From NCBI GenBank assembly GCA_965219665.1, contig CBDCOD010000024.1, forward strand, positions 209,633-273,632: a stretch of 64,000 bases of DNA, given 5' to 3'. The position numbers and the translations under genes are program-made. The notes beneath the pieces are model-generated. The model was not told the DNA's origin, did not search any database, and worked only from the letters and a program-made list of their open reading frames with translations. Of the stretch, positions 1-64,000 are shown piece after piece; positions within the stretch are counted from its first letter, which is position 1, and the number at the start of each line of letters is the position of its first letter. The DNA is from Gammaproteobacteria bacterium. Lineage in GTDB: Bacteria > Pseudomonadota > Gammaproteobacteria > CAKMZV01.

Positions 1-322
1 CGCATATAGTACGCTTTTCGCTCCCAATCCAAGTGAACGACAATTCTGGTGACCCGTCCACTGCTGAGGATGACTGCTCTGGGAGGACACGCTATAGCCG
101 CTGGTATCAAACTGCACTGTTCGTTTATGAGGTAGATACTGAGCAGCCAAATCCTACGCTTACACAGCGCGATAAAATTGTTGCAGCAACGCGTAGCAAT
201 TGTGATGGCTCACGGCAACGCTCTGCCTATCATGATAGAAGTATTTTGTCTGAAAATGCAACATACTATATCCATCAAAACGCCATTCTTTCCAGCGATC
301 TCATTCCCTAAGTACCTGTTTT

Positions 323-1744
323 ATGTTTCTTGTTCCTGAAATTATTATTCTTATTGCTGCCCTGTCAGCACTGATGGCAGAAGTGTTTGTTGGCAAACGC
401 TATCCAATGCTCGCCTACTTTATTGCGCAGATTACCTTTGTAGTTGTATTCATTTGGACGGTGATTTATGGAGTAGATTCTCGGATAGCTTTCTTTGATG
501 GTGGTTTTATAAGAGATCAGTTTGGTGATGTGCTGAAGTTAGTGATATACGCCATAACCGCCCTAACGTTGATCTATTCGCAGCGCTACCTTATTGATAG
601 AGGGATGATGCGTGGAGAATTTTATGCCATGATTCTATTCGCTGTTTTAGGTATGCAGGTGCTCATATCCGCTGGTAATTTACTGACTATTTACATGGGG
701 TTAGAGATTATGTCCTTGTCCATCTATGCTTTAGTTGCTTGGCGTCGACAAGTTTTAACGGTGACCGAAGCAGCGATGAAATACTTTGTTCTGGGGTCAA
801 TAGCCTCCGGCATGTTGCTCTATGGCATGTCTTTGGTTTATGGCGCAACGGGTAGTTTATCGATATCTACCATTGCCTATGAAGTCATTGCACAGGGGTT
901 GACCTCCACATTAGTTTTTCAGTTTGGCTTGGTATTCCTGTTAGTGGGTGTAGCATTTAAGGTAGGTCTAGTTCCCTTTCACATGTGGATGCCCGATGTA
1001 TATCAAGGTGCACCCAGCACTGTAACACTTTTTATAGCAACCGCCTCTAAATTAGCCGCCTTCTCTATGCTCATTCGGTTATGGGTGGAAGCGTTAGGCA
1101 CTACCTTAGAGAGTGTGCAGACTTTGCTTATTGTGTTGGCCGTTCTCTCTATCATCATTGGGAATGTTATTGCCATTGCGCAACATAATCTCAAGCGTAT
1201 GCTTGCTTACTCGGCCATTGCACACATGGGATTCATGTTGTTAGGAATCTTATCAGGCAGTCAAGAGGGCTATGCTGCTGCGATGTATTATGCTATCATT
1301 TATGCGGTTATGGGAACTGCTGGCTTTGGTTTACTAACTATTTTGGCGGATAAATCCAGTGAGCGTGATACCTTTGACGACATCCAAGGCTTAGCAACTC
1401 AATCACCATGGTTAGCAGCCCTCATGTTGGTGGTGATGTTCTCTATGGCAGGCATCCCACCAACGGTTGGGTTTTATGCTAAATTAACGGTATTGCAGGC
1501 AGTTATTCAGGCTGATTTAGTATGGCTTGCAATCTTGGCAGTAGTGTTTTCCGTGGTTGGCGCTTTCTACTATCTGCGTGTTATCAAGAAAATGTTTTTT
1601 GATCAATCTAAAAGAGATACCCCTATTCCTTCTCTGCCTGTTTCTGTAAAACTTTTTGCAACGGCAAATGTTGCAGCTTTAGTCCTTTTTGGCATATTCC
1701 CAGAACCTATCATTAGATGGTGTCAGGCGGCATTTGGTCTGTAG
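323..1744 (+). CDS. nuoN: NADH-quinone oxidoreductase subunit N (complex I antiporter-like subunit)
   Basis: 473-aa polytopic membrane ORF with N-terminus MFLVPEIIILIAALSALMAEVF. Length and hydrophobicity pattern match the NuoN/ND2 family. It is followed by a DUF2818-type small membrane ORF, as downstream of nuoN in many gammaproteobacteria. Confidence 0.85.
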   Translation: MFLVPEIIILIAALSALMAEVFVGKRYPMLAYFIAQITFVVVFIWTVIYGVDSRIAFFDGGFIRDQFGDVLKLVIYAITALTLIYSQRYLIDRGMMRGEFYAMILFAVLGMQVLISAGNLLTIYMGLEIMSLSIYALVAWRRQVLTVTEAAMKYFVLGSIASGMLLYGMSLVYGATGSLSISTIAYEVIAQGLTSTLVFQFGLVFLLVGVAFKVGLVPFHMWMPDVYQGAPSTVTLFIATASKLAAFSMLIRLWVEALGTTLESVQTLLIVLAVLSIIIGNVIAIAQHNLKRMLAYSAIAHMGFMLLGILSGSQEGYAAAMYYAIIYAVMGTAGFGLLTILADKSSERDTFDDIQGLATQSPWLAALMLVVMFSMAGIPPTVGFYAKLTVLQAVIQADLVWLAILAVVFSVVGAFYYLRVIKKMFFDQSKRDTPIPSLPVSVKLFATANVAALVLFGIFPEPIIRWCQAAFGL

Positions 1745-1761
1745 TTGGCGCATTTTTTAAT

Positions 1762-2055
1762 ATGTCTGGTGGAATAATAATCGGTTTGTTGCTGTGCTTG
1801 GTCTTGGCAAATTTGCCGTGGCTAAGTGACCGGTTTTTGCTACTCGGTGAAGTGCTGCCACAAAAAAAGCGCTGGCTATGGCGGCTAATGCAGTGGGGAA
1901 TATATTTAATTGCTGCTGCGGCTATTATGTTCGGCTTAGAGCGCTATTACACAGGCAAGAATACAGAGCAGGATTGGGAACTCATAGTGAGCGCTCTATT
2001 GCTATTTATCATTTTTGCCTTTCCAGGTTTTATTTACCGCCTATACAAAAAATAA
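1762..2055 (+). CDS. small inner-membrane protein, DUF2818-like (nuoN-downstream family)
   Basis: 97-aa ORF with three hydrophobic helices (MSGGIIIGLLLCLVLANL..., LMQWGIYLIAAAAIMFGL..., LIVSALLLFIIFAFPGFIY) immediately after nuoN. The ORF track starts it at 1717, overlapping nuoN; the internal ATG at 1762 is the more likely start. Confidence 0.5.
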   Translation: MSGGIIIGLLLCLVLANLPWLSDRFLLLGEVLPQKKRWLWRLMQWGIYLIAAAAIMFGLERYYTGKNTEQDWELIVSALLLFIIFAFPGFIYRLYKK

Positions 2056-2114
2056 TTGAGTAAGACCCATACAGGTTTTACACATAGATTGCTTACATAT
2101 ATTGGAGTTACACA

Positions 2115-3941
2115 TTGTCTCACAGCACACACTTACGAAATATTGCTATTATTGCGCACGTTGATCACGGAAAAACAACTTTGATTGACCAATTGCTCAA
2201 ACAATCAAGCACATTAAAAGAGCGCCAAAAATTAGCGGAGAGAGCAATGGACTCCAATGCCTTAGAGCAAGAAAGAGGAATCACCATCTTAGCTAAAAAC
2301 ACGGCTATTAGTTGGAAGGATTATCATATTAACATTATTGATACACCAGGGCATGCCGACTTTGGTGGAGAAGTTGAGCGGGTATTATCGATGGTAGATG
2401 CGGTGCTTTTATTGGTAGATGCCGTTGATGGTCCTATGCCACAAACCCGCTTTGTAACACAAAAAGCCTTTGCACATGGTTTGAATCCGATTGTAGTTAT
2501 CAATAAAATTGATCGGGACGGTGCGCGCCCTGAGTGGGTGATGGATCAAGTCTTTGACCTATTTGATAGCCTCGGTGCAACCGATGAGCAGTTAGATTTT
2601 AAGGTGGTTTACGCTTCAGCAATACAAGGCTTTGCCAGTTTAGATGAGCAAGCTACAGGCGGGGATATGCAGCCACTATTTGAAACAATTGTTTCTACGG
2701 TATCACCACCCGATGTGCAATTAGACGCACCGCTTCAGTTACAAGTGAGTCAGTTGGACTATAGCCCATACCTTGGAGTAATGGGCATAGGGCGGATTAA
2801 GCGCGGCAGAATGCAGAGTAATATGCAAGTCAGCGTTATAGACGGAACGGGTAAGAAAACATCGGGGCGGATTTTAAAAATATTTGGCTTTCATGGGTTA
2901 GAGCGTATTGAGCGACAGCAAGCAGAAGCAGGTGAGATTATTGTTTTTTCAGGATTAGAGAAGGTGCAAATTTCAGCAACAGTCTGTGACCCAGATTGTA
3001 TAGAAGCGTTACCAGATCTACAGGTAGATGAGCCAACCGTTTCAATGAACTTCTTGGTAAATACTTCGCCCTTTTGCGGCAAAGAAGTAAAGGGTGGTAC
3101 TTCCTCACGCAGGCTGCGAGAACGCTTAGAACAAGAACTATTGCATAATGTGGCATTACGTGTAGAAGACACAGACGATACTGAAAAATTCAAGGTATCT
3201 GGACGCGGTGAATTACACTTAGGCATTCTGATTGAAAATATGCGCCGTGAAGGCTATGAAATGGCAGTATCACGCCCTGAGGTGGTGATACGTCAGTCTG
3301 AGGATGGCAGCTATGAAGAGCCTTACGAAAACGTGTTGGTTGATGTAGAGCAAGCGCATCAAGGTGCTTTAATGGAATTGTTAGGCGAGCGTCGTGCCGA
3401 ATTAAAAAACATGCAAACAGATGACAGAGGGCGGGTGCAAATGCAGTATTTAGCTCCTGCGCGTGGTTTGATTGGATTACAAACACTTTTTTTAACTATT
3501 ACATCAGGAACTGGACTGCTATACCGCTCTTTCAGTCATTATGGTGCCTATAATCCAGAAGAAATTGGTCAGCGCAATAATGGTGCCATGATTTCCAATG
3601 CCAATGGCAAGGCGTTGGCTTATGCCCTTTTTAACCTGCAAGAGCGTGGACAACTCTTTATTGGGCACGCAGAAGAAGTGTATGAAGGCATGGTGATAGG
3701 TATTCACAGCCGCGACAGTGACTTAGTCGTCAATCCGCTAAAAGCAAAACAACTGACCAATATCCGTGCGGCAGGCACTGATGAAAATTTGATTCTCACG
3801 CCGCCTATCCGAATGACCTTAGAGCAGGCATTAGAATTTATAGATGATGATGAATTGGTTGAAGTCACACCGCAAAGTATTCGGATCCGTAAGAAACACC
3901 TATTAGAAAGTGACCGCAAGCGCGCTTCTCGCAGTAGTTAA
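2115..3941 (+). CDS. typA: translational GTPase TypA/BipA
   Basis: 608 aa with G1 motif [27 protein letters not shown] and NKIDR, and EF-G-like domain organisation. A TTG start is preceded by GGAG. Confidence 0.9.
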
Positions 3942-4081
3942 TCTGAGCGTGTTAGTCATCGTATAGGCTTATAGCTGTACGAGGCAGTAAGCGACTGTCA
4001 CGCTGCGCCCTGTCGCAGGATGTGGCGTTTCTATCCTTCTTATAGCGCTTTCGCTTACAGTGTGTAATTAGAAATGGATGC

Positions 4082-5118
4082 TCATTTTTTCAGAGCGCCC
4101 ACCAGTGTGTTGGCATTGTGGCGTAGCAAATCAAGATAGGTCGCAGCAGGTCCCTCTTTTTCAGAGAGTGCAGTGTATAACTTGCCACCAATCGTTGCAT
4201 TGGTTTCACTGGCAATTTGCTTAATGAGGCGTGCATCCGTTATGTTTTCAATAAAAATAGCAGAAATTGTATTCACTCGCATTTGTTGGATTAAGTTGGC
4301 AACTTCTTGGGCTGAGGCTTCTGATTCGGTGCTCAGACCTTGTGGCGCGTAAAAATGTAAGCCATAGTCTCGAGAAAAATACTGAAAAGCATCGTGAGAG
4401 GTCACAACGGAGCGCTTATGGTTCGGCAGGGCTGTAATCATGGTGTTAATCTCGGCATGGAGGGCTTTAAGCTGCGCTATATAGTGATCACGATTAGCAG
4501 AAAAAACAGACGCTTGAGCGGGTAGAGCCTGAATCAACGCGTCTGCAATATTGTTCACATACGTTATCGCTACTAAAGGGCTCATCCAAGCATGTGGGTC
4601 AACTGCTCCATGCTGATGACTCTCATGATGCGCGTCAACCACCTTATGATCATCGCCGTCGTGGTGGCTTTTATGATCATCATGCCGTGTTGTGCGTAGT
4701 CGTCTGCATCCTCTTTACACGGCACAGAGCGCCCCTTAAAGCAAATGGGGGTTATGCCTTGTGTTGCTACTGCCATAATGCCATTAAAAGAGGCCGCTTC
4801 CGATAACCGCGCCAGCCAGCCCTCAAACGCTAAACCATTTATAAATAGAATGCGCGCTTCCTTAACGGCTTTAGCATCCTGCGGCGTGGGTCTATAAACA
4901 TGGGAGTCACCATTTCTACCCACCAGCACGGCCACTGTGACATGTGCCCCACCGATGCGTTCAACCATATCCCCTAAAATAGAGAACGTTGCAACAACGG
5001 GAATAGGTTTAGCAGCAGCGGTCATCGTTGCCAATGACAAGGATAAAGCGATTGCTGTAATCAGGGATGAGAAGTAGGCTGATGCCGTTCTTAATGTGTG
5101 TGAGTGAATAGAATGCAT
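4082..5118 (-). pseudogene. znuA: zinc ABC transporter periplasmic substrate-binding protein ZnuA, reading frame interrupted in the His-rich loop (frameshift near 4700-4715)
   Basis: The N-terminal part (4582..5118) has a signal peptide and cluster-9 SBP motifs and then runs into a wrong frame. The C-terminal part (4082..4642) is in another frame and contains the His-rich loop HDDHKSHHDGDDHKVVDAHHESHQHG followed by the diagnostic DPHAWMSP motif. The two ORFs overlap by 60 nt. It sits downstream of znuC-znuB on the same strand. Confidence 0.75.
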
Positions 5119-5146
5119 GATGTATTTTTATTGTTGTATAGAAAGT

Positions 5147-6040
5147 TTACGCTTCAAAATGTCGGCGTGGCACTATTTTTGTTATCAAGCCTCCGACAGG
5201 ACCAAAGAGAATAGAAAGGCAGTACAGACCACCTGCAATCAATATGATGGCAGGCCCTGAAGGTAAGCCAAAATGATAGGAGGTGAGCAACCCAATAAAG
5301 CTAGAAAGCATCGCGAACAGCGCAGCAAAACCGATTAAACCGCCTATTCCAGCAGCCCAAAATCGCGCAGCGGCAGCAGGCAATATCATAATCCCAACTG
5401 CCATCAAGGTTCCAAGTGCGTGAAATCCGGCGATAAGATTGGTCACTACCAAGGTTAAAAATACAAAATGCGTGGTTGCGCTCACCTTGCTCACGGATTG
5501 GAGAAACTGTGAATCGGCACACTCAAGCACTAATGGACGAAAAAATAAGGCGAGAGTCACTGTAGAGAAACTGGCGAACAAGCACAGCAGAATAAGCGCT
5601 GCATTATCTAATGCAAGCACTGTTCCAAATAACACGTGCATTAAGTCTACGTTGCTTCCACGTGTGGAAACAATCAACACACCCAGTGCCAGTGAAATAA
5701 GGTAGAAGGCAGCAAGACTGGTATCTTCTTTTAGTACGGTAACCCGCGTCACTAAACCTGATCCTAAAGCGACAATCATGCCTGCAACCAATCCACCAAT
5801 AGTCATGGCGCCCAAAGACAGTCCAGAGATTAAATAGCCAATAGCAGCACCGGGCAGAATGGCATGTGCCATAGCATCACCGGTTAAACTCATGCGACGG
5901 AGCATGAGAAAGACACCAACTGGAGTTGCGCCAATTGAAATGGCAATGGATCCCAGTAAGGCGCGCCGCATAAAGCCAAATTCTATAAATGGCATGAACA
6001 GGGCCTCCCATATTGGATCGCCAATGGAGTCCCAAATCAC
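5147..6040 (-). CDS. znuB: zinc ABC transporter permease ZnuB
   Basis: 297-aa ABC-3 family permease with 8-9 TM helices. It overlaps the znuC stop by 4 nt, indicating translational coupling. Confidence 0.85.
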   Translation of the reverse strand: MIWDSIGDPIWEALFMPFIEFGFMRRALLGSIAISIGATPVGVFLMLRRMSLTGDAMAHAILPGAAIGYLISGLSLGAMTIGGLVAGMIVALGSGLVTRVTVLKEDTSLAAFYLISLALGVLIVSTRGSNVDLMHVLFGTVLALDNAALILLCLFASFSTVTLALFFRPLVLECADSQFLQSVSKVSATTHFVFLTLVVTNLIAGFHALGTLMAVGIMILPAAAARFWAAGIGGLIGFAALFAMLSSFIGLLTSYHFGLPSGPAIILIAGGLYCLSILFGPVGGLITKIVPRRHFEA

Positions 6041-6786
6041 GCAACGTTCCTATTACAGATATGCGGCGTGTTCGTGTTTACACACGCTTCACACATTTGA
6101 CGAGCGCGATTTAGGTTATCGGTGTTTATGACCGTCTCGGTTGAACCATGCGCAACCAGCTCACGTGCCAACATAAGTGATTGAGGAAAATAGCTGCGAA
6201 CCATACCATAATCATGCAACACAGTCAGAACCGTTCTGCCCTCGTTGTGCCACCTTTGAATAATGTCAATCAAATCATCTATTGTTTTGGAATCAATTGC
6301 CACAAACGGCTCATCTAAAAGAATAAGTTTTGCATCCTGTAAGAGCAAGCGAGCAAACAACATTCGTTGAACCTGTCCTCCGGAGAGGGTTGATATAGGG
6401 CGTTGCTCAAAGCCTGTTAGCCCTACTGCAGCAATAGCAGCCTTAACCCGATGCCATCGTGCCTTACCCAGTCGTCCGAATATCCCTATCTCTCGCCAAA
6501 GTCCCATCGCAACCAGATCAATAACAGAAAGGGGGAAGGTCAGATCAATGCTTGACTGCTGGGGTAAGTAAGCTATATCGTGAGCCTTTATTCCCGCTAT
6601 ATGTATATGTCCGTCCAGAGGTGTGAGTGCACCAATCAGACCTTTTAACAGAGTAGATTTCCCAGCGCCATTAGGACCAATAACTGCTGTCAGACTCCCC
6701 TTTGTAATCGTTGTGTCCAGATGGTGTACAGCTGGATGACGTTCATAGCCAAGGGTTAGGTTTTGGAAAGCGATTGCTACTGTCAT
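6037..6786 (-). CDS. znuC: zinc ABC transporter ATP-binding protein ZnuC
   Basis: Walker A GPNGAGKST, signature LSGGQVQR and Walker B LILLDEP. The start was chosen at MTVAIAFQNLTLGY; the ORF track extends it to 6828. Confidence 0.85.
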   Translation of the reverse strand: MTVAIAFQNLTLGYERHPAVHHLDTTITKGSLTAVIGPNGAGKSTLLKGLIGALTPLDGHIHIAGIKAHDIAYLPQQSSIDLTFPLSVIDLVAMGLWREIGIFGRLGKARWHRVKAAIAAVGLTGFEQRPISTLSGGQVQRMLFARLLLQDAKLILLDEPFVAIDSKTIDDLIDIIQRWHNEGRTVLTVLHDYGMVRSYFPQSLMLARELVAHGSTETVINTDNLNRARQMCEACVNTNTPHICNRNVA

Positions 6787-7043
6787 GATACACTGGGGGT
6801 TGTGATTGCCCAGAAATAGCCTAACCATAGCAAGAGGATAATCAAAGTCGCTCCCACCAATCGGGGTATCACTCCAGCTAAAAGCAGCCGAAAATGAGGT
6901 GTCATTATGTTCATTGTCATTTGGTTATTTTTAAGGTTTACTCTGGCAATTTACAGAATAGTGTAAGGGGCATTGCCTAAAAATGTAGTATTGTAACATA
7001 ACATATTGAGGGAGCGCTATAGACAAGGCAATAGCAGTGCTGC

Positions 7044-7514
7044 TTAATAAATGTAGCGATGAGGAACCTGATCTAAGGCGGTTTGTAGATGAATATTCGC
7101 AATGATGCCGTTCGGGCAAATATCTAACAAAGGGCGTAGCACAAAATCACGCTGCGAAAATAAAGGATGTGGTAGCTTTAAGCGTGGGTGATGTATGCGT
7201 AAATCTGCATAAGCAATCATGTCTAAATCCAATTCGCGCGGTTGCCAATGCCCACGCTGAACGCGCCCTAATAGTTGCTCTATAGATTGCAAACAATCTA
7301 ACAGACCCATAGCACTGAGAGTGGTTTCCAGGCGCAGTGCAGCGTTGATAAAGGCTCGTTGCTCTGGCCCTTGCGGTTTAGAACGATAGTGGGGAGACAG
7401 GCAGCAGTTTCGCAGCGCGGGGTGTGCTTGTAGCTGTGCAACCGCTTTATTTACGGTAGCGGTGCTATCGCCAACGTTGCTGCCTATCGCAATCCAAACA
7501 GTATTCCAGCGCAT
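7044..7514 (-). CDS. folK: 2-amino-4-hydroxy-6-hydroxymethyldihydropteridine pyrophosphokinase (HPPK)
   Basis: 156 aa with VWIAIGSNVGD and the HPRLKLPHPLFSQRDFVLRPL motif typical of FolK. It is adjacent to pcnB, as in E. coli. Confidence 0.85.
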   Translation of the reverse strand: MRWNTVWIAIGSNVGDSTATVNKAVAQLQAHPALRNCCLSPHYRSKPQGPEQRAFINAALRLETTLSAMGLLDCLQSIEQLLGRVQRGHWQPRELDLDMIAYADLRIHHPRLKLPHPLFSQRDFVLRPLLDICPNGIIANIHLQTALDQVPHRYIY

Positions 7515-7672
7515 AAAATCATTCTTACCTCAGGAAAAAACTAGTGTGGCGTGCTTGCCAGTAGCAGGTATAAGGGAGCACTATTGCCCAAAAGAGCACG
7601 TACTATGGCTATTTTTATGGGTGCTGTAAAAACAGCCATCCATTTGATCATAGGATACGAACTGCTTTTGGC

Positions 7673-8995
7673 TTATTTTTGGCGGTTTTTGCCTTTAGAT
7701 GTGAGTGTCTCTAGGGCTTGATCTGGATTTTTTTGGTATAACGTCCACCAGGTGGCCTCTTCTTGTAGTGTTGTGCTTTCACTGCATTGGCTACGCAGAC
7801 AGAGAAAGTCGTAACTGGCTCTAAAATTTCGGCTGCGAGCCACACTCAGTCGAGTACGCTTGCGTGTGCTTAGTAAGCGCAATTGACCAAACCATATATC
7901 GTAGATAGTGCTAACAAAGCGTTTTGGAATGTGCATATACGTATTTTGCTCTGCAATAGTATCATTGGCTGCACGGTGTAACCGCATGCTATCACTTCCT
8001 TCCTTTATGCTATCAAAGCGTGCCATGACTTTTGCCCACAACATGCCGGCAAGAAAAAAAGAGGGGTTAAGACTCTTGTTGCTATGTACACGCTCATCAC
8101 TATTTTGTAAGATAGCGCGAATCAACGCATCGGTATCCGCACTAATTTCCTGTAGTGGGAAAAGATAGGTGAAAGTGCCTCGCTTCTGTAAGCATTCGTA
8201 ACTATGTAGAGCATGCCCTGTTTGAAAAAATTTGATGACTTCATCTAAAACACGCGCAGTAGGCAAAGACTGAATCCAATGCGATTGCTTTGCCATCAGC
8301 CTTTCTAAAGAATCTACTGGCTTAGCATCCAGTTTGGCTTCAAAGCGAATTGCCCGCAAAATCCGCATGGGGTCTTCTTTTAAGCGCTCTTTTGGCTTGC
8401 CAATAAGGCGTAAGCACCGATCACTTAGGTCATTTAACCCGCCGACATAGTCGATAATTTCCCCCTTAATAATGTCACAGTAGAGCGCATTAATTGTGAA
8501 ATCACGTCGCCACACATCATCTGAAATATGTGTGCCGTACACATTATCAGCTTGTAGCCGCCCATTACGGTCCACTTGGCGGCTCTTGTGCCTTGAGTAG
8601 GCTCTATCGCCTGTATCTTCAATAGCTGATTTTTCTTCTGAAGTGCGTAAAGTAGAAATTTCAACAATGCCATCATCTGTATAGACATGTGCTAAGCGGA
8701 AGCGTCTGCCGATGAGTTGGCATTTTGGGCGAAAGACCTTTCGAATTTCACTGGGTTTTGCGTTTGTAACAATGTCAAAGTCTTTGGGCGTTATACCCAA
8801 TAGCAAATCGCGAACACAGCCACCTACAAGCCATGCTTGGTAGCCTTTGCTCTCCAATTGTTTTACTAATTTAGTGATACTGGATGGAATATGTGACAAT
8901 GTTAAGCCACATTGGCTTAACGAATCAACACGCGGCTCTACCTTGCGCCTGTTTGCGGTCTCGAAACTGGGGAATAACTGACGAAATAACCTCAT
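7673..8995 (-). CDS. pcnB: poly(A) polymerase I
   Basis: 440 aa with the Pol-beta-type nucleotidyltransferase head LVGGCVRDLLLGITPKDFDIVTNA, RLAHV, and a C-terminal basic tail. pcnB-folK synteny is preserved. Confidence 0.85.
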   Translation of the reverse strand: MRLFRQLFPSFETANRRKVEPRVDSLSQCGLTLSHIPSSITKLVKQLESKGYQAWLVGGCVRDLLLGITPKDFDIVTNAKPSEIRKVFRPKCQLIGRRFRLAHVYTDDGIVEISTLRTSEEKSAIEDTGDRAYSRHKSRQVDRNGRLQADNVYGTHISDDVWRRDFTINALYCDIIKGEIIDYVGGLNDLSDRCLRLIGKPKERLKEDPMRILRAIRFEAKLDAKPVDSLERLMAKQSHWIQSLPTARVLDEVIKFFQTGHALHSYECLQKRGTFTYLFPLQEISADTDALIRAILQNSDERVHSNKSLNPSFFLAGMLWAKVMARFDSIKEGSDSMRLHRAANDTIAEQNTYMHIPKRFVSTIYDIWFGQLRLLSTRKRTRLSVARSRNFRASYDFLCLRSQCSESTTLQEEATWWTLYQKNPDQALETLTSKGKNRQK

Positions 8996-9214
8996 GCAAA
9001 GCTTTTTAACTGTAGGAGACCATTGTATAATGTGCGGCAGTAATCAGAACTGCACTTGTTATGAAGATACCGATTATAACGGATAACAGCACATTAGAAT
9101 ACAGTTTGCGTTAAGTAGGGTGCTGCTCCTCTCTTTATCAAAGCGTTTAACGCATTCGTGGCACGTAGAAGCAGTGAGCCCAAGTAACAAAAAATGAAGA
9201 ACGGCTAGTGTTTT

Positions 9215-9862
9215 ATGACCTCAAATTATGAGCAGTTAAAACAACGTCAGCGAGCGCAGCGAGATGCCTACCCTGATGATTTTGGTCTGCGCGTTCATCG
9301 TGCGCTCAGTTGGCTACAACGCTCAGAGCAGTGCGAAGATATGGATGGGCGTTTTATTTTTCTATGGATAGCCTTTAATGCAGCCTATGCACAAAACTTC
9401 TATATTGAAGGGAGTCAGGAAAGAAAAATATTTGGCGATTTTATAGATAAATTAGTTCAATTAGATAAGGATAAAGTGCTATATAACCTGATTTGGAGTG
9501 AATACTCGGAATCAATTCGACTACTATTAGATAATCAATATGTATTTAAGCCCTTCTGGGACTTTCAAAATAAACAACTAACAAAAGAAAATTGGGAAAA
9601 ACAGTTTGAGCATACGAAAAAGAAAATTCATCAGGCTTTAAGTCGTCAACAAACTTCTATGGTTTTACAGGAGCTGTTGTCGCGTATGTACACGTTGCGT
9701 AATCAATTAATTCATGGGGGTGCTACTTGGAGTAGTGCGGTTAATCGCGATCAACTGACCGTTTGCACTGCATTTCTTGGCAAGTTAGTGCCTTTTGTTA
9801 TTGCTCTAATGATGGATCACCCACAACAAAAATGGGGTGATATACTCTATCCGCCCATTTAG
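9215..9862 (+). CDS. hypothetical protein, HEPN-superfamily-like (conserved Rx4HG near C-terminus)
   Basis: 215-aa all-alpha-looking ORF with the motif YTLRNQLIHGG (R-x4-H-G) in the C-terminal third. Its interior is locally AT-rich compared with the flanking pcnB and purH. No partner gene is present. Confidence 0.45.
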   Translation: MTSNYEQLKQRQRAQRDAYPDDFGLRVHRALSWLQRSEQCEDMDGRFIFLWIAFNAAYAQNFYIEGSQERKIFGDFIDKLVQLDKDKVLYNLIWSEYSESIRLLLDNQYVFKPFWDFQNKQLTKENWEKQFEHTKKKIHQALSRQQTSMVLQELLSRMYTLRNQLIHGGATWSSAVNRDQLTVCTAFLGKLVPFVIALMMDHPQQKWGDILYPPI

Positions 9863-9913
9863 GCTTTTCAGCGTAACCGCTTAATACATACTCAGTAAAA
9901 AATCTTTTTCACT

Positions 9914-11485
9914 ATGACATCTGCTTCTATATCAACTGCCCCTCAACATATTAAACGTGCTTTAATCAGCGTATCCGATAAAACCAATGTATTACAGCTT
10001 GGTCAAGCACTACAGCGCGCACATATAGAGATTTTATCCACTGGTGGAACGGCTAAACACCTTCGAGAGGCTGGCATACCTGTCACAGACGTCAGCACAT
10101 ACACCGGCTTTCCGGAGATGATGGGTGGGCGCATAAAAACATTGCATCCCAAGATACATGGCGCGATTCTTGCGCGGCGAGATTGTGATGCACAAGCGAT
10201 GCAACAGGCGGGAATCACTGGCATCGATTTGGTTGTGGTCAATTTATACCCCTTCGCACAAGTGGCTGCTCAGCTTGACTGCTCCTTTTCAAATGCTATA
10301 GAGCATATTGACATTGGCGGACCTACTATGGTGCGTGCTGCCGCCAAAAACCATGCGTGGGTCAGTGTCGTAACCGATCCACAGGACTACCCTCTCATAA
10401 TAGAAAACTTGCCTAATGGCATACCACTTGCGACACGGCAAGTATTAGCGCGTAAAGCATTTGCACATACTGCGCACTACGATTTATGTATTGCCAATTG
10501 GTTTGACGCACAAGATGAGACAGAAGCGTTGCCATCGACTATGCGCTTGGATCTTCCTCGCAGTGCATCACTGCGTTATGGTGAAAATCCACATCAAACT
10601 GCTGCCAGTTACCGTATGGAGAACCCACAAGAGGCTAGTGTATTACATGCTCACCAGCATCAAGGCAAGGCGCTGTCTTTCAATAATTTAGTCGATTCGG
10701 ATGCGGCACTAGAATGTATAAAAGCCTTTGCAGAACCATGCTGTGTTATCGTAAAGCATGCTAACCCGTGTGGTGTGGCTTGTGGCGCGAACCTACAGCA
10801 AGCGTATGAGCGTGCCTATCAAGCCGATCCGCAATCTGCTTTTGGAGGTATTATTGCGTTCAACCAATCTGTAGATGCTGCCTTAGCGCAAACTATTATT
10901 GACCGACAGTTTGTAGAAGTTATTATCGCTCCCGACTTTAGCAAAGAGGCTTTGGTCGCTTTGCAAGACAAGCCTAATATTCGCGCACTCTCTTGTACGC
11001 AGCCTTTTGACATAGTTGACATCGATAGTCCGACTATACACAGTGTGTATGGTGGGGTACTATTGCAATCCCGAGACACTGCTTTGACAAACGGTTGGCA
11101 AGTCGTTTCTCAACAGCAGCCAGATGAAGCAACCACAGAAGATTTGCTCTTTGCATGGAGGGTCGCTAAAAGTGTTAAATCTAATGCGATAGTGTATGCC
11201 AGAGATAAGCAGACCATTGGCATTGGTGCAGGGCAGATGAGTAGGGTTTATTCTGCGCGGATTGCTGCAATAAAAGCGCAAGATGAATCTTTAGAGGTAA
11301 AGCAATCGGTAATGGCTTCTGATGCTTTTTTCCCTTTTAGAGATGGCATTGATGCCGCAGCAGAAGTAGGTGTTCGTGCGGTCATTCATCCTGGCGGTTC
11401 TATGCGTGATGCAGAGGTAATTGCAGCCGCTAATGAGCATAAAATGGTGATGGTGTTCACAGGAATGCGTCACTTCAGACATTAA
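9914..11485 (+). CDS. purH: bifunctional AICAR transformylase / IMP cyclohydrolase
   Basis: 523 aa with an MGS-like IMPCH domain ([11 protein letters not shown]...STGGTAKHL) and a C-terminal AICARFT domain. A purH-purD operon arrangement follows. Confidence 0.9.
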
Positions 11486-11536
11486 GTAATTGCTAAATGT
11501 TTTACAAAATTGTTAAGACAAGGACATAAATACTCT

Positions 11537-12850
11537 ATGAGCAAAGAAAAATTTTTAATTGTAGGTAGTGGCGGTAGGGAAGCCGCATTTGCGCGCGCAC
11601 TTAGTCAGGAAGTTGAGTTATATGCGGTTACTGGGCACGCTAATCCTACTATTGTAGATTGTGCTGAACGCAGTGGAGGCAAAGTGCTTATTGCTAATCC
11701 CAGCGACCCACAGGTCGTTACGCAGTTTGCTTGTGACAATAACATAGATTATACCTTTGTCAGTGCAGACGATCCTTTGGCTGCAGGTGTGGTGGATGTG
11801 TTGCTGGCCAATGGTCTCAAAGCAGTTGGTGGCACAAAAGCCGCAACGCGCATTGAGTGGGACAAAATATACTCTATTAGCCTAGTCCAGCAAATTTGCC
11901 CCGACAATACGCCATACTACACAGTGCTTAGTGCGAGTGACGATATTGACAAGGCTATACAAAGATTTGCTGACCAATCACTGCAAGTAGTAGTGAAGCC
12001 ACAAGGACTTACTGGTGGCAAAGGCGTCAAAGTTATGCCTGAGCATCTGCCTACCTATGAGGATGCAGCGCTATATGCTAAAGAACTACTACAGGCCAAG
12101 CCAAACGAACAGGTATTGCTAGTTGAAAAACTACAAGGCATTGAGTTTACCATTATGGGGCTAACGGATGGCGAGCACTTGGTGTTAGCACCTGCCAGTT
12201 ATGATTATCCTTTTCGCTATGCAGGTGACACCGGTCCTGGAACTGGCGGTATGGGTTGTTTTACAGACTCTCAAGTAAAATTGCCTTTTATGAGTGATAC
12301 AGACTTAGAGCATTGTCGTCAGGTGATGCAAAAAACAATTGACGAAATGCGTAACCGTGGACTCAATTTTAGTGGTGTGCTCAATGCGGGTTTCTTTCTA
12401 ACACCTGATAAAGGTATTCAGTTTATGGAGTATAACGCACGTTTTGGTGATCCAGAGGGCTTGAATGTGCTGTCTGTTTTGCGTTCGTCGTTTTCTGAGA
12501 TGATTCGCCTGATGTGGAAAAAACAATTGAGTGAGCAGTTAGTCATTTTTGAAAAAAAGGCATCTGTGGTTAAATATTTAGTTGCCGCAGAATACCCACA
12601 GCCTAGTGCAGAAGTTTCGGAATATACCTTAGATGAAGTAGCTCTTGCTGAGGGTGGTATTCAAGTATTTCATAGTGCAGCAGTACGTTTGAGAGGCAAC
12701 ACTTATCAAACGCTGAAAAAATCACGTGCAGTCGCTTTAGGGGCTACTGCTGATACCATAGAGCTGGCAGCAGAAAAAGTGAATGCCGCTATTGCGCAAC
12801 ATGTTGACACCACATTAGAGTATCGTGCTGATATTGGCATTGGCTTCTGA
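11537..12850 (+). CDS. purD: phosphoribosylamine--glycine ligase (ATP-grasp)
   Basis: N-terminus MSKEKFLIVGSGGRE, an ATP-grasp core, and the NARFGDPE motif. It lies immediately downstream of purH. The start was moved to the ATG at 11537 from the ORF-track 11510. Confidence 0.85.
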   Translation: MSKEKFLIVGSGGREAAFARALSQEVELYAVTGHANPTIVDCAERSGGKVLIANPSDPQVVTQFACDNNIDYTFVSADDPLAAGVVDVLLANGLKAVGGTKAATRIEWDKIYSISLVQQICPDNTPYYTVLSASDDIDKAIQRFADQSLQVVVKPQGLTGGKGVKVMPEHLPTYEDAALYAKELLQAKPNEQVLLVEKLQGIEFTIMGLTDGEHLVLAPASYDYPFRYAGDTGPGTGGMGCFTDSQVKLPFMSDTDLEHCRQVMQKTIDEMRNRGLNFSGVLNAGFFLTPDKGIQFMEYNARFGDPEGLNVLSVLRSSFSEMIRLMWKKQLSEQLVIFEKKASVVKYLVAAEYPQPSAEVSEYTLDEVALAEGGIQVFHSAAVRLRGNTYQTLKKSRAVALGATADTIELAAEKVNAAIAQHVDTTLEYRADIGIGF

Positions 12851-12913
12851 ACGATTAACCCATCGTTTTGTTAACGCAGTTGATGGAAATATAGAACAGG
12901 GGTCTGAAGAGAG

Positions 12914-13390
12914 ATGGACCTGACGTTTAGGCAAGTTAACTTACAGAATACTGCGGAGCACGCAATTATCCTCTCCCTCTTGAATGACTTTTCTTTGGAG
13001 TCAGTGTCTAAGTCGTTGTTGCCTGAGGTGTACACGACCTTAATCTCCAATTTACAGCAGCACCCCACCACAGTGGTGTATCTTGCTGAATGCGAAGGAC
13101 AAAGCATTGGAATTGCGGTGTGTTTTATAGGATTTTCTACGTTTGCAAACAAGCCCTTGTTGAATCTGCATGATTTTTATATCTCTGACGCCTTTCAGGG
13201 ACGAGGGGCAGGCAAGCAATTTCTGAACTGGATTGAGCAGGAGGCGAAAGCGCGAGGGTGCTGTAAAGTGACCTTAGAAGTGAGTGCCCACAACACATGG
13301 GCAAAGATACTTTATGAGCGCTCCGGATACCATGGAAGTCAGCAAGAGCCTCCTGAGAACATGATATACGCCCTCTTTAAGTCACTATAG
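12914..13390 (+). CDS. GNAT family N-acetyltransferase
   Basis: 158 aa with acetyl-CoA-binding motif A region FQGRGAGKQFLNWIEQEAKARGC and KVTLEV...N..A..LYERSGY. Confidence 0.7.
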   Translation: MDLTFRQVNLQNTAEHAIILSLLNDFSLESVSKSLLPEVYTTLISNLQQHPTTVVYLAECEGQSIGIAVCFIGFSTFANKPLLNLHDFYISDAFQGRGAGKQFLNWIEQEAKARGCCKVTLEVSAHNTWAKILYERSGYHGSQQEPPENMIYALFKSL

Positions 13391-13591
13391 TGTTTTCACG
13401 CACTTCTTTGGTTCCCGTGAGGGCGAGAACATGGCGCGTGATAGTGCCAAAAACAATAATAAATACACCCTATTTGTCGGTATGGTTAAAGCAGGCGTTT
13501 ATTCGAGACCTTACACACTGCAGGAAAGTGGTGTGGTGGAGTGACGAATATGGGCTATTAAAGTGCAGTGTATCTGGCTTCATGCTTTTAA

Positions 13592-13708
13592 TCCGCTGGA
13601 AAAGCACGATATATAATCGGGCAGTGGCTTCGTTCCTACAATGAACAACGTCCGCATCAAGCATTGGGAGTGAGAATGCCTAATGCAGTTTTTAAATTAG
13701 CAGCTTGA
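13592..13708 (+). mobile_element. remnant of IS3-family transposase (last ~38 codons of the integrase-core C-terminus)
   Basis: The frame reads SAGKARYIIGQWLRSYNEQRPHQALGVRMPNAVFKLAA*, matching the conserved IS3/rve C-terminal signature W..YN..RPH.ALG...P...F. There is no upstream catalytic region. The surrounding 13391-13743 is non-coding or degraded. Confidence 0.5.
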
Positions 13709-13743
13709 GGTGTGCCAAAAATGCTGGGTTATTACAGGATAAA

Positions 13744-14307
13744 TCAATGGTTGGGTTTGAGCCATTCGTGATCGGCTAGACCTAAGAAGGTGTTTTTGAG
13801 CCTAATATAGTTTTCTGCACCATAGCGCAGTTGCCCTATTTCTCGATCACTCAGCGGGCGTGCCTTTACTGCTGGTGACCCTTTATACAAGTAACCACTA
13901 GCTAAGTGTTGATTGGGGGTGACTAATGTAGAAGCGGCTATAAGCACATCATTTTCAACGATTGCACCATCTAAAATTACTGCTCCTATACCGACCAATA
14001 CCCGACTACCCACAGTGCAGCCGTGGAGTATAGCAGAATGCCCGATAGTCACGAGATTACCTATATTCAGAGGGTGTCCTTTGGGGTTGTATTCACTGGT
14101 ATGGGTAATATGTAGGCAAGCATTGTCTTGTACGCTGCACCCGTTGCCCAAGCGAATGCGATGCATATCACCGCGGATGGTGGCATGTGGCCATACTGAG
14201 CAATCATCGCCCAGTATGACATCACCAATTACGGTGGATTGTTCATCAATATATACTCGCTGCCCTAATTGAGGCGTAATACCTTGATACGTTCTTATGG
14301 AATTCAT
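13744..14307 (-). CDS. gamma-class carbonic anhydrase family / hexapeptide-repeat protein (YrdA/PaaY-like)
   Basis: Left-handed beta-helix hexapeptide repeats (IGDVILGDDCSVWPHATIRGD ... VTIGHSAILHGCTVG). The start was chosen at MNSIRTYQG to avoid overlap with tag. Confidence 0.8.
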   Translation of the reverse strand: MNSIRTYQGITPQLGQRVYIDEQSTVIGDVILGDDCSVWPHATIRGDMHRIRLGNGCSVQDNACLHITHTSEYNPKGHPLNIGNLVTIGHSAILHGCTVGSRVLVGIGAVILDGAIVENDVLIAASTLVTPNQHLASGYLYKGSPAVKARPLSDREIGQLRYGAENYIRLKNTFLGLADHEWLKPNH

Positions 14308-14333
14308 AGTCTTTTGGTGTGTGTCGGAGCTGG

Positions 14334-14894
14334 CTATTTGCTGTGGGCATGATAGCATGGGCAAGTACTAATATGGTCGTTGACCATTCCTACTGCTTGC
14401 ATAAAGGCATACATAATAGTGGTGCCTACAAAGGACATGCCTCGTTTTTTTAAGTCTTTGGACAGTGCATCACTAATAGGGGTATTTGCGGGTACTTGTT
14501 GGTGGCCTTCCCAGTCGTTTAATATAGGCTGGTTGTTCACATAGCCCCATAAATACGTGCTTAGCGATCCATATTCTTGCTGAATGGCAAGCACTACCTG
14601 CGCGTTTTTACGTGCTGCTGCTATTTTGAGTCGGTTACGAATAATCTGAGGATTGTGCCGCAATACCTCTAACTGCTCATCGCTCATAGCAGCAACTTTT
14701 GCTATATTAAAGTTATAAAATGCTTCTTTGTAGCCTTGTCGTTTATTGAGTACCGTTTCCCAACTTAGCCCTGCTTGCGCTCCTTCTAATACCAGCATTT
14801 CAAATAAATATTGGTCATCATAACTGGGTACTGCCCATTCCTCATCATGATATTGTGCGTATAGAGCAGAGTTATTTCCAAAGCATCTTTCCAT
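14334..14894 (-). CDS. tag: DNA-3-methyladenine glycosylase I
   Basis: MERCFGNN...YHDEEWAVP...FEMLVLEGAQAGLSW, and a C-terminal zinc site (HISTCPCYH). The start is at MERC, as in E. coli Tag. Confidence 0.85.
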   Translation of the reverse strand: MERCFGNNSALYAQYHDEEWAVPSYDDQYLFEMLVLEGAQAGLSWETVLNKRQGYKEAFYNFNIAKVAAMSDEQLEVLRHNPQIIRNRLKIAAARKNAQVVLAIQQEYGSLSTYLWGYVNNQPILNDWEGHQQVPANTPISDALSKDLKKRGMSFVGTTIMYAFMQAVGMVNDHISTCPCYHAHSK

Positions 14895-14895
14895 A

Positions 14896-16275
14896 TTATC
14901 CCCGCTTCCAGACTGTTCCTTGCTGTGAGTCTTCCAAAATGATGCCCCGCTGTTTGAGGTCATCACGGATACTATCTGCCAGCGCAAAATTGCGTTGTTG
15001 TTTTGCTTGCTGTCTTTGTGCTATGGCTTGTTCAATGGTTGCAGTGTCTATATCATTGGTCGCTCGTTGCCCATGAAACCAATTTTGTGGGCTGCGTTGT
15101 AGTAGCCCAATGCGTTGTCCACACTCTAAGACAGTGGCTCGCCAGCCTGCTCCTTCAGAGCGCGCACGTTTGGCATATTGGCGTAGTAAAGTCAATGCTT
15201 GCGGTGTATTTAAGTCTTTTAATAAGCACTGTTCAAAGTCAGAAACTGCTGATTCAATGGCAGTACCTTTTGCTTCTGAGCTGGTATCTGATAACATCTG
15301 GTAAATGCTGTCTAAACTGGCCTTTGCCTTCTCTAAAGCATTTTGTGACCAGTCCAGCGGTTTACGATAATGTGTGCTTAGTAGTACAAGGCGTAAAACT
15401 TCACCATCAAAATGGGTTAATAGTTCATCCACTGTAAAGATGTTGCCCAAAGACTTAGACATTTTTTCACCACTCAGCGTAACGTAACCGTTATGTACCC
15501 AATAGTTTGCTAATTCATCTTCACCACTGCTGCAGCAGCTTTGAGCGCGTTCATTTTCATGGTGTGGGAATAGTAAATCCTGCCCGCCACCATGGATATC
15601 AATCCGATTGCCTAATAAACTATGTGCCATTGCTGAGCACTCTAAATGCCATCCCGGTCTGCCAAATCCCCATGGGCTATCCCATCCTGGTTGGTTGTCC
15701 GTAGAGGGTTTCCATAGCACAAAATCCAAGGGGTAATTTTTATAGTCAGCAACTTCCACGCGTGCACCAGCCTGCATATCATCTAAAGATCGATTAGAAA
15801 GTTTGCCATAATCTGCCATCTTGCGTACATCAAATAGCACGTGTTCTTGTTGCACATAGGCAAAGCCTTGCGCAGTCAAACGCTCTATCATAGCGATCAT
15901 TTGTGTTATGTACTCGGTGGCGCGCGGCTCTGCATCAGGTTGTAATACATTCAATTCCTGTAAGTTGGAATGATAAGATGCGGTATAGCGTGCTGTAAGG
16001 TCCTCAGTGGTGCAATTTTCATCCTGTGCTTTTAAGATAATCTTGTCATCTATATCTGTGATGTTGCGCACATAAGTTACGTGACTATAGTGCCGTTTTA
16101 GCAAGCGATATAAGGTGTCAAAGACTACTGCAGGACGCGCATTGCCAATATGGATTAGGTTATAAACGGTTGGTCCACATACATACATTTTTATGATGTC
16201 AAGCGCAATGGGCTCAAAACGCTCTACTTGATGCGTTTTGGAATGGTAAAGGTGCAAACAATAGTCAGAATTCAT
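14896..16275 (-). CDS. cysS: cysteine--tRNA ligase
   Basis: HIGH motif (YVCGPTVYNLIHIGNAR), KMSKS motif, and a class I core. The start was taken at MNSDYCL..., which aligns with bacterial CysS; the ORF track has a long 5' extension to 16593. Confidence 0.9.
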   Translation of the reverse strand: MNSDYCLHLYHSKTHQVERFEPIALDIIKMYVCGPTVYNLIHIGNARPAVVFDTLYRLLKRHYSHVTYVRNITDIDDKIILKAQDENCTTEDLTARYTASYHSNLQELNVLQPDAEPRATEYITQMIAMIERLTAQGFAYVQQEHVLFDVRKMADYGKLSNRSLDDMQAGARVEVADYKNYPLDFVLWKPSTDNQPGWDSPWGFGRPGWHLECSAMAHSLLGNRIDIHGGGQDLLFPHHENERAQSCCSSGEDELANYWVHNGYVTLSGEKMSKSLGNIFTVDELLTHFDGEVLRLVLLSTHYRKPLDWSQNALEKAKASLDSIYQMLSDTSSEAKGTAIESAVSDFEQCLLKDLNTPQALTLLRQYAKRARSEGAGWRATVLECGQRIGLLQRSPQNWFHGQRATNDIDTATIEQAIAQRQQAKQQRNFALADSIRDDLKQRGIILEDSQQGTVWKRG

Positions 16276-16471
16276 CACGGTATAATATTGTACCAGTAGC
16301 ACCTGCTCTGTGATGGCGCTTCGCTTACACAGAGATGATGTAAAGACTGCGGGCATACAGAGCTTTTTACTGTATAATGCTGCGCCCTTACTGTAGCAGA
16401 GGTTCAGTGCAATACCCACTGCAGTTATTATTTTAGAAGAAATTGCACGTAATAATGTAGAAGAGGTTTGT

Positions 16472-16669
16472 ATGCCTAAAATTAAGTCTGTCCGCTCGGC
16501 TAAGAAGCGGTTTAAGGCGACTGGTTCAGGTGCTCTGAAACGAGCACAAGCTAATAAGCGCCATATCTTGACCAAAAAAGCCCCGAAACGCAAGCGTCAT
16601 TTGCGTGCGATGACAACTGTGCATGACAGTGATGTTGCAGCAGTTAAAAAAATGAATCCATACACTTAG
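16472..16669 (+). CDS. rpmI: 50S ribosomal protein L35
   Basis: 65 aa, [15 protein letters not shown]... Confidence 0.9.
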
Positions 16670-16678
16670 GAGGCGACT

Positions 16679-17035
16679 ATGGCAAGAGTAAAAAGAGGTG
16701 TTACTGCGCGTAAGGCGCATAAAAAAATCTTAGCGCAAGCTAAGGGTTATTATGGTGCGCGCTCACGCACTTTCAAGGTTGCCAAGCAGGCGGTTATCAA
16801 GGCGGGACAGTATGCTTATCGCGATCGTCGTCAGCGTAAGCGCCAATTCAGAGCATTATGGATTGCACGTATCAATGCAGCAACCCGCGCTAATGGCATG
16901 CGTTATAGCGTGTTTATCAATGGCTTGATGAAGGCAGGTGTTGAGTTGGATCGCAAAGTTTTGGCTGATATTGCTGTACATGATGAGGTCGGTTTTGCTG
17001 CATTAGTTGAAAAGGCAAAGAAAGCACTCGTATAA
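16679..17035 (+). CDS. rplT: 50S ribosomal protein L20
   Basis: 118 aa, [18 protein letters not shown]...; classic rpmI-rplT-pheST context. Confidence 0.9.
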
Positions 17036-17062
17036 ACGGCTTAATGGCATGATAGATACGTT

Positions 17063-18046
17063 ATGTCCATAGAGGAACAGGCTATTGCTGCTATAGAGGC
17101 AGTAAAAAATTCCGCAGAACTTGAAGAATTGCGCCTAAAGTATTTAGGACGTAAGGGTATCGTTACTGCACAATTAAGCCAGATTGGCTCGCTGCCTGCT
17201 CAAGAACGTAAGCAGGCAGCACAGCAAACCAATCAGTTAAAAAGCACATTACTATCGCTCCTTGCTGAACGCCAAGTGGTGCTGCGTAAGCAAGAGGTTG
17301 CCCAGCAGTTGGTAGCAGAGTCTATTGATGTTACCTTGCCGGGTAGGACACAGCCTTCGGGGGGCTTACATCCGGTAACCAGAATGCTCTCGCGGATTCA
17401 TCAACTTTTTGCACAGGTAGGATTCTCTGTGGTGCATGGTCCAGAAATTGAGGATGATTTTCATAATTTCACTGCATTGAATATTCCAGCTAATCACCCT
17501 GCACGGGCGATGCATGACACTTTCTATTTTGCAGACAAGACATTGTTACGTACCCATACATCACCGGTACAGATTCGCGCATTAGAGCAGCAGGATCCAC
17601 CTGTTCGCATTATTGCACCTGGTCGGGTATATCGTTGTGATTCGGATCAAACGCACACACCTATGTTTCATCAGGTGGAAGGTTTAGTAATTGATAAAAC
17701 AGTAAGTTTTGCAGAACTGAAAAGCATTTTAGTAGATTTTCTTAAGGCGTTATTTGAAGAAGAGGATTTAAAAATTCGGTTTCGCCCATCGTATTTCCCT
17801 TTTACCGAACCTTCGGCAGAGGTTGATATTCAAATGCCGAGCGCTCGAGATGGTAAGTGGTTAGAAGTATTGGGTTGTGGGATGGTACACCCTACAGTGA
17901 TTCGTCACATGAACTTAGACCCAGAGCAGTGGCGCGGCTATGCTTTTGGTTTGGGCGTTGAGCGTTTAGCTATGTTGCGCTATGGAGTCAAAGATTTGAG
18001 AATGTTCTTTGAGAATGATTTGCGGTTTTTGGATCAATTAAAATGA
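17063..18046 (+). CDS. pheS: phenylalanine--tRNA ligase alpha subunit
   Basis: 327 aa with class II motifs ([23 protein letters not shown]). Confidence 0.9.
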
Positions 18047-20412
18047 AAATCAGTTGGCAGTGGCTTAAACAGTTTGTAATTGCTCCTGTATCAGTTGAAG
18101 AGGCGGCAGAACGTCTAACGCTGCTGGGTTTGGAAGAGGATGGTATAAAGCCAGTTAGTGTAAACTTCTCACAGGTAGTAATTGGACAGATTGTTGATGT
18201 GGCGCCACACCCACAGGCAGATCGCTTGCAGCTGTGTCAAGTTGAGGTTGGCAATAGCGAGCCTTTGGAGATTGTATGTGGTGCTGCCAATGCGCGTGCA
18301 GGGATTAAGGTGGCTTGTGCTTTAGTCGGTGCAAATTTAGGTGGCATACAGATTAAGCAGGTCAAAATGCGCGGTGTAGTGTCCAGTGGGATGTTATGTT
18401 CAGAGCAAGAATTAGGTTTAAGCACTGCCAGTAGCGGGATTATGGAGCTGCCTGGTGATGCGCCTATCGGTGCTTTGATGTATGATTACATGCAGTTAGA
18501 TGATGTGGTTATAGATATTGATTTAACCCCTAATCGCGGTGACTGCTTTAGTGTGTTGGGTGTGGCGCGTGAGTTGGCTGCATTCTATAAAATGCCATTG
18601 ATTTCTCCTTCTAATTGCAGTAATCATACAAGTGCTTTAGAGCATGTGCCAGTGATTGAGGCACAAGACGGCTGTGGGCGTTTTGCCACTTGTGTGGTTG
18701 AAGGGATAGATACTGCTGCACAAACACCGTTATGGATGGTTGAGTCATTGCGCCGTGCAGGGGTGCGCTCACTACATCCGGTTGTCGATGTAACTAATTA
18801 TGTAATGCTAGCTTTGGGGCAGCCGTTGCATGCTTATGATGCTAGTACATTGCGTGGTGCGCTGACAGCTCGCTGGGGGTGTGGAGATCGATTTGAGCTT
18901 ATAGATGGGCGTACGGTTGAGGCAGATGAAGAAGTTTTAGTAATTGCTGACGATAGCGGCGCATTAGGTCTGGCAGGTATTATGGGGGGGGCAGCCAGCG
19001 CAGTGCAACAACACTCCCAATGTGTTGTTTTAGAAGCAGCGTGGTTTCATCCTGATGCTATTGCTGGTAGAGCGCGTCGTTATGGGCTGCATACGGAGGC
19101 TTCTTTGCGTTTTGAGCGAGGTGTGGATTATGCACTGCCTCAGTATGCTTTGGAGTATGCAGCAGCATTGATTACTGAGATAACAGGAGGTACAGCAGGG
19201 CGCATTGTTCAGGTAGATGCCCCATCAACATTGCCTGATCGTGGTGCTGTAGCACTACCCTTGAGTGCTTTAGGTGCCGATTTGGGTATAGAGGGAATAC
19301 CTGCTGGCTTAGATGTATGGTTTGAGGCCAGTGGATTCACAGTAAAGAAAACTGCAGACTGTTGGATGCTTACGCCGCCATCATGGCGTTTTGATATTTG
19401 TATCCCAGAAGACTTGGTTGAGGAAGTGGCTCGTTTTTATGGTTATGACCAGTTACCTCATCAGTATAGCGGTTCAACATTGCGTATTCAAGCAGCGCCA
19501 GAAAAATACCGTAGCAGAGATGCTGTAGCATTGCAATTGGCGCATCAAGGTTATCAGGAAGTGATAACGTATAGTTTTATTGAAGGAGATATCCAGCAAA
19601 AATGGTTTCCAGAACAGCAAGGGATTGCTTTGGAAAACCCAATTTCTCAGGATATGAATGTAATGCGTGTATCTCTGTTGCCGGGTTTAGTACAAACAGT
19701 TGTTTTCAATCAAAATCGCCAGCAAAAGCGTATTGCTATTTTTGAGCAAGGGTTGCGTTTCAGTGCACGAGGTACTGGATTTGATAATATTGCGCAGATT
19801 CCGACTCTGGCTGTAGGGTATTTTGGGTTGTGCGCTCCTAGTCATTGGCAGTTGAAGCAGGATCAGGCAGATTATTATACGGTTAAGGGCGCTATAGAGA
19901 ATTTGTTGCCTCGCAGAGTAGAGTGGAAATCTGATGCACAGCAGCAGTGGGCACATCCATATCGTAGTGCCCGTATTGTGTTAGATGATGTTGTGGTAGG
20001 GTATATTGGTGAGTTGCACCCTGAGTTGATGGATAAATTGGGATTGGCATTGCCAGGGGCTGTAGCAGAATTGAATATGGAAGCTGTTTTAGAGGTGGGA
20101 TTGCCACATTTTGAGACATTTTCAGTGCTGCCTATAATTACGCGTGATACTTCATTTATTGTAGAAAAAAGCATTGAATTTTCTGATTTATTGTCGCATA
20201 TAAATAAAAAACAGTTAGAATGGTTGTCAAAGGTTTGTATTTTAGATGTGTACGAGGGCAGCGGTGTTCCAGAAGGCATGAAGAGTGTGACATTGCATTT
20301 TGTGTGGCAGGCTGTGGAAAAAACACCAACAGATGAGCAAATCGATGACAAAATGCAGCAAGCAATACAAATTTTGCAGGCGGCGTATCCCACAATTGAA
20401 TTGAGAAGATAG
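18043..20412 (+). CDS. pheT: phenylalanine--tRNA ligase beta subunit
   Basis: 789 aa with an N-terminal tRNA-binding domain, B3/B4, B5 and FDX-ACB domains. It overlaps the pheS stop. Confidence 0.9.
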
Positions 20413-20413
20413 C

Positions 20414-20761
20414 ATGGAAAAGAAACCAAAGCCCAGAACAATTACCCGCATGGATTTAGTGGATTCGTTACGAGCAGGTTTAGGCTTTAATCGCAATGAT
20501 GCGCGCTTGATAGTGGACGGCTTTTTTGATGAAATTGGCGACGCTTTGCAAAGTGGTGAATCAGTCAAAGTTTCTGGATTTGGTGTTTTTAGTCTGCGCC
20601 GTAAGCGCGAGCGTCCAGGTAGAAATCCAAAGACAGGTGAAGAGGTAATGATTAAACCACGTACAGTGGTTCAGTTTCATGCTGGCAATAAATTAAGGTC
20701 TTTAATTAGTGCAGGACAAGCAAGCGAGCGTTCAAGAGATTTTGAACTCATTGCCGAGTAA
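20414..20761 (+). CDS. ihfA: integration host factor subunit alpha
   Basis: 115 aa with the HU/IHF fold (GFGVFSLRRKRERPGRNPKTGEEV) downstream of pheT. Confidence 0.85.
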   Translation: MEKKPKPRTITRMDLVDSLRAGLGFNRNDARLIVDGFFDEIGDALQSGESVKVSGFGVFSLRRKRERPGRNPKTGEEVMIKPRTVVQFHAGNKLRSLISAGQASERSRDFELIAE

Positions 20762-21167
20762 GCAATACTTTAGTATTGGTGAGGCCAGTGAGGTATGCGG
20801 TGTTAAGCCGTATGTTTTGCGCTATTGGGAGAAAGAGTTTTCACAGCTCAATCCGCTAAAACGCAATAAACGGCGCTACTATCAACGCGAGGACATTGAA
20901 ACTGTTCTTGAATTGCGTGATTTACTACATATTAAACGCTTTACGATTAAAGGTGCCCGTGACTTTCTACAGAAGCGCAAATCGCTTTTGGCAAAGCCTG
21001 CATCATCAACTTCATCTACTGAGAAAATTGCAGGGGTAGATGCAGCTCAGGAGATGGTATCACAGACCATACGTTCACGGCAATCTGCCCGAATCGCTAT
21101 GGGAAAAATCATCCGGCGCTTGGATGTGACTGTAGAAAGGCTGCAAACTGTAGTTAATAAAAAATGA
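20709..21167 (+). CDS. MerR-family transcriptional regulator (ihfA-downstream type)
   Basis: HTH FSIGEASEVCGVKPYVLRYWEKEF followed by a coiled coil. The ORF-track start overlaps ihfA by 53 nt, so the true start may be a downstream non-ATG codon. Confidence 0.65.
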   Translation: MQDKQASVQEILNSLPSKQYFSIGEASEVCGVKPYVLRYWEKEFSQLNPLKRNKRRYYQREDIETVLELRDLLHIKRFTIKGARDFLQKRKSLLAKPASSTSSTEKIAGVDAAQEMVSQTIRSRQSARIAMGKIIRRLDVTVERLQTVVNKK

Positions 21168-21263
21168 GCTTAGTTGGCACGTTTCGTTTGATTTCTCAAA
21201 TAGGCTTATAGCCTAATTAAAATATTGCCTGATTAGACCCTCAAGAAGGTACATAAGGTACAG

Positions 21264-22163
21264 ATGACCTCTAACATGATGCACTTTTCTACATTAATTG
21301 AGCAGCTACATGCCTTTTGGAGTAAACGAGGGTGTGTGATCCTACAACCCATGGATATGGAGGTAGGTGCAGGCACCTTTCACCCCGCTACCTTTCTGCG
21401 CTCTATTGGCCCTGAGCCCTGGAGTAGTGCATATGTGCAGCCATCCAGACGTCCAACAGATGGACGCTATGGCGACAATCCCAACCGGTTACAGCATTAT
21501 TATCAGTATCAGGTTGTACTCAAACCTTCCCCATCGAATATTCAAGAGTTGTATTTACAGTCACTTACTGAAATTGGCATTGATATGTTGGTGCATGATG
21601 TCCGCTTTGTAGAGGATAACTGGGAGTCGCCTACCTTGGGTGCTTGGGGACTGGGTTGGGAGGTTTGGCTCAATGGCATGGAGGTTACTCAATTCACTTA
21701 TTTTCAGCAGGTTGGTGGTATAGAGTGCGCTCCAGTGAGTGGTGAAATCACTTATGGCTTAGAGCGGTTGGCAATGTACTTACAAGGTGTGGATCGGGTG
21801 TACGATTTGATCTGGACAGAAAATGAGCATGGCATTGTGCGCTATGGTGATGTATTTCATCAAAATGAGGTGGAGCAGTCTGCCTATAATTTTGAGCATG
21901 CTGATATCAGTGACTTAGGGCGGCAGTTTGATCAAGCAGAGCAAGTGAGTCAGCAGTTGGTCATGAAAAAACTACCCATGCCTGCTTATGAGCAAGCATT
22001 AAAGGCGTCACATTTGTTTAATTTATTGGATGCGCGCAAGGCGATTAGTGTTACTGAGCGGCAGCGCTTTATTTTCAGGGTGCGGCAAATGACACAGTCC
22101 GTAGCGCAGTGTTATTACGAAAGCCGTGAAGCACTGGGCTTTCCATTGCTTCAATCCAAATAA
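21264..22163 (+). CDS. glyQ: glycine--tRNA ligase alpha subunit
   Basis: 299 aa, ...[14 protein letters not shown]...[29 protein letters not shown]. Confidence 0.9.
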
Positions 22164-22176
22164 ATTAGTGAGTGAT

Positions 22177-24264
22177 ATGTCAACAGAATATGTGGTTTTT
22201 GAGCTGGGTGTTGAGGAGTTACCTGCTGCACAACTTAATACAATGCAACGTGCACTACAAGCCTCGGTTGAGAAAGCCTTGCGGATGGGCAAGTGGCAGT
22301 TCAGTGTGGTGCGCCCGATTGCTACGCCGCGCCGTATAGGTTTTGGCATAGAGAGCGTACAGATGCAGCAAGACCCCTTTAGTGAAGAAGTGAAAGGTCC
22401 TCCTTGTGATGCGCCTGAGCAAGCTGCAAAAGGTTTTGCTAAGAAATTGGGTCTCAATCTGGCTGATTTGCAGCGTAAATCTATTGCAGGCAAGGCGTAT
22501 TATTTTGGAGTGAAGCAGGTGCCGAGCGTTATGCTTGCTGGGGTACTACCTGCTATTATTGATGAGGCATTGCATAGTTTGCCCATTCCTAAAAAAATGC
22601 GTTGGGGGTCATCAAAACTGGCATTTCTGCGACCAGTACGGTGGGCATTTTTACAGGTAGGGGCTAAACCGGTTCACGCAGTGATTATGGGTATGGATAC
22701 GCTACCCCACAGTTATGGTCATCGTTTTCATCACCCCGGAAAGGTATTTATAGCACATGCACAGAGTTATTTTGAGCAGCTGATGCAGGCGTATGTTGTG
22801 GCAGATCCCGATGAGCGGACAGCACGTATTCGACAGCAGTTAGGTGAGATTGAGGACAATAAAGCGGTGCGAGTGGTTATTGAACAGGATTTGTTGGAAG
22901 AGGTGAGTGCGTTGGTAGAGTGGCCGGTTGCAATAATGGGGGAATTCCCTACACGTTTTTTAGACTTGCCTGAAGAATGCCTTATTTCAACTATGAAGAG
23001 CAATCAAAAGTATTTTCATGTTCGGAAATTAGAGGAAGGAGCACTGCTCCCATACTTTGTGACAATTGCCAATATTCAGAGTCGTGAACCTGATAAGATT
23101 ATTCATGGTAATGAGCGGGTGATTATTCCACGTTTTGAGGATGCAGCATTTTTCTATCAAAACGATATTAAGCAGCAACTTGAGGACTATGCACCAGGAC
23201 TTAAGGAAATGGTCTTTGAGCACTCTTTGGGCAGTATTGCTGACAAGGTGGAGCGCGTTACGGCAATAGCAGTTGCGCTTGTAAAGGAGTGCAATATAGG
23301 GAATGAGGCGCATATAGAGCGATCGGCTCAGTTGTGTAAGTGTGACTTGTTAAGTGACATGGTGGGTGAATTTCCATCGCTACAGGGGATTATGGGACGA
23401 TACTACGCACAATATTGTGGTGAGGACAAAGCAGTGGCAGATGCTATTGAGGAGCATTATAAGCCGCGCTTTGCTGGTGATGATATTGCCTTCTGTGCAG
23501 AAGGTAGAATTTTGGCTATTGCAGATAAGATGGATACTATTTGTGGCATTTTTTCAATCGGTAAGCAGCCAACCAGTGAGCGCGATCCATTTGCTTTGCG
23601 GCGTGGCGCGTTAGGCGTTATCCGCACAATAGTTGAGGCACGGTTGCCAATAGACTGGTTGTCATTAGTTGAACAAATCGTCTCTATATATGAGCGACGG
23701 AACGCTGCATTATTTGAGAATAGGGATGACAAGGCGGAGGTGATTAAGCAGATCAGAGCGTTTATGCAGGATCGCTTTATTGCCTATTACGCCAATCAAG
23801 GCTGGCGAGTTCAGACGATACGGGGAGTGTTGGGTGCTGTCCCTTCTCCCAGTAATTTTTTCGATGCTTATCAGCGGCTTGATGCTGTACGTCAGTTTGA
23901 GCAATTGCCTGAGGCAAAAATTTTGAGTGATATGGCTAAACGTATTGACAATATTTTGAAACAGGCAGCGGATATGGGTACGTGTTGTACCCATACTGAT
24001 ATCGATGAAAAACGATTGGAAAAGGTAGAGAAAGATTTGTTAGATAAAGTGTGTGGAGTCGAGTACGCTTTTTCAAACATATCCGCTGGGTGGTCAAAAC
24101 GACTAGAGCTTTTAGTTGGTATTGCGCCTAAATTAAGTGATTTTTTTGATCAGGTTATGGTGTTTGATGAGGATGAGGTGGTACGCACTAATCGTTTAGC
24201 CTTGCTGCACCGAACTCAAGATCAGATGCGTTCAGTGGTTGATGCATCTGCGCTGCAATTGTAA
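22177..24264 (+). CDS. glyS: glycine--tRNA ligase beta subunit
   Basis: About 695 aa starting at MSTEYVVFELGVEELP. The ORF-track start at 22126 overlaps the glyQ end. Confidence 0.9.
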   Translation: MSTEYVVFELGVEELPAAQLNTMQRALQASVEKALRMGKWQFSVVRPIATPRRIGFGIESVQMQQDPFSEEVKGPPCDAPEQAAKGFAKKLGLNLADLQRKSIAGKAYYFGVKQVPSVMLAGVLPAIIDEALHSLPIPKKMRWGSSKLAFLRPVRWAFLQVGAKPVHAVIMGMDTLPHSYGHRFHHPGKVFIAHAQSYFEQLMQAYVVADPDERTARIRQQLGEIEDNKAVRVVIEQDLLEEVSALVEWPVAIMGEFPTRFLDLPEECLISTMKSNQKYFHVRKLEEGALLPYFVTIANIQSREPDKIIHGNERVIIPRFEDAAFFYQNDIKQQLEDYAPGLKEMVFEHSLGSIADKVERVTAIAVALVKECNIGNEAHIERSAQLCKCDLLSDMVGEFPSLQGIMGRYYAQYCGEDKAVADAIEEHYKPRFAGDDIAFCAEGRILAIADKMDTICGIFSIGKQPTSERDPFALRRGALGVIRTIVEARLPIDWLSLVEQIVSIYERRNAALFENRDDKAEVIKQIRAFMQDRFIAYYANQGWRVQTIRGVLGAVPSPSNFFDAYQRLDAVRQFEQLPEAKILSDMAKRIDNILKQAADMGTCCTHTDIDEKRLEKVEKDLLDKVCGVEYAFSNISAGWSKRLELLVGIAPKLSDFFDQVMVFDEDEVVRTNRLALLHRTQDQMRSVVDASALQL

Positions 24265-24267
24265 GTT

Positions 24268-24810
24268 ATGTGGTCACGACTGCCTAATGCAATCACCATA
24301 TTTCGTATTGCAATTATTCCCGTTTTTTTATGGGTATACTTGAGTCCGTTAGAGCATGCTAACTGGATAAGTATGCTGCTATTTATTATGGCAGGTATCA
24401 GTGATGGTGTGGATGGCTATGTTGCACGACGGTGGCAGATAGAGTCTTCCTTTGGTCGGTTTTTAGACCCTGTTGCCGATAAACTTATTGTGATGGCGGC
24501 TATTTTGGTGATGGTTGCAGAGTATATGCACTGGCTATATGTTGCTGCGGCATTTATTTTAGTTGGGCGTGATTTTCTTATATCGGCATTGCGTGAGTGG
24601 GTAGGCACTAATACCATGGTTTTAGGTGTTTCTATTTGGGGGAAATGGAAAACTTTTATCCAATTCTGGGCACTGTCTTTTCTTATTTTGGGAGAGACGG
24701 TTTGGGGGATAGATTTTGTCATGTTGGGTAATGCAGCACTAGTGGTGGCTGTTTTTCTGTCAGTGTTCTCGTTGTATCTATACGTGCAGAGCTTTTTGCG
24801 GCAACTATGA
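24268..24810 (+). CDS. pgsA: CDP-diacylglycerol--glycerol-3-phosphate 3-phosphatidyltransferase
   Basis: 180 aa with the CDP-alcohol phosphatidyltransferase motif DGVDGYVARRW...GRFLDPVADKL. Confidence 0.8.
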   Translation: MWSRLPNAITIFRIAIIPVFLWVYLSPLEHANWISMLLFIMAGISDGVDGYVARRWQIESSFGRFLDPVADKLIVMAAILVMVAEYMHWLYVAAAFILVGRDFLISALREWVGTNTMVLGVSIWGKWKTFIQFWALSFLILGETVWGIDFVMLGNAALVVAVFLSVFSLYLYVQSFLRQL

Positions 24811-25040
24811 CATGGCATATAACACAATTGCGTTACGAAAGTAGTGACTTAATAATTAGTTTACAGTATTATGGTGCTAATCTGCATGTGAGCGTAGATA
24901 ATAGTAAAGCCTTAGTAGAAGAAGATTTTGATACTATGGAGGATGCGAGTGCTTACTTAGAGAATATACTGGGGAAGGGGCGCTGGCAGGATGTACAAAA
25001 GAACTGGGTAGAAATAACTTATCGCCGGGTTGAGAGGTAA
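24807..25040 (+). CDS. hypothetical small protein
   Basis: 77-aa ORF whose start overlaps the pgsA stop (ATGA), suggesting translational coupling. No recognisable motif. Confidence 0.3.
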   Translation: MTWHITQLRYESSDLIISLQYYGANLHVSVDNSKALVEEDFDTMEDASAYLENILGKGRWQDVQKNWVEITYRRVER

Positions 25041-25044
25041 ACAA

Positions 25045-25791
25045 ATGGTTTTTTTTAGAAAAATTTGGGTAGCAATAGCACTTAGCATGACTGTTTTAAC
25101 AGTTGCTGCTGAAGAACTAGACTTTAGTGGTGGGTTTAGTGGATTAACTGCGGAGGCGGCTGAGGAGCGATTTAATAATATCAGTACAGATTTGGGAAAT
25201 TTTATTAGTTTTCGAGATGGGCAAGCCGCAGGTACGCCCTGGTTTCGTTTTGGAATCAATACTGCATTTGCCTCTTTGCAGAGTTCGGAGGATTTTGAGA
25301 GTGTTGATGTGAACACAGAGGCTTTAGCATTACCACAGTTTTATGCTGGTTTTGGGTTTAGGAGTTTTGATGTGTCGTTAACGTATATTAACGCGAGTCT
25401 GATAGATGCTCAAGTTGTTGGTGGTAGCCTAAAGTATGCTATTGTTGATCATATTGCCTTGCCAAGCGTATCTGCCCGAGTTGGATATTCGCAGTTAAAC
25501 GGCATTGATGCTTTGCGTTTGAGTACGGTGAATATTGACTTAACGGTGTCTAAAAATTTCTTGTTTGTTGAGCCGTATGCCCAGTTGGGCCTTGTGCAGA
25601 CAGCGGCTACTCTGGATGAAGATAAGATTGACGGTTTTGACGAGAATGTGGCAGCCTATGAACAAAGCGATGTGCGCTGGACTATTGGTTTAAATTTTAC
25701 AGTGGCTGTGGTGCTAGATATTGGTGTTTCCTACGGGCAAATTGGCTCTAATCCAGGTGTAACCACTGTTAATTTTGGACTGGGTCTTTAA
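25045..25791 (+). CDS. putative secreted/outer-membrane beta-barrel protein
   Basis: Signal peptide MVFFRKIWVAIALSMTVLTVAA followed by alternating amphipathic beta-strand-like segments. Gly/aromatic-rich. Confidence 0.45.
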   Translation: MVFFRKIWVAIALSMTVLTVAAEELDFSGGFSGLTAEAAEERFNNISTDLGNFISFRDGQAAGTPWFRFGINTAFASLQSSEDFESVDVNTEALALPQFYAGFGFRSFDVSLTYINASLIDAQVVGGSLKYAIVDHIALPSVSARVGYSQLNGIDALRLSTVNIDLTVSKNFLFVEPYAQLGLVQTAATLDEDKIDGFDENVAAYEQSDVRWTIGLNFTVAVVLDIGVSYGQIGSNPGVTTVNFGLGL

Positions 25792-27028
25792 GATATTGTG
25801 ATAGGTGATGCCGATAGCACTGTAGGATATGTTTGCTATGCTCCTCAATGTGTTGTGCAGCACACTCTTGTAGTTGCTGCATTACTGTAGGGTTTTCTAA
25901 TAATTGCATTACTGCTTCTATTGCAGCATCGTAAGACTGTGCCTGAATAAGTGCTTTACTGGCCAGCATGCTACTGGTTTCGTGCGCAAAGTTGTCCATA
26001 TTTGGTCCAGTAATAACGGCAGTTCCAGATGCTGCCGGTTCTAAAATATTATGTCCTCCTTTTTTTGTAAAAGATCCTCCCATAATGGAGATGGCAGCTT
26101 GTAGATATAGTGATTCTGCTTTCCCCAACTGATTGATGATGTGTATGGCGTTGTTTAGTTGGGGGGTGTCTCCAACACTAATAGACAGGTTGGGGAAGCG
26201 TTGAGTCAATTGTTTTTTTAGAGTGTTTGCGCGCTCAGGGTGGCGGGGCGTTATAACAATTGGTAGTGTCAGTTTGGACTCTATACAGCGTGCAATCAAT
26301 TGCTGCTCTTCAGGCTCATGCGTAGACGCTAATAATAAAAAAGGCGTGAGGGACTTTGAGGGTTTTTGTATGGTGAGTGTGCTGTATTTTAGATTGCCTA
26401 AGACAGTGCACCGCTCTTTAGGCGCTCCTAATGCTATGAATTTTTTTTGGTTTTCAGCATCTTTTACATAGATGTGCTCTGTAAAGTTTAAACTATATTT
26501 GTAAAGTGATTTGAGCCAAGCCGGCGCTGATAAGGTGCGTTGGCTCAGGCGAGCATTGATAAGCGTGATGGGTATAGATTGGGTGGTACACGTATAGAAT
26601 AAATTTGGCCATATTTCGGTTTCTACCACCCATAATATTTTGGGCTTTGTGGCTTGTAAAAAGCGGTTGATACTGCTGCACCAATCAAAGGGGAGTGCAC
26701 AAACAGTTGCTTGAGGGATGCGTTGTTGAGCATAGTGATAGGCAGTAGAAGTGGTTACAGTGATGAGGAGAGGTTCAGCCATGTACGATGCTAGGGTAGT
26801 TATACTACTGATTTCGCCAACTGATGCACAGTGCAACCAGCCACTATGTGGTGTGATGTTTGGGTAAACAAAACCAAAGCGCTGCGCTATAAAACGCAGG
26901 TTAAAGTTACGCCTAATAGATTCAGCGATGATATAGCCTACGATAAATGGGCTGAATGCAACAAGCAATAGGCGATAACGCCAGAGGGCTTTCCGGTAGG
27001 CAGTTGGGTAGGTATGGTTTGCTATCAT
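25769..27028 (-). CDS. waaA: 3-deoxy-D-manno-octulosonic acid (Kdo) transferase
   Basis: 419 aa with an N-terminal membrane anchor, WLHCASVGE motif, and a C-terminal GT-B domain. Confidence 0.85.
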   Translation of the reverse strand: MIANHTYPTAYRKALWRYRLLLVAFSPFIVGYIIAESIRRNFNLRFIAQRFGFVYPNITPHSGWLHCASVGEISSITTLASYMAEPLLITVTTSTAYHYAQQRIPQATVCALPFDWCSSINRFLQATKPKILWVVETEIWPNLFYTCTTQSIPITLINARLSQRTLSAPAWLKSLYKYSLNFTEHIYVKDAENQKKFIALGAPKERCTVLGNLKYSTLTIQKPSKSLTPFLLLASTHEPEEQQLIARCIESKLTLPIVITPRHPERANTLKKQLTQRFPNLSISVGDTPQLNNAIHIINQLGKAESLYLQAAISIMGGSFTKKGGHNILEPAASGTAVITGPNMDNFAHETSSMLASKALIQAQSYDAAIEAVMQLLENPTVMQQLQECAAQHIEEHSKHILQCYRHHLSQYLKDPVQN

Positions 27029-27035
27029 GGCGTAC

Positions 27036-28007
27036 CTACAATAGGGTTTTGTGCGCCCGATGGGGTATCTCTCGAACCAGTCGCGGGACTAAATATCCAG
27101 GAAGGCGCTGTTGCAGTAGCTGGTGTAGTTCGCGCGCATTATCATCGGCAACACTGAAGTGTGCTGTGCCGGTTACAGGATCTAATTGATGTAGATAATA
27201 AGGCAATATGTGGGCAGAAAACAAAGATTTGCTGAGCGTCTCTAAGGTGCCGATATCATCATTGACGCCCTTTAATAGAACGCTCTGGTTTAAGAGTTGT
27301 ATGGGCATCCTACTAAGAGGAGCGAGTGCTTTGCTGAGTGTGTCGTCTAATTCATTGGGGTGGTTTATGTGCAGAACAATGCATATTTGCCATGGCAGGC
27401 TGTTTAACCAGCGCATAAAGCCTTCATCTAAGCGCGCACTGTGCGCAACGGGTGTACGGGTGTGTATGCGTAGGCGCTTAATATGTGATATGGTCGCCAG
27501 CATTGTTGTTATTTTTTGTAGTTGGTGGTTGCTAAGTGATAAAGGATCACCACCACTGAGAATGATTTCCTCTATGGAATCATCGGTTTCTAGTCTATGC
27601 TTAATACGCTCTAAATCTTTTGGTTTTAGACTTTTCGCTGCATAGGGGTAGTTTTGTCTAAAGCAATATCTACAGTGAATCGTGCAGTGCCCTGTGGTTA
27701 TAAGAAGCGCGCGGTTTTTATACTTTTGGATGAGTCCAGCGTCTTGGTGAAACAAAGTAGATTCTTGTAAAGGGTCTTGCTGTTCATGTGGTGCTGTTAT
27801 ATGCTCAAGGTTAGAGGGTAAGATTTGCTGGAGTAAGGGGTCTATTGGATTGCTCCAGTCTATTTTTCTTGCGTACTCTTTGCTTACCTTGAAGGGAAAA
27901 GAGGAAGTATCCGATAGATGAGCAGAGAGTTTCCTATGAGCAGGATGATTAAGCTGTGCTTTTAGAGCATCTAAAGTCAAGGAAAATGCAGTGTTTTGTG
28001 GTATCAT
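27036..28007 (-). CDS. epmB: EF-P beta-lysylation protein EpmB (lysine 2,3-aminomutase-like, radical SAM)
   Basis: CTIHCRYCFR radical-SAM cysteine motif. Divergently arranged with efp. Confidence 0.85.
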   Translation of the reverse strand: MIPQNTAFSLTLDALKAQLNHPAHRKLSAHLSDTSSFPFKVSKEYARKIDWSNPIDPLLQQILPSNLEHITAPHEQQDPLQESTLFHQDAGLIQKYKNRALLITTGHCTIHCRYCFRQNYPYAAKSLKPKDLERIKHRLETDDSIEEIILSGGDPLSLSNHQLQKITTMLATISHIKRLRIHTRTPVAHSARLDEGFMRWLNSLPWQICIVLHINHPNELDDTLSKALAPLSRMPIQLLNQSVLLKGVNDDIGTLETLSKSLFSAHILPYYLHQLDPVTGTAHFSVADDNARELHQLLQQRLPGYLVPRLVREIPHRAHKTLL

Positions 28008-28044
28008 GTTAGCTGTTTTTTAAGGTTAAATTGTATCTGTTTTT

Positions 28045-28611
28045 ATGGGTAATATTAAGTCAAATGATTTAAAAGGGGGCACAAAAATCTTGTTAGATAG
28101 TGCACCATGTACTGTGGTCAGTCATGAGCATATTCAGCCCGGGAAAGGGCAGGCTTTTGTTCGGGTTAATTATCGTAATTTGCTCACGGGCAGGGTTTTG
28201 GAAAAAACATTCAAGTCTGGGGAAGCCATAGAGACAGCAGATGTGTTGGAATTAGAGTTGCAATTTTTGTATGGTGATGGGGAGTACTGGCATTTTATGG
28301 ATGCTAACACTTTTGAGCAGTATCAAGCAGATGAAGCAGCGATGGCTGGGAGCGTTCGTTGGATATCAGAGCAGGATGTTTGTACAGTGGTTTTGTGGAA
28401 TGGGCAAGTCATTAGTGTTATACCGCCAATGTTTGTGCAGTTGGAAGTAACGCATACAGAGCCTGGACTTAAAGGAGATACCACTGGAACGGCAAATAAG
28501 CCAGCGACACTATCAACAGGAACCAGCATAGGGGTCCCATTATTCGTACAGGTTGGGGATATGCTTAAAATTGACACTCGCACGGGCGAGTATGTTTCTA
28601 GGGCAAAGTAG
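28045..28611 (+). CDS. efp: elongation factor P
   Basis: 188 aa with a KOW-like N-terminal domain and the conserved loop VSHEHIQPGKGQAFVRV (the lysine site). Confidence 0.9.
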   Translation: MGNIKSNDLKGGTKILLDSAPCTVVSHEHIQPGKGQAFVRVNYRNLLTGRVLEKTFKSGEAIETADVLELELQFLYGDGEYWHFMDANTFEQYQADEAAMAGSVRWISEQDVCTVVLWNGQVISVIPPMFVQLEVTHTEPGLKGDTTGTANKPATLSTGTSIGVPLFVQVGDMLKIDTRTGEYVSRAK

Positions 28612-28633
28612 CTGCTATTGATATAGCGCGTAG

Positions 28634-31035
<2,402 letters not shown>

Positions 31036-31036
<1 letters not shown>

Positions 31037-31623
31037 TGTTCACCGGGATCGTTCGCGCATTAGGGCGCATTCAATCTATTCATCATAGGCAGCAGGGAGC
31101 TCAAGTTATTGTTCAGTCAGAGCACATGCCTGCTTTGCAGATTGGAGATAGCATAGCGGTTAATGGTTGCTGTGTAACGGTTACTGCATTGGGTGATTCG
31201 GTTTTTCATGCAGATATTTCTTCTGAAACGATTAGTAAAACTACATGGGGCCTGATGCAGGATAGTGATGTTGTCAATTTGGAGCCTGCACTAACATTGG
31301 GGGATGCCTTAGGTGGGCATTGGGTTAGTGGGCATGTTGATGATTGTGCTATTATAACTGCTATAGAACCTGTTGGTGACAGTTGGCAAGTGTCTATTCA
31401 GGTAGGTAGGCAATGGCAGCGTTTTATTGCGCCAAAAGGGTCTGTCACTTTAGATGGTATTAGTTTAACGGTGAATGATTGTATAGGAGACTGCTTTACA
31501 GTAGCACTTATCCCACATACAAGACAACACACCATTGCGCAATTTTGGGCAGTAGGGCAGCACATAAACTTAGAAATTGATGTGTTAGCACGCTATATAC
31601 TCCACGCAAGAAAATATGACTAA
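31036..31623 (+). CDS. ribE: riboflavin synthase alpha chain
   Basis: MFTGIV start (GTG overlapping the gyrB stop) and duplicated lumazine-binding half-domains. Confidence 0.85.
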
Positions 31624-31789
31624 TCTTCAGCTTTTTAGTATTAAAGAAGCCAGTGTATGGGCAAGCTCTTTTCTAAAAAAAGATATCAGTGAATCTAATA
31701 TCTCATACCTTATCCAATATGGCAGAATAAGGAAAGTCAGTTCAGGTATAACCCTTATGAGCCTACACCTTACGAGCGCTGGACGTTAG
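31616..31789 (+). CDS. putative small HTH protein (57 aa, below ORF-track cutoff)
   Basis: The ATG overlaps the ribE stop. MTNLQLFSIKEASVWASSFLKKDISESNISYLIQYGRIRKV resembles AlpA/excisionase/MerR-type HTH_17 helices. Confidence 0.2.
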   Translation: MTNLQLFSIKEASVWASSFLKKDISESNISYLIQYGRIRKVSSGITLMSLHLTSAGR

Positions 31790-31957
31790 TCGGACTTTTT
31801 GATCTGCAGCAGGAAGTGAAAGTGGGTAAGGATTTTTGGGATTTTTTGGGTGGCGAAGGTGCGTATGAAGACTTGCTAACTATTTTTGAAAATGTAGGAA
31901 ATATTTTGCGCAAGGACATTGACCATAAAATAAAAAATTTGGGAGTGAGAAGCAGGA

Positions 31958-32998
31958 ATGTTTAGTTCTATTGAGCAAATTATTGAAGATTTTCGCCAAG
32001 GTAAGATGGTTATTTTGGTAGATGATGAAGATCGTGAGAATGAAGGGGATTTGATTATATCAGCACACGCAGTGCGCACTGATGACATCAACTTCATGGC
32101 GTCGCAGGCGCGTGGTTTGATTTGTTTAACACTGACCGAACAGCGTTGTCAGCAGTTAAATTTACCCTTGATGGTGAGTAACAACTCCAGTGGCACGAAC
32201 TTTACTGTATCTATCGATGCCAAAGAGGCATCAACTGGCATTTCTGCTGCAGAGCGTGCGCATACTATCAGAAGAGCAGTGGATCCAAATGCTATTGCAC
32301 AGGATTTTGTACAGCCTGGACATGTTTTCCCTTTGATGGCGCGTTCAGGCGGGACTTTAATTCGTGCAGGGCATACGGAAGCGGGCTGCGATTTATCCAT
32401 GTTGGCAGGAGAGGCAGACCCTGCTGCAGTGATTGTGGAAATTATGAACGAAGACGGTAGCATGGCGCGCCGTCCTGATCTGGAGGTTTTTGCAAAAAAA
32501 TATGGGATAAAAATTGGTACAATTGCTGACTTGATTCGTTATCGCATGCGTCATGAAAAGCTACTGAAGCACACGCATAGTGAGGAACTAAGAAACGAAT
32601 TTGGCACATTTGAGTTGCATTATTATCAAGATACAATCAATCAGCAACAACATTATGCGTTGACCTTTGGTGATTATCGAGCGCAGCCATACACATTAGT
32701 GCGGGCACATGTACAGTCCGCATTACATGATATACTCTTTAGTCAAACAAATGCGTATCGTTGGCGTAGTGCGGAAGTGATGGAAAAAATTGTAGAAAAT
32801 GGGCACGGAGTTTTAGTGATTTTATCCGAAGAGAGCAGTCAAGCAGATGATGCTAAAAATTTTGGCAAAGGTGCTGCCATCTTAAGTGATTTGGGCATTA
32901 AAAAAATGGAAGTATTGGGCTCTGAGCAGGGTAACCAGCCCTATAGTGGCTTTGGTTTAGATGTGGTACGCTTTATTCCAAAGGGGGATACAGCGTAA
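31958..32998 (+). CDS. ribB: 3,4-dihydroxy-2-butanone 4-phosphate synthase with C-terminal degenerate GTP-cyclohydrolase-II-like domain (RibBA-like)
   Basis: N-domain with [25 protein letters not shown] and DHBP synthase motifs. The C-domain aligns to RibA but the zinc-ligand cysteines are replaced ([22 protein letters not shown]), so it is probably inactive as GCHII. Confidence 0.85.
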
Positions 32999-33140
32999 AA
33001 ATGTAGTTTCCCATAAAAGAACAGCCGCATTAGTGGCGGCTGTCAGTCGAGGGCACTTAAGCATACCTCGGGGGGGTAAGGTGATTATTGTACAGAAAAA
33101 AATGCACAAAAAGTAAAGAAATACACAAAAAATAATAAAA

Positions 33141-33776
33141 ATGACCAAGTGTAATAAGACGAATAAAGAAAGAGCCATTGTATGTATTGATGGATTCAAC
33201 TTGTATTACGGCATAAAAGAATTGAAGAAACCGATGTATAAGTGGTTAGATGTTCAGAAATTGGCAGAGAGTTTTACGGCGAAAATTCATGCTGAAGTTA
33301 TTCAAATTAAATACTTCACCAGCTGTATAGCAGGAGGCTGCCCTAGAGGCAGTGACACGCGTCAGAAAATTTATTTATCTGCTTTAGCAACATTGCCTAA
33401 AGTAAACATATACTACGGCAAATTTCTATCTAAGCCGCGTATCTGCAAGCATTGTAGGGAATGCTATACTATTTTTGAGGAAAAGCAAACAGATGTGAAC
33501 CTTGCTTGCGAGTTATTGTCAGATGCTTATGAGAACCGCTTTGATCGAGTGTATATTGTCAGTGGTGATAGCGACTTAATTACGGCTGTTGAAAAGGCAA
33601 GCAAGCTGGATAAAAAAATATACATGGCATTTCCTCCAAATAGGACAAGTAGTATTTTAAGTAAAAAAGTTACAAAATTTCATATTAAAGCACAGCGGCT
33701 TAAAGCGTGTTTATTGCCCCAACAGATAAGCACCAAGCGAGGCAAAGTGTTGTACTGCCCTGAGGCGTGGCAATAG
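33141..33776 (+). CDS. NYN-domain (LabA/DUF88-like PIN-fold) protein with CxxC zinc-ribbon-like insert
   Basis: IVCIDGFNLYYG ... YIVSGDSDLITAVE acidic catalytic-type residues typical of NYN domains, plus a Cys cluster CKHCREC. There is an AT-rich upstream leader. Confidence 0.6.
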   Translation: MTKCNKTNKERAIVCIDGFNLYYGIKELKKPMYKWLDVQKLAESFTAKIHAEVIQIKYFTSCIAGGCPRGSDTRQKIYLSALATLPKVNIYYGKFLSKPRICKHCRECYTIFEEKQTDVNLACELLSDAYENRFDRVYIVSGDSDLITAVEKASKLDKKIYMAFPPNRTSSILSKKVTKFHIKAQRLKACLLPQQISTKRGKVLYCPEAWQ

Positions 33777-33778
33777 AC

Positions 33779-34261
33779 ATGGCAAAGAAAAGAGCAGAGA
33801 ATACGATTGCTGAAAATCGCAAGGCGCGGCATGACTATCATATAGAAGAAAAAATAGAAGCAGGGTTGGTTCTGCAAGGCTGGGAAGTGAAAAGCCTGCG
33901 TGCTGGTAAAGCACAGTTGCGTGATAGTTATGTGAAAATTGTGCGTGGTGAGGCATTCGTGATAGGTTTACTCATTAGCCCCTTAGTGACTGCATCAACA
34001 CATGTGGAAACAGACTCTATGCGTAGCCGTAAATTATTATTAAAAATGCGTGAAATCAGTCGTCTTACAGGGCAAATTGAACGTGGTGGTTATACGGCTG
34101 TGCTGCTTGCGCTCTATTGGAAAACGGGTAAGGTAAAGGCAAGTCTTGGTATTGCTAAGGGTCGTAAAGAACATGATAAGCGTCAAGTGATTAAGGAGCG
34201 GGACTGGAATAGGGACAAAGAGCGGATTATGGCGCGCCGTACTACAAGGGGGACTAATTAG
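33779..34261 (+). CDS. smpB: SsrA-binding protein
   Basis: MAKKRAENTIAENRKARHDYHIEE...; canonical SmpB. Confidence 0.9.
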   Translation: MAKKRAENTIAENRKARHDYHIEEKIEAGLVLQGWEVKSLRAGKAQLRDSYVKIVRGEAFVIGLLISPLVTASTHVETDSMRSRKLLLKMREISRLTGQIERGGYTAVLLALYWKTGKVKASLGIAKGRKEHDKRQVIKERDWNRDKERIMARRTTRGTN

Positions 34262-35667
34262 TGATTGTTCCTGTCATTCTATGTGGCGGGTCGGGGACCC
34301 GGTTATGGCCACTATCGCGATCGCAATATCCTAAGCAGTTTCTTTCACTAACAGGATCGCTGTCTTTATTACAGCAGACGGTCCAGCGTTTACAGGTGCT
34401 TCAAATGGGCAAATTGATGTGCATCGCTAATGAATCCCATCGTTTTTTGCTTGCTGAGCAACTGCATGCAATGGATGTTCAGGCAGATATTTTTTTAGAG
34501 CCTGAGGGTCGCAATACAGCGCCTGCTATTGCGTTAGCAGCATTGCATGTGCTTGCACAGGATGCAGATGCACAGGTATTAGTGATGCCAGCAGATCATT
34601 ATATGGAAGACAGTCAGGAGTTTGCTACAGCAGTTCAACAGGCAAGCTTACTATCAGCAGATGATTATTTAGTGACCTTTGGCATTAAGCCCAATAGTGC
34701 CCATACAGGATACGGTTATATTCAGTGTGGAGAACCTTTAGGATCAGGCTTTCAAGTTCAGCAGTTTGTAGAAAAGCCCGACGCATTTAGGGCACAGACT
34801 TTTATTGAAGCAGACGATGATTACTATTGGAATGCAGGAATCTTTCTATTTAAGGCACGTGTTATCTTAGAGGCAATGCAAAAATTATGCCCTGATATTG
34901 TGCATGCTTGTCGAGCAGCCTATAAAAAAGCAAAACCTGATTTGAATTTTATGCGCTTAGATGAGGGAGCGTGGAGCGCATGTGCTGAGGATTCTATAGA
35001 CTACGCAGTTATGGAAAAAGCAGATAACGTGGCTGTAATACCTATGGATTGTGTGTGGAGTGATATAGGGTCTTTCTCTTCTCTATGGGAAATTTTACCC
35101 AAAGATGAGCATGGGAATGTGTTGCATGGTGAAATTATTAACATTGATTCAAGCGGTAATTTGGTGCACACGCATAAGCAGCAGGTTGTCGCGTTGGTGG
35201 GTATGCAAAACACGGTTGTAATTGAGTCTAAGGATGCGTTACTGGTTGCAGATAAGGCACATGCGCAGGCGGTTAAAAAAGTGGTAGACGAACTCAAGCA
35301 ACACAGTGATCAGCGTACAGATTTACATATGCGAGTGTATAGGCCTTGGGGTTGGTACGAAAGTCTTTCTATGGGCGATGGTTATCAGGTCAAGCGTATT
35401 CAAGTCAATGCAGGGGCTAAATTATCCTTGCAAAAACATCGCTATCGGTCTGAACATTGGGTTGTGATTCGCGGTTGTGCCACAGTAGTATGTGATGAAG
35501 ATACGCAGCAGTTATTGCCAGGCCAGTCTACCTATATTCCTTTGGGCGCAGTGCACCAGTTGGCGAATGATACGGAGGATATGGTGGAGGTGATTGAGAC
35601 GCAAATAGGTGATTATTTAGGTGAAGATGATATCATCCGCTTAGAGGACTATTACAACAGAGCGTGA
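34261..35667 (+). CDS. mannose-1-phosphate guanylyltransferase / mannose-6-phosphate isomerase (type II PMI-GMP; ManC/AlgA/XanB family)
   Basis: GTG start; N-terminus ILCGGSGTRLWPLSR and a C-terminal cupin PMI domain; 468 aa. Confidence 0.85.
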   Translation: MIVPVILCGGSGTRLWPLSRSQYPKQFLSLTGSLSLLQQTVQRLQVLQMGKLMCIANESHRFLLAEQLHAMDVQADIFLEPEGRNTAPAIALAALHVLAQDADAQVLVMPADHYMEDSQEFATAVQQASLLSADDYLVTFGIKPNSAHTGYGYIQCGEPLGSGFQVQQFVEKPDAFRAQTFIEADDDYYWNAGIFLFKARVILEAMQKLCPDIVHACRAAYKKAKPDLNFMRLDEGAWSACAEDSIDYAVMEKADNVAVIPMDCVWSDIGSFSSLWEILPKDEHGNVLHGEIINIDSSGNLVHTHKQQVVALVGMQNTVVIESKDALLVADKAHAQAVKKVVDELKQHSDQRTDLHMRVYRPWGWYESLSMGDGYQVKRIQVNAGAKLSLQKHRYRSEHWVVIRGCATVVCDEDTQQLLPGQSTYIPLGAVHQLANDTEDMVEVIETQIGDYLGEDDIIRLEDYYNRA

Positions 35668-35688
35668 TTTTATGTGCAAGAGGCAACT

Positions 35689-36822
35689 ATGGCAGAATTT
35701 GGTCTAAGCATTGTTATCCCCACTTTTCATGAGGTGCAAAATCTAAAAGCGTCTGTGGAGGCTGTGGCAGAAGCACTGCACGACACCTGTTCTTATGAAG
35801 TATTGTTTATGGATGACTGCTCTCAGGATGGTAGTGTAGAGTTAGTGGCAACTTTGTCTAAAGAGTATCCGGTTAGGCTTGTTGAACGTATGGAGCGGCA
35901 TGGGCTGTCGGAGGCAGTCATTGATGGCTTCAAAGAAGCGCGATACGACTATATTATTGTGATGGATGCTGACTTATCTCATCCTGCTGCTGCATTACCA
36001 CAGATGTTGCAAAAGCTGCATAATAATCAGGCAGATTTTGTAGTAGGATCACGTTATATACAAGGCGGATCGTTGGACGGTAGTTGGGGATTCCTGAGAC
36101 GGTTGAATTCAAAGGGTGCTACTTGGCTTGCTAAGCCCTTAGCTACTGTCTCTGATCCAATGTCAGGTTTTTTTGGTATTCGTAGAGAGTTATTGAAGCA
36201 CATATTGCCACTGCTGTCACCGATTGGTTACAAAATTGGCTTAGAGGTACTGGTAAAGTCAGGCATTACACGCATTTACGAACACCCTATCCATTTTCGG
36301 GATAGACAGTTTGGGCAGAGCAAAATGACCTTCACTGAGCAGTATCGCTATTTGCGTCATTTACGTCGCTTATACCAACACAAATTCACCGTTTGGGCAG
36401 AGGTTACGCAGTTTGCGACAGTTGGGCTATCGGGTTTTTTAATTGATTTGTCTGCTTACTTCTTATTGCAATTTTTGGGGTTATCGCATGGAATTGCCCG
36501 TGCTATATCTTTTTGGTTTGCTGTAAGTTGGAATTGGTTTTGGAATAGAACACTGACTTTTAGCAATCGCATGAAACGAGATAAGATGCGGCAATGGTCA
36601 GAGTTTGTAATCTCTAGTCTATTTGGATTTTCTGCCAATGTAGGTGCGTATTGGTTGTTGACATACTCGGTACCCTTCTTCTCGGAAAATCAATGGTTGG
36701 CATTAGTCACTGGCGTCTTGTTAGGAATGGGTTTTAATTACACATTTTCTAGCCTACTCGTGTTCCCAGCACTTAGACAGGCAGAGCCAGGTGGGAAGCC
36801 GCCCGCAGACTCTCATGATTAA
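35689..36822 (+). CDS. GT2 polyprenyl-phosphate sugar (mannose) synthase, Dpm1/ArnC-like, fused to C-terminal GtrA-like membrane domain
   Basis: LSIVIPTFHE ... MDDCSQDGS ... DAD GT-A motifs, then 4 TM helices with a GtrA-like pattern. It lies downstream of the GDP-mannose-forming enzyme. An alternative start is at 35674. Confidence 0.75.
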   Translation: MAEFGLSIVIPTFHEVQNLKASVEAVAEALHDTCSYEVLFMDDCSQDGSVELVATLSKEYPVRLVERMERHGLSEAVIDGFKEARYDYIIVMDADLSHPAAALPQMLQKLHNNQADFVVGSRYIQGGSLDGSWGFLRRLNSKGATWLAKPLATVSDPMSGFFGIRRELLKHILPLLSPIGYKIGLEVLVKSGITRIYEHPIHFRDRQFGQSKMTFTEQYRYLRHLRRLYQHKFTVWAEVTQFATVGLSGFLIDLSAYFLLQFLGLSHGIARAISFWFAVSWNWFWNRTLTFSNRMKRDKMRQWSEFVISSLFGFSANVGAYWLLTYSVPFFSENQWLALVTGVLLGMGFNYTFSSLLVFPALRQAEPGGKPPADSHD

Positions 36823-36824
36823 GT

Positions 36825-37220
36825 ATGGATAAAGTGGGTTTATTTAGGCATCTTGGGGCCATGCTGTATGACAGTTTTTTTGTTATTGCACTGTTGATGC
36901 TGGCAACTGTTCCATGGGTAGTTATATTTGGAGAGTCGTTGCAGAGTCATACCTGGTTGCAATTTTTCTTTAGGGTGTATTTACTAGTAATATGGTCAGC
37001 CTATTTTCTAGTATTTTGGTATTATAGAAGTGCTACATTGGGTATGGTTATTTGGAAAATTAAACTGAGTAGTTTGAAAAAGGAGCGTTTGACTATGAAG
37101 GCGTGCCTCTATCGTTGGTTGGTTGCGTGGGGCTGGTTGATTATGATTCCTGCATTGTACATACTGGCAAAAAAACCAACATGGCACGATAAAGCCAGCC
37201 AAACGCAGTTAGTACGTTAA
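36825..37220 (+). CDS. RDD family membrane protein
   Basis: 131 aa with 3 TM helices; conserved R-D-D type topology (RHLGAMLYDSFFVIALLML...). Confidence 0.65.
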   Translation: MDKVGLFRHLGAMLYDSFFVIALLMLATVPWVVIFGESLQSHTWLQFFFRVYLLVIWSAYFLVFWYYRSATLGMVIWKIKLSSLKKERLTMKACLYRWLVAWGWLIMIPALYILAKKPTWHDKASQTQLVR

Positions 37221-37229
37221 GTTAAGAAT

Positions 37230-38048
37230 ATGTATAAAGCAGTTATTCATAGCAACCGTATATTGCCTCAAGATATTGCCTTGCTGCAAAGCATAGGGTC
37301 ATTACAAACAGGCAATGGCTATAGCGTATTAGAAAGTGCAGAGCCCTTTGATTGTGATGTGCTTAGGGAGCAATACGACTGTAATCAACTATTACAGAGT
37401 CAGAAACCTATTAAATTAGTTATCAGTGATATGGATTCTACGCTGATTGCCATTGAGTGTATTGATGAAATTGCTGATTTTGTTGGGGTGAAAGAACAGG
37501 TTTCAGCAATTACTCAGCGCGCTATGGCAGGTGAGCTTGATTTTGAAGCATCATTACAGCAGCGGGTTGCATTATTAGAGGGATTGTCTATTGAGGCATT
37601 GCAGCAGGTTTATGAGCAGCGTTTACGCTTTAATGCTGGCGCAGAGCGTCTTTTAGTTGAATTGAACTGTCGTAATATTCCCTTTGCACTGGTTTCTGGC
37701 GGGTTTACTTTTTTTACAGATAGGGTTCAAAAGCGCTTAGGTTTTGAGTATGCACGTTCTAATGTGTTAGAAGTGGTGGGTGGTAAATTAACGGGTCGAA
37801 CTATTGGACCGATAATAGATGCAGCAGCTAAGAAGCGCTATTTGCTGGAGTTATGTGCACATTTGGGTATTGAACCAGCACAAACTATCGCAATAGGAGA
37901 TGGTGCGAATGACTTACCCATGTTACAAACAGCAGCTATTAGCGTTGCCTTTCGTGCCAAGCCTATCGTACGTCATCAAGCCAGCTGGCAGCTTAACCAT
38001 AGTGGCTTGGATAGTATTCTGTCTATATTAGAGCAGCAGAGTGTCTAG
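37230..38048 (+). CDS. serB: phosphoserine phosphatase
   Basis: HAD motifs DMDSTLI, ...SGGF..., and GDGANDLPM. Confidence 0.85.
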   Translation: MYKAVIHSNRILPQDIALLQSIGSLQTGNGYSVLESAEPFDCDVLREQYDCNQLLQSQKPIKLVISDMDSTLIAIECIDEIADFVGVKEQVSAITQRAMAGELDFEASLQQRVALLEGLSIEALQQVYEQRLRFNAGAERLLVELNCRNIPFALVSGGFTFFTDRVQKRLGFEYARSNVLEVVGGKLTGRTIGPIIDAAAKKRYLLELCAHLGIEPAQTIAIGDGANDLPMLQTAAISVAFRAKPIVRHQASWQLNHSGLDSILSILEQQSV

Positions 38049-38926
38049 CTTTTTGGATTGAGTAGCCATGTGTCCACGCGATGGATAAGTGCGGCACCAA
38101 GAATAATTAGCACACCCCCTATAAATAAATTGAGTGACACCATCTCGTTTAAGAGCATAACGCCCCAGATTACACCAAATAAAGGGATGACTAAGGTAAC
38201 AGATGCCACCTTGGCAGAGCCAATATGTTTCATAAGCCTAAAATAAAGCCAAAAGGCAGCTGCTGTGCATAATACGCCCAAAATAAGAGGTGCTTGCCAT
38301 GCCGTCCATTGCCATTTTGGTATATATATATGACTCCAGCCAATAATGAATAAAAACAGTGTCGCACAAAACATACTGACACAGGCAGACATTAGGGGTG
38401 GCACTGTGTGTAGGTATTTACGGCTTATAGTAATCGCAATTGCATAGCACACGCCTGAGGCCAGACACATCAATAGAGCCAAACTATTTTGCTGGCGCAT
38501 CGTAATATCAGATAGGCTATCGTAGAACAAAATAACAAGCCCAAGCACACTGATAAAAGCCCCAAACATTTGTAGGCGTGTGAACGGCTCTTTTAGCCAT
38601 ATAGTAGCCAATAAAGCAGTAAATATGAGAGTATTAGCATTTAAAATAGACACAAAACCTGACTGCAGCCATACCGTTGCTTGCGCTAATAGGGTGAATG
38701 GAATGGCAGAATTTAATATGCCTGCAAGTGCTAATATCATCCAGGTGTGCAGCGGTAAGCGTTTCCAGTGTCCCAATAATATAACAAAAGGGAGTAAGCA
38801 GCTTGCTCCTATAGCCACCCTCCAAAAAATGATATTGATGCTGCCTAAGTCTTGAGTTCCTATTTTCATGAATACGAAAGAGGCCCCCCATAGTGCTGAC
38901 AGTAATATAAATTGAGCAATAATCAT
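38045..38926 (-). CDS. EamA/DMT-family transporter
   Basis: 293 aa with 10 TM helices and two EamA repeats. Confidence 0.75.
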   Translation of the reverse strand: MIIAQFILLSALWGASFVFMKIGTQDLGSINIIFWRVAIGASCLLPFVILLGHWKRLPLHTWMILALAGILNSAIPFTLLAQATVWLQSGFVSILNANTLIFTALLATIWLKEPFTRLQMFGAFISVLGLVILFYDSLSDITMRQQNSLALLMCLASGVCYAIAITISRKYLHTVPPLMSACVSMFCATLFLFIIGWSHIYIPKWQWTAWQAPLILGVLCTAAAFWLYFRLMKHIGSAKVASVTLVIPLFGVIWGVMLLNEMVSLNLFIGGVLIILGAALIHRVDTWLLNPKS

Positions 38927-40038
38927 TCTATAGGTACGAATGTGTGTCGCAAGGTGTTACCAAAATATTCGATGCCTTGTCGTTGCCAATTTAGGCGTTG
39001 ATCAAAGCGTTGTATATGAGGTAGCACGAAAGCAGGATACCCTTTATTTCCTAATAGAATAGAGCTTTGATAAATAAATAGTTGATTGACTAAATTAGCT
39101 TTGATAAAGGCTCCGCCCAAAATAGATCCTGCTTCTACCAGTACAGATTGCACGCCTTTTTGCACCAATATCTGCATAACGGCTTGTAAATTTAAGCCCT
39201 CGTTAGCACTTTGGCATCGCTCCCATTGAATGTGCTGCCTATCCTCAGCATGGTTTTGTGTGAGGATGAGTAGAGGGCTATCACTTGAAAATAATGGAAT
39301 ATCCCCCATTGATTTTAAGCGATTATGGCTGTCTAGAATGACGCGCAGGCTATGGTGATGAGGGCGCAAGTCAAAATGCAGGCGCTGTTTTTGTATTGTA
39401 TTTAGGCGGATAGTTAGCTGTGCATTATCACGTAAGACGGTTTGTGAGCTGCTAAGTATGGCGTGATGCTCCAGGCGTTGCAAATGAGCATCTGCACGTG
39501 CCTCTGGGCTGCTAATCCACTGACTTGTGCCATCTGCTGCAGCAATGCGTCCGTCTAAACTTGTCGCTGCTTTGAGGGTTACCCAGGGTTTATTATGTTC
39601 ATGAAAATAAAAGTAGGCAGGATTGATTGAGCGCGCTTGTTGAGCAGCAGCATTACTTTCTACCTCTATACCTGATTTACGCAGTGCGGCAACACCTTTG
39701 CCAGCGACTATGGGATTGGGGTCTTCTATTGCTATAACGACTTTTTTAACTCGGGCAGCAATGAGAGCATCAGTGCATGGCGGGGTTTTGCCATGATGGG
39801 CACAAGGCTCTAAACTAACCCATGCGGTTGCGCCTTGCGTATCTATACCCCGTGCTTGCGCATCTTTGAGTGCGGCAACTTCAGCATGGTCTTCACCAGC
39901 AAACTGGTGCCAGCCTTCACCAATAATATGGTCTTTTTTGGTTAACGTGCAGCCAACACAAGGATTAGGCTTTGTACTATATTTTCCTTTTTGTGCTAAC
40001 TCTAAGCATCTGACAAGCGCAGGATGCAGAGAATTCAT
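38923..40038 (-). CDS. ribD: bifunctional diaminohydroxyphosphoribosylaminopyrimidine deaminase / 5-amino-6-(5-phosphoribosylamino)uracil reductase
   Basis: CMP/dCMP deaminase zinc motif HAEVAAL...LEPCAHHGKTPPC, then a reductase domain. ribD-nrdR-glyA synteny. Confidence 0.9.
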   Translation of the reverse strand: MNSLHPALVRCLELAQKGKYSTKPNPCVGCTLTKKDHIIGEGWHQFAGEDHAEVAALKDAQARGIDTQGATAWVSLEPCAHHGKTPPCTDALIAARVKKVVIAIEDPNPIVAGKGVAALRKSGIEVESNAAAQQARSINPAYFYFHEHNKPWVTLKAATSLDGRIAAADGTSQWISSPEARADAHLQRLEHHAILSSSQTVLRDNAQLTIRLNTIQKQRLHFDLRPHHHSLRVILDSHNRLKSMGDIPLFSSDSPLLILTQNHAEDRQHIQWERCQSANEGLNLQAVMQILVQKGVQSVLVEAGSILGGAFIKANLVNQLFIYQSSILLGNKGYPAFVLPHIQRFDQRLNWQRQGIEYFGNTLRHTFVPIE

Positions 40039-40493
40039 GTCCGCTTGCCGGAAGAAATATCATTCAGTTCACGCTCGAAGTCATCAGTGCTTTGAAACTG
40101 TTTATAAACAGAAGCAAATCGTACATAGGCAACTAAATCTATTTCGTGTAAGGCCTTCATAACCAATTCGCCCAGATATTGAGAGGAGACCTCTGGCTCG
40201 CCAGACTTGCTGATTTTTAAGGCGATTTTTTCAATAATGCCCTCAATGTGCTCAGCACTGATGGGACGTTTTTCTAAGGATTTTTCCAGACCAGCGTGTA
40301 ATTTATCACGATTAAAATGTTCTCGAGCATCGTTACGCTTGATAACGCGCGGAAATTTTAAGTCTATACGTTCGTAGGTTGTAAAACGGTGCCCGCAGAC
40401 GCACTCGCGACGCCTGCGAATCTGCAGACCATCATCCAAGGATCTGGAGTCTAGCACTCGCAATTCCCTTCCTCTGCAAATGGGGCACTGCAT
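40035..40493 (-). CDS. nrdR: transcriptional repressor NrdR
   Basis: MQCPICRGRELRVLDSR zinc ribbon plus an ATP-cone. Confidence 0.9.
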   Translation of the reverse strand: MQCPICRGRELRVLDSRSLDDGLQIRRRRECVCGHRFTTYERIDLKFPRVIKRNDAREHFNRDKLHAGLEKSLEKRPISAEHIEGIIEKIALKISKSGEPEVSSQYLGELVMKALHEIDLVAYVRFASVYKQFQSTDDFERELNDISSGKRT

Positions 40494-40502
40494 GAATAGA
40501 GA

Positions 40503-41756
40503 CTATTTTTTATATACTGGGTGCCTGGCGCATAGTTCGCTCACTTTGGATCTGGTAGCATTACGTACAGACTCATCGCCATTAGACTCAATGACGTTGC
40601 ACATCCACTGAACTATTTCTTTAGATTCTTCCAGCGTAATACCTCGAGTAGTGATAGCCGGTGTACCAATACGAATGCCACTGGTGATAAACGGAGACTG
40701 TGGATCATTCGGTACGGCATTCTTATTGACAGTAATGTGTGCATCTTCTAGCCAGCGATCTATATCTTTGCCTGTTAATCCTTGCTTGATAAAACTCACT
40801 AAGAACATATGGTTATCTGTTCCACCTGAAATGACATCATAGCCATTTTCTACGAAGGTGGCGGCCATTGCTTGCGCATTGTCAATAACACGTTGCTGGT
40901 ATGTCTTAAAATCTGGCTCCATAGCCTCCTTAAAGCAAACAGCTTTAGCCGCGATAGCATGCATCAAGGGACCACCTTGGGTTCCAGGGAATATGCGGGA
41001 GTTGATGCTTTTTTCTAAGTCATCATTATGCTTGCCCATAATCAGACCGCCACGCGGACCGCGCAAGGTTTTATGTGTGGTGGTAGTGGTGATATCCGCA
41101 ATATTGACAGGTGAAGGATAGAGTCCAGTTGCAACTAAACCTGCTACGTGTGCCATATCTACTAATAGGATAGCACCAACACTATCAGCAATTTCACGAT
41201 ATTTATGCCAGTCAATTGCACGAGAGTAGGAGGAGAAACCGCCAACAATCATTTTAGGGCGATGTTCCTGTGCTAGTTGATTAATTTCGTCATAGTTGAG
41301 TAGCCCATCTTCTGTAATGCCGTACTGCACTGCTTTGTAGAGTCGTCCTGAGAAACTGACTGAAGCCCCATGGGTTAGATGCCCACCATGCGCCAAACTC
41401 ATGCCAAGCACAACGTCACCAGGCTTAAGAACTGCTTGATATACTGCAGCATTTGCTGACGATCCGGAGTGCGCTTGCACATTGACAAAGTCTGCATTAA
41501 AAAGTTCTTTAGCGCGGTCGATGGCTAGTTGCTCTACAGTGTCAACGTGTTTACAGCCACCGTAATAGCGTTTTCCAGGGTATCCCTCTGCATATTTATT
41601 TGTTAGTGCAGAGCCTTGAGCTTCCATTACCTGAGGACTGGTGTAGTTCTCAGAGGCAATTAACTCAATATGCTCCTCTTGGCGTAGCGCTTCGGCTTCA
41701 ATAGCAGCAGCAATTTCTACATCAATATCGGACAATGGAATACGGTAATCAAACAT
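40503..41756 (-). CDS. glyA: serine hydroxymethyltransferase
   Basis: 417 aa with PLP site [14 protein letters not shown]. Confidence 0.95.
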
Positions 41757-42118
41757 AATACATCCTCATAATTATAAATAGGCACATTAAATAGGTTATT
41801 CTACTATAGCTTAGTCTATTGTCGTGTGATAAGTTGTTTTGCTAACGCTCCCTGCAACTTTATATTTACTGCTCTGCCTGTTCAAACAGAACAGCAGTCC
41901 AAAACGAAGGAGTGCTTGTATCTTGAAAGCCGGCACCAAGCAGGCGAGCGTTACCATTGCTGTCCGTAGTATGGTACAAATCTTAAAAAACAAATATTTT
42001 TAAGTACTTGAAATAACAAATCTTTTTAAAATCAAATGGCTTTTGGGTGGAGATTTGGTGGAAATTTTCGTGCAACCGTGCATTTGCACCACCTGTGTTT
42101 CACATATATGTGTAGTAT

Positions 42119-42495
42119 ATGAAAATTATAACAGGTATCACAACAATAGTGCTTTTTGTACTTCTTTCTTTTAATGGCGCGGCAAAATAGCCCCTGTGGG
42201 TTAATTCCGAAGACATTATAGACTTCTCATTATTTGCAGTTGATGCCAAAGGTCATAAAAATGAAATAGTCAACACCAGTGCTGCTGGTGTAGTACAGAT
42301 CATTGTTTACAATGATCTGAAAGGAACGCCTGCTCAAAACAAAAAGGCGTACCAAAAACGAGAGAAGTCTATAAAAAAATACTATCCTAATGCGATAGTT
42401 GTCTTTGGCGGCTTTACAGAAAGAAGTCCTTATGCACTTCTATTAGGTAAAAAATATGCAAATCCACAGCATCCATGGGACAGTTCTTCAGATTA
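42119..42495 (+). pseudogene. small secreted-protein ORF interrupted by in-frame TAG after the signal peptide
   Basis: ATG at 42119 encodes MKIITGITTIVLFVLLSFNGAAK. A TAG lies at 42188-42190. The same frame then continues open for 101 codons (PLWVNSEDIIDFSLF...NAIVVFGGF...) to a TAA at 42495. Confidence 0.3.
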
Positions 42496-42732
42496 AATCA
42501 ACAAAAAGTACCGTAAGGGTTACGGTTGCACAATCTACCAAACCACACAAAGGTAAGGGAGTAAAACAAACAGAAAAACAAAAATCTAAAGCCCTTATGC
42601 AGAAGATGTTGGTGCTCTTAATTCCTAAGTACAGCACCAAAAAAATGCAAGAAGAAAGTGGACCTCTTGTTGTTAATAAACCGTTTCTATTTAAGGTGCG
42701 TTAGCATACCTCTTCTCAAACAACGAAATGCA

Positions 42733-42879
42733 ATGAAAAAAGACACTTTCTATTTTCCACACGATTACAACGCTGCCTCTGATGAAAAGATAGAGAAACT
42801 GCTTTTCGAACTTGGTAATGAAGGCTATGGTATTTATTGGAGAATTATTGAAATGCTCTATCAAAATAACCGGAGTTAG
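42733..42879 (+). pseudogene. 5' fragment of phage replisome-organizer-like gene (DUF4373 / Lin1244-Lin1753 N-terminal domain), truncated after 48 codons at the array boundary
   Basis: MKKDTFYFPHDYNAASDEKIEKLLFELGNEGYGIYWRIIEMLYQNNRS* matches the characteristic DUF4373 N-terminus (K-D-x-[FY]-Y-F-x-H-D-x-N-A-x-x-D-x-K-I ... EGYG.YW...E). The frame ends 2 nt before the orphan tail cassette. Confidence 0.55.
42778..42871 (+). repeat. left copy of ~93-bp direct repeat (DUF4373 gene segment) flanking the array
   Basis: TCTGATGAAAAGATAGAG...ATGCTCTATCAAAATAAC is about 90% identical to 60698-60790 (about 9 mismatches). Confidence 0.7.
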
Positions 42880-42881
42880 TT

Positions 42882-43073
42882 GTGACAGTTACCGCTGCGG
42901 TAGCACAAGCTGCCAGCAGTGGTGGCGGTGGTGGCGGTGGCGACAGCAGCGGCGGCGGTGGCGGGGGTGGCTGTAGCTTACAGTCTGAATCAGGCGCAAT
43001 AGACTGGACGCTATGGTTGCTTGCTCTATTGAGTTTAGCTGCACTGCGTGGCTATCGCCGCAGGGTATCTTAG
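42882..43073 (+). other. orphan 3' cassette encoding only the C-terminal sorting-signal tail of the NHL/cadherin protein family
   Basis: 63 codons, MTVTAAVAQAASSGGGGGGGDSSGGGGGGGCSLQSESGAIDWTLWLLALLSLAALRGYRRRVS*. The last 40 residues are identical to the tails of array copies 1-3. It is followed by the same 210-bp spacer and has no upstream gene body. Confidence 0.5.
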
Positions 43074-43174
43074 ATGAAAGGGCAGAAATGCCGTTTTATG
43101 TGACACAATTGCCATTCATGCTCAAAAGCAGCCTGAATGGATGCAATGTTTGCTGCGACACGTTTTCCTAACTG

Positions 43175-43215
43175 TTCGCAGCGAATAGTATCGTATGGTT
43201 GTGTTACAATCCCCT
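43175..43215 (+). promoter_or_regulatory. putative sigma-70 extended -10 promoter (TGtTACAAT) repeated in each array spacer
   Basis: TGTTACAAT at 43202-43210, about 74 nt upstream of the copy-1 ATG. The same element is conserved at 48027-48035, 52814-52822 and 57636-57644 ahead of copies 2-4. The -35 element is weak. Confidence 0.3.
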
Positions 43216-43283
43216 TAATATATATATTTATAGAACAACGAATCCATTCATTTCATTCATATCAATAATCACACAGAACTATT

Positions 43284-46200
43284 ATGCATACGAACAATAC
43301 ACATAGCAATACACATAGCAGTACATTTAACAATACACTGTATTCCATCCAAAAACGGGTAGTTTTCTTGCTCTGCATAGTATCGGCATTGGTGTCGGCA
43401 TCGCTGTGGTCAATGACAGCAAGTGCAGCTGCGCCAGTTGCTTTAAGCCATATTTTGTCTGTACAAACCTACGCAGGGGGTGGGAATGGCGATGACAGCA
43501 CCTCCGATGGCGCCAGCACCAAAACCGCGCGGTTTAGTGGAGTTAGTGGGCTTAGAGTAGCACCGGATGGGCGCCTCTTTGTCGCGGACAGTGAGCGCTT
43601 ACGCGTGGTGAGCGCGGATGGCAGCACGGTATCCACCTACGCTGGTGGCGGCAGCGTGGATGTAGATAGCGCCAGCACCGCCAATATTCGTTTTCGCAGT
43701 CTCCAAGACGTAGCCATTCACCCCGATGGACGCGTGTTTGTTTTAGATGGAGGCTTCTCCTCTGGGAATCGCGTATATGTTATTAACCCAACTGGCAGCA
43801 CCGCCTCTGTTTATGCGGGCGGGGGACCAATTGGTGGCTTTGCTGGCAGTTTTGCAGATGGTGCCAGTACTACCACTGCGCGCTTTGACCGACCTTTGGG
43901 GATGGCGCTTCGCTCTGATGGACGGCTTTTCATTGCCGATACAGCCAACCATCGCATTCGCGTCATCAGCGCGGATGGCGCCACCGTTTCTACCTATGCA
44001 GGCAATGGCAATCCAGGATTGCTTGATGGCGATGCGGATGCGGCTGAGTTTAATGGCCCTGTCAGCCTGGCATTTGCTACCGATGGGCGCCTCTTTGTCG
44101 GCGATGGCAACAACCGCCGCATTCGGGTGATTAGTGCCGATGGCAATACGGTTTCCACCTACGCCGGTCGCGGTGCCACTGGCGAAACAGCATTAGGTTC
44201 ACCATTCCCGCCCGCTGATAGCATTGATTTTTTTGATGTTGCCTATATTGCTATTACCAACGATGGGCGCATTCTGGTCAGCGATGATGGCTCTTCTAAT
44301 ATTCGGGTTATCAGCGCGGATGGCAGCCGTGTTTCTGTGTATGCAGGCGTTAATGTTGCCGCCTCTGACGATATAAGACCAAGCTTTCCCTCTAGCCCCT
44401 TAAATGAAGGTCTTCCTGCTGCAGAGGCGGGTTTTAGAAACCCTAGGGGCATCGCTATTGACGCGACTGGGCGGGTATTTGTCGCCAATCGCGATTTTAA
44501 CTTAGTGAGCGTTATTGCCCCCAGTTTGGCAGTGGCAGATATCCCCCCTGCGCAATTAAGCGCTGCACAGCAAGTACGCGGAGCAAGCGTCTTCAGCGCT
44601 GGCGTGGTGCAATCCCTATTTAGCGATGCGGATGGGAGCACCTTAAGCTACAGCTTGGTCGAAACCAGTTCGGCGACGGCTGTATCCTTTGCCATTGATA
44701 GCGTCAGTGGCGCTATCACCTACCTTCAGCCCACAGAGGCGCTGGCTAATACGCAAACACTGGTGATTGCCGTCAGTGATGAGCAAGGCACAGCTACTTC
44801 CCGTCTGACGGTTATTTCTGAACCTTTGAGCAACTATCCGCCCCAGTTTGGTTTATCCACCAGTGCCCTCACGCGCGCAGAAGGGTTTGCAGACCCCATA
44901 ACCATTACCATCAATGACCCAGATGATGGGGATACGGACAGTATAGAGCAGGCGATTACATACAGCCTACGCATAGACCCTAATGACTTATTGGCGCCTT
45001 TTGCAACATTTGCGATTGACCCACAATCAGGCACAATCACCATTACCAGCATCAGCGGCGTAGGCGCGTTTGGCAATATAACCGTTCGGGTTATTGCTGA
45101 TGATGGCAGTAACAGCCATAGTGAGTCCGAACAAAGCTTTACCCTCACTGTAACCCAAGTGAATAACACCCCGCCTGTGGTAGCTCCAAGCCTGCGCACT
45201 GTGCGCACCTATGCAGGCAGCGGCGGTAACGATTTTGCAGATGGTAGCGCCCTGACAGCACAATTCAACACTCCAAACGGTATTGCTCGGGCAGCCGATG
45301 GACGCATCTTTGTTGCAGATACTTTCAACCATCGTATTCGCGTCATTAGTGCTGATGGTGCGACTGTTTCCACTTATGCAGGTGATGGCGTTGCGGCCTT
45401 TGCAGATGGCAGCACCAGCACAGCACGCTTTTCCCAACCTCAAGGCATTGCCGTGGCAGCCGATGGCCGCCTCTTTGTTGCAGATGAGTTCAATAACCGT
45501 ATTCGCGTCATTAGTGCCGATGGTGCAACTGTTTCCACTTATGCAGGTGATGGCGAAGCGGCCTTTGTAGATGGCAGCACCACCACGGCACGCTTTAGTT
45601 TTCCACGCGGTATTGCCGTGGCAGCCGATGGGCGCGTCTTTGTTGCAGATACTTTCAATAACCGTATTCGCGTCATTAGTGCCGATGGTGCTACCGTCTC
45701 TACTTATGCAGGCATTGGTGGCTTTGGCTTCGCCAATGGCAGCACCAGCACGGCACAATTTAGTTTACCATTCGGCGTTGCCGTGGCAGCCGATGGGCGC
45801 GTCTTTGTTGCAGATGCTGGCAATCAGCGCATTCGCGTCATTAGTGCCGATGGTGCGACTGTTTCCACTTATGCAGGTGATGGCGTTGAGAACTTTGCAG
45901 ATGGCAGCACCACCACCGCTCGCTTTGAAGAGCCAACCGATCTTGTAGTTGCCTCCGATGGTCGCGTCTTTGTTGCTGACACAAATAACAATCGGATTCG
46001 CGTGATTAGTGCCGATGGTGCCTCTGTCTCTACCTATGCAGGTAGTGGTGCAGCTGCCCAAACCAATGAGCCTCAAAAATCACAAACCGCTCTTGATATA
46101 GATTTAAGAGAACCGCGAAGAATGATTCTTGCGCCGGATGGACGCCTCTTTTTCACTGACTCAGGTAACCATCGTATTCGCGTGATTGAAGTCATTTCCT

Positions 46201-47894
46201 CAACTTCTGAAAACTTTGGCTCTGTTACCTTAGGTGCTGAATTTCAAGGGGCTGGAACGCGCGTTATTGGCGCACAAAACCTATTTTTTGATGCAGAAGC
46301 TAATGACTTAACCTTTAGCATTCTCTCTGGTAATGAGGACGGCTTATTTGCCATCGATGCAGCCAGTGGCAGGGTTACGCTGGCAGGCAGTTTAACCGAT
46401 AGACAAACAGGGATCAACACGCTGGTTATCCAGGCACAAGATCTTGCTGGCAGCGCCACCGTAACCCTTACCATCGTAGTGGAAGAGGTGAACGATCCTC
46501 CCACGTTCGCCCTGTCTACCAGCACATTGGAATTAGATGAAGATTTCGGCACTAATACCGATATTGTGGTAGTGAATCCCGATGATGGGGACGCTGCGAT
46601 TGAGCAAATACTGACTTATAGCGTGAGCACCAACAATGTTGGCTTTACCACACTGACTATCAATGCACAATCAGGGACACTTACCTTGACCAGTATAGCG
46701 GATGCTTTTGGTGAGGCAACTCTTACCATAACGGTGACTGATTCTTCTGCTACCAACAATGAGGCAACCCAAGTCCTTAGATTACGAGTACTCTCTGTGA
46801 ATGACCCGCCTGCCTTTTCCCTCTCTACGACCACACTGAGGCTCACTGAGGACTTTGCTCAAGCAATAACTGTATCGGTGGTGAACCCAAATGATGTTGA
46901 TGGTGATGGTGATGGCATGGAGCAAACTTTAACCTATAGCATATCACCAGTTAGTTTAGAGGTGGTTGGTATAAGCTTTGATGCCAATTCAGGTCAAGTA
47001 ATTCTCAATAGCGTTGCCGATGCCAATAGCATTAACCCGATTCTGTTTGAAATAACTGCGAATGATGGTGGCGCGGTCAATAATCTATTCTCGCAGTCAT
47101 TTACCCTTGAGATTGAGCCTGTGAATGACCCAGGGAGGAATGACCCGCCTAATGTTGTGCTGTCAACTGCTGTGCTCACGCTGGATGAAGATTTTGGCAG
47201 TGCTTCTATAACTGTGGTGAGAAGCGATGACGGGGATGACACCAATCAACCTTTGACTTATAGTATAAGCACCACTAATATCGGTTTTGCAATGATTTCT
47301 ATTGATAGCAACTCAGGCGCTATAACCCTGAGTAGTGTCGATAACCAATTTGGGCAAGCCACTTTGTTTGTGACGGTGGATGACTCTGCTCCTGAGGATA
47401 ATCTTTCAATCATACAGGTTGTTGTTAGGGCACGTGCTGTGAACGATGTGCCAACTTTTACCTTATCACGAACGGCGTTGACGCTGGATGAGGATTTTGG
47501 AACCAATACGGATATTAGCGTGGTGAGTCCAAATGATGGCGACAATGGCGATCAAGTGATTACTTATAGTATTAATCCTACTAATACCGAATTTGCTACT
47601 TTAGCAATTGATGCGCAAACAGGGGAGGTTACTATAACCAGTGTCGCTAATGGATTTGGGAGTGCAGTCATTACAGTGATAGCAGAAGATGATGGTGGCG
47701 GCGATACCAACCAGTCAACCCAAACCTTTATGCTGACTGTGGTTGATAGTGTGTCAGAAGCTGCCAGCAGTGGTGGCGGAGGTGGTGGAGGCTGTAGCTT
47801 ACAGTCTGAATCAGGCGCAATAGACTGGACGCTATGGTTGCTTGCTCTATTGAGTTTAGCTGCACTGCGTGGCTATCGCCGCAGGGTATCTTAG
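43284..47894 (+). CDS. giant secreted repeat protein, copy 1: signal peptide, NHL beta-propeller, cadherin/Ig-like domains, second NHL propeller, ~5 cadherin-like domains, C-terminal GlyGly-CTERM/MYXO-CTERM-like sorting tail
   Basis: 1536 aa. Twelve NHL-type blades (e.g. ...ARF..P.G.A..ADGRLFVADT.NHRIRVISADGATVSTYAG.G...). Repeated ~100-aa modules are bounded by VNDPP(A/T)F as in cadherin-like/RTX adhesin repeats. The tail is SSGGGGGGGCSLQSESGAIDWTLWLLALLSLAALRGYRRRVS. Confidence 0.85.
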   Translation: MHTNNTHSNTHSSTFNNTLYSIQKRVVFLLCIVSALVSASLWSMTASAAAPVALSHILSVQTYAGGGNGDDSTSDGASTKTARFSGVSGLRVAPDGRLFVADSERLRVVSADGSTVSTYAGGGSVDVDSASTANIRFRSLQDVAIHPDGRVFVLDGGFSSGNRVYVINPTGSTASVYAGGGPIGGFAGSFADGASTTTARFDRPLGMALRSDGRLFIADTANHRIRVISADGATVSTYAGNGNPGLLDGDADAAEFNGPVSLAFATDGRLFVGDGNNRRIRVISADGNTVSTYAGRGATGETALGSPFPPADSIDFFDVAYIAITNDGRILVSDDGSSNIRVISADGSRVSVYAGVNVAASDDIRPSFPSSPLNEGLPAAEAGFRNPRGIAIDATGRVFVANRDFNLVSVIAPSLAVADIPPAQLSAAQQVRGASVFSAGVVQSLFSDADGSTLSYSLVETSSATAVSFAIDSVSGAITYLQPTEALANTQTLVIAVSDEQGTATSRLTVISEPLSNYPPQFGLSTSALTRAEGFADPITITINDPDDGDTDSIEQAITYSLRIDPNDLLAPFATFAIDPQSGTITITSISGVGAFGNITVRVIADDGSNSHSESEQSFTLTVTQVNNTPPVVAPSLRTVRTYAGSGGNDFADGSALTAQFNTPNGIARAADGRIFVADTFNHRIRVISADGATVSTYAGDGVAAFADGSTSTARFSQPQGIAVAADGRLFVADEFNNRIRVISADGATVSTYAGDGEAAFVDGSTTTARFSFPRGIAVAADGRVFVADTFNNRIRVISADGATVSTYAGIGGFGFANGSTSTAQFSLPFGVAVAADGRVFVADAGNQRIRVISADGATVSTYAGDGVENFADGSTTTARFEEPTDLVVASDGRVFVADTNNNRIRVISADGASVSTYAGSGAAAQTNEPQKSQTALDIDLREPRRMILAPDGRLFFTDSGNHRIRVIEVISSTSENFGSVTLGAEFQGAGTRVIGAQNLFFDAEANDLTFSILSGNEDGLFAIDAASGRVTLAGSLTDRQTGINTLVIQAQDLAGSATVTLTIVVEEVNDPPTFALSTSTLELDEDFGTNTDIVVVNPDDGDAAIEQILTYSVSTNNVGFTTLTINAQSGTLTLTSIADAFGEATLTITVTDSSATNNEATQVLRLRVLSVNDPPAFSLSTTTLRLTEDFAQAITVSVVNPNDVDGDGDGMEQTLTYSISPVSLEVVGISFDANSGQVILNSVADANSINPILFEITANDGGAVNNLFSQSFTLEIEPVNDPGRNDPPNVVLSTAVLTLDEDFGSASITVVRSDDGDDTNQPLTYSISTTNIGFAMISIDSNSGAITLSSVDNQFGQATLFVTVDDSAPEDNLSIIQVVVRARAVNDVPTFTLSRTALTLDEDFGTNTDISVVSPNDGDNGDQVITYSINPTNTEFATLAIDAQTGEVTITSVANGFGSAVITVIAEDDGGGDTNQSTQTFMLTVVDSVSEAASSGGGGGGGCSLQSESGAIDWTLWLLALLSLAALRGYRRRVS

Positions 47895-48103
47895 ATGAAA
47901 AAGGCAGAAATGCCGTTTTATGTGACACAATTGCCATTCATGCTCAAAAGCGCCTGAATGGATGGCTGCAATGTTTGCTGCGACACGTTTTCCTAACTGT
48001 TCGCAGCCAATAGTATCGTATGGTTGTGTTACAATTCTCTTAATATATATATTTATAGAACAACGAATCCATTCATTCATATCAATAATCACACAGAACT
48101 ATT

Positions 48104-51100
48104 ATGCATAAGACCAATACACATAGCAATACACTGTATTCCATCCAAAAACGCTTAGTTTTCTTGCTCTGCATAGTATCGGCATTGGTGTCGGCATCGC
48201 TGTGGTCAATGACAGCAAGTGCAGCTGCGCCAGTTGCTTTAAGCCATATTTTGTCTGTACAAACCTACGCAGGGGGTGGGAATGGCCCAGCCAACACCTC
48301 CGATGGCAACAGCACCAAAACCGCGCGGTTTGATATACCCACTGGGCTTAGAGTAGCACCGGATGGGCGCCTTTTTGTCACGGACAGTGAGCGCTTACGC
48401 GTGGTGAGCGCGGATGGCAGCACGGTATCCACCTACGCTGGTGGCGGCATCGTGGATGTAGTAGATAGCGCCAGCACCGCCAATATTCGTTTTCGCAGAC
48501 TCCGAGACGTAGCCATTCACCCCGATGGCCGCGTGTTTGTTTTAGATGGAGGCTTCTCCTCTGGGCATCGCGTATATGTTATTGACCCAACTGGCAGCAC
48601 CGCCTCTGTCTATGCGGGCGGAGGACCAATTGGTAACTTTGCTGGCAGTTTTGCAGATGGTGGCAGCACTACCACTGCGCGCTTTAACCAACCTTTGGGG
48701 ATGGCGCTTCGCTCTGATGGACGGCTTTTCATTGCCGATACAGCCAACCATCGCATTCGCGTCATCAGCGCGGATGGCGCCACCGTTTCTACCTATGCAG
48801 GCAATGGCAATCCAGGATTGGTTGATGGCGATGCGGATGCGGCTGAGTTTAATGGCCCTGTCAGCCTGGCATTTGCTACCGATGGGCGCCTCTTTGTCGG
48901 CGATGGCAACAACCGCCGCATTCGGGTGATTAGTGCCGATGGCAATACGGTTTCCACCTACGCCGGTCGCGGCGCCACTGGCGAAACAGACCTAGAGTCA
49001 CAATTCCCGCCCGCTGATAGCATTGATTTTTTTGATGTTGCCTATATTGCTATTACCACCGATGGGCGCATTATAGTCAGCGATGATGGTTCTCATAATA
49101 TTCGGGTCATCAGCGCGGATGGCAGCCGTGTTTCTGTGTATGCAGGCGCTGATGGAGTCAGCTCTGGCAACATACGAACAAGCTTTCCCTTTAACCCCTT
49201 AAATGAAGGTCCTGCTGCAGAGGCAGGTTTTAGAACCCCTAGGGGCATCGCTATTGATGCGGCTGGGCGGGTATTTGTCGCCAATCGCGATTTTAGCTTA
49301 GTGAGCGTTATTGCCCCCAGTTTGGCAGTGGCAGATATCCTCCCTGCGCAATTAAGCGCTGCACAGCAAGTACGCGGAGCAAGCCTCTTCAGCGCTGGCG
49401 TGGTGCAATCCCTATTTAGCGATGCGGATGGGAGCACCTTAAGCTACAGCTTGGTCGAAACCAGTTCGGCGACGGCTATATCCTTTGCCATTGATAGTGT
49501 CAGTGGCGCTATCACCTACCTTCAGCCCACAGAGGCGCTGGCTAATACGCAAACACTGGTGATTGCCGCCAGTGATGAGCAAGGCACAGCTACTTCCCGT
49601 CTGACGGTTATTTCTGAACCTTTGAGCAACTACCCGCCCCAGTTTGGTTTATCCACCAGTGCCCTCACGCGCGCAGAAGGGTTTGCAGACCCCATAACCA
49701 TTACCATCAATGACCCAGATGATGGGGATACGGACGGTATAGAGCAGCCGATTACATACAGCCTGCGCATAGCCCCTAATGACTTATTGGCGCCTTTTGC
49801 AACATTTGCGATTGACCCACAATCAGGCACAATCACCATTACCAGTATCAGCGGCGCAGGCGCGTTTGGCAATATAACCGTTCGGGTTATTGCTGATGAT
49901 GGCAGTAACAGCCATAGTGAGTCCGAACATAGCTTTGCCCTCACTGTAACCCAAGTGAATAACAGCCCGCCTGTGGTAGCTCCAAGCCTGCGCATTGTGC
50001 GCACCTATGCAGGCAGCGGCGTTAGCGATTTTGCAGATGGTAGCGCCCTGACAGCACAATTCAACGCTCCACGCGGTATTGCCCGTGCAGCCGATGGCCG
50101 CCTCTTTGTTGCAGATGCTTCCAATGACCGCATCCGAGTAATCAGTGCCGATGGTGCGACTGTTTCCACTTATGCAGGTGATGGCGTTGAGAACTTTGCA
50201 GATGGCAGCACCAGCACCGCACGCTTTCGTTCTCCAAGCGGCGTTGCTCTGGCAGCCGATGGGCGCGTCTTTGTTGCAGATACGGATAACAATCGGATTC
50301 GCGTGATTAGTGCCGATGGTGCGACTGTTTCCACTTATGCAGGTGATGGCGTTGAGGGCTTTGCAGATGGCAGCACCAGCACGGTACGCTTTCGTTTTCC
50401 ACGTGGCGTTGCCTTGACAGCCGATGGGCGCCTCTTTGTTGCAGATACTTTCAATGACCGTATTCGCGTCATTAGTGCCGATGGTGCGACTGTTTCCACT
50501 TATGCAGGTGGTGGCGTTCCGGGCTTTGCAGATGGCAGCACCACCACCGCACGCTTTAATACGCCACGCGGCGTTGCCTTGGCAGCCGATGGGCGCGTCT
50601 TTGTTGCAGATGCTGGCAATCACCGCATTCGCGTCATTAGTGCCGATGGTGCGACTGTTTCCACTTATGCAGGTGATGGCGTTGAGAGCTTTGCAGATGG
50701 CAGCACGACCACCGCTCGCTTTGATGACCCAACCGATTTTGTAGTTGCCTCCGATGGTCGGCTGTTTGTTGCTGATACGGGTAACAGTCGGATTCGCGTG
50801 ATTAGTGCCGATGGTGCCTCTGTCTCTACCTATGCAGGTAGTGGTGCAGTTGCCCAAGCTAATGAGCATCAAGAATTACAAGCCGCTGTTGATATAGATA
50901 TAGGCGCTCCGCGAAGAATGACTCTTGCGCCGGATGGACGCCTCTTTTTCACTGACTCAGATAGTAATCGTATTCGCGTGATTGAAGACGTTTCCTCAAC
51001 TTCTGAAAACTTTGGCTCTGTTACCTTAGGCGCTGGATTTCAAGGGGCTGGAACGCGCGTTATTAGCGCACAAAACCTATTTTTTGATGCAGAAGGTAAT

Positions 51101-52681
51101 GACTTAACCTTCAGCATTCTCTCTGGTAATGAAGACGGCTTATTTGCCATCGATGCAGCCAGTGGCAGGGTTACGCTGGCAGGCAGTTTAACCGATAGAC
51201 AAACAGGGATCAACACGCTGGTTATCCAGGCACAAGATCTTGCTGGCAGCGCCACCGTAACCCTTACCATCGTAGTGGAAGAGGTGAACCAAGCTCCCAC
51301 GTTCGCCCTGTCTTCCAGCACTTTGGAATTAGATGAAGATTTCGGCACTAATACCGATATTGTGGTAGTGAATTCCGATGATGGGGATGCCGCGATTGAG
51401 CAAATACTGACTTATAGCGTGAGCACCAACAATGTCGGCTTTACCACACTGACTATCAATGCACAATCAGGGGCACTTACCTTGACCAGTATAGCGGATG
51501 CTTTTGGTGAGGCAACCCTTACCATAACGGTGAGTGATTCTTCTACTACCAACAGTGAGGCAACCCAAACCCTTAGATTACGAGTACTCCCCGTGAATGA
51601 CCCGCCTGCCTTTTCCCTCTCTACGACCACACTGAGGCTCACTGAGGACTTTGCTCAAGCAATAACTGTATCGGTGGTGAACCCAAATGATGGCGATGAT
51701 GATGGCATGGAGCAAACTTTAACCTATAGCATATCACCGGTTAGTTTAGAGGTGGTTGGTATAAGCTTTGATGCCAATTCAGGTCAAGTAATTCTCAATA
51801 GCGTTGCCGATGCCAATAGCATTAACCCGATTCTGTTTGAAATAACTGCGAATGATGGTGGCGCGGTCAATAATCTATTCTCGCAGTCATTTACCCTTGA
51901 GATTCAGCCTGTGGATGACCCGGGGAATGACCCGCCTAATGTTGTGCTGTCAACTGCTGTGCTCACGCTGGATGAAGATTTTGGCAGTGCTTCTATAACT
52001 GTGGTGAGTAGCGATGACGGGGATGGCACCAATCAACCTTTGACTTATAGTATAAGCACCACTAATATCGGTTTTGCAACGATTTCTATTGATAGCAACT
52101 CAGGCGCTATAACCCTGAGTAGTGTCGATAACCAATTTGGGCAAGCCACTTTGTTTGTGACGGTGGATGACTCTGCTCCTGAGGATAATCTTTCAATCAT
52201 ACAGGTTGTTGTTGAGGCACGTTCTGTGAACGATGTGCCAACTTTTACCTTATCACGAACGGCGCTGACGCTGGATGAGAATTTTGGAAGCAATACGGAT
52301 ATTAGCGTGGTGAGTCCAAATGATGGCGACAATGGCGATCAAGTGATTACTTATAGTATTAATCCTACTAATACTGGATTTGCTACTTTAGCAATTGATG
52401 CGCAAACAGGGGAGGTTACTATAACCAGTGTCGCTAATGGATTTGGGAGTGCAGTCATTACAGTGATAGCAGAAGATGATGGTGGCGGCGATACCAACCA
52501 GTCAACCCAAACCTTTATGCTGACTGTGGTTGATAGTGTGTCAGAAGCTGCCAGCAGTGGTGGCGGAGGTGGTGGAGGCTGTAGCTTACAGTCTGAATCA
52601 GGCGCAATAGACTGGACGCTATGGTTGCTTGCTCTATTGAGTTTAGCTGCACTGCGTGGCTATCGCCGCAGGGTATCTTAG
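48104..52681 (+). CDS. giant secreted NHL-propeller/cadherin-like repeat protein with C-terminal sorting tail, copy 2
   Basis: 1525 aa, collinear with copy 1 and estimated by eye at about 90-95% identity. It has a shorter N-terminal repeat stretch and scattered substitutions, mostly in propeller blades. Confidence 0.85.
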   Translation: MHKTNTHSNTLYSIQKRLVFLLCIVSALVSASLWSMTASAAAPVALSHILSVQTYAGGGNGPANTSDGNSTKTARFDIPTGLRVAPDGRLFVTDSERLRVVSADGSTVSTYAGGGIVDVVDSASTANIRFRRLRDVAIHPDGRVFVLDGGFSSGHRVYVIDPTGSTASVYAGGGPIGNFAGSFADGGSTTTARFNQPLGMALRSDGRLFIADTANHRIRVISADGATVSTYAGNGNPGLVDGDADAAEFNGPVSLAFATDGRLFVGDGNNRRIRVISADGNTVSTYAGRGATGETDLESQFPPADSIDFFDVAYIAITTDGRIIVSDDGSHNIRVISADGSRVSVYAGADGVSSGNIRTSFPFNPLNEGPAAEAGFRTPRGIAIDAAGRVFVANRDFSLVSVIAPSLAVADILPAQLSAAQQVRGASLFSAGVVQSLFSDADGSTLSYSLVETSSATAISFAIDSVSGAITYLQPTEALANTQTLVIAASDEQGTATSRLTVISEPLSNYPPQFGLSTSALTRAEGFADPITITINDPDDGDTDGIEQPITYSLRIAPNDLLAPFATFAIDPQSGTITITSISGAGAFGNITVRVIADDGSNSHSESEHSFALTVTQVNNSPPVVAPSLRIVRTYAGSGVSDFADGSALTAQFNAPRGIARAADGRLFVADASNDRIRVISADGATVSTYAGDGVENFADGSTSTARFRSPSGVALAADGRVFVADTDNNRIRVISADGATVSTYAGDGVEGFADGSTSTVRFRFPRGVALTADGRLFVADTFNDRIRVISADGATVSTYAGGGVPGFADGSTTTARFNTPRGVALAADGRVFVADAGNHRIRVISADGATVSTYAGDGVESFADGSTTTARFDDPTDFVVASDGRLFVADTGNSRIRVISADGASVSTYAGSGAVAQANEHQELQAAVDIDIGAPRRMTLAPDGRLFFTDSDSNRIRVIEDVSSTSENFGSVTLGAGFQGAGTRVISAQNLFFDAEGNDLTFSILSGNEDGLFAIDAASGRVTLAGSLTDRQTGINTLVIQAQDLAGSATVTLTIVVEEVNQAPTFALSSSTLELDEDFGTNTDIVVVNSDDGDAAIEQILTYSVSTNNVGFTTLTINAQSGALTLTSIADAFGEATLTITVSDSSTTNSEATQTLRLRVLPVNDPPAFSLSTTTLRLTEDFAQAITVSVVNPNDGDDDGMEQTLTYSISPVSLEVVGISFDANSGQVILNSVADANSINPILFEITANDGGAVNNLFSQSFTLEIQPVDDPGNDPPNVVLSTAVLTLDEDFGSASITVVSSDDGDGTNQPLTYSISTTNIGFATISIDSNSGAITLSSVDNQFGQATLFVTVDDSAPEDNLSIIQVVVEARSVNDVPTFTLSRTALTLDENFGSNTDISVVSPNDGDNGDQVITYSINPTNTGFATLAIDAQTGEVTITSVANGFGSAVITVIAEDDGGGDTNQSTQTFMLTVVDSVSEAASSGGGGGGGCSLQSESGAIDWTLWLLALLSLAALRGYRRRVS

Positions 52682-52887
52682 ATGAAAAAGGCAGAAATGC
52701 CGTTTTATGTGACACAATTGCCATTCATGCTCAAAAGCGCCTGAATGGATGGCTGCAATGTTTGCTGCGACACGTTTTCCTAACTGTTCGCAGCCAATAG
52801 TATCGTATGGTTGTGTTACAATCCTCTTAATTATATATATTTATAGAACAACGAATCCATTCATATCAATAATCACACAGGACTATT

Positions 52888-55800
52888 ATGCATACGATCA
52901 ATACACATAGCAGTACACATAGCAATACATTTAACAATACACTGTATTCCATCCAAAAACGCTTAGTTTTCTTGTTCTGCATAGTATCGGCATTGGTGTC
53001 GGCATCGCTGTGGTCAATGACAGCAAGTGCAGCTGCGCCAGTTGCTTTAAGCCATATTTTGTCTGTACACACCTACGCAGGGGGTGGGACTGGCCCTGAC
53101 AGCACCTCCGATGGCAACAGCACCCAAACCGCGCGTTTTGATCAACCCAATGGGCTTAGAGTAGCACCGGATGGGCGCCTCTTTATCACGGACCGTGGGC
53201 GCTTACGCGTGGTGAGCGCGGATGGCAGCACGGTATCCACCTACGCTGGTGGCGGTAGTGTGGATGTAGATAGCGCCAGCACCTCCAATATTCGTTTTCG
53301 CGAACTCCAAGACGTAGCTATTCACCCCGATGGCCGCGTGTTTGTTTTAGATGGAGGGTCGCGCTCTGGGCATCGCGTGTATGTTATTGACCCAACTGGC
53401 AGCACCGCCTCTGTCTATGCGGGCGGGGGACCAATTGGTAACTTTGCTGGCAGTTTTGCAGATGGTGCCAGCACTACCACTGCGCGCTTTAACCAACCTT
53501 TGGGGATGGTGCTTCACTCTGATGGACGGCTTTTCATTGCCGACACAGACAACCATCGCATTCGCGTCATCAGCGCGGATGGCGCCACCGTTTCTACCTA
53601 TGCAGGCAATGGCAATCCAGGATTGGCTGATGGCGATGCGGATGCGGCTGAGTTTAACGGTCCTGTCAGCCTGGCATTTGCTACCGATGGGCGCCTCTTT
53701 GTCGGCGATGGCAACAACCGCCGCATTCGGGTGATTAGTGCCGATGGCAATACGGTTTCCACCTACGCCGGTCGCGGTGCCACTGGCGAAACAGCATTAG
53801 GTTTACCATTCCCGCCCGCTGATAGCATCGATTTTTTTGATGTTGCCTATATTGCCATTACCACCGATGGGCGCATTCTAGTCAGCGATGATGGCTCTCA
53901 TAATATTCGGGTCATCAGCGCAAATGGCAGCCGTATTTCTGTGTATGCAGGCGCTAATGGAGTCACCCCTGGCAACATAAGAGGCTTTGCCCCTAACCCC
54001 TTAAATGAAGGTCTTCCTGCTGTAGACGCAGGTTTTGGAAGCCCTAGGGGCATCGCTATTGACGCGACTAGGCGGGTATTTGTCGCCAATCGCAATTTTA
54101 ACTTAGTGAGCGTTATTGCCCCCAGTTTGGCAGTGGCAGATATCCCCCCTGCGCAATTAAGCGCAGCACAGCAAGTACGCGGATCAAGCGTCTTCAGCGC
54201 TGGCGTGGTGCAATCTCTATTTAGCGATGCGGATGGGAGCACTTTAAGCTACAGCTTGGTCGAAACCAGTTCGGCGACGGCTGTATCCTTTGCCATTGAT
54301 AGCGTCAGTGGCGCTATCACCTACCTTCAGCCCACAGAGGCGCTAGCTAATACGCAAACACTGGTGATTGCCGCCAGTGATGAGCAAGGCACAGCTACTT
54401 CCCGTCTGACGGTTATTTCTGAACCTTTGAGCAACTATCCGCCCCAGTTTGGTTTATCCACCAGTGCCCTCACGCGCGCAGAAGGGTTTGCAGACCCCAT
54501 AACCATTACCATCAATGACCCAGATGATGGGGATACGGACGGTATAGAGCAGCCGATCACATACAGCCTGCGCATAGACCCTAATGACTTATTGGCGCCT
54601 TTTGCAACATTTGCGATTGACCCACAATCAGGCACAATCACCATTACCAGTATCAGCGGCGCAGGCGCGTTTGGCAATATAACCGTTCGGGTTATTGCTG
54701 ATGATGGCAGTAACAGCCGTAGTGAGTCCGAACAAAGCTTTACCCTCACTGTAACCCAAGTGAATAACAGCCCGCCTGTGGTAGCTCCAAGCCTGCGCAT
54801 TGTGCGCACCTATGCAGGCAGCGGCGTTAACGATTTTGCAGATGGTAGCGCCCTGACAGCACAATTCAACGCTCCAAGCGGTATTGCTCGGGCAGCCGAT
54901 GGACGGCTTTTCATTGCCGATACAGACAACCATCGTATTCGCGTCATTAGTGCCGATGGTGCGACTGTTTCCACTTATGCAGGTGATGGCGTTGAGGACT
55001 TTGCAGATGGCAGCACCAGCACGGCACGCTTTAGTTCTCCACGTGGCGTTGCCTTGGCAGCCGATGGCCGCCTCTTTGTTGCAGATGAGTTCAATCACCG
55101 TATTCGCGTCATTAGTGCCGATGGTGCGACTGTTTCCACTTATGCAGGTGATGACGCTGCGGCTTTTGCAGATGGCAGCACCAGCACGGCACGCTTTAGT
55201 TCTCCACGTGGCGTTGCCTTGGCAGCCGATGGACGCCTCTTTGTTGCAGATACTTTCAATGACCGTATTCGCGTCATTAGTGCCGATGGTGCGACTGTTT
55301 CTACTTATGCAGGCAGTGGTTTTGGCTTCGCCAATGGCAGCACCAGCACCGCCCGCTTTAATACGCCACGCGGCGTTGCCGTGGCAGCCGATGGGCGCGT
55401 CTTTGTTGCAGATGCTGGCAATCAGCGCATTCGCGTCATTAGTGCCGATGGTGCGACTGTTTCCACTTATGCAGGTGATGGCGTTCAGAGCTTTGCAGAT
55501 GGCAGCACGACCACCGCTCGGTTTGATAGCCCAACCGATTTTGTAGTTACCTCCGATGGTCGCGTCTTTGTTACTGATACGGGTAATCATCGTATTCGCG
55601 TGATTAGTGCCGATGGTGCCTCTGTCTCTACCTATGCAGGTAGTGGTGCAGTTGCCCAAACTAATGCGCCTCAACTAGAATCACAAACCGCTCTTGATAT
55701 AGATTTAAGATTTCCGCAAAGAATGACTCTTGCGCCGGATGGACGCCTCTTTTTCACTGAGACAAATATTCATCGTATTCGCGTGATTGAAGTCGTTTCC

Positions 55801-57504
55801 TCAGCTTCTGAAAACTTTGGCTCTGTTACCTTAGGCGCTGAATTTCAAGGGGCTGGAACGCACGTTATTGGCGCACAAAACCTATTTTTTGATGCAGAAG
55901 GTAATGACTTAACCTTCAGCATTCTCTCTGGTAATGAGGACGGCTTTTTTGCCATCGATGCAGCCAGTGGCAGGGTTACGCTGGCAGGCAGTTTAACCGA
56001 TAGACAAACAGGGATCAACACGCTGGTTATCCAGGCACAAGATCTTGCTGGCAGCGCCACCGTAACCCTTACCATCGTAGTGGAAGAGGTGAACGATCCT
56101 CCCACGTTCGCCCTGTCTACCAGCACATTGGAATTAGATGAAGATTTCGGCACTAATACCGATATTGTGGTAGTGAATCCCGATGATGGGGACGCTGCGA
56201 TTGAGCAAATACTGACTTATAGCGTGAGCACCAACAATGTTGGCTTTACCACACTGACTATCAATGCACAATCAGGGACACTTACCTTGACCAGTATAGC
56301 GGATGCTTTTGGTGAGGCAACTCTTACCATAACGGTGACTGATTCTTCTGCTACCAACAATGAGGCAACCCAAGTCCTTAGATTACGAGTACTCTCTGTG
56401 AATGACCCGCCTGCCTTTTCCCTCTCTACGACCACACTGAGGCTCACTGAGGACTTTGCTCAAGCAATAACTGTATCGGTGGTGAACCCAAATGATGTTG
56501 ATGGTGATGGTGATGGCATGGAGCAAACTTTAACCTATAGCATATCACCAGTTAGTTTAGAGGTGGTTGGTATAAGCTTTGATGCCAATTCAGGTCAAGT
56601 AATTCTCAATAGCGTTGCCGATGCCAATAGCATTAACCCGATTCTGTTTGAAATAACTGCGAATGATGGTGGCGCGGTCAATAATCTATTCTCGCAGTCA
56701 TTTACCCTTGAGATTGAGCCTGTGGATGACCCAGGGAGGAATGACCCGCCTAATGTTGTGCTGTCAACTGCTGTGCTCACGCTGGATGAAGATTTTGGCA
56801 GTGCTTCTATAACTGTGGTGAGAAGCGATGACGGGGATGGCACCAATCAACCTTTGACTTATAGTATAAGCACCACTAATATCGGTTTTGCAATGATTTC
56901 TATTGATAGCAACTCAGGCGCTATAACCCTGAGTAGTGTCGATAACCAATTTGGGCAAGCCACTTTGTTTGTGACGGTGGATGACTCTGCTCCTGAGGAT
57001 AATCTTTCAATCATACAGGTTGTTGTTGAGGCACGTGCTGTGAACGATGTGCCAACTTTTACCTTATCACGAACGGCGTTGACGCTGGATGAGGATTTTG
57101 GAACCAATACGGATATTAGCGTGGTGAGTCCAAATGATGGCGACAATGGCGATCAAGTGATTACTTATAGTATTAATCCTACTAATACCGAATTTGCTAC
57201 TTTAGCAATTGATGCGCAAACAGGGGAGGTTACTATAACCAGTGTCGCTAATGGATTTGGGAGTGCAGTCATTACAGTGATAGCAGAAGATGATGGTGGC
57301 GGCGATACCAACCAGTCAACCCAAACCTTTATGCTGACTGTGCTGGATGTGGTTGATAGTGTGTCACAGCCTGCCAGCAGTGGTGGCGGGGGTGGTGGCG
57401 GCTGTAGCTTACAGTCTGAATCAGGCGCAATAGACTGGACGCTATGGTTGCTTGCTCTATTGAGTTTAGCTGCACTGCGTGGCTATCGCCGCAGGGTATC
57501 TTAG
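52888..57504 (+). CDS. giant secreted NHL-propeller/cadherin-like repeat protein with C-terminal sorting tail, copy 3
   Basis: 1538 aa with the same architecture and tail as copies 1-2. Confidence 0.85.
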   Translation: MHTINTHSSTHSNTFNNTLYSIQKRLVFLFCIVSALVSASLWSMTASAAAPVALSHILSVHTYAGGGTGPDSTSDGNSTQTARFDQPNGLRVAPDGRLFITDRGRLRVVSADGSTVSTYAGGGSVDVDSASTSNIRFRELQDVAIHPDGRVFVLDGGSRSGHRVYVIDPTGSTASVYAGGGPIGNFAGSFADGASTTTARFNQPLGMVLHSDGRLFIADTDNHRIRVISADGATVSTYAGNGNPGLADGDADAAEFNGPVSLAFATDGRLFVGDGNNRRIRVISADGNTVSTYAGRGATGETALGLPFPPADSIDFFDVAYIAITTDGRILVSDDGSHNIRVISANGSRISVYAGANGVTPGNIRGFAPNPLNEGLPAVDAGFGSPRGIAIDATRRVFVANRNFNLVSVIAPSLAVADIPPAQLSAAQQVRGSSVFSAGVVQSLFSDADGSTLSYSLVETSSATAVSFAIDSVSGAITYLQPTEALANTQTLVIAASDEQGTATSRLTVISEPLSNYPPQFGLSTSALTRAEGFADPITITINDPDDGDTDGIEQPITYSLRIDPNDLLAPFATFAIDPQSGTITITSISGAGAFGNITVRVIADDGSNSRSESEQSFTLTVTQVNNSPPVVAPSLRIVRTYAGSGVNDFADGSALTAQFNAPSGIARAADGRLFIADTDNHRIRVISADGATVSTYAGDGVEDFADGSTSTARFSSPRGVALAADGRLFVADEFNHRIRVISADGATVSTYAGDDAAAFADGSTSTARFSSPRGVALAADGRLFVADTFNDRIRVISADGATVSTYAGSGFGFANGSTSTARFNTPRGVAVAADGRVFVADAGNQRIRVISADGATVSTYAGDGVQSFADGSTTTARFDSPTDFVVTSDGRVFVTDTGNHRIRVISADGASVSTYAGSGAVAQTNAPQLESQTALDIDLRFPQRMTLAPDGRLFFTETNIHRIRVIEVVSSASENFGSVTLGAEFQGAGTHVIGAQNLFFDAEGNDLTFSILSGNEDGFFAIDAASGRVTLAGSLTDRQTGINTLVIQAQDLAGSATVTLTIVVEEVNDPPTFALSTSTLELDEDFGTNTDIVVVNPDDGDAAIEQILTYSVSTNNVGFTTLTINAQSGTLTLTSIADAFGEATLTITVTDSSATNNEATQVLRLRVLSVNDPPAFSLSTTTLRLTEDFAQAITVSVVNPNDVDGDGDGMEQTLTYSISPVSLEVVGISFDANSGQVILNSVADANSINPILFEITANDGGAVNNLFSQSFTLEIEPVDDPGRNDPPNVVLSTAVLTLDEDFGSASITVVRSDDGDGTNQPLTYSISTTNIGFAMISIDSNSGAITLSSVDNQFGQATLFVTVDDSAPEDNLSIIQVVVEARAVNDVPTFTLSRTALTLDEDFGTNTDISVVSPNDGDNGDQVITYSINPTNTEFATLAIDAQTGEVTITSVANGFGSAVITVIAEDDGGGDTNQSTQTFMLTVLDVVDSVSQPASSGGGGGGGCSLQSESGAIDWTLWLLALLSLAALRGYRRRVS

Positions 57505-57715
57505 ATGAAAGGCAGAAATGCTGTTTTATGTGACACAATTGCCATTCATGCTCAAAAGCAGCCTGAATGGATGGCTGCAATGTTTGCTGCGACACGTTTT
57601 CCTAACTGTTCGCAGCGAATAGTATCGTATAGTTGTGTTACAATCCTCTTAATATATACACATCTATATAACAACGCATTCATTCATTCATATCAATAAT
57701 CACAGAGGACTATTA

Positions 57716-60674
57716 TGCATACGATCAATATACACATAGCAGTACATTTAACAATACACTGTATTCCATCCAAAAACGCTTAGTTTTGTTGTTCTGCATC
57801 GTATCGGCATTGGTGTCGGCATCGCTGTGGTCAATGACAGCAAGTGCAGCTGCGCCAGTGGCTTTAAGCCATAGTGCGTCCGAACATAGCTTTGCCCTCA
57901 CTGTAACCCAAGTGAATAACAGCCCGCCTGTGGTAGCTCCAAGCCTGCGCATTGTGCGCACCTATGCAGGCAGCGGCGTTAACGATTTTGCAGATGGTAG
58001 CGCCCTGACAGCACAATTCAACGCTCCAAGCGGTATTGCTCGGGCAGCCGATGGACGCCTCTTTGTTGCAGATACTTTCAATCACCGCATCCGAGTAATC
58101 AGTGCCGATGGTGCGACGGTTTCCACTTATGCAGGTGATGGCGTTAACGGGCTTTGCAGATGGCAGCACCAGCACGGCACGCTTTAGTGATCAACCTCAA
58201 GGCGTTGCCTTGGCAGCCGATGGACGCCTCTTTGTTGCAGATGAGAGCCAATCACCGTATTCGCGTGATTAGTGCCGATGGTGCGACTGTTTCCACTTAT
58301 GCAGGTAATGGCGTTCGCGGCTTTTGCAGATGGCAGCACCAGCACGGCACGCTTTCGTGGGTCCAGTCGGCGTTGCCGTGGCAGCCGATGGACGCCTCTT
58401 TGTTGCAGATACTTTCAATAGACCGTATTCGCGTCATTAGTGCCGATGGTGCTACCGTCTCTACTTATGCAGGCACTGGTTTTTTTGGCTTTGCCAATGG
58501 CGAGCGCCAGCACCGCTCGCTTTGGTTCTGCCTCAACTGGCGTTGCCGTGGCAGCCGATGGACGCGTCTTTGTTGCAGATACGGGTCAATAACGTCGGAT
58601 TCGCGTCATTAGTGCCGATGGTGCGACGGTTTCTACTTATGCAGGTGATGGCTTTGCGGGCATTTGCAGATGGCAGCACCACCACCGCACGCTTTGACGA
58701 ACCTCGAGGCGGTATGGCCGTGGCAGCCGATGGTCGCGTCTTTGTTGCTGATGAGGTCAATCAATCGGATTCGCGTGATTAGTGCCGATGGTGCCTTTGT
58801 CTCTACCTATGCAGGTAGTGGTACAGCTACCCAAACCAATGAGCCTCAAGCATTACAAGCCGCTCTTGATATAGATTTAAGCGCAACCGCGAAGAATGAC
58901 GCTTGCGCCGGATGGACGCCTCTTTTTCACTGACTCAGGTAACCATCGTATTCGCGTGATTGAAGTCATTTCCTCAACTTCTGAAAACTTTGGCTCTGTT
59001 AGCTTAGGCGCTGGACTTCAAGGGGCTGGAACGCACGTTATTGGCGCACAAAACCTATTTTTTGATGCAGAAGGTAGTGACTTAAGCTTCAGCATTCTCT
59101 CTGGTAATGAGGACGGCTTATTTGCCATCGATGCAGCCAGTGGCAGGGTTACGCTGGCAGGCAGTTTAACCGATACACGAACAGGGATCAACACGCTGGT
59201 TATCCAGGCAGAAGATCTTGCTGGCAGCGCCACCGTAACCCTTACCATCGTAGTGGAAGAGGTGAACGATCCTCCCACGTTCGCCCTGTCTTCCAGCACT
59301 TTGGAATTAGATGAAGATTTCGGCACTAATACCGATATTGTGGTAGTGAATCCCGATGATGGGGATGCCGCGATTGAGCAAATACTGACTTATAGCGTGA
59401 GCACCAACAATGTCGGCTTTACCACTCTGACTATCAATGCACAATCAGGGACACTTACCCTGACCAGTATAGCGGATGCTTTTGGTGAGGCAACTCTTAC
59501 CATAACGGTGACTGATTCTTCTGCTACCAACAATGAGGCAACCCAAACCCTTAGATTACGAGTACTCCCCGTGAATGACCCGCCTGCCTTTTCCCTCTCT
59601 ACGACCACCCTGAGGCTCGATGAGGACTTTGCTCAAGCAATAACTGTATCGGTGGTGAACCCAAATGATGGTGATGATGGCATGGAGCAAACTTTAACCT
59701 ATAGCATATCACCGGTTAGTTTAGGGGTGGTTGGTATAAGCTTTGATGCCAATTCAGGTCAAGTAATTCTCAATAGCGTTGCCGATGAAAATAGCATTAA
59801 CCCGATTCTGTTTGAAATAACTGCGAATGATGGTGGCGCGGTCAATAATCTATTCTCGCAGTCATTTACCCTTGAGATTGAGCCTGTGGATGACCCGGGG
59901 AATGACCCGCCTAATGTTGTGCTGTCAACTGCTGTGCTCACGCTGGATGAAGATTTTGGCAGTGCTTCTATAACTGTGGTGAGTAGCGATGACGGGGATG
60001 GCACCAATCAACCTTTGACTTATAGTATAAGCACCACTAATATCGGTTTTGCAACGATTTCTATTGATAGCAACTCAGGCGCTATAACCCTGAGTAGTGT
60101 CGATAACCAATTTGGGCAAGCCGCTTTGTTTGTGACGGTGGATGACTCTGCTCCTGAGGATAATCTTTCAATCATACAGGTTGTTGTTAGGGCACGTGCT
60201 GTGAACGATGTGCCAACTTTTACCTTATCACGAACGGCGCTGACACTGAATGAGGATTTTGGAAGCAATACGGATATTAGCGTGGTGAGTCCAAATGATG
60301 GCGACAATGGCGATCAAGTGATTACTTATCGTATTAATCCTACTAATACCGAATTTGCTACTTTAGCAATTGATGCGCAAACAGGGGAGGTTACTATAAC
60401 CAGTGTCGCTAATGGATTTGGGAGTGCAGTCATTACAGTGATAGCAGAAGATGATGGTGGCGGCGATACCAACCAGTCAACCCAAACCTTTATGCTGACT
60501 GTGGTTGATAGTGTGTCAGAAGCTGCCAGCAGTGGTGGCGGGGGTGGTGGCTGTAGCTTACAGTCCGCAACGAACCACCCTATAGACACTACACTCTGGT
60601 GGCTCCTGTTATTAAGCCTTGCGCTACTAACAGTGCGCGCTTATACAACGCGCCGCCCTCAAAAAAACCTATAG
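57716..60674 (+). pseudogene. degraded copy 4 of the NHL/cadherin repeat-protein gene (internal ~1.7-kb deletion, multiple frameshifts in second propeller, variant tail)
   Basis: Same upstream spacer and ATG context. The N-terminal repeat has a 2-nt indel. The signal peptide joins directly to the residue-~610 region (SASEHSFALTVTQVNNSPPVV). Reading frames break repeatedly between 58100 and 58900 (ORFs 57786..58187, 58154..58612, 58522..58782, 58664..58933). The ORF is intact from 58896 to the tail SSGGGGGGCSLQSATNHPIDTTLWWLLLLSLALLTVRAYTTRRPQKNL*. Confidence 0.75.
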
Positions 60675-60697
60675 CATAATTGAACATCAAATCCATA

Positions 60698-60790
60698 TCT
60701 GATGAAAAGATAGAGGAACTGTTGTTCAAACTTGGTAATGAAGGCTGTGGTGTCTATTGGAGAATAGTTGAAATGCTCTATCAAAACAAC
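60698..60790 (+). repeat. right copy of ~93-bp direct repeat (DUF4373 gene segment) flanking the array
   Basis: Encodes SDEKIEELLFKLGNEGCGVYWRIVEMLYQNN, versus SDEKIEKLLFELGNEGYGIYWRIIEMLYQNN in the left copy. Confidence 0.7.
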
Positions 60791-60827
60791 AATTCCTTAC
60801 GAACGTAATACGAACCTAATACTATAA

Positions 60828-60986
60828 AAGGAAAGTATTAAAAAAGAAGTATCTGACGATACTTCACAAAAAAACACAAAAAAAGATTCAAGTCCAATTA
60901 AATCAGTCGTCAGCAAACCTTACGACGTAACCCAAGAAACTTGGGACGCTTGGCTTACAGTCAGAGATTGTAGGGGGGGTAGATGA
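60828..60986 (+). pseudogene. fragment of phage replication protein (middle region with TQETWDAWLTVR motif), no start codon
   Basis: Open frame KESIKKEVSDDTSQKNTKKDSSPIKSVVSKPYDVTQETWDAWLTVRDCRGGR*. The W-x2-W/F-x3-R segment matches the conserved motif found after the N-terminal domain in phage DnaD-like replisome-organizer proteins. Confidence 0.35.
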
Positions 60987-61531
60987 AATGGGATGATGGC
61001 GCGTTGGTTTGGGATGGCGTTGAAAGCCCCTTGCAATGCGGGTTACAGGGGGGTGCAAGCCCCTTTTTTTATAGTTTTCGGTTTGGGTTGGAAAAACGGA
61101 TTTATGGGTATAAAAGGGGAGGAAAATAGGGTTAAAACCATCCGTAAATCATCCAAAAGGTAAGCAAAAAAAAGAATAAAATGGGGCAAGCGGAGAGCGC
61201 AGTAATAAGTCTTGCGCGATGAGGGGTAAATTGGCGTAGCCAAGAGGGGGATGATGCAAGCAAAGCGCAGCATCCGCGCTGCCCCCCTTTCAAACTGGTA
61301 AAGAAAACTAATCTAGAGTTCTTATAGCAGTCTATCAGAGGATGCGCGCGCGGGCAGAACTGGGTTTGTGTTTAGACTGATGGTTTGGTATAATTGCTAG
61401 CGTATGCTAATGTAGCGATCAGCATAGGGGGTAGAAGTCGCCCGTCCTCCTCCGCCATTTATGGCGTGATTAAGCAGAGTTGCGCACTGTCTGGTCGCTA
61501 TTTTATTTCCTCAAATTTCCCCAATTCTTGA

Positions 61532-61843
61532 CTACTGATTAGGCTGGCTGACCAGATGTAGTTGGCTTGTAGGTTTTTGCCGGTCAACGCGGGCGGTTTG
61601 GTTGGTTTGTACGACCAATTTGTTTGCTGCATCGTTGGGCAGGTCAATAACGAATAGCAGATTTTTATTGTTGGTGTCATAGAGCACGCGGTTTGGGTTG
61701 GCAATGTGCTGTAGGATGTTCAAGATAAAGTCATCATCAACGGCAATATTCTTTTCTTTTTTGAGGTCGCGAACCATGCGGGTTATGCGTTTGTCTTGTG
61801 CCAGAATGATCGCGGTGTTTGGCGTAACACCAGTGTTTTCCAA
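61532..61843 (-). CDS. hypothetical protein (prophage-remnant region)
   Basis: 103-aa ORF directly downstream of the Mu F-like pseudogene on the same strand. No recognisable motif. Confidence 0.25.
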   Translation of the reverse strand: MENTGVTPNTAIILAQDKRITRMVRDLKKEKNIAVDDDFILNILQHIANPNRVLYDTNNKNLLFVIDLPNDAANKLVVQTNQTARVDRQKPTSQLHLVSQPNQ

Positions 61844-61916
61844 ATAATCAACTGCTGCGGCAGGCAGGAAGCCTACGGGCGCAGTTTTGCCGGTGTTAGT
61901 GGGTGATTGATTGTCG

Positions 61917-62550
61917 TTAATTTTCTGAAAGTCGCAGTCGGATTAGTGCTTGATATGCACCGCCAAATTGATCAGGTGCCAGCGTTTGTGCGTGGTTTAG
62001 CAGCTGTGTGCGCACGGGTGGAGGCAATGCTAGTATTTTAGCACCCATATTGATAGCGGGTGCGGCAGCACTACCAGCTATGCCGACATTGTAATTGAAG
62101 CCCTCACCGTGATCCAATTCGGGCGGTGTTTCGCCTTCAGGGGTTTGTTCAATTCGACCATCTGATGCCTAGATGCTGCTGAGTGCAATAACCGTGCAGC
62201 GACAGTTGTAGCCGTTGGGCGGATAGTTTGTTTGCCAAAAGGGATCATCAATATGATAAGCAGCATTGTTATAGGGTTGGTGCGAATCGCGTACTCGTTC
62301 ATCTCCAGCAGTAAGGTAGCGCAGATATGGCATAGCTTCTTTTGTTTCTTGGAATTGTTGCCACTGCCCAGCGGCGTATGCGGAGCGCACGTTGGTCTGA
62401 TAAATCAAACCGACTTCGCCAGTTTCTATTGCCGTTGTATGACCAACCGTATCGAGCGACGATGCTATCGAAGTCATCACGGAATTGGGAGAGCGATTTG
62501 CCTTCGGATATGGCCGCCTGAACGGCGTTTTGAAAGTCACGAACAATGTC
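61917..62550 (-). pseudogene. phage head morphogenesis protein, Mu F / SPP1 gp7 family, disrupted by one frameshift and one in-frame amber codon
   Basis: One frame (down to ~62440) gives KLDIVRDFQNAVQAAISEGKSLSQFRDDFDSIVARYGW. A second frame (62546..62169) gives ...GLIYQTNVRSAYAAGQWQQF...LRYLTAGDERVRDSHQPYNNAAYHIDDPFWQTNYPPNGYNCRCTVIAL, the canonical Mu F C-terminal motif. TAG at 62169-62171 is in frame with the continuing ORF 61917..62117. Confidence 0.6.
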
Positions 62551-62572
62551 TAATTTGGCAGCCCCCGCAACA

Positions 62573-62719
62573 GAGATAAGAGAAAAGCACCAACTGACCA
62601 CAAAAGCCCTAAGCATCGTTACTGACGAAGCGAAAAAGGCAAATATAACACTGGAGCAAGCCTTAACAGAATCAGTTGGAAACAACTGGGTGAGCTTTAA
62701 GGTGCTTTGGTATAAAAAT
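62573..62719 (+). pseudogene. fragment of phage replication protein C-terminal region
   Basis: EIREKHQLTTKALSIVTDEAKKANITLEQALTESVGNNWVSFKVLWYKN matches the conserved R-x-K-x-x-LT...EA.KAGITLE.AL.....GW..FKA.W block of phage replication initiation/organizer proteins. It abuts the Mu F-like pseudogene on the opposite strand. Confidence 0.35.
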
Positions 62720-63546
62720 TCAAATCATCCTCTTCAAAAACCATTCGGCAAAGAACGCTTACCCAAAGTGGAAAGAAGCGCCCGATCCCGACACGCTTAG
62801 AGAGCGAGTCCAGAACCAATTTTTACCAAAAGGAGAATTGAATAATGAAAACATCTTCCAAATATGATGAATTTCTTCCCCTATTTTCGCACGAGAGAGG
62901 AGTTCCGCACTGATCCTGTGCCTATTGACCCTGAGTGTTATCTCTTCACAGCGGGCGTTATATTGAATAAAAAAACAACAATCCGTTTTTGACCAAGTTG
63001 CGGGACTGTGCACAAGGATGGGAATCAATATCAATTTGTAGGTGCGCACATAAACGAGAATAGCGACCATGTTCCGTTGTATCAGCAAGTAGGCGCGACT
63101 GCGCTTACAAAGTTAGATTCTCTTAACAACCGAGCGAAAGCCCAGAAGGGCGAAAATTACGGAGATCTTTGATGGTCCCCTAAAGTGCAGGTTTTGGGGG
63201 TCGATTTTGATAAGGACTTCCGATATACCACTACACATGGGGATTGGGGGCGTTGCCCCTTATCTGTCAGGGGGAAATTACCCACAGCCTCTCTCATTTG
63301 CCTCATACGGAGCGATAATCCATTGAGTAAGGCCAATTAAAGGTCTTTGTTGTTAAGTGCGTCACAGCACGCGGAATTGTTAAATTCTCTTGGATTGTAG
63401 CGTGCCATGCCGCTTTTGGGGTTGCCAAGTTTGGCTTAGCGAGTTTGGCTTAGGATATTTTTTAGATTATGTTTAACTATCTGGGTGGTTGAGTTTTACT
63501 GTATCTGGTATGTAATAGTTTCTGTATTTTTACACATCTGGTATAT

Positions 63547-63909
63547 TTAGTTTTCGTATGCGGCTACTGCTTTTTTGAGAGCGGGGAATACATTTTTGTT
63601 TTTACTGATCGGATGCGTCCGTCTTGTCCTAGAGTTAGGTACGGTATTGAGTTGTTCTGAGTATGATGCACTGACTATATAGGCTTCTTTTCTGAGCATA
63701 CTGTAGATAGAATTTAGTGAGCACTTGTATGCGTATGCACTTAGCATTTTCATTCCATCTTTGGTATTTGTATCTACTTTAAGTTTAACATTTCGTTCTA
63801 AGCAATTCAGATAGAACTGTTGTTTAGCATCTTCTTTTGTGATTCGATTGTTGTGATATTTGGTTGCTGTGAAGCGCGACCATGTAATATCAAAACTTTT
63901 GATAAGAGG
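63547..63909 (-). CDS. hypothetical protein fragment (open frame without plausible start until internal Met)
   Basis: Frame open from 63909: PLIKSFDITWSRFTATKYHNNRITKEDAKQQFYLNCLERNVKLKVDTNTKDGMKMLSAYAYKCSLNSIY...KKAVAAYEN*. Located in an AT-rich mobile-element-like region. Confidence 0.2.
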   Translation of the reverse strand, partial: PLIKSFDITWSRFTATKYHNNRITKEDAKQQFYLNCLERNVKLKVDTNTKDGMKMLSAYAYKCSLNSIYSMLRKEAYIVSASYSEQLNTVPNSRTRRTHPISKNKNVFPALKKAVAAYEN

Positions 63910-64000
63910 TTATGTTTTTGCAACAAAAAAAAGAGCGTTGGTTTTGTTTTTTTGGCATGGCTTTTTGTGGTGATTCCTGGATTTCTGCCACTTATTATAT

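Follow-up and report, generated by a model that had tools for sequence, protein, structure and literature searches.

Two fragments of a dead mobile-element replication-initiator gene flank a tandem adhesin array in an uncultured gammaproteobacterium

Partial-gene direct repeats are known from elements, such as e14 or phage 21 in icd of E. coli, whose integration interrupts a gene for which they bring a substitute end, and from islands targeting tRNA genes. In such cases the repeat is the end of the gene, and the host gene next to the integrase is made whole again by one of the copies. The locus considered here, found in a 64-kb stretch of DNA (the window), likewise has diverged partial-gene direct repeats around inserted DNA; unlike in those elements, the repeat lies within a mobile-element gene (codons 16–46), both copies are broken, and the DNA read yielded no integrase. 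The two fragments share homology with replication initiators of phages and phage-plasmids (PHROG 2562, 678, and 6451; annotated as “replication initiation protein,” “primosomal protein,” and “DnaD domain protein”); the window copies, however, are pseudogene fragments, copy A retaining 46 codons and copy B being interrupted and lacking codons 1–15 and ~55–150. As in tandem arrays of surface-protein genes with unequal crossing-over, the units here are 4.8 kb long and 94–95% identical, copy number differs between loci (1, 1, 3+, and 4), and tail–tail recombinants occur; compared with such arrays, nothing is unusual here, and the fragments of the replication-initiator gene (rep) are bystanders. 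Cryptic prophage or mobile-element remnants beside surface-protein islands also have their counterpart in the rep and Mu-F fragments, the 1.6-kb insertion, and the composition-deviating block; however, a one-off decayed prophage would not give a stub and leader copied with an adhesin cassette to several sites with a precise left edge, as seen here.

The features of the locus are collected in Table 1. It is a large surface-adhesin locus embedded in mobile-element debris, and on present evidence the flanking feature, although real, is a mobile-element relic of an ordinary kind. Only the “stub-tagged” adhesin cassette, which is present in multiple copies, is mildly interesting.

Table 1. Features of the adhesin locus and its flanks (window coordinates).
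Feature	Position	Strand	Details
glyA (serine hydroxymethyltransferase)	40503–41756	−	Pfam SHMT, E 6e-168; chromosomal left neighbour, outside the module
Adhesin-module leader	41974–42732	+	Sharp left boundary (LE) at 41974, GTACAAATCTTAAAAAAC...
Copy A, 5′ stub of DUF4373/Lin1244_N replication-initiator gene	42733–42879	+	PF14297, phrog_2562
Direct repeat, upstream copy	42778–42870	+	rep codons 16–46; 83/93 identical to 60698–60790
Orphan adhesin C-terminal sorting tail (JDVT-CTERM type)	42882–43073	+	NF033191, 35.8 bits (cut-off 27)
Three full adhesin genes	43284–47894, 48104–52681, 52888–57504	+	1536, 1525, and 1538 aa; block 43284–57504
Fourth, shorter unit	57505–60674	+	Not a single ORF; largest 58896–60674 (592 aa)
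Copy B, first part of decayed full-length rep gene	60698–60974	+	tblastn of P0003; blastn of L029
Direct repeat, downstream copy	60698–60790	+	rep codons 16–46
1.6-kb insertion interrupting copy B	60969–62570		7-bp direct repeat CAGAGAT at 60962–60968 and 62571–62577
Copy B, C-terminal (DnaT/O-like) domain remnant	62578–62722	+	P0003 residues 209–252 = 62591–62722, E 1e-5

The two direct repeats lie on the same strand and align by BLASTN without gaps (89.2% identity, E 1e-31), the longest identical run being 19 bp; no further copies occur within the window. The ~90%-identical direct repeats that the original prediction placed around the array are thus real, and the upstream one was correctly located, although its end was set one base too far, at 42871. 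They are overlapping parts of two dead mobile-element replication-initiator gene fragments, and the proposed DUF4373 origin holds for both, A matching PF14297 and B having 90% protein identity to an intact relative. The upstream ORF was said to stop 2 nt before the array, which is about right: the orphan-tail ORF starts at 42882 and the unit homology at 42904/42944. Copy B begins 23 nt past the stop of the last gene, i.e., directly after the last unit as described, and does terminate prematurely, with TAA at 60806–60808 where the relative stays open. The adhesin block indeed sits between two decayed copies of a replication gene. Target-site duplications are short (2–14 bp), with identical copies in direct orientation right next to terminal inverted repeats. 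Here, the repeats are far longer and only 89% identical, and no inverted copy of the left edge (41974) was found; a classical target-site duplication, considered unlikely at the outset, is rejected.

The parent gene is a mobile-element replication initiator with a DUF4373/Lin1244_N N-terminal and a DnaT/O-like C-terminal domain. The intact relative (P0003, 277 aa) is encoded on contig L029 of a related metagenome, where genes for a DnaC-like helicase loader and a CI-like repressor adjoin its own; it scores 43.9 bits against PF14297 and matches phrog_2562 over residues 5–251. By tblastn, its residues 1–48 correspond to copy A, and residues 16–54, 151–205, and 209–252 to copy B, and of the L029 proteins only rep has a tblastn match in the window, where no helicase loader or other replication gene adjoins the fragments. 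The family is of phage type, with 17 and 33 phage records, 91 IMG/VR contigs, and Enterococcus EF62phi-type phage-plasmids. GTDB species genomes, among which this lineage is missing, yield DUF4373 genes at only 52–64% identity, in unrelated taxa, and exact-pattern scans of JGI metagenomes and IMG/VR for the A junction and the conserved rep core gave no match.

Copy A consists of rep codons 1–46 (42733–42870) followed by two foreign codons and TAG at 42877–42879, forming an ORF of 48 codons. It matches PF14297 (Lin1244_N) at 41.6 bits (cut-off 25, E 2e-10) and phrog_2562 (“replication initiation protein,” E 2e-11), and shows 88% amino acid identity to P0003 residues 1–48 (tblastn). In copy B, codons 1–15 are missing and codons 16–54 lie at 60698–60814, with 35 of 39 residues identical to P0003; the fragment up to the stop (60698–60808) scores 24.0 bits against PF14297 (E 7e-5), just below the cut-off. 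A 286-bp internal deletion has removed codons ~55–150 (by blastn, L029 positions 2810–2927 correspond to 60698–60815, and 3214–3259 to 60827–60872), and codons 151–205 follow in a different frame (60828–60974), indicating a frameshift. The composite of the B pieces matches phrog_678 (“replication initiation O-like”) with E 4e-10; exact look-ups of ORFs from the B region gave no match. Full members of PF14297 have the complete 95-position domain in an intact ORF of ~170–280 aa (full-length relatives, 152–277 aa), while A spans profile positions 1–40 and B positions 10–41; both are therefore derived fragments and not functional members, and neither copy is able to make a functional protein. The lesions of copy B beyond the premature stop had been missed in the first reading.

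The leader contains a small secreted-protein pseudo-ORF of ~125 codons (42119–42496, in-frame TAG at 42188) and an 82-codon ORF (42456–42704); neither has a Pfam or NCBIfam match, and no relatives of either were found in viral contigs. Base 41974 is where homology to L001, L002, L003, L004, L006, and L030 starts, and the DNA to its left differs in each. These and the other related loci all come from two metagenome assemblies, and their assignment to one genome rests on similar coverage only. NHL/cadherin adhesin genes follow the ~0.9-kb stub-bearing leader in five or more genomic contexts, with left flanks as different as glyA (whose nearest non-self relatives are only ~70–74% identical), a Glug protein, AHSA1, tuf, and hsdS; the truncation point of the stub is the same in eight copies. 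Exact look-ups of the glyA and nrdR genes of the window, and of P0006 and P0126, near-identical members of the glyA cluster, gave no contig on which an empty site could be seen. The upstream copy is not a decayed gene specific to this locus but an invariant stub in a leader module, found in several contexts without B. The locus also suggests that the adhesin module exists in multiple copies, which recombine with each other and rearrange the chromosome. In L002 (A at 10323–10415, B at 14003–14095) and L030 (A at 7558–7650, B at 11319–11411) one adhesin gene stands between A and B, and in L004 B is deleted while its junction “ATCCATATCTG” is kept. Other recombination products are a tail–tail deletion in L003 and an inversion in L006. 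The right boundary shared by L002 and L004 was considered as the right end of the module and rejected, as it is the end of an IS3-family remnant; no right end of the copied unit was found.

The full adhesin genes carry NHL, teneurin-NHL, and cadherin domains (Pfam). JDVT-CTERM tails, defined here by a C-terminal Cys motif, a transmembrane helix, and an Arg cluster matching NF033191 above the cut-off, score 31.9–35.8 bits in gene 1, the last gene, and the orphan tail. The orphan tail, which is fused to the stub, is what remains of an upstream array unit after truncation; homology is continuous between 42944–53056 and 47765–57873. The fourth unit, the counterpart of the single gene in L002 and L030, has a JDVT-CTERM tail of a second type. 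Internal repeats make the mapping of the L030 adhesin onto this unit ambiguous; frame changes are visible.

Copies A and B are very probably inert relics of a dead mobile element that travel with the adhesin cassette, and the array has grown without them. We infer the order of events, including which state, one gene or four, was ancestral between A and B. Copy A would have formed by illegitimate recombination joining codons 1–46 to the last ~65 codons of an adhesin gene, and copy B as a 5′-truncated whole gene joined 23 nt past an adhesin stop codon and decaying further. Since loci with one gene between A and B exist, the composite of leader, stub A, orphan tail, adhesin gene, rep remnant B, and junk would be older than the window array, and its leader-plus-stub part may later have been copied or recombined into several chromosomal sites. 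Unequal homologous recombination between 4.8-kb units and tails could then have produced the four-unit array, as could an exchange involving paralogous loci. The tempting view that the flanking repeats drove amplification has to be corrected: array size is independent of them, L002 and L030 have a single gene between A and B, and no rep fragment or A/B hybrid occurs at any unit junction of the window array, which argues for growth via the 4.8-kb units, with the rep repeats probably taking no part. Of the acquisition or amplification through a prophage or satellite suggested by the original prediction, the mobile-element debris around the block is confirmed, amplification via the repeats is not supported, and no evidence for a satellite was seen.

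As to the source of A and B, two explanations are about equally credible, each of them tentative. One resident rep gene may have been split in situ by a linear piece from an adhesin tandem array, inserted with a 93-bp target duplication by template switching or break repair, so that A and B would have started out identical and diverged later. Codons 1–46 in A and codon 16 onward in B, in the same orientation, do jointly rebuild one gene; both junctions are with adhesin-tail sequence, and the A...B arrangement is common to the window, L002, and L030. Similarity over the 93 bp is 90–93/93 within the A clade, 90/93 within the B clade, 83–86 between A and B, and 80–83 between either and the L029 rep; A and B are thus marginally closer to each other than to the intact gene, although the difference is only 2–4 positions, and B has several L029 states missing in A (ATAGTT, AAAACAAC). 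To our knowledge, no mechanism regularly yields a target duplication of 93 bp, which weakens this explanation further, as does the lack of homology between the DNA upstream of the ATG of A and that upstream of the intact gene. Alternatively, the adhesin gene may lie between two different copies of related elements that separate deletions have truncated, e.g., tandem or neighbouring prophage-like elements, the first of which carried the adhesin as terminal cargo. This is consistent with the near-equidistance of A, B, and the L029 rep, with a leader unrelated to the region upstream of that rep, with the area being a junkyard of fragments of several elements, and with the many loci that have A without B; however, it requires two independent deletions leaving overlapping parts of a gene in the same orientation, and no other remnants of the first element are seen between A and the adhesin tail.

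Very improbable is an integrative element with adhesin cargo, of which the repeats would be attachment-site-like ends, or a block for which they would be the substrate of amplification or excision. The partial-gene direct repeats do flank a block deviating in composition (GC 0.50 vs. 0.44), but the DNA read showed no integrase, recombinase, or att site, the identity and run length given above are low, and no A/B hybrid occurs inside the array. DNA common to the loci extends from 41974, ~800 bp left of A, to >2 kb right of B. The repeats therefore do not mark where a mobile unit ends, and a site-specific island with att-like repeats is rejected. Moreover, among eight related loci no A-by-B deletion product was seen, although tail–tail, unit–unit, and inversion products are present. 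A co-opted stub is more probable than that but still unlikely; here the segment 42491–42881 (the stub and ~240 nt upstream) would serve adhesin cassettes as a “handle” for regulation or recombination, or be the coding sequence of a 48-aa peptide. This segment has the lowest diversity of the module (pairwise difference 0.018–0.026, vs. 0.08–0.11 in neighbouring segments; eight copies), which could be a sign of constraint and would then speak against inertness; all eight copies have an undamaged ORF that begins and stops at the same points, and the module is always 5′ of adhesin genes. On the other hand, recent copying or gene conversion can also give low diversity, only positions 1–40 of the 95-position domain remain, the substitutions (~5 non-synonymous to 3 synonymous) suggest no clear purifying selection, array units have their own upstream regions without the stub, and promoter and terminator scans were unremarkable. 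Beyond the preferred reading of A and B as inert relics, it is conceivable, if rather doubtful, that the rep stub and conserved leader are the portable 5′ end of an undescribed family of mobile or recombining JDVT-CTERM adhesin cassettes, with shared leader and tails as homology handles; copying, swapping, amplification, and inversion of adhesin genes between five or more chromosomal sites would then amount to a surface-variation system, built in an uncultured, deep-branching gammaproteobacterium from the remains of a phage replication module. Active mobility of the module, or its use for surface variation, would, if true, be of wider interest.

The surroundings of the adhesin block are mobile-element debris, comprising Mu-F head-protein fragments, the 1.6-kb insertion, and, in L002 and L030 only, IS3 remnants at the same place; no IS was found at the right end of the window. 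An intact prophage was not found: the region 60.7–64.0 kb, up to the window end at 64000, holds only gene fragments and no ORF longer than 128 aa. Phage satellites (PICI/P4-like) are 7–18-kb islands with att repeats, an integrase, their own replication initiator, and genes redirecting helper packaging; the DNA available, which does not reach the right end of the unit, showed none of these features. A tRNA-type integration site is rejected because tRNA and Rfam scans of the window gave no match. For annotation, the locus contributes two pseudogene fragments, the orphan sorting tail, and a nested insertion. The latter carries Mu-F-like minor-head-protein fragments on the minus strand (61532–62685; Pfam Phage_Mu_F, E 7e-22; phrog_220, E 3e-37) and is absent from L030, where the C-terminal domain of rep is contiguous. 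The 7-bp repeat at its ends is of the target-site-duplication type, unlike the 93-bp repeats.

BLASTN alignment of 42778-42870 with 60698-60790 (same strand, no gaps) gives 83/93 identities (89.2%, E 1e-31), so that the direct repeat of about 90% identity in the original prediction is real; the window has no third copy, judging by an alignment of 41-64 kb against itself and a tblastn search in which an intact homologue served as query. The DUF4373 origin proposed for both fragments also holds. The upstream ORF at 42733-42879 (copy A, or the stub) scores 41.6 bits against Pfam PF14297 (Lin1244_N, formerly DUF4373; cut-off 25) and matches phrog_2562, "replication initiation protein" (PHROGs, E 2e-11); the downstream fragment at 60698-60808 (the beginning of copy B) scores 24.0 bits against the same cut-off of 25 and shows weaker matches to the same PHROG families. 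By tblastn, the domain also occurs in 18 IMG/VR contigs and in 17 phage records whose annotation reads DUF4373 or replication initiation factor. This replication-initiator (rep) family is typical of phages, its carriers including 91 viral contigs, 33 phage records, and phage-plasmids of the Enterococcus EF62phi type.

A composite query of the copy B pieces recovered an intact 277-aa relative, P0003, from metagenome assembly ERZ25072490 (contig L029, 2765-3598). Its gene is accompanied by genes for a DnaC-like helicase loader, RNase H, and a CI/S24-type repressor, and by TrbC/TraF-like genes. Although the rep family is phage-typical, the contig of this closest intact relative also carries conjugation-type genes, so that "phage-type mobile element" is a safer term than the prophage or phage satellite suggested earlier.

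P0003 was mapped to the window by tblastn (table). Copy A comprises codons 1-46 only; its last codon, AAC, is at 42868-42870, followed by CGGAGTTAG, after which comes the 3' end of an adhesin gene, ~65 codons long (42882-43073), a JDVT-CTERM sorting domain (NCBIfam, 35.8 bits; cut-off 27). Copy B begins 23 nt beyond the last adhesin gene's stop codon and, as predicted, ends prematurely at an in-frame TAA. At the DNA level, L029 2810-2927 corresponds to window 60698-60815, and L029 3214-3259 to 60827-60872; B thus has a 286-bp internal deletion. Both copies are hence pseudogene fragments that arose by illegitimate joints to adhesin-tail DNA, and the adhesin block indeed lies between decayed replication-gene copies. 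The 93-bp "repeat" is just the part of the gene retained by chance in both.

Coordinates of P0003-related segments in the window and of the shared module in the window and related metagenome contigs (L001-L006, L030)
Sequence	Feature	Coordinates	Left flank	Remarks
Window	P0003 residues 1-48, copy A	42733-42876		88% identity
Window	P0003 residues 16-54, copy B	60698-60814		90% identity, in-frame TAA at 60806-60808
Window	P0003 residues 151-205, copy B	60828-60974		different frame
Window	P0003 residues 209-252, copy B	62591-62722		E 1e-5
Window	left edge of shared DNA	41974	glyA	
L001	left edge of shared DNA	3150	Glug-domain gene	after stub: tail, then different giant adhesin gene; no B
L002	left edge of shared DNA	9519	AHSA1 gene	after stub: A (10323-10415) and B (14003-14095) separated by a single adhesin gene of 1092 aa
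L003	left edge of shared DNA	~9241	tuf	after stub: tail, then different giant adhesin gene; no B; NHL gene lost by tail-tail recombination
L004	left edge of shared DNA	214	another, different sequence	after stub: first bases of B joint kept (ATCCATATCTG), B lost
L005	module			after stub: three or more adhesin genes
L006	module		Glug-domain gene	after stub: inversion product of L001-like and L002-like loci
L030	left edge of shared DNA	7213	hsdS and hairpin element	after stub: A (7558-7650) and B (11319-11411) separated by a single adhesin gene of 1092 aa

A 1.6-kb insertion (60969-62570), present in L002 and absent from L030, fills a gap in B; L030 is contiguous across the site (...WDAWLTVRDKRKAPLTTKAL...). 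The 7-bp direct repeat CAGAGAT at 60962-60968 and 62571-62577 borders the insertion and resembles a target-site duplication. The insertion carries frameshifted fragments of a Mu-F-like minor head protein on the minus strand (Pfam Phage_Mu_F, E 7e-22; phrog_220, E 3e-37). Its ends are TGTAGGGGGGG... and ...CCCCCGCAA, and 60969-61500 is G-rich DNA.

The array between A and B is built of units of ~4.8 kb, from 42904/42944 to 60565. Three units have intact genes (1536, 1525, and 1538 aa) with NHL, teneurin-NHL, and cadherin domains and a JDVT-CTERM tail. The fourth (57505-60674) is shorter, with several ORFs instead of one, and is either a pseudogene or a sequencing/assembly problem in repeats; its frame changes fall in the 165-bp NHL-repeat region at 58.1-58.9 kb. 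The array starts and stops within adhesin tail sequence, and a unit 0 has left behind only the orphan tail that follows stub A. C-termini of JDVT-CTERM adhesins, of two sequence types, are seen at 42882-43073, 47.7-47.9 kb, 52.5-52.7 kb, and 60.5-60.67 kb. According to a preprint (10.1101/2023.06.07.544157), a proteome typically has one JDVT-CTERM protein; here at least four and one orphan are packed into 18 kb, with further ones in related loci. GC content is 0.50 in the array (42882-60674), 0.44 in the chromosomal backbone, and 0.36 in the leader, i.e., the module DNA upstream of the stub.

Amplification through recombination between the repeats is not borne out. Self-comparison and tblastn with P0003 reveal no hybrid rep fragment at unit joints in the array, which argues against A-by-B amplification, because each block joint would then carry one. 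The size of the array does not depend on the repeats, since A and B enclose four units in the window but a single gene in L002 and in L030. The longest identical run between A and B is 19 bases, and the minimal efficient segment for RecA-dependent recombination is roughly 25 bp, hence, the repeats are a poor substrate. No A-by-B deletion is seen among eight related loci, where tail-tail, unit-unit, and inversion products are observed. Nor do the repeats delimit the DNA common to the loci, which reaches a further ~800 bp to the left of A and >2 kb beyond B on the right. The repeats are neither mobile-unit ends nor the driver of amplification; they are what remains of a mobile element's replication gene, with the adhesin cassette embedded in this relic.

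By exact-protein look-ups, the 48-aa stub, or versions 93-96% identical, is found on L001-L006 and L030 (two ENA metagenome assemblies, ERZ25072490 and ERZ25072152), cut at the identical codon in every copy. In all these loci homology to the window starts at one base, 41974 (GTACAAATCTTAAAAAAC...), and six different left flanks precede it, counting that of the window. Given the shared edge and cut point and the varying flanks and downstream content, the stub is a fixed component of a leader module accompanying this adhesin family at several sites, and module copies recombine with each other. The L006 inversion recombinant shows that adhesin modules are substrates for chromosomal rearrangement; comparison of L006 7000-9090 with L002 9423-11517 and L001 3112-4094 reveals an L001-type left flank and leader joined to the inverted L002 left flank, with the joint inside the adhesin gene. 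The copied unit has its right end past the window; a common right boundary in L002, L004, and L030 was rejected as the module end, as an IS3-family remnant simply ends there.

A single insertion with a 93-bp duplication, splitting one rep gene, and two independently truncated element copies are about equally probable origins of A and B. Identities over the 93 bp number 90-93 within seven A copies, 90 between two B copies, 83-86 between A and B, and 80-83 between either and the independent intact gene of L029, which shares some states with B and others with A. The DNA 5' of the start codon of A is unrelated to that 5' of the intact gene. Co-option of the stub for a function is a minor alternative to a relic. 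Among eight copies, the module varies least in 42491-42881, which holds the stub and the ~240 nt before it (mean pairwise difference 0.018-0.026, vs. 0.08-0.11 in the edge-proximal part, orphan tail, and intergenic region), and the stub ORF is intact in all; however, recent copying or gene conversion accounts equally for low diversity, the stub changes are about five non-synonymous to three synonymous, and the stub retains only 40/95 domain positions. Moreover, the array units each have their own upstream region without a stub, and consensus scans show nothing special.

The host is a deep-branching gammaproteobacterium; outside the near-identical ENA cluster, glyA has its best relatives in Thiohalophilus, Methylophaga, and Chromatiales, at ~70-74% identity. 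At the level of these sequences, its lineage was not found in the GTDB species set, JGI metagenomes, or IMG/VR. Novelty is low, the sole aspect of note being the multi-copy, recombining, stub-tagged adhesin module.

The left edge of the module, GTAC(A/C)AATCTTAAAAAA(C/T)AAATATTTTTAAGTA, holds a palindrome, CTTAAAAA-N7-TTTTTAAG; no inverted copy of this edge was found on the right side. In L030, it is abutted by a long MITE- or REP-like inverted repeat of ~130 bp (7085-7212; CCCCTTGAGGGGGAGTCG ... CGACTCCCCCTCAAGGGG), located between hsdS and the module; the surrounding locus is of the type I restriction-modification kind, and an IS3 remnant cuts short its GmrSD-like gene. An ORF of ~125 codons in the leader (42119-42496) has no family match; its start resembles a signal peptide (MKIITGITTIVLFVLLSFNGAAK), and TAG interrupts it in frame at 42188. 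The L030/L004-type copies have CAG in place of this TAG, and in them a deletion of 455 bp joins the leader ORF with the rep stub (P0004, 100 aa).

Follow-up and report, generated by a model that had tools for sequence, protein, structure and literature searches.

A tandem NHL/cadherin array preceded by an orphan tail

The DNA analysed here, a stretch of 64,000 nucleotides to which we refer as the window, carries on its forward strand a tandem array of surface-protein genes, composed of three near-full copies (1525-1538 aa) and a shorter, frame-broken fourth copy, with spacers of about 210 nt between them. The full copies encode a signal peptide, NHL beta-propeller repeats, cadherin-like / tandem-95 domains and a C-terminal tail made of a Gly run, a Cys, a transmembrane helix and an Arg cluster, which matches the JDVT-CTERM type of sorting signal (see below). 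Copy 1 (A-type, 1536 aa) lies at 43284-47894; copy 2 (A-type, 1525 aa) follows at 48104-52681 after spacer 1 (47895-48103), and copy 3 (A-type, 1538 aa) at 52888-57504 after spacer 2 (52682-52887). The array ends with copy 4, of the short type, at 57715-60674 behind spacer 3 (57505-57714). About 1.65 kb of the N-terminal part is missing from this last copy, several frames are broken in its NHL region, and its tail is a divergent JDVT-CTERM that we denote 'last-type' (CSLQSATNHPIDTTLWW...RRPQKNL).

Overall, copies 1-3 share 94.5-95.5% identity. Copies 1 and 3 do not differ at all over four consecutive 150-column windows of the alignment (columns 3151-3750), and the same holds for copies 2 and 4 in another window. 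Judged from the alignment, such mosaic blocks of 100% identity between differing pairs of copies are a gene conversion signature. Each of copies 1-3 has its own spacer, ATG and signal peptide, and a single expression site is absent from the array.

Upstream of copy 1, at 42871-43073 on the forward strand, we found an orphan cassette that represents the 67 C-terminal codons of an NHL/cadherin paralog of the B type. It is read as a 63-codon ORF at 42882-43073 (+), which starts with GTG; upstream of the GTG the frame stays open as far as a TAA at 42867-42869. The ORF encodes MTVTAAVAQAASS-GGGGGGG-DSS-GGGGGGG-C-SLQSESGAIDWTLWLLALLSLAALRGYRRRVS. The cassette comprises the end of a B-type body (ELVVTVTAAVAQAA), a linker at 42915-42971 (SS-G7-DSS-G7), and a JDVT-CTERM tail that runs from the Cys codon at 42972 to the stop codon at 43071-43073, all on the forward strand. 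What it encodes is the Gly-rich linker, the Cys, the transmembrane helix and the Arg cluster only, with no variable region, and the ORF has no signal peptide. Its last 40 residues are those of copies 1-3, and at the DNA level the stretch from the Cys codon to the stop (42972-43073) is identical to each of these copies at 102 of 102 nt. The only part that is unique to the cassette is the linker and, ahead of it, 14 residues from the end of the B-type body. A GGAG is found at 42872-42875, 6 nt ahead of the GTG at 42882. The tail-only frame with its spacer, described next, is as a whole far beyond chance.

The cassette is followed by a full intergenic unit, spacer 0, at 43074-43283 (+, 210 nt), which on sequence grounds presumably contains the promoter and 5' UTR of copy 1. 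Aligned with the three internal spacers, spacer 0 is identical in 196-200 of about 215 columns, as compared with 195-203 of 210-212 columns for the internal spacers among themselves. It contains an invariant extended -10-like element, TGTTACAAT, at 43202-43210, which was picked by eye only, and it has a stable predicted fold (z = -3.3). A consensus scan of spacer 0 for sigma-70 promoters and terminators returned nothing convincing and did not flag the TGTTACAAT element. The initial annotation of this DNA had described a tail-only frame of 63 codons whose last 40 residues are identical to those of copies 1-3 and which is followed by a complete 210-bp spacer; the ORF and its translation, the DNA identity from the Cys codon onward and the match of 43074-43283 to the internal spacers bear out this description.

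The sorting signal encoded by the cassette

The tail of the cassette scores 35.8 bits against NF033191, the JDVT-CTERM profile (curated cutoff 27), and further family tails also exceed this cutoff, with 33.7 bits for copy 1, 31.9 for copy 4 and 31.6 for a B-type gene on the related contig L027. JDVT-CTERM is a Cys-containing tripartite sorting signal with predicted processing by MrtJ, an intramembrane protease of the CPBP/Rce1 type (Haft 2023, bioRxiv 10.1101/2023.06.07.544157). The layout of the cassette tail, C-SLQSESGAIDW-TLWLLALLSLAAL-RGYRRRVS, agrees with this tripartite definition, as a Gly-rich stretch leads into one invariant Cys, behind which come a Leu-rich transmembrane helix and an Arg-rich end.

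In other respects the tails of this family depart from the JDVT-CTERM/MrtJ system. The definition of JDVT-CTERM includes a nearly invariant Asp-Pro about nine residues past the Cys (bioRxiv 10.1101/2023.06.07.544157), whereas in the cassette tail the Asp stands at +10 with Trp next to it (D-W). D-W is also present in P0067, which is more distantly related, and in the last-type tail the Asp is at +11 and precedes a Thr (D-T). JDVT-CTERM proteomes have about one target protein each, and the MrtJ (CPBP) gene is adjacent in 16 of 17 cases (bioRxiv 10.1101/2023.06.07.544157). Here, in contrast, the domain occurs five times within 18 kb of the window, one 46-kb contig carries as many as seven family genes, and the lineage has dozens of paralogs. 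Also in contrast to the adjacent protease gene of the known system, no MrtJ/CPBP protease candidate was found in the 64-kb window by a search for CPBP motifs and annotation of all multi-TM ORFs, which encode NuoN, a Zn-ABC permease, PgsA and EamA. The orphan cassette itself differs further in being a tag without cargo.

In this uncultured gammaproteobacterial lineage the NHL/cadherin family (1000-2250 aa) is expanded into many tandem arrays, all of them tagged with JDVT-CTERM-type signals.

For the sister signal MYXO-CTERM, cleavage by the myxosortase MrtX has been shown experimentally (PMC11980579). By analogy, the cassette would encode that portion of the protein which maturation is expected to remove.

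B-type origin and left junction of the cassette, conserved in five loci

The initial annotation regarded the residues ahead of the tail as only loosely related to the gene body. These residues (ELVVTVTAAVAQAASS) do differ from the A-type body, but they are a near-exact copy of the C-terminus of B-type proteins. An intact counterpart is the B-type gene of L027 (1736 aa), which sits naturally within an array, has the C-terminus ...HTYAELVVTVTAAAVAQPASSGGCSLQSESGAIDW... and is followed by the same spacer and a next gene. Positions 42871-42926 of the window are 93% identical to the natural 3' end of this gene (L027 15051-15109), and positions 42966-43300 are 95% identical to L027 15104-15436, which covers the B tail, the spacer and the start of the next gene. 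The cassette is collinear with an intact B-type 3' end, and the normal downstream intergenic unit follows it. The earlier suggestion that the cassette represents the 3' end of an additional copy that has otherwise been lost is supported, and the comparison with L027 makes it more precise, in that this copy was of the B type and 67 of its codons remain.

The Gly run of the cassette had been described as duplicated. The G7-DSS-G7 arrangement is indeed present, but this form of linker is common in full-length B-type paralogs and is not a peculiarity of the cassette. In a search of the family, B-type ends fall into two forms, AELVVTVTAAVAQAASSG(n)C or ...G(n)DSSG(n)C. The full-length B-type proteins P0007 and P0068 end in ...AELVVTVTAAVAQAASSGGGGGGC..., and ends of the form ...GGGGDSSGGGGGGGC occur in P0008, P0009, P0011 and others, as well as in P0069, which is encoded on the window's own 279-kb contig. 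We rejected both a cassette-specific duplication and a borrowing from the (GGDSS)n linker of short-type genes, since the linker takes this form in full-length B-type genes too. The start signals of the ORF, GGAG and GTG, are likewise part of the B-type gene, in which they belong to the internal codons GCG-GAG-TTA-GTT-GTG (A-E-L-V-V). Because these are ordinary internal codons, the start signals of the cassette appear to be fortuitous.

Immediately upstream of the cassette, at 42730-42870 (+), lies a 47-codon 5' fragment of a phage replication-initiator gene of the Lin1244_N / DUF4373 type (Lin'). It matches PF14297 over profile positions 1-40 of 95 (E=5.4e-10) and the replication initiation protein family phrog_2562 over positions 5-49 of 290 (E=1.4e-11). 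The apparent last two codons and stop of this fragment (42871-42879) are B-derived sequence. The junction is sharp, with the Lin1244_N fragment reaching up to 42870 and the B homology starting at 42871; two truncated genes meet at a single point, and on both sides homology is lost abruptly against unrelated DNA. Farther upstream, positions 41973-42234 (+) form the start of a left-end module that is common to L022/L027, L025 and L023 (inverted in the latter), with 90% identity by blastn to L022 9563-9810 and L025 213-473. By translation, a small secreted-like ORF begins in this segment (42121-42189) and then meets an in-frame TAG. The small ORF continues into an indel segment at 42235-42689 (+), delimited by blastn gaps and by alignment, which is absent from L022, L025 and L023b and of which L024 shares at least the last 54 nt.

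Relatives of the locus were found by a protein search with the 63-aa ORF, which yielded six small ORFs from ENA metagenome assemblies, and the contigs that carry them were read. As these loci were found with the cassette as the query, any impression that all arrays begin with a tail-only remnant is subject to ascertainment bias. A contig scan of GTDB-representative genomes with copy 1 returned distant NHL proteins only (26-42% identity), the lineage being absent from that set, and exact scans for the tail pattern in JGI metagenome contigs and IMG/VR gave 0 matches. Looking up the exact sequences of the cassette product, copy 1 and GlyA, and those of P0010, P0006 and P0129, likewise yielded no record. 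The GlyA protein encoded in the window has at most 74% identity to any database protein, apart from an exact copy on another contig, and its matches with a named organism stand at about 70%.

In the alignment, the left junction is equal base for base in five loci, namely the window and four contigs out of three metagenome assemblies (L022, L023b, L024 and L025). Homology to the module starts at about position 41973 in four contexts, and the flanks beyond it differ in at least three of the five loci: the module begins within the glyA upstream region in the window and precisely where tRNA-Leu(TAA) ends (3') in L022, while it has an IS upstream in L023b and unrelated sequence ahead of it in L025. 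Identity of the module DNA is 89-100% throughout, non-coding parts included. The relatives show, in other words, the conserved end of a truncated pseudogene with invariant junctions, an outcome that the initial annotation had itself named as refuting its reading. A second, independent tail-only remnant is found in L023a and L026, where an hsdR gene is followed by MNIDSENVQRRMHD, a Gly run, the tail, a spacer and a gene. Both types of tail-only junction lie near the Gly run; we did not adopt a recombination hot spot as an explanation, since a short-ORF query is biased toward short remnants.

It had also been proposed that copy numbers and breakpoints be compared across relatives. Copy number indeed varies, whereas the left breakpoint, as described above, is the same in the five loci. 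Between the cassette and the last-type tail there is one gene in L025, two in L024 (a provisional count, as this contig has 2x coverage and could be collapsed), three in L027 and four in the window. The array of L022/L027 is ordered as cassette, A-type gene (1526 aa), B-type gene (1736 aa) and a gene with an A-type C-terminal body (1560 aa). The first gene past the cassette varies by locus and can be A-type, B-type (L023b, 1610 aa) or short-type. These arrays of 1-4 genes therefore have fixed ends, with the cassette on the left and the last-type tail on the right, and a variable interior.

The cassette itself also differs between loci. Four relatives have 2-3 Gly in place of the G7-DSS-G7 of the window, and linker length ranges from 2 to 17 residues. 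Private substitutions in the cassette tail are found at conserved positions, with an A to I change in the transmembrane helix (L022, L023b) and a W to G change in the D-W motif (L025), whereas the tail of the window cassette is fully homogenised with its neighbours. The cassette ORF is intact in four of the five loci and frameshifted in L024, the contig of 2x coverage; an intact ORF with the same start is found in the window, L022, L023b, L025 and P0006.

At the right end of the array, a 93-nt sequence at 60698-60790 (+), which corresponds to Lin' codons 17-47 and begins 23 nt past the stop codon of copy 4, repeats directly the 93 nt at 42778-42870 (+) on the left. The two copies end at the same base (...CAAAAYAAC), and an approximately 91% match to the repeat is also present after the last copy in L023 and L024. 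Positions 60702-63196 contain phage-derived remnant DNA with fragments of a MuF / minor-head / DNA-pilot gene and an AdfA-like ORF on the minus strand. This DNA is absent from L027 and L025, in which the last copy joins straight to the sequence from window position 63197 onward. Going by the sequence at the breakpoint, the downstream difference is accounted for by a simple 2.5-kb indel with the junction TCTG/GGGGTC and 2-4 nt of microhomology.

Origin and significance of the orphan cassette

In our view the cassette is most likely a relic: of a lost B-type gene only the final 67 codons remain, fused to a piece of a phage gene. The order of events that we infer is the following. In the ancestral array, a B-type NHL/cadherin surface-protein gene would have stood directly upstream of the present first gene. 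One event of illegitimate recombination, either a deletion or an insertion, would then have joined codon 47 of the replication initiator to codon -67 of the B-type gene, removing the whole B body and sparing the linker, the JDVT-CTERM signal and the complete downstream spacer. The resulting junction would have become the fixed left border of an array-bearing module within degraded phage or island DNA, and this module may have been inherited or copied into several genomic contexts.

Two processes could account for the persistence of the cassette. The downstream spacer probably survived because it serves the next gene: the first intact gene would depend on it for its promoter and 5' region, and longer deletions would be selected against. 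In addition, the tail-spacer block offers about 310 nt of near-perfect homology to every internal unit and would be overwritten by gene conversion and unequal crossing-over, which would explain both the perfect tail identity in the window and the variation of linker length between loci. Signs of these processes are present in the mosaic blocks and in the 1-4 genes found between the same end units. On this pattern, homologous recombination clearly acts on the arrays, and the orphan tail-spacer is one of its substrates. The 63-codon ORF would be fortuitous and without function. Among the counterpoints to the relic, the plausible SD-GTG pair and the intact ORF may leave room for translation, and the 93-nt repeat, together with the occurrence of the module in at least three contexts, hints at a mobility more active than simple inheritance.

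The initial annotation had offered a second reading, in which the cassette is a silent donor for recombination with the expressed genes. Its tail would recombine into them and so vary the surface protein, in the manner of pilS or vls cassettes. Tandem, near-identical surface-protein genes, repeated spacers, mosaic blocks that record past gene conversion and a linker length that differs among orthologous cassettes are all in line with such a role. Still, a donor of this kind would have nothing to give: it holds a constant linker and a sorting signal identical to that of its recipients at every position, so that a transfer would change nothing on the mature protein, from which the tail, by the MYXO-CTERM analogy, would be cleaved off. 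Each full copy also has its own spacer and start rather than sharing a unique expression site, the left junction is invariant in the five loci, no recombinase gene adjoins the array in the window, and the cassette-specific stretch TVTAAVAQ is joined to an A-type body in 0 of about 75 family proteins. We regard the donor reading as very improbable. The broader claim of a recombination-based locus for surface-protein variation stands in part, as the copies are mosaic and both copy number and first-gene type vary, but a donor role of the cassette in it is not supported. Even less credible, to the point of being negligible, is an assembly artefact in which the orphan tail arose from mis-joined repeat copies; near-identical 4.8-kb repeats do assemble poorly, but junction and cassette recur in four contigs from three independent assemblies.

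A functional mini-gene, in which the ORF (48-63 aa) yields a small membrane-inserted JDVT-CTERM peptide that acts as a decoy, competitor or regulator of the sorting protease, or as a lipidated peptide, is in our view improbable. The spacing of GGAG and GTG and the same-start intact ORF in the window, L022, L023b, L025 and P0006 argue for it, and a short, weakly charged N-tail could in principle translocate without a signal peptide. Against it, the start signals are inherited from the B-type gene, and gene conversion from functional tails, together with the youth of a module whose DNA is 89-100% identical, is fully sufficient to explain why the ORF is conserved. Moreover, the private substitutions strike conserved positions, the linker can shrink to 2 residues or extend to 17, and a signal peptide is absent. 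The cassette could, alternatively, be a recombination joint of a mobile array, in which the Lin'-tail-spacer block and the 93-nt repeat are functional ends for excision of a circle, re-integration and gene swapping at tail-spacer units. That the repeat brackets the array with both copies ending at the same base, that the same left end of the module occurs in at least three contexts (one of them directly at a tRNA-Leu), and that the first gene and the copy number (1 to 4) change with the locus would fit this model. We nevertheless hold it unlikely, since neither a circular junction nor an integrase was seen, no att-like repeat occurs at the far side within the DNA searched, and a simple deletion at 2-4 nt of microhomology accounts for the lack of the downstream repeat in L027 and L025; the features in its favour are also expected from passive unequal crossing-over in any tandem array in an old island. 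Doubtful as well is a wider version, by which a phage-derived adhesin array module, with the Lin'-tail-spacer block as its standard left end, is mobile among tRNA-Leu, the glyA upstream region and defence islands. Whole NHL/cadherin genes would be exchanged at tail-spacer joints, leading to population-level switching of the surface repertoire, and the module would be served by a multi-client, housekeeping-type D-W variant of JDVT-CTERM whose protease is encoded elsewhere.

Reading the cassette as a relic removes a false lead, as it makes the cassette a conserved pseudogene fragment and not machinery for programmed variation. At the same time, it is a clean worked example of a block of sorting signal plus promoter surviving at the edge of a tandem array. 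The surroundings, that is, the expansion of the family and the island-like module, matter more than the cassette itself. If confirmed in complete genomes, a multi-copy JDVT-CTERM family would widen the known use of the myxosortase-type sorting pathway, and the arrays would be natural material for studying the concerted evolution of large adhesin arrays.

Several known systems can be compared with this locus. Genomic islands associated with tRNA genes and degraded prophages can carry adhesin cargo. In line with this, the module of L022 starts at the 3' end of tRNA-Leu(TAA), and fragments of replication-initiator and MuF/minor-head genes flank the array. The locus differs from such islands in that no integrase was seen in the DNA examined around the module and no attR-like repeat of the tRNA-Leu 3' end was found in L027 or the window, and in that the window copy is not next to a tRNA; no tRNA or Rfam family was found within the window. 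In Neisseria pilE/pilS, Borrelia vlsE/vls and Mycoplasma genitalium MgPa, silent copies hold variable regions and there is one expression site. The locus resembles these systems in having a promoterless partial copy beside expressed surface-protein genes and active homologous recombination in the family; unlike in them, the partial copy here is a constant and, by analogy, cleaved sorting signal, and each full gene has its own spacer. Truncated paralog relics occur at the edges of tandem arrays that undergo unequal crossing-over and gene conversion (concerted evolution). As in such arrays, the end units here are fixed and divergent (the orphan tail at the left border and the last-type tail at the right one), the interior is homogenised and mosaic, and copy number differs among relatives. 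What sets the present case apart is that the junction partner is a fragment of a phage replication gene and that the module recurs in several contexts, but the cassette itself belongs to this well-known class of truncated paralogs at array edges.

Boundaries of the array-bearing module and its phage-derived flanks

The left boundary of the conserved module that carries the surface-protein array is the same in four contexts: it lies at ~41973 in the window and, in related contigs from ENA metagenome assemblies, at 9470-9563 in L022, at ~213 in L025 and at ~123 (reverse) in L023. Since this boundary coincides in L022 with the 3' terminus of tRNA-Leu(TAA), our results suggest that the module is a genomic island or a degraded prophage, with the adhesin array as its cargo. 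A small secreted-like ORF (MKIITGITTIVLFVLLSFNGAAK) is located in the left-end module (window 42121-42496), where an in-frame TAG stops it after codon 23, with another 101 codons beyond. We found no family match for this ORF, and L022, L025 and L023b carry a deletion of most of its body (window 42235-42689).

The whole array is enclosed by two copies of a 93-nt direct repeat (window 42778-42870 and 60698-60790, ~91% identical), which comes from a phage replication-gene fragment and whose last nucleotide is common to both copies. L023 and another related contig, L024, likewise carry the downstream copy, which is absent from L025 and L027. Downstream of the array we found 2.5 kb of degraded phage DNA (window 60702-63196), with fragments of a MuF/minor-head/DNA-pilot gene (phrog_220) in several frames as well as an AdfA-like ORF, all of them on the minus strand. 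L027 and L025 are devoid of this stretch, and there the last array copy abuts the sequence found from window position 63197 onward.

Related arrays are adjoined by anti-phage defence genes, namely ThsB-TIR, DruA, NurA/DUF87, type I HsdR, GmrSD and DUF4411 (L023 1162-9968, L026 4324-9112 and L025 7383-10683). The JDVT-CTERM array family therefore tends to be located in variable defence or island regions.

Gene starts, spacers and the short-type copy

Directly 3' of each copy's ATG is a 12-nt in-frame repeat, AATACACATAGC-like and coding for NTHS/NTHT (window 43287-43330, 48107-48140 and 52891-52940; L027 15423-15500). Its units, which extend the N-region preceding the signal peptide, differ in number among copies and loci, from one to about five.

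The first 150 nt of every spacer contain a stable fold (z = -3.3; window 43074-43215). The spacer has a hairpin (GCTGCGA-17 nt-TCGCAGC) as well as an inverted repeat over a longer range, GTGACACAA...TTGTGTTAC, whose 3' arm overlaps the invariant extended -10-like TGTTACAAT. These structures could represent an operator, a terminator or an RNA element.

Copy 4, the 'short-type' gene (window 57715-60674), lacks ~1.65 kb of the N-terminal region, as do genes of 1092-1120 aa in L025, L023a and L026, which are intact. In the window, the NHL part of copy 4 is broken up over five or more overlapping frames; therefore, either this copy is a pseudogene or sequence errors are present.

A JDVT-CTERM paralog family

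Five JDVT-CTERM tails are found in the window (span 42951-60674), and no CPBP protease gene was found in these 64 kb. Together with ENA proteins P0007-P0079, the window's genes form a large paralog family bearing this tag, with types of 975 to 2250 aa and up to seven family genes on a single 46-kb contig. JDVT-CTERM was described as occurring about once per proteome, adjacent to the gene for the MrtJ protease (bioRxiv 10.1101/2023.06.07.544157), whereas here many paralogs are tagged. Moreover, the near-invariant D-P of the JDVT-CTERM definition is replaced in the tails of this family by D-W or D-T.

Follow-up and report, generated by a model that had tools for sequence, protein, structure and literature searches.

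A head-to-tail cluster of genes for giant predicted NHL-propeller and cadherin-like surface proteins in a gammaproteobacterial genome

Several described systems combine some of the elements considered here. JDVT-CTERM, a cysteine-containing C-terminal sorting signal, typically has one client per proteome, with 16 out of 17 client/MrtJ pairs encoded adjacently and a near-invariant Asp-Pro located about nine residues after the Cys (bioRxiv 10.1101/2023.06.07.544157). For MYXO-CTERM, experimental work on the myxosortase is available, and the proposed route consists of Sec export, lipidation, cleavage by a CPBP protease, and then surface display (PMC11980579). Teneurin-like proteins (TLPs), on the other hand, have as their defining features a superfold built from FN-plug, NHL, and YD-shell, a toxin at the C-terminus, and an immunity gene (PMC13018210). 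The window analyzed here, i.e., the whole 64-kb stretch of DNA, carries a genuine head-to-tail cluster of giant, closely related surface-protein genes that shares parts with each of these systems.

In the ORF list, three intact genes on the + strand, copy 1 (43284-47894, 1536 aa), copy 2 (48104-52681, 1525 aa), and copy 3 (52888-57504, 1538 aa), are followed by one pseudogene, copy 4 (+ strand, 57715-60674, with broken ORFs at 57786-60674). The first-pass annotation had reported this order and these lengths, in agreement with the ORFs. However, its description of four genes of ~4.6 kb was not borne out, as copy 4 belongs to another size class, that of the ~975-aa proteins with a single propeller. 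The assignment is based on the junction APVALSHSASEHSFALTVTQVNN, a feature typically seen in intact single-propeller paralogues of ~975 aa; for the same reason, the idea that copy 4 arose from a 1530-aa gene by a recent deletion of 1.66 kb was rejected. Copy 4 is disabled by a 2-nt insertion in its leader and by about 22 indels that break the frame, most of which are insertions of one base at 58146-58884. At least 13 frameshifts fall in its propeller region, while its stalk is 98-99% identical to those of the intact copies, and the stalk and tail remain as an intact ORF of 592 aa (58896-60674) that ends in the alternative tail variant.

The array was originally taken to start at 43074. This position is correct for spacer 1 but not as the edge of the block, since the final part of a fifth gene adjoins it upstream (42882-43073, + strand). 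This remnant holds the last 63 codons of a family gene of the ~2240-aa class, the sorting tail included, and its translation, VTAAVAQAASSGGGG...CSLQSESGAIDWTLWLLALLSLAALRGYRRRVS, agrees with the tails of family members in that class and with fragment P0243. The array is bounded on the left by a 48-codon 5' fragment of a Lin1244_N/DUF4373-type phage gene (42733-42879, + strand; Pfam PF14297, E=2e-10) and on the right by a 5'-truncated Lin1244_N fragment (60680-60808, + strand; PF14297, E=1e-5). Within the two fragments, local alignment revealed a 93-bp direct repeat (42777-42870 and 60697-60790) with 82 of the 93 bases identical. The left-boundary set, an 82-aa ORF and the Lin1244_N fragment, is also present upstream of a 2251-aa family member in the related locus L024, and a degraded Mu F-like gene lies on the 3' side of the array. 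The antisense ORFs in the window (up to 349 aa) gave no family matches and were rejected as genes, and no Rfam RNA families were matched in the window.

All four copies are preceded by + strand spacers of about 210 bp (43074-43283, 47895-48103, 52682-52887, and 57505-57714), which align nearly base for base. The extended -10-like element TGTTACAAT is found in all four, at 43202, 48027, 52814, and 57636, so that the claim of a near-identical 210-bp spacer with a promoter-like element ahead of every copy agrees with both the alignment and the motif positions. In spacer 1 the element is preceded by a terminator-like hairpin, GGCAGAAATGCC, and a U-tract, and spacer 2 gave a fold z-score of -2.1. 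A generic promoter and terminator scan yielded matches at a frequency not above that in shuffled sequences, and a canonical terminator was absent from the spacers. A separate promoter for each gene is therefore putative, and in a related array the spacers are 44 bp long and do not carry the TGTTACAAT element. Small ORFs in the spacers were rejected as genes, their frames being broken by indels between the spacer copies.

Domain searches, two AlphaFold models, and Foldseek confirmed the predicted architecture of the proteins, which is shared by copies 1, 2, and 3. A Sec-type leader is followed by a six-bladed NHL propeller, two Ig-like domains, another six-bladed NHL propeller, and five cadherin-like domains, and the protein ends in a Cys-containing C-terminal sorting signal. 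Pfam assigned NHL (E about 1e-61), TEN_NHL (1e-40), and Cadherin (1e-18). All three intact copies scored 202-204 bits for NHL (PF01436, cut-off 20) and 137-146 bits for TEN_NHL (PF25021, cut-off 27.1), and the Cadherin scores (PF00028, cut-off 28.8) were 61-69 bits. The families ScyF (NF035926; 137-150 bits, cut-off 350) and ScyD-ScyE (NF033206; 67-74 bits, cut-off 80) stayed below their thresholds. In the AlphaFold2 models each propeller consists of six four-stranded blades closed by an N-terminal strand, and the stalk of five beta-sandwich domains followed by a terminal helix; the Ig-like pair was modeled with low confidence (pLDDT 30-60). In Foldseek, the modeled propellers resembled Thin, TRIM71, TRIM2, and Pizza6 with target-normalised TM-scores of 0.78-0.89; the top match was 9ifo, and the stalk resembled five-domain cadherin ectodomains (E 1e-20 to 1e-23). 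Sequence matches in the PDB included a teneurin-like protein (9pt5/9ifo for the propellers, E about 5e-46), SOQ1, TRIM71, protocadherins (E down to 1e-13 for the stalk), and cadherin-23, the latter two groups spanning several domains. The stalk sequence contains the linkers VNDPPTF, VNDPPAF, and VNDVPTF and DDGD-type loops, and Ca2+ binding at the linkers is predicted. The NHL family PF01436, the cadherin-like folds, and the CTERM sorting model anticipated by the first-pass annotation were thus all recovered above their cut-offs, and the domain, sorting-signal, and structure-model evidence supports its description of a large, secreted, surface-anchored, adhesin-like family.

The tail, GGGGGGGCSLQSESGAIDWTLWLLALLSLAALRGYRRRVS, is composed of a Gly-rich stretch, a lone Cys, a hydrophobic helix, and, at the very end of the protein, an Arg cluster, and AlphaFold modeled a helix at the corresponding residues. 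The JDVT-CTERM model (NCBIfam NF033191, cut-off 27) matched copies 1-3 with 33.6-33.7 bits and copy 4 with 31.9 bits. The Cys is invariant in 63 tails across both variants found in the family. Like the JDVT-CTERM/MrtJ system described by Haft, the array family is gammaproteobacterial and has a tripartite signal in which a single invariant Cys, preceded by a Gly-rich stretch, is followed by a Leu-rich helix and then an Arg cluster. In contrast to that system, the near-invariant Asp-Pro is absent: Asp is found at +10 or +11 and is followed by Trp in the main variant or Thr in the alternative one, never by Pro. The client numbers differ as well, with five sorting tails in the window alone and dozens of client paralogues across related assemblies. 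Neither MrtJ (NF033192) nor another CPBP protease was found among the window ORFs of at least 150 aa or in the flanks of the related loci L022 and L024, and no type II secretion system was found within the 64-kb window. MYXO-CTERM proteins, such as TraA of Myxococcus xanthus with MrtX, are similar in that many clients share a Cys-containing signal and a large, variable recognition head is carried on a stalk. Unlike them, however, the array tails scored below the MYXO-CTERM cut-off (TIGR03901; 15.3-16.5 bits, cut-off 20), contain a single Cys instead of the frequent GCGC, come from another phylum, and belong to proteins with NHL heads rather than the TraA variable domain. When clients outside the family were searched for by HMMER over 1.84 billion representatives, five clusters were obtained, all of them NHL/cadherin proteins or fragments. 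At the level of 50% clusters, the tail is therefore restricted to the array family and its sister subfamily.

Among 122 cluster representatives examined in related assemblies, at least 54 were complete paralogues, all with the leader and one of the two tail variants. Between the shared leader and tail, propeller and stalk modules are shuffled, and the proteins fall into length classes of about 970, 1080, 1170, 1530, 1800, and 2240 aa. One related contig carries an array of genes for 2247, 1164, 1086, 978, and 969 aa, and many family members are truncated or frameshifted. The nearest relatives are represented by circular contigs of ~2.06 Mb in metagenomes, and the free-living habit assumed by the first-pass annotation is weakly supported at best. 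A divergent subfamily, likewise ending in this type of tail, is encoded on a contig of 1.56 Mb; the GyrB from this contig belongs to the same 90% cluster. GyrB identity is 72-75% to the nearest relatives and about 65% to Methylomarinum and Legionellales MAGs. The family is currently annotated as hypothetical only. A scan of genome contigs yielded distant NHL proteins alone, all of them from other phyla. A DNA motif scan of metagenomes gave two matches, of which the one inspected (L025) was an unrelated chance match.

The copies share 91-92% identity at the protein level and 94.5-95.5% at the DNA level. The differences cluster in the two propellers, as had been proposed, while the stalk is nearly identical. 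Although the copies differ on average once per 16-19 nt, copies 1 and 3 are identical over 777 nt and copies 1 and 2 over 313 nt. These tracts show directly that the window copies are gene-conversion mosaics, in line with the suggestion of gene conversion among them. The amino-acid changes are concentrated in three loop segments per blade. The dN/dS ratio was 0.85-1.22 for top-face loop codons, compared with 0.07-0.25 for the strands, bottom loops, and mid-loop, but the loop positions were picked partly by their observed variability, which inflates dN there, so a value near 1 is no proof of positive selection. The variable segments should lie on one face of the propeller, the 'top face' being placed by canonical propeller topology and not by coordinates. 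The earlier suggestion of diversifying selection is supported in part: the loops stand out from the scaffold, and their values of about 0.85-1.2 may reflect diversifying or relaxed selection. A diversity-generating retroelement was considered and rejected, as the window encodes no reverse transcriptase and variable sites occur in many loops across all blades.

The best explanation for the locus, and in our judgement a probable one, is that the array belongs to a lineage-specific modular multigene family that constitutes a repertoire of surface-anchored, variable, ligand-binding adhesins. By analogy with known pathways, the proteins would be exported via the Sec-type leader, which has an extended n-region and the hydrophobic core VFLLCIVSALVSASLW and would probably be cleaved after TASA. 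They may then be held first in the inner membrane through the C-terminal helix and the Arg cluster. As in the MYXO-CTERM/JDVT-CTERM pathway, the invariant Cys at the end of the Gly-rich linker could be lipidated, the helix cut off by a CPBP-family 'myxosortase-like' intramembrane protease, and the protein transferred to the outer surface with its C-terminus as the anchor. The stalk of five cadherin-like domains and VNDPPxF linkers, probably stiffened by Ca2+, would keep the one or two six-bladed NHL propellers, the putative working ends, away from the cell. In the propellers, the beta-strand scaffold is under strong purifying selection, while the three predicted top-face loop segments of each blade differ freely between paralogues, so the genome would carry heads with different binding specificities. 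The loops are candidate binders of ligands, possibly on a host or particle surface or on other cells. The near-identical leaders, tails, and spacers of all family members would supply homology both for unequal crossing-over, giving rise to arrays, size classes, and remnants, and for gene conversion, giving rise to mosaics and homogenized stalks.

Other readings of the same evidence were weighed against this adhesin repertoire. The propellers could be surface-displayed enzymes of the lactonase, lyase, arylesterase, or phytase type, which also have six blades, and the propeller stretches do match SGL/SMP-30 (PF08450; 64-78 bits, cut-off 26.3), Phytase-like, Arylesterase, Mala_s_1-like, and Vgb_lyase. 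We find this quite improbable: all these matches fall on stretches where NHL (about 202 bits) and TEN_NHL (about 145 bits), which belong to the same superfamily, score far higher, Vgb_lyase stays under its cut-off, and the nearest solved structures are NHL domains that are not enzymes. In addition, the loops around the would-be active-site face are the most variable ones, whereas a conserved catalytic site predicts the opposite. That one or two genes were inflated to four by repeat mis-assembly is very improbable, even though units of 4.8 kb with about 95% identity and identical tracts of up to 777 nt are hard for short reads. Every copy is marked by a distinct pattern of about 250-310 differences, as well as by indels and a leader repeat number that set it apart, and copy 4 differs in both size class and tail. 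Three of the proteins are recorded on a single 279-kb contig, and similar arrays occur on independent related contigs, whose names seem to contain coverage and circular/linear flags and may thus point to long-read assemblies. An antigenic-variation-type system is distinctly unlikely in our view. In such a system, gene conversion would transfer sequence into a small number of expressed loci from a reservoir to which silent or broken genes, copy 4 among them, would belong, and the surface would thereby change over time. This reading would accord with the conserved ends and spacers around variable cores, the demonstrated conversion tracts, the many truncated or frameshifted members, and the well-preserved stalk of copy 4 despite the frameshifts in its propeller region. 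On the other hand, three adjacent intact copies with the same promoter-like spacer and a scaffold under purifying selection fit a simultaneous use of many copies, and no single expression site, invertible promoter, or recombinase was found beside the array.

The base composition bears on a further reading, namely that the array is recently acquired foreign DNA, either phage or island cargo, which we consider unlikely. The GC content, described previously as a sign of horizontal acquisition, is indeed raised in the array (0.51 vs. about 0.44). However, most of the excess is found at codon position 2 (0.51 vs. about 0.39), while GC3 rises by about five points, from about 0.39 to 0.445. The excess therefore reflects the amino-acid composition of repeats rich in Gly, Ala, Asp, Arg, and Thr and constitutes weak evidence for horizontal transfer. 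The family is also common to sister genomes of the same lineage, with dozens of paralogues in close assemblies and the divergent same-tail subfamily on the 1.56-Mb contig, and the tail DNA motif had zero matches in the viral collection. In favor of an import are the phage-type Lin1244_N fragments flanking the array and the degraded Mu F-like gene after it, a higher share of C-ending codons at fourfold sites (0.335 vs. 0.20), and the recurrence of the 1.3-kb head block upstream of another family member in different surroundings, near IS3 transposases, restriction-modification genes, and an integrase. Movement within the genome, accompanied by mobile-element remnants, is more likely than a recent import from another lineage.

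If the adhesin-repertoire reading is correct, a bacterium would be using the NHL propeller, a fold most familiar from eukaryotic TRIM-NHL proteins and from teneurins, as a diversifiable binding platform, with variation on one face. A JDVT-like Cys signal serving dozens of paralogues in a gammaproteobacterium would widen the scope of sorting by the CPBP-type 'myxosortase', since outside Myxococcota the signal is so far known from systems of two genes with one client. With a remnant and a pseudogene next to intact copies, the locus would be a clean natural example of birth-and-death and gene-conversion evolution, and its products would be candidate attachment factors for an uncultured, possibly host-associated lineage. 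As a considerably more tentative idea, several percent of the genome, which is about 2 Mb in the relatives, may serve a recombination-driven repertoire of surface receptors, in which a hypervariable NHL scaffold, with three variable loops per blade on one face, is combined with many-client JDVT/MYXO-CTERM sorting and in which gene conversion keeps mixing the sequences of complete and damaged genes. Such a repertoire would be a functional analogue of antigen-receptor or antigenic-variation systems and a novel way of using a sorting signal for which one client per genome has been described so far.

Compared with the known systems, the propellers have their best sequence and fold matches in teneurins and TLPs (PDB 9ifo and 9pt5). 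Unlike TLPs, the array genes contain no YD/Rhs, toxin, or FN-plug families in Pfam, and each gene is followed by a spacer and the next paralogue rather than an immunity gene. The eukaryote-like repeat proteins of sponge and animal symbionts (cadherin, fibronectin-III, and NHL; PMC8163846) are similar as expanded, secreted cadherin-domain proteins that are thought to function in attachment and are encoded near restriction-modification genes and mobile elements. The ectodomains of classical cadherins and protocadherins likewise have five tandem beta-sandwiches of ~100 aa and Asp-rich DDGD loops, and their DxNDNxPxF motif is resembled by VNDPPxF. In contrast to these ectodomains, the array proteins are bacterial and would be anchored C-terminally by a sorting signal, and both Ca2+ binding and homophilic adhesion are putative for them. 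In the papers found by our literature search, the architecture of two propellers, five cadherin-like domains, and a Cys-CTERM was undescribed, as were tandem gene-converting arrays of this kind. The parts of the system are known individually while their combination is uncharacterized, and nothing in the locus overturns current understanding.

Repeat analysis of the window revealed an array with a unit spacing of 4787–4814 bp and, within the units, a 165-bp periodicity that originates from the propeller blades. Three intact ORFs on the plus strand, copy 1 (43284–47894, 1536 aa), copy 2 (48104–52681, 1525 aa) and copy 3 (52888–57504, 1538 aa), are followed on the same strand by broken ORFs (copy 4) that end at 60674. 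The intact copies are 91–92% identical in protein and 94.5–95.5% in DNA, and the four spacers (43074–43283, 47895–48103, 52682–52887 and 57505–57714) can be aligned nearly base for base. The tandem array of paralogous genes proposed in the first-pass annotation is thus confirmed by intact ORFs, repeat units and aligned spacers, far beyond chance.

To get an idea of the encoded proteins, the sequences were compared with Pfam and with solved structures. Every intact copy matched NHL (~202 bits), TEN_NHL (~140 bits) and Cadherin (~66 bits). Among solved structures, the propellers matched a bacterial teneurin-like protein, SOQ1, TRIM71, Thin, NHLRC2 and PknD, and the stalk matched protocadherins, CELSR1 and cadherin-23 across several domains. 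AlphaFold2 was run on family alignments to give two models, whose mean pLDDT was ~66, with values of 80–90 in the propellers. In the models, residues 45–650 are predicted to form a six-bladed propeller closed by an N-terminal strand and then a poorly resolved beta-rich pair; for residues 640–1536, another six-bladed propeller is predicted, followed by five beta-sandwich domains and a helix at the end. Foldseek gave target-normalised TM-scores of ~0.8 to NHL domains and matched five-domain cadherin ectodomains at E-values of 1e-20 to 1e-23. The N-terminus, with an extended polar n-region, KR, a hydrophobic core and TASA|AAP, reads as a putative Sec signal peptide without a lipobox. Together with the match of the C-terminus to JDVT-CTERM, these searches and models agree with every element of the architecture annotated earlier.

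The C-terminus, GGGGGGGCSLQSESGAIDWTLWLLALLSLAALRGYRRRVS, scored 33.7 bits against the NCBIfam model JDVT-CTERM, above the cut-off of 27, and 15–16.5 bits against MYXO-CTERM, below the cut-off of 20. According to Haft (bioRxiv 10.1101/2023.06.07.544157), JDVT-CTERM tails carry one invariant Cys, followed nine residues on by a near-invariant Asp-Pro; a proteome typically has a single client, and the gene for the CPBP-family protease MrtJ is adjacent. The window tails share the Cys, the helix and the Arg cluster; however, the Asp of this family precedes Trp or Thr instead of Pro, five tails occur in the window alone, and no CPBP protease was detected among the window ORFs of 150 aa or more. We therefore call the tail a JDVT-like signal with many clients. 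A search of 1.84 billion representative proteins for the tail retrieved this family and a sister subfamily only. For MYXO-CTERM, experiments, among them co-expression of tail and protease in E. coli, have shown that the myxosortase MrtX cuts the tail in a Cys-dependent manner and is required for surface display (PMC11980579). By analogy, we infer that the JDVT-like tail would function like the known sorting systems, even though two defining features are absent.

Synonymous divergence varies strongly along the gene: between copies 1 and 3, dS is 0.13 in propeller 2 but 0.003 in the stalk. The copies differ on average at one position per 16–19 nt, whereas copies 1 and 3 are identical across 777 nt (46347–47123) and copies 1 and 2 across the last 313 nt, and the odd-one-out copy changes blockwise along the gene. 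The blockwise switches and the long identical tracts are direct evidence for gene conversion or recombination among the copies, as had been suspected.

The clustering of variation in the propeller blades also held, and could be narrowed down. In 12 paralogues of the same size class, the variable positions fall into three short segments per 55-residue blade: after YAGxG, in F-xx-P-x-G just before strand A, and in AD-xx-N-x-RIRV between strands B and C. In the canonical propeller topology, the D–A and B–C loops lie on the top face. Combined with the strand positions in the model, this would place the three variable segments on one face and the invariant AADGR and SADGAT loops on the other. Nei-Gojobori dN/dS was calculated by region for propeller 2, in a set of seven genes and in the window copies alone. 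The mid-loop, bottom-loop and strand codons gave 0.09–0.25 and 0.07–0.24, respectively, indicating a functional and constrained scaffold whose loops change freely. For the 65 variable-segment codons the values were 1.22 and 0.85, but these codons were chosen with the observed variability in view, so the ratios are no proof of positive selection and fit the diversifying selection suggested in the first-pass annotation as well as relaxed selection.

The earlier count of three intact genes was correct, while the description of the fourth as a degraded ~4.6-kb copy was not. A derivation of copy 4 by a 1.66-kb deletion was rejected, as intact paralogues of ~975 aa have precisely the same junction, APVALSHSASEHSFALTVTQVNN; it is present in P0043, from the same source contig as the window, and in P0040 and P0066. 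Copy 4 is thus a decayed member of the single-propeller size class. Its frame is broken by a 2-nt insertion in the repetitive part of the leader, a stretch of 12-nt repeats, and ~22 of its indels have lengths not divisible by three. Of these, at least 13 insert a single base, seldom within a homopolymer, and they occur only in the blades at 58146–58884 (0.75 kb). In contrast, the ORF for stalk and tail (58896–60674, 1.8 kb) is free of frameshifts and 98–99% identical to the other copies, and conversion may repair the stalk of copy 4 but not its blades. Directly upstream of the start of the array as first annotated, 42882–43073 codes for the C-terminal 63 residues of a further family member, sorting tail included, with the sequence type of the ~2240-aa class.

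An imperfect 12-nt repeat, AATACACATAGC, encoding NTHS, was seen in the 5' end of each gene (43284–43340, 48104–48150, 52888–52945 and 57715–57760), in numbers that vary between paralogues. Antisense ORFs of up to 349 aa were seen on the minus strand within propeller-2 coding DNA (45027–45758, 49823–50872 and 54628–55674). A family search with one of them gave no match, and they look like by-products of stop-poor repeat sequence.

Each of the four spacers carries TGTTACAAT ~75 nt 5' of the ATG, which fits the pattern of an extended -10 element (TGnTAnAAT), and a small hairpin followed by a U-tract lies directly 3' of each stop codon. Since the whole spacer is conserved, its conservation is uninformative on this motif specifically, and in a generic scan promoter-like and terminator-like sites were no commoner than in shuffled sequence. 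Spacers in the array of the related contig L022 (16730–16790) are only 44 bp long and are devoid of the ~165-bp segment bearing TGTTACAAT. In the sequences seen, tails ending in RRST pair with short spacers and those ending in RRRVS with long ones. We hypothesize from the motif that each window gene may have its own promoter.

The array is bordered by fragments of a Lin1244_N phage-type gene, truncated at the 3' end upstream (42733–42879) and at the 5' end downstream (60680–60808). From this type of gene comes a 93-bp direct repeat (42777–42870 and 60697–60790, 82/93 bases matching) that brackets the whole array, a layout to be expected if a circle had integrated by a single crossover or if the segment had been duplicated. 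Core genes lie upstream of the block (glyA, nrdR, ribD, serB and gyrB, as well as tRNA synthetase and purine-synthesis genes), and directly downstream of the array is a prophage remnant of degraded genes on the minus strand (61532–63088), including a degraded Mu F-like head morphogenesis fragment (62169–62546, PF04233, E = 7e-22); an adjoining ORF has weak MuF_C and AdfA matches. The 1.3-kb head block (41973–43283), consisting of AT-rich DNA, an 82-aa ORF, the Lin1244_N fragment, the 3' gene remnant and a spacer, is 93% identical to positions 8737–10000 of the contig L024. There it lies upstream of a 2251-aa family member in other surroundings (IS3 transposases, restriction-modification genes and an integrase), and it seems that arrays are moved or duplicated along with this block.

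Horizontal acquisition had been proposed from base composition. The rise in GC is real (0.51 in the array against ~0.44 in neighbouring genes), but most of the excess lies at codon position 2 (0.51 against ~0.39), which makes it weak evidence for foreign origin. GC3 is 0.445 against ~0.39, with C-ending codons commoner. Relocation within the lineage would account at least equally well for the remnants of mobile elements at both ends.

Elsewhere in the window, the zinc ABC substrate-binding gene aztC (4082–5118, minus strand) consists of two overlapping ORFs, 4082–4642 and 4582–5118, matching positions 93–277 and 1–93 of the AztC profile; the split reflects either a sequencing error or a frameshift that has made aztC a pseudogene. 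An NYN-domain gene for a predicted RNase (33141–33776, plus strand) lies between ribBA and smpB and had no match in an NCBIfam search.

Protein searches returned dozens of close relatives of 60–92% identity, all on metagenome-derived contigs from ENA/NCBI. Relatives are contained in the ENA analyses ERZ25072482, ERZ25072490 and ERZ26858995. Among 122 cluster representatives examined, 54 complete proteins have the leader in common and end in either of two tail variants. By length, these proteins form classes of about 970, 1080, 1170, 1530, 1800 and 2240 aa, which are distinguished by how many propellers and stalk domains they contain, and of what type. L022 carries a tandem array of genes for 2247, 1164, 1086, 978 and 969 aa beside a type I restriction system and a Fic gene. 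The 90% GyrB cluster of the window holds only two sequences, on three contigs; the next-nearest relatives (72–75% identity) are on contigs of 1.9–2.1 Mb, and one record name, ending in "_101x_c", is read as 101x coverage and circular. We infer a few small genomes, each with many family members.

Taken together, the locus is probably a tandem array of a large, modular, gene-converting family whose C-terminally anchored products present variable NHL heads on cadherin-like stalks, most plausibly as adhesins or receptors. A more far-reaching reading, in which NHL propellers make up a hypervariable repertoire of receptors served by a Cys-CTERM pathway of its own with many clients, is less probable. 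The family resembles both sorting-signal-anchored repetitive adhesins and the "eukaryote-like" adhesion proteins of symbionts, and the array is a variant of these known kinds rather than something categorically new.

Follow-up and report, generated by a model that had tools for sequence, protein, structure and literature searches.

The tandem array and its C-terminal tails

The window, meaning here the whole 64-kb stretch of DNA that was analysed, contains three intact client genes together with a pseudogene and an orphan tail, all on the forward strand. Client copy 1 (43284..47894, 1536 aa) combines a signal peptide, two NHL beta-propeller blocks, cadherin-like repeats, and a JDVT-CTERM-type tail, with Pfam matches to NHL (1.8e-61) and Cadherin (3.9e-18). 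Its putative Sec signal peptide, MHTNN...QKRVVFLLCIVSALVSASLWSMTASA/AAP (43284..43427), was read from the translation and displays a basic n-region (KR) along with a hydrophobic core and an A-S-A site; the same reading finds this region in copies 2 and 3 as well as in the pseudogene of copy 4. Copies 2 (48104..52681, 1525 aa) and 3 (52888..57504, 1538 aa) follow as 4.8-kb repeat units. Copy 4, mapped by tblastn to 57732..60674, is a broken member of a size class of ~985 aa and is 77% identical to P0050. The tblastn mapping puts the frameshifts that break it around 58140-58890, leaving 58896..60674 as the longest intact ORF. The tail-bearing secreted NHL/cadherin-repeat proteins are probably adhesins.

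An orphan 3' cassette without a gene body (42882..43073) carries the same tail allele, A, as copies 1 to 3. What it preserves is the final ~60 codons of a gene from the ~2240-aa class; the C-terminus (...VTVTAAVAQAASS...) matches P0001, and a comparable orphan cassette (P0253) was found in another assembly. Spacers of ~210 nt follow the orphan cassette and copies 1 to 3 (43074-43283, 47895-48103, 52682-52887, and 57505-~57731). DNA alignment revealed that tail and spacer are nearly identical in four copies, with divergence only after copy 4; the spacer and tail allele A are parts of one repeat unit. That the orphan and copies 1 to 3 have identical tails and spacers is the result of duplication or gene conversion of this 4.8-kb unit. 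A scan of the conserved spacer for promoters and terminators returned nothing exceeding the shuffled background.

In each of the five tails in the window, a Gly-run and a single Cys precede a short spacer, after which come a Leu-rich helix and a basic end, just as an earlier note on this DNA had described for all copies and the orphan. Allele A occupies 42945-43073 in the orphan cassette (Cys codon 42972-42974), 47766-47894 in copy 1 (Cys codon 47793-47795), 52553-52681 in copy 2 (Cys codon 52580-52582), and 57376-57504 in copy 3 (Cys codon 57403-57405). The shared C-terminal end of ORFs 43284..47894, 48104..52681, and 52888..57504 and of the orphan 42882..43073 is SSGGGGGGGCSLQSESGAIDWTLWLLALLSLAALRGYRRRVS, with the stop codon directly after it. 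At the end of the fourth ORF (58896..60674), SSGGGGGGCSLQSATNHPIDTTLWWLLLLSLALLTVRAYTTRRPQKNL precedes the stop codon; this tail of copy 4, allele B, lies at 60528-60674, with its Cys codon at 60552-60554 and its Asp codon at 60585-60587.

In the translation of copy 1, the Gly-run/Cys motif (47766-47807) is succeeded by the spacer ESGAI (47808-47822), a conserved Asp codon (47823-47825), the hydrophobic stretch WTLWLLALLSLAAL (47826-47867), and the basic end RGYRRRVS (47868-47891), after which comes the stop codon. Allele A thus pairs WTLWLLALLSLAAL with RGYRRRVS, and allele B pairs the Leu-rich segment TTLWWLLLLSLALLTV with the basic cluster RAYTTRRPQKNL; the Gly-run of the copy-4 tail comprises six Gly residues, not seven. 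Every tail allele has exactly one Cys. The conserved Asp lies 10 residues after the Cys in alleles A and C and 11 in allele B, and the gap between CSLQS and Asp is only 5-6 residues, which corrects the spacer of 8-11 residues given previously. The residue after Asp is Trp in alleles A and C and Thr in allele B, in place of the Asp-Pro of JDVT-CTERM. The PEP motif was absent from all tails inspected.

Comparison of the tail with known signal families

NF033191, the NCBIfam JDVT-CTERM model with a curated cut-off of 27 bits, matched the full-length copy 1 protein at 33.7 bits (residues 1499-1534). Isolated tails scored 36.9 (allele A), 37.0 (allele B), and 33.9 bits (allele C), all above the cut-off, so that the earlier note's proposal of a three-part sorting signal at the C-terminus, with an invariant Cys, was borne out at 33.7-37 bits. 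The 48-aa tail matched the JDVT-CTERM HMM with E = 2.4e-9, and because two shuffled versions and the reversed tail found no match, chance or composition does not explain the tail.

The earlier note had also pointed to the MYXO-CTERM and GlyGly-CTERM models. TIGR03901 (MYXO-CTERM, cut-off 20 bits) was borderline: isolated tail A reached 20.0 bits, allele C 15.9, and the full protein 15.3, while tail B had no match; the JDVT-CTERM score exceeds the MYXO-CTERM score by 14-17 bits. Neither GlyGly-CTERM (TIGR03501) nor PEP-CTERM (TIGR02595) matched the tail, even at E <= 10. The suggestion that the tail has the layout of exosortase and rhombosortase targets therefore holds in that it is a sorting signal related to MYXO-CTERM, but the family is JDVT-CTERM.

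HMM probing of tail A located the residues on which the NF033191 score depends. Changing Cys to Ser lowered it from 36.9 to 21.0 bits (-15.9), under the cut-off, and changing Asp to Ala lowered it to 27.2 bits (-9.7). Disruption of the helix left 15.3 bits (-21.6), and removal of the Gly-run cost 7.7 bits. Restoring Pro in place of Trp after Asp added only 2.3 bits.

Judged from its sequence, the tail is a predicted true C-terminal sorting signal of an already known class, JDVT-CTERM, the sister of MYXO-CTERM. A wholly new sorting system, raised earlier as a possibility, is unnecessary to account for the data, because a curated model already recognises the tail.

Tail alleles and selection

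The allele B tail of copy 4 recurs unchanged on 12 other database proteins and scores 37.0 bits with NF033191. This rules out decay of the tail; it is a distinct allele, not the degraded version it had been taken for, and degradation in copy 4 concerns the gene's N-terminal half.

Compared over the Asp and 15 helix codons, the alleles differ by 9-10 synonymous changes and 2-5 replacements. The Gly-run, Cys-Ser, Asp, and T-L-W-L-L are kept across alleles A, B, and C and the tail type of the related array L018, and these kept positions coincide with those carrying the JDVT-CTERM HMM score. Because synonymous changes outnumber replacements between alleles, the tail peptide is under selection, and the conservation among alleles A, B, and C reflects selection on the signal itself. 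Gene conversion was considered as the sole cause of tail conservation; this account holds for the orphan and copies 1 to 3, where the DNA is almost identical, and fails when alleles A, B, and C and the tail type of L018 are compared with one another, where the differences are mostly synonymous.

Related tails and the host

A profile of these tails retrieved 44 proteins from 1.84 billion representatives, and NF033191 matched 38 of the 40 newly returned proteins that were scanned. Most of these matching proteins are unrelated in body, the exceptions being family members of this clade and fragments; the unrelated bearers include choice-of-anchor D proteins, a 'myxosortase-dependent M36 peptidase', S8 and M4 peptidases, an amylase, and a cytochrome c. 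The retrieved tails share a common register of a Gly-run, Cys, Asp at +10 (29/38), and then P-T-L-W-L-L. Pro follows Asp in 29 of the 38, and Trp was found there only in the NHL/cadherin clade and one doubtful case.

The tail was present on 64 of the best 120 homologues, up to seven of which apparently come from one 46-kb contig; P0043 and P0063 are listed on a contig as long as the one that holds the window (279,358 bp). Within this lineage, every protein whose tail scored highly is an NHL/cadherin paralogue or a fragment of one; the tail-profile search saw the tail there on one paralogous family only. Since one paralogous family bears it, the independence of the tail from the protein body is not evident within this genome. 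Dozens of tandem NHL/cadherin paralogues bear the tail, compared with the single client typical of JDVT-CTERM.

A degenerate DNA pattern for this lineage's tail gave 0 matches in JGI metagenomes. Tail-alignment scans of GTDB representative genomes matched 46 and 7 stretches, none of which was confirmed, and the species is seemingly absent from that set. A plasmid search for the canonical JDVT locus returned only choice-of-anchor D genes, none with an annotated MrtJ gene nearby. The neighbours of the host's GyrB are Gammaproteobacteria, and the host is a deep-branching gammaproteobacterium.

Search for the processing enzyme

With the tail family being JDVT-CTERM, the enzyme to be expected would be a CPBP/Rce1-like protease, not a rhombosortase or exosortase; specifically, the assignment predicts a glutamic intramembrane protease of roughly 140 aa, MrtJ or another myxosortase. 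The earlier view that the sorting enzyme is not encoded in the window stands, and it is the enzyme class sought that changes, from rhombosortase or exosortase to the CPBP/Rce1-like myxosortase family.

No rhomboid-like or exosortase-like ORF occurs in the 64-kb window, in agreement with the earlier note, and the same applies to proteases of the CPBP/MrtJ type. A six-frame search of the window with two MrtJ seeds found no MrtJ/CPBP homologue, an HMM of 78 MrtJ sequences reached at best 8.4 bits over the window compared with 136 bits for the control, and no ORF there carries EExxxR...HxxxN. The only window ORFs with at least three predicted TM segments are NuoN, a zinc ABC permease, PgsA, and an EamA transporter. 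The related arrays L018 and L019 (39 kb) contained only further family members and no protease. An MrtJ-profile search of 5.8 billion proteins returned 82 matches, none on a contig whose length belongs to this lineage; this is a weak negative, since the method needs shared 5-residue words and can miss a divergent enzyme.

On JGI metagenome contigs, a small CPBP ORF adjoins the canonical tail in 4/4 cases having flanking sequence, and both CPBP ORFs scanned passed the MrtJ model NF033192 (95.1 and 85 bits, cut-off 75). A bona fide MrtJ, P0364, scoring 100 bits, is unlinked and sits among housekeeping genes, with no tail within 10 kb on either side (L020).

Proposed pathway

JDVT-CTERM/MrtJ and four Cys-containing signals have been described (Haft 2023, bioRxiv 10.1101/2023.06.07.544157). 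As known so far, in silico only, JDVT-CTERM/MrtJ is a rare cassette of two genes that serves a single client, typically one per genome, the MrtJ gene being adjacent in 16/17 cases (bioRxiv 10.1101/2023.06.07.544157). Cleavage has been established experimentally only for MrtX and MYXO-CTERM in Myxococcus; MrtX cleaves MYXO-CTERM in a Cys-dependent manner and is active in E. coli (PMC11980579).

In the reading that we consider quite probable, the tail would be a Cys-containing, myxosortase-dependent sorting signal, closest to JDVT-CTERM, carried by secreted NHL/cadherin-repeat proteins whose family has been amplified in tandem. The N-terminal signal peptide, which is seen in the sequence, would route the protein through Sec, and the Leu-rich helix would then retain it in the inner membrane, the basic end facing the cytoplasm. 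Following the MYXO-CTERM model, the Cys after the Gly-run would be modified, probably with a lipid. The earlier note had placed lipid modification after cleavage; the published model of the Cys-containing class has Cys modification precede it (PMC11980579). A CPBP/Rce1-like protease encoded outside the window, by homology MrtJ or another myxosortase, would cut just after the Cys, freeing the helix and basic end and leaving a mature C-terminus expected to be ...GGGGGGGC. Surface display would follow, probably via the type II secretion system.

Likeness to JDVT-CTERM extends to the HMM pass, the Gly-run, the single invariant Cys, D-x-T-L-W-L-L at +10, the basic C-terminus, a Pseudomonadota host, and secreted clients with N-terminal signal peptides. 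The differences are Asp-Trp or Asp-Thr here against a near-invariant Asp-Pro, dozens of tandem paralogous clients against the usual one per genome, and clients that no MrtJ gene adjoins, whereas MrtJ is adjacent in 16/17 published cases and 4/4 metagenome loci. Several observations count against the preferred reading: the window, 39 kb of related arrays, and the MrtJ-profile search all failed to yield a protease for this lineage; Pro is replaced by Trp or Thr; none of the dozens of clients has an adjacent protease; and the tail occurs on one paralogous family only in this lineage.

The predicted pathway also resembles CAAX processing by eukaryotic and archaeal Rce1/MmRce1, in the CPBP PF02517 superfamily and in the cut just after a lipid-modified Cys close to the C-terminus. 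The CAAX box, however, is a four-residue, cytosolic element without a TM helix and is prenylated by known transferases.

Alternative explanations

A housekeeping system in the style of MYXO-CTERM, in which one unlinked MrtX/C/P/Z-like myxosortase serves many clients as in Myxococcota, appears rather unlikely. It differs from the explanation preferred above only in the enzyme subfamily. MYXO-CTERM (TIGR03901; MrtX/MrtC/MrtP) is likewise tripartite with an invariant Cys, and many clients per genome without an adjacent protease is its pattern; the 20.0 bits on isolated tail A reach the cut-off of 20. Its Cys-dependent CPBP cleavage is followed by type II secretion and surface display (PMC11980579). 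Also in its favour, a bona fide MrtJ can likewise be unlinked (P0364, 100 bits, L020). The score is borderline, however, falling to 15.3 bits in the full protein with allele B unmatched and JDVT-CTERM 14-17 bits higher, and the single Cys and conserved Asp sit in the JDVT register. The tails have no second Cys or GCGC motif, and they place in the helix a charged Asp that MYXO-CTERM is without. Moreover, the host is a gammaproteobacterium, not a member of Myxococcota, and its clients are all paralogues of one family instead of many unrelated proteins.

There is similarly a small chance that this clade uncoupled the JDVT-type signal from MrtJ entirely and that its Asp-Trp/Asp-Thr tails, on dozens of tandem adhesin paralogues and on orphan cassettes, are served by another, unrecognised enzyme or by a myxosortase too divergent for current models; the arrays, in which the tail-plus-spacer joints are identical, would then be a recombination system that varies surface adhesins.

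Less credible is a plain C-terminal TM anchor in the inner membrane without cleavage or Cys modification, its likeness to a signal being inherited and no longer used. The loss of the Pro of Asp-Pro and the restriction of the tail to one protein family agree with such an anchor, as does the failure to find a processing enzyme in the window, the 39 kb of related arrays, or the MrtJ-profile database search. Yet the HMM-critical positions are kept across alleles despite 9-10 synonymous changes in 16 codons, and mere anchoring requires no invariant Cys and no Asp within the helix. A hydrophobic stretch of 14-17 residues is also short for stable anchoring, and large adhesin-like ectodomains at a Gram-negative inner membrane would have no access to the outside.

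The GlyGly-CTERM signal is processed by rhombosortase, a rhomboid serine protease that attaches glycerophosphoethanolamine. A signal of the GlyGly-CTERM or PEP-CTERM type, processed by a rhombosortase or exosortase whose gene lies elsewhere, is very improbable: its three-part layout and the Gly residues ahead of the helix give the tail a superficial likeness to GlyGly-CTERM, which shares Gram-negative hosts and surface display, but that signal has no invariant Cys, neither model matched at E <= 10, there is no PEP motif, the score hinges on Cys and an Asp 10 residues later (JDVT/MYXO features), and the tail profile retrieves JDVT-CTERM tails and not GlyGly-CTERM tails.

Implications

For annotation, these genes are best named JDVT-CTERM domain proteins, and the hunt for the enzyme is best aimed at CPBP/Rce1-like proteins of about 140-230 aa and not at rhombosortases or exosortases. 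The signal known from a single-client cassette now appears on a massively amplified tandem adhesin family with a changed motif (Asp-Pro to Asp-Trp or Asp-Thr) and no linked protease. If the cognate enzyme were found, alleles A, B, and C would constitute natural substrate variants for myxosortase recognition, and the lineage would show that JDVT systems can evolve from serving one client to serving many, as MYXO-CTERM does.

Array organization and C-terminal tails

A 1536-aa ORF (43284..47894, plus strand) has its 3′ end at 47728–47894, and its C-terminal 42 residues read SSGGGGGGGCSLQSESGAIDWTLWLLALLSLAALRGYRRRVS. This tail also terminates the two following ORFs (48104..52681 and 52888..57504) and, upstream, an orphan ORF of 63 codons (42882..43073), and the ORF at 58896..60674 ends in a fourth tail, SSGGGGGGCSLQSATNHPIDTTLWWLLLLSLALLTVRAYTTRRPQKNL; the Gly-run/Cys tail described in the earlier note on the copies and the orphan was thus recovered. 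The array is built of 4.8-kb tandem units. The tail and its ~210-nt 3′ spacer are nearly identical DNA in the orphan and copies 1–3 (tail allele A), and copy 4 (allele B) departs right after GGCTGTAGCTTACAGTC, the codons of G-C-S-L-Q-S.

Each array protein begins with what is predicted to be a typical signal peptide (…QKRVVFLLCIVSALVSASLWSMTASA/AAP), followed by a body made of NHL beta-propeller and cadherin-like repeats. The NHL blocks are tandem repeats at the DNA level, with a 165-nt period and 60–90% identity (43900–46070, 48700–50870, and 53500–55670). Copy 4 belongs to a shorter family class (~985 aa) and carries frameshifts in its N-terminal half at about 58140–58890; between 57732 and 58896 the coding sequence of this half switches among three reading frames, each of which still shows NHL repeats. 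The split is either genuine, making copy 4 a pseudogene, or results from misassembly of the 165-nt repeats. The orphan (42882–43073) is the C-terminus of another size class (~2240 aa, ending ...VTVTAAVAQAASS-Gly-run), followed by a normal spacer and then copy 1. A near-identical orphan ORF of 89 aa (P0253) is found in another assembly, and recombination among family members may repeatedly generate such 3′ remnants or use them as substrates.

The G+C content of the array (0.50–0.53) exceeds that of the flanking housekeeping genes (0.42–0.47). Two partial copies of a gene with a Lin1244/Lin1753-like N-terminal domain (PF14297, 41.6 bits) flank the orphan and the four genes, one upstream at 42733–42879 (MKKDTFYFPHDYNAASDEKIEKLLFELGNEGYGIYWRIIEMLYQNN) and one downstream at about 60690–60800 (...SDEKIEELLFKLGNEGCGVYWRIVEMLYQNN). 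The borders look like a ~100-nt duplication, as though a phage-derived gene had received the array by insertion or had been the site of its recombination. The adjoining region (60675–64000) has no long ORFs. It contains a phage Mu F-like head-morphogenesis fragment (62169–62546, minus strand; PF04233, 78.7 bits) along with further short, disrupted ORFs, and seems to be what is left of a decayed prophage. Elsewhere, an NYN-domain ORF (predicted RNase, 33141–33776) overlaps the start of smpB (33767–34261) by 10 nt, which has no bearing on the tail.

Family members and host

The tail was present on 64 of copy 1's 120 closest homologues, in size classes of about 975, 1160, 1530, and 2240 aa. Many of these homologues come from contigs of equal length, for example, seven from contig(s) of 46,422 bp and five from contig(s) of 279,358 bp, the size of the window's own. 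GyrB reached 100% identity only within its own cluster; two ~2-Mb contigs followed at 75% and 72%, and nothing else exceeded 68%. All named neighbours are in the Gammaproteobacteria; the host is therefore a deep-branching gammaproteobacterium.

Like tandem NHL/cadherin arrays occur in a related organism, in L019 (1–22025; ENA ERZ25072490, an 82,407-bp contig) and L018. These arrays include one gene of 5109 aa, with frameshifted cadherin-repeat fragments upstream of it, and another of at least 3605 aa, and their tails are of allele C (…CSLQP[AT]TGASDWTLWLLLLLSLLALRLRPRYL) or read CSLHHTATTDWVLWLLVLLSVVALRRRRYS.

Assignment of the tail to JDVT-CTERM

An NCBIfam scan matched the tail to NF033191 (JDVT-CTERM). 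Against a curated cut-off of 27 bits, the full protein scored 33.7 bits, and tails A and B taken by themselves scored 36.9 and 37.0 bits, respectively. The tail is assigned to this family and not to the GlyGly-CTERM, rhombosortase, or exosortase relatives that the earlier note had named; the GlyGly-CTERM and PEP-CTERM models returned nothing for it at E ≤ 10. The MYXO-CTERM likeness survived only at the borderline, since TIGR03901 scored 20.0 bits on isolated tail A (cut-off 20), 15.3 on the full protein, and had no match to tail B.

Mutants of tail A (wild type, 36.9 bits) were scored against the JDVT-CTERM HMM. The score fell to 21.0 bits with Cys→Ser, 27.2 with Asp→Ala, 29.2 with the Gly-run replaced, and 15.3 with the helix disrupted; RRR→AAA gave 35.8, and changing the Trp after Asp to Pro gave 39.2. 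Two shuffles and the reversed tail had no match. The match therefore depends on the Cys, the Asp, and the helix, which are the family's defining features, and not on composition. Judged by these profile scores, the tail is of JDVT-CTERM type, a predicted Cys-containing tripartite sorting signal, as the earlier note had read it, and one already recognised by an existing curated model.

The same signal on unrelated proteins

A profile of the tail alleles, searched against 1.84 billion representative proteins, returned 44 proteins at E ≤ 0.001. The best six were the lineage's own NHL/cadherin family and its fragments, and NF033191 matched 38 of the 40 newly returned proteins that were scanned. 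The bodies bearing the tail included choice-of-anchor D proteins (15), ‘myxosortase-dependent M36 metallopeptidases’ (5), S8 and M4 peptidases, an amylase, and cytochromes c. Their common register is a Gly-run, Cys-[Ser/Thr], eight variable residues, and Asp at +10 (29/38), then P-T-L-W-L-L. The window's tail keeps this register exactly, save that Pro is replaced by Trp (alleles A and C) or Thr (allele B, whose spacer is one residue longer); Asp-Trp was found only in the NHL/cadherin clade. The tail is homologous to the signal borne by these unrelated proteins.

Codons were compared between alleles over the Asp and the next 15 helix positions. Allele A differed from B by nine synonymous and five replacement changes, from C (taken from L019) by 9–10 and two, and from the L018 type by nine and four. 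The positions unchanged over the alleles (G-G-C-S-L, D, T-L-W, L, L-L-S-L, L) are largely those dominating the general JDVT consensus. The tail is thus under selection and not merely homogenised. The earlier note's reading of the copy-4 tail as degraded was rejected, as allele B recurs unaltered on 12 other database proteins.

Search for the cognate protease

Four Cys-containing tripartite signals have been tied to CPBP/Rce1-like glutamic intramembrane proteases, and MrtJ (NF033192), the JDVT-CTERM partner, was found beside its client 16 times out of 17, a genome typically having one client (Haft, bioRxiv 10.1101/2023.06.07.544157). For MYXO-CTERM, the prediction has been borne out experimentally: TraA requires MrtX both to be cut at its C-terminus and to be anchored at the surface, and this cleavage is Cys-dependent and also proceeds in E. 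coli (PMC11980579). The working model there runs from Sec export through Cys lipidation by an unknown enzyme and cleavage distal to the Cys to export by a type II secretion system (PMC11980579).

In JGI metagenome contigs, DPTLWLLVLL was found at 14 loci, eight of which have real tails. A small CPBP ORF adjoins the client in all four loci with usable flanks (L006, L007, L013, and L016), and the two such ORFs that were scanned passed NF033192 at 95.1 and 85 bits (cut-off 75). The client–MrtJ linkage is thereby reproduced in independent metagenome data.

Among the window's ORFs, three or more transmembrane segments were predicted only for NuoN, a zinc ABC permease, PgsA, and an EamA-type transporter. 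Dedicated searches matter here because MrtJ, at ~140–165 aa, could be overlooked among small ORFs. The EExxxR…HxxxN pattern was absent from all six-frame fragments of the window, two MrtJ seeds gave only noise against it (tblastn and phmmer), and a 78-sequence MrtJ HMM reached at most 8.4 bits (E = 0.2; control, 136 bits). The cognate protease gene is not in the window, as the earlier note had held.

The host species was not found among GTDB representative genomes or in JGI metagenomes, and the L018 (17 kb) and L019 (22 kb) arrays held further family members only and no protease. An MrtJ-profile search of 5.8 billion proteins returned 82 proteins, none on a contig of a length belonging to the lineage, a weak negative given that such a search relies on shared five-residue words. 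One bona fide MrtJ (P0364; NF033192, 100 bits), at 10001–10423 of L020 (ENA ERZ6863697, a 158,751-bp contig), lies among housekeeping genes (hemB, an OmpA-like gene, purH, a fis-like gene, and dusB), with no JDVT-type tail within 10 kb on either side. An unlinked enzyme thus has precedent, in departure from the usual adjacency.

The array differs from the described JDVT-CTERM system in carrying Asp-Trp or Asp-Thr instead of Asp-Pro, in having a large tandem family of clients instead of a single gene, and in lacking an adjacent protease, where MrtJ is usually the neighbour.
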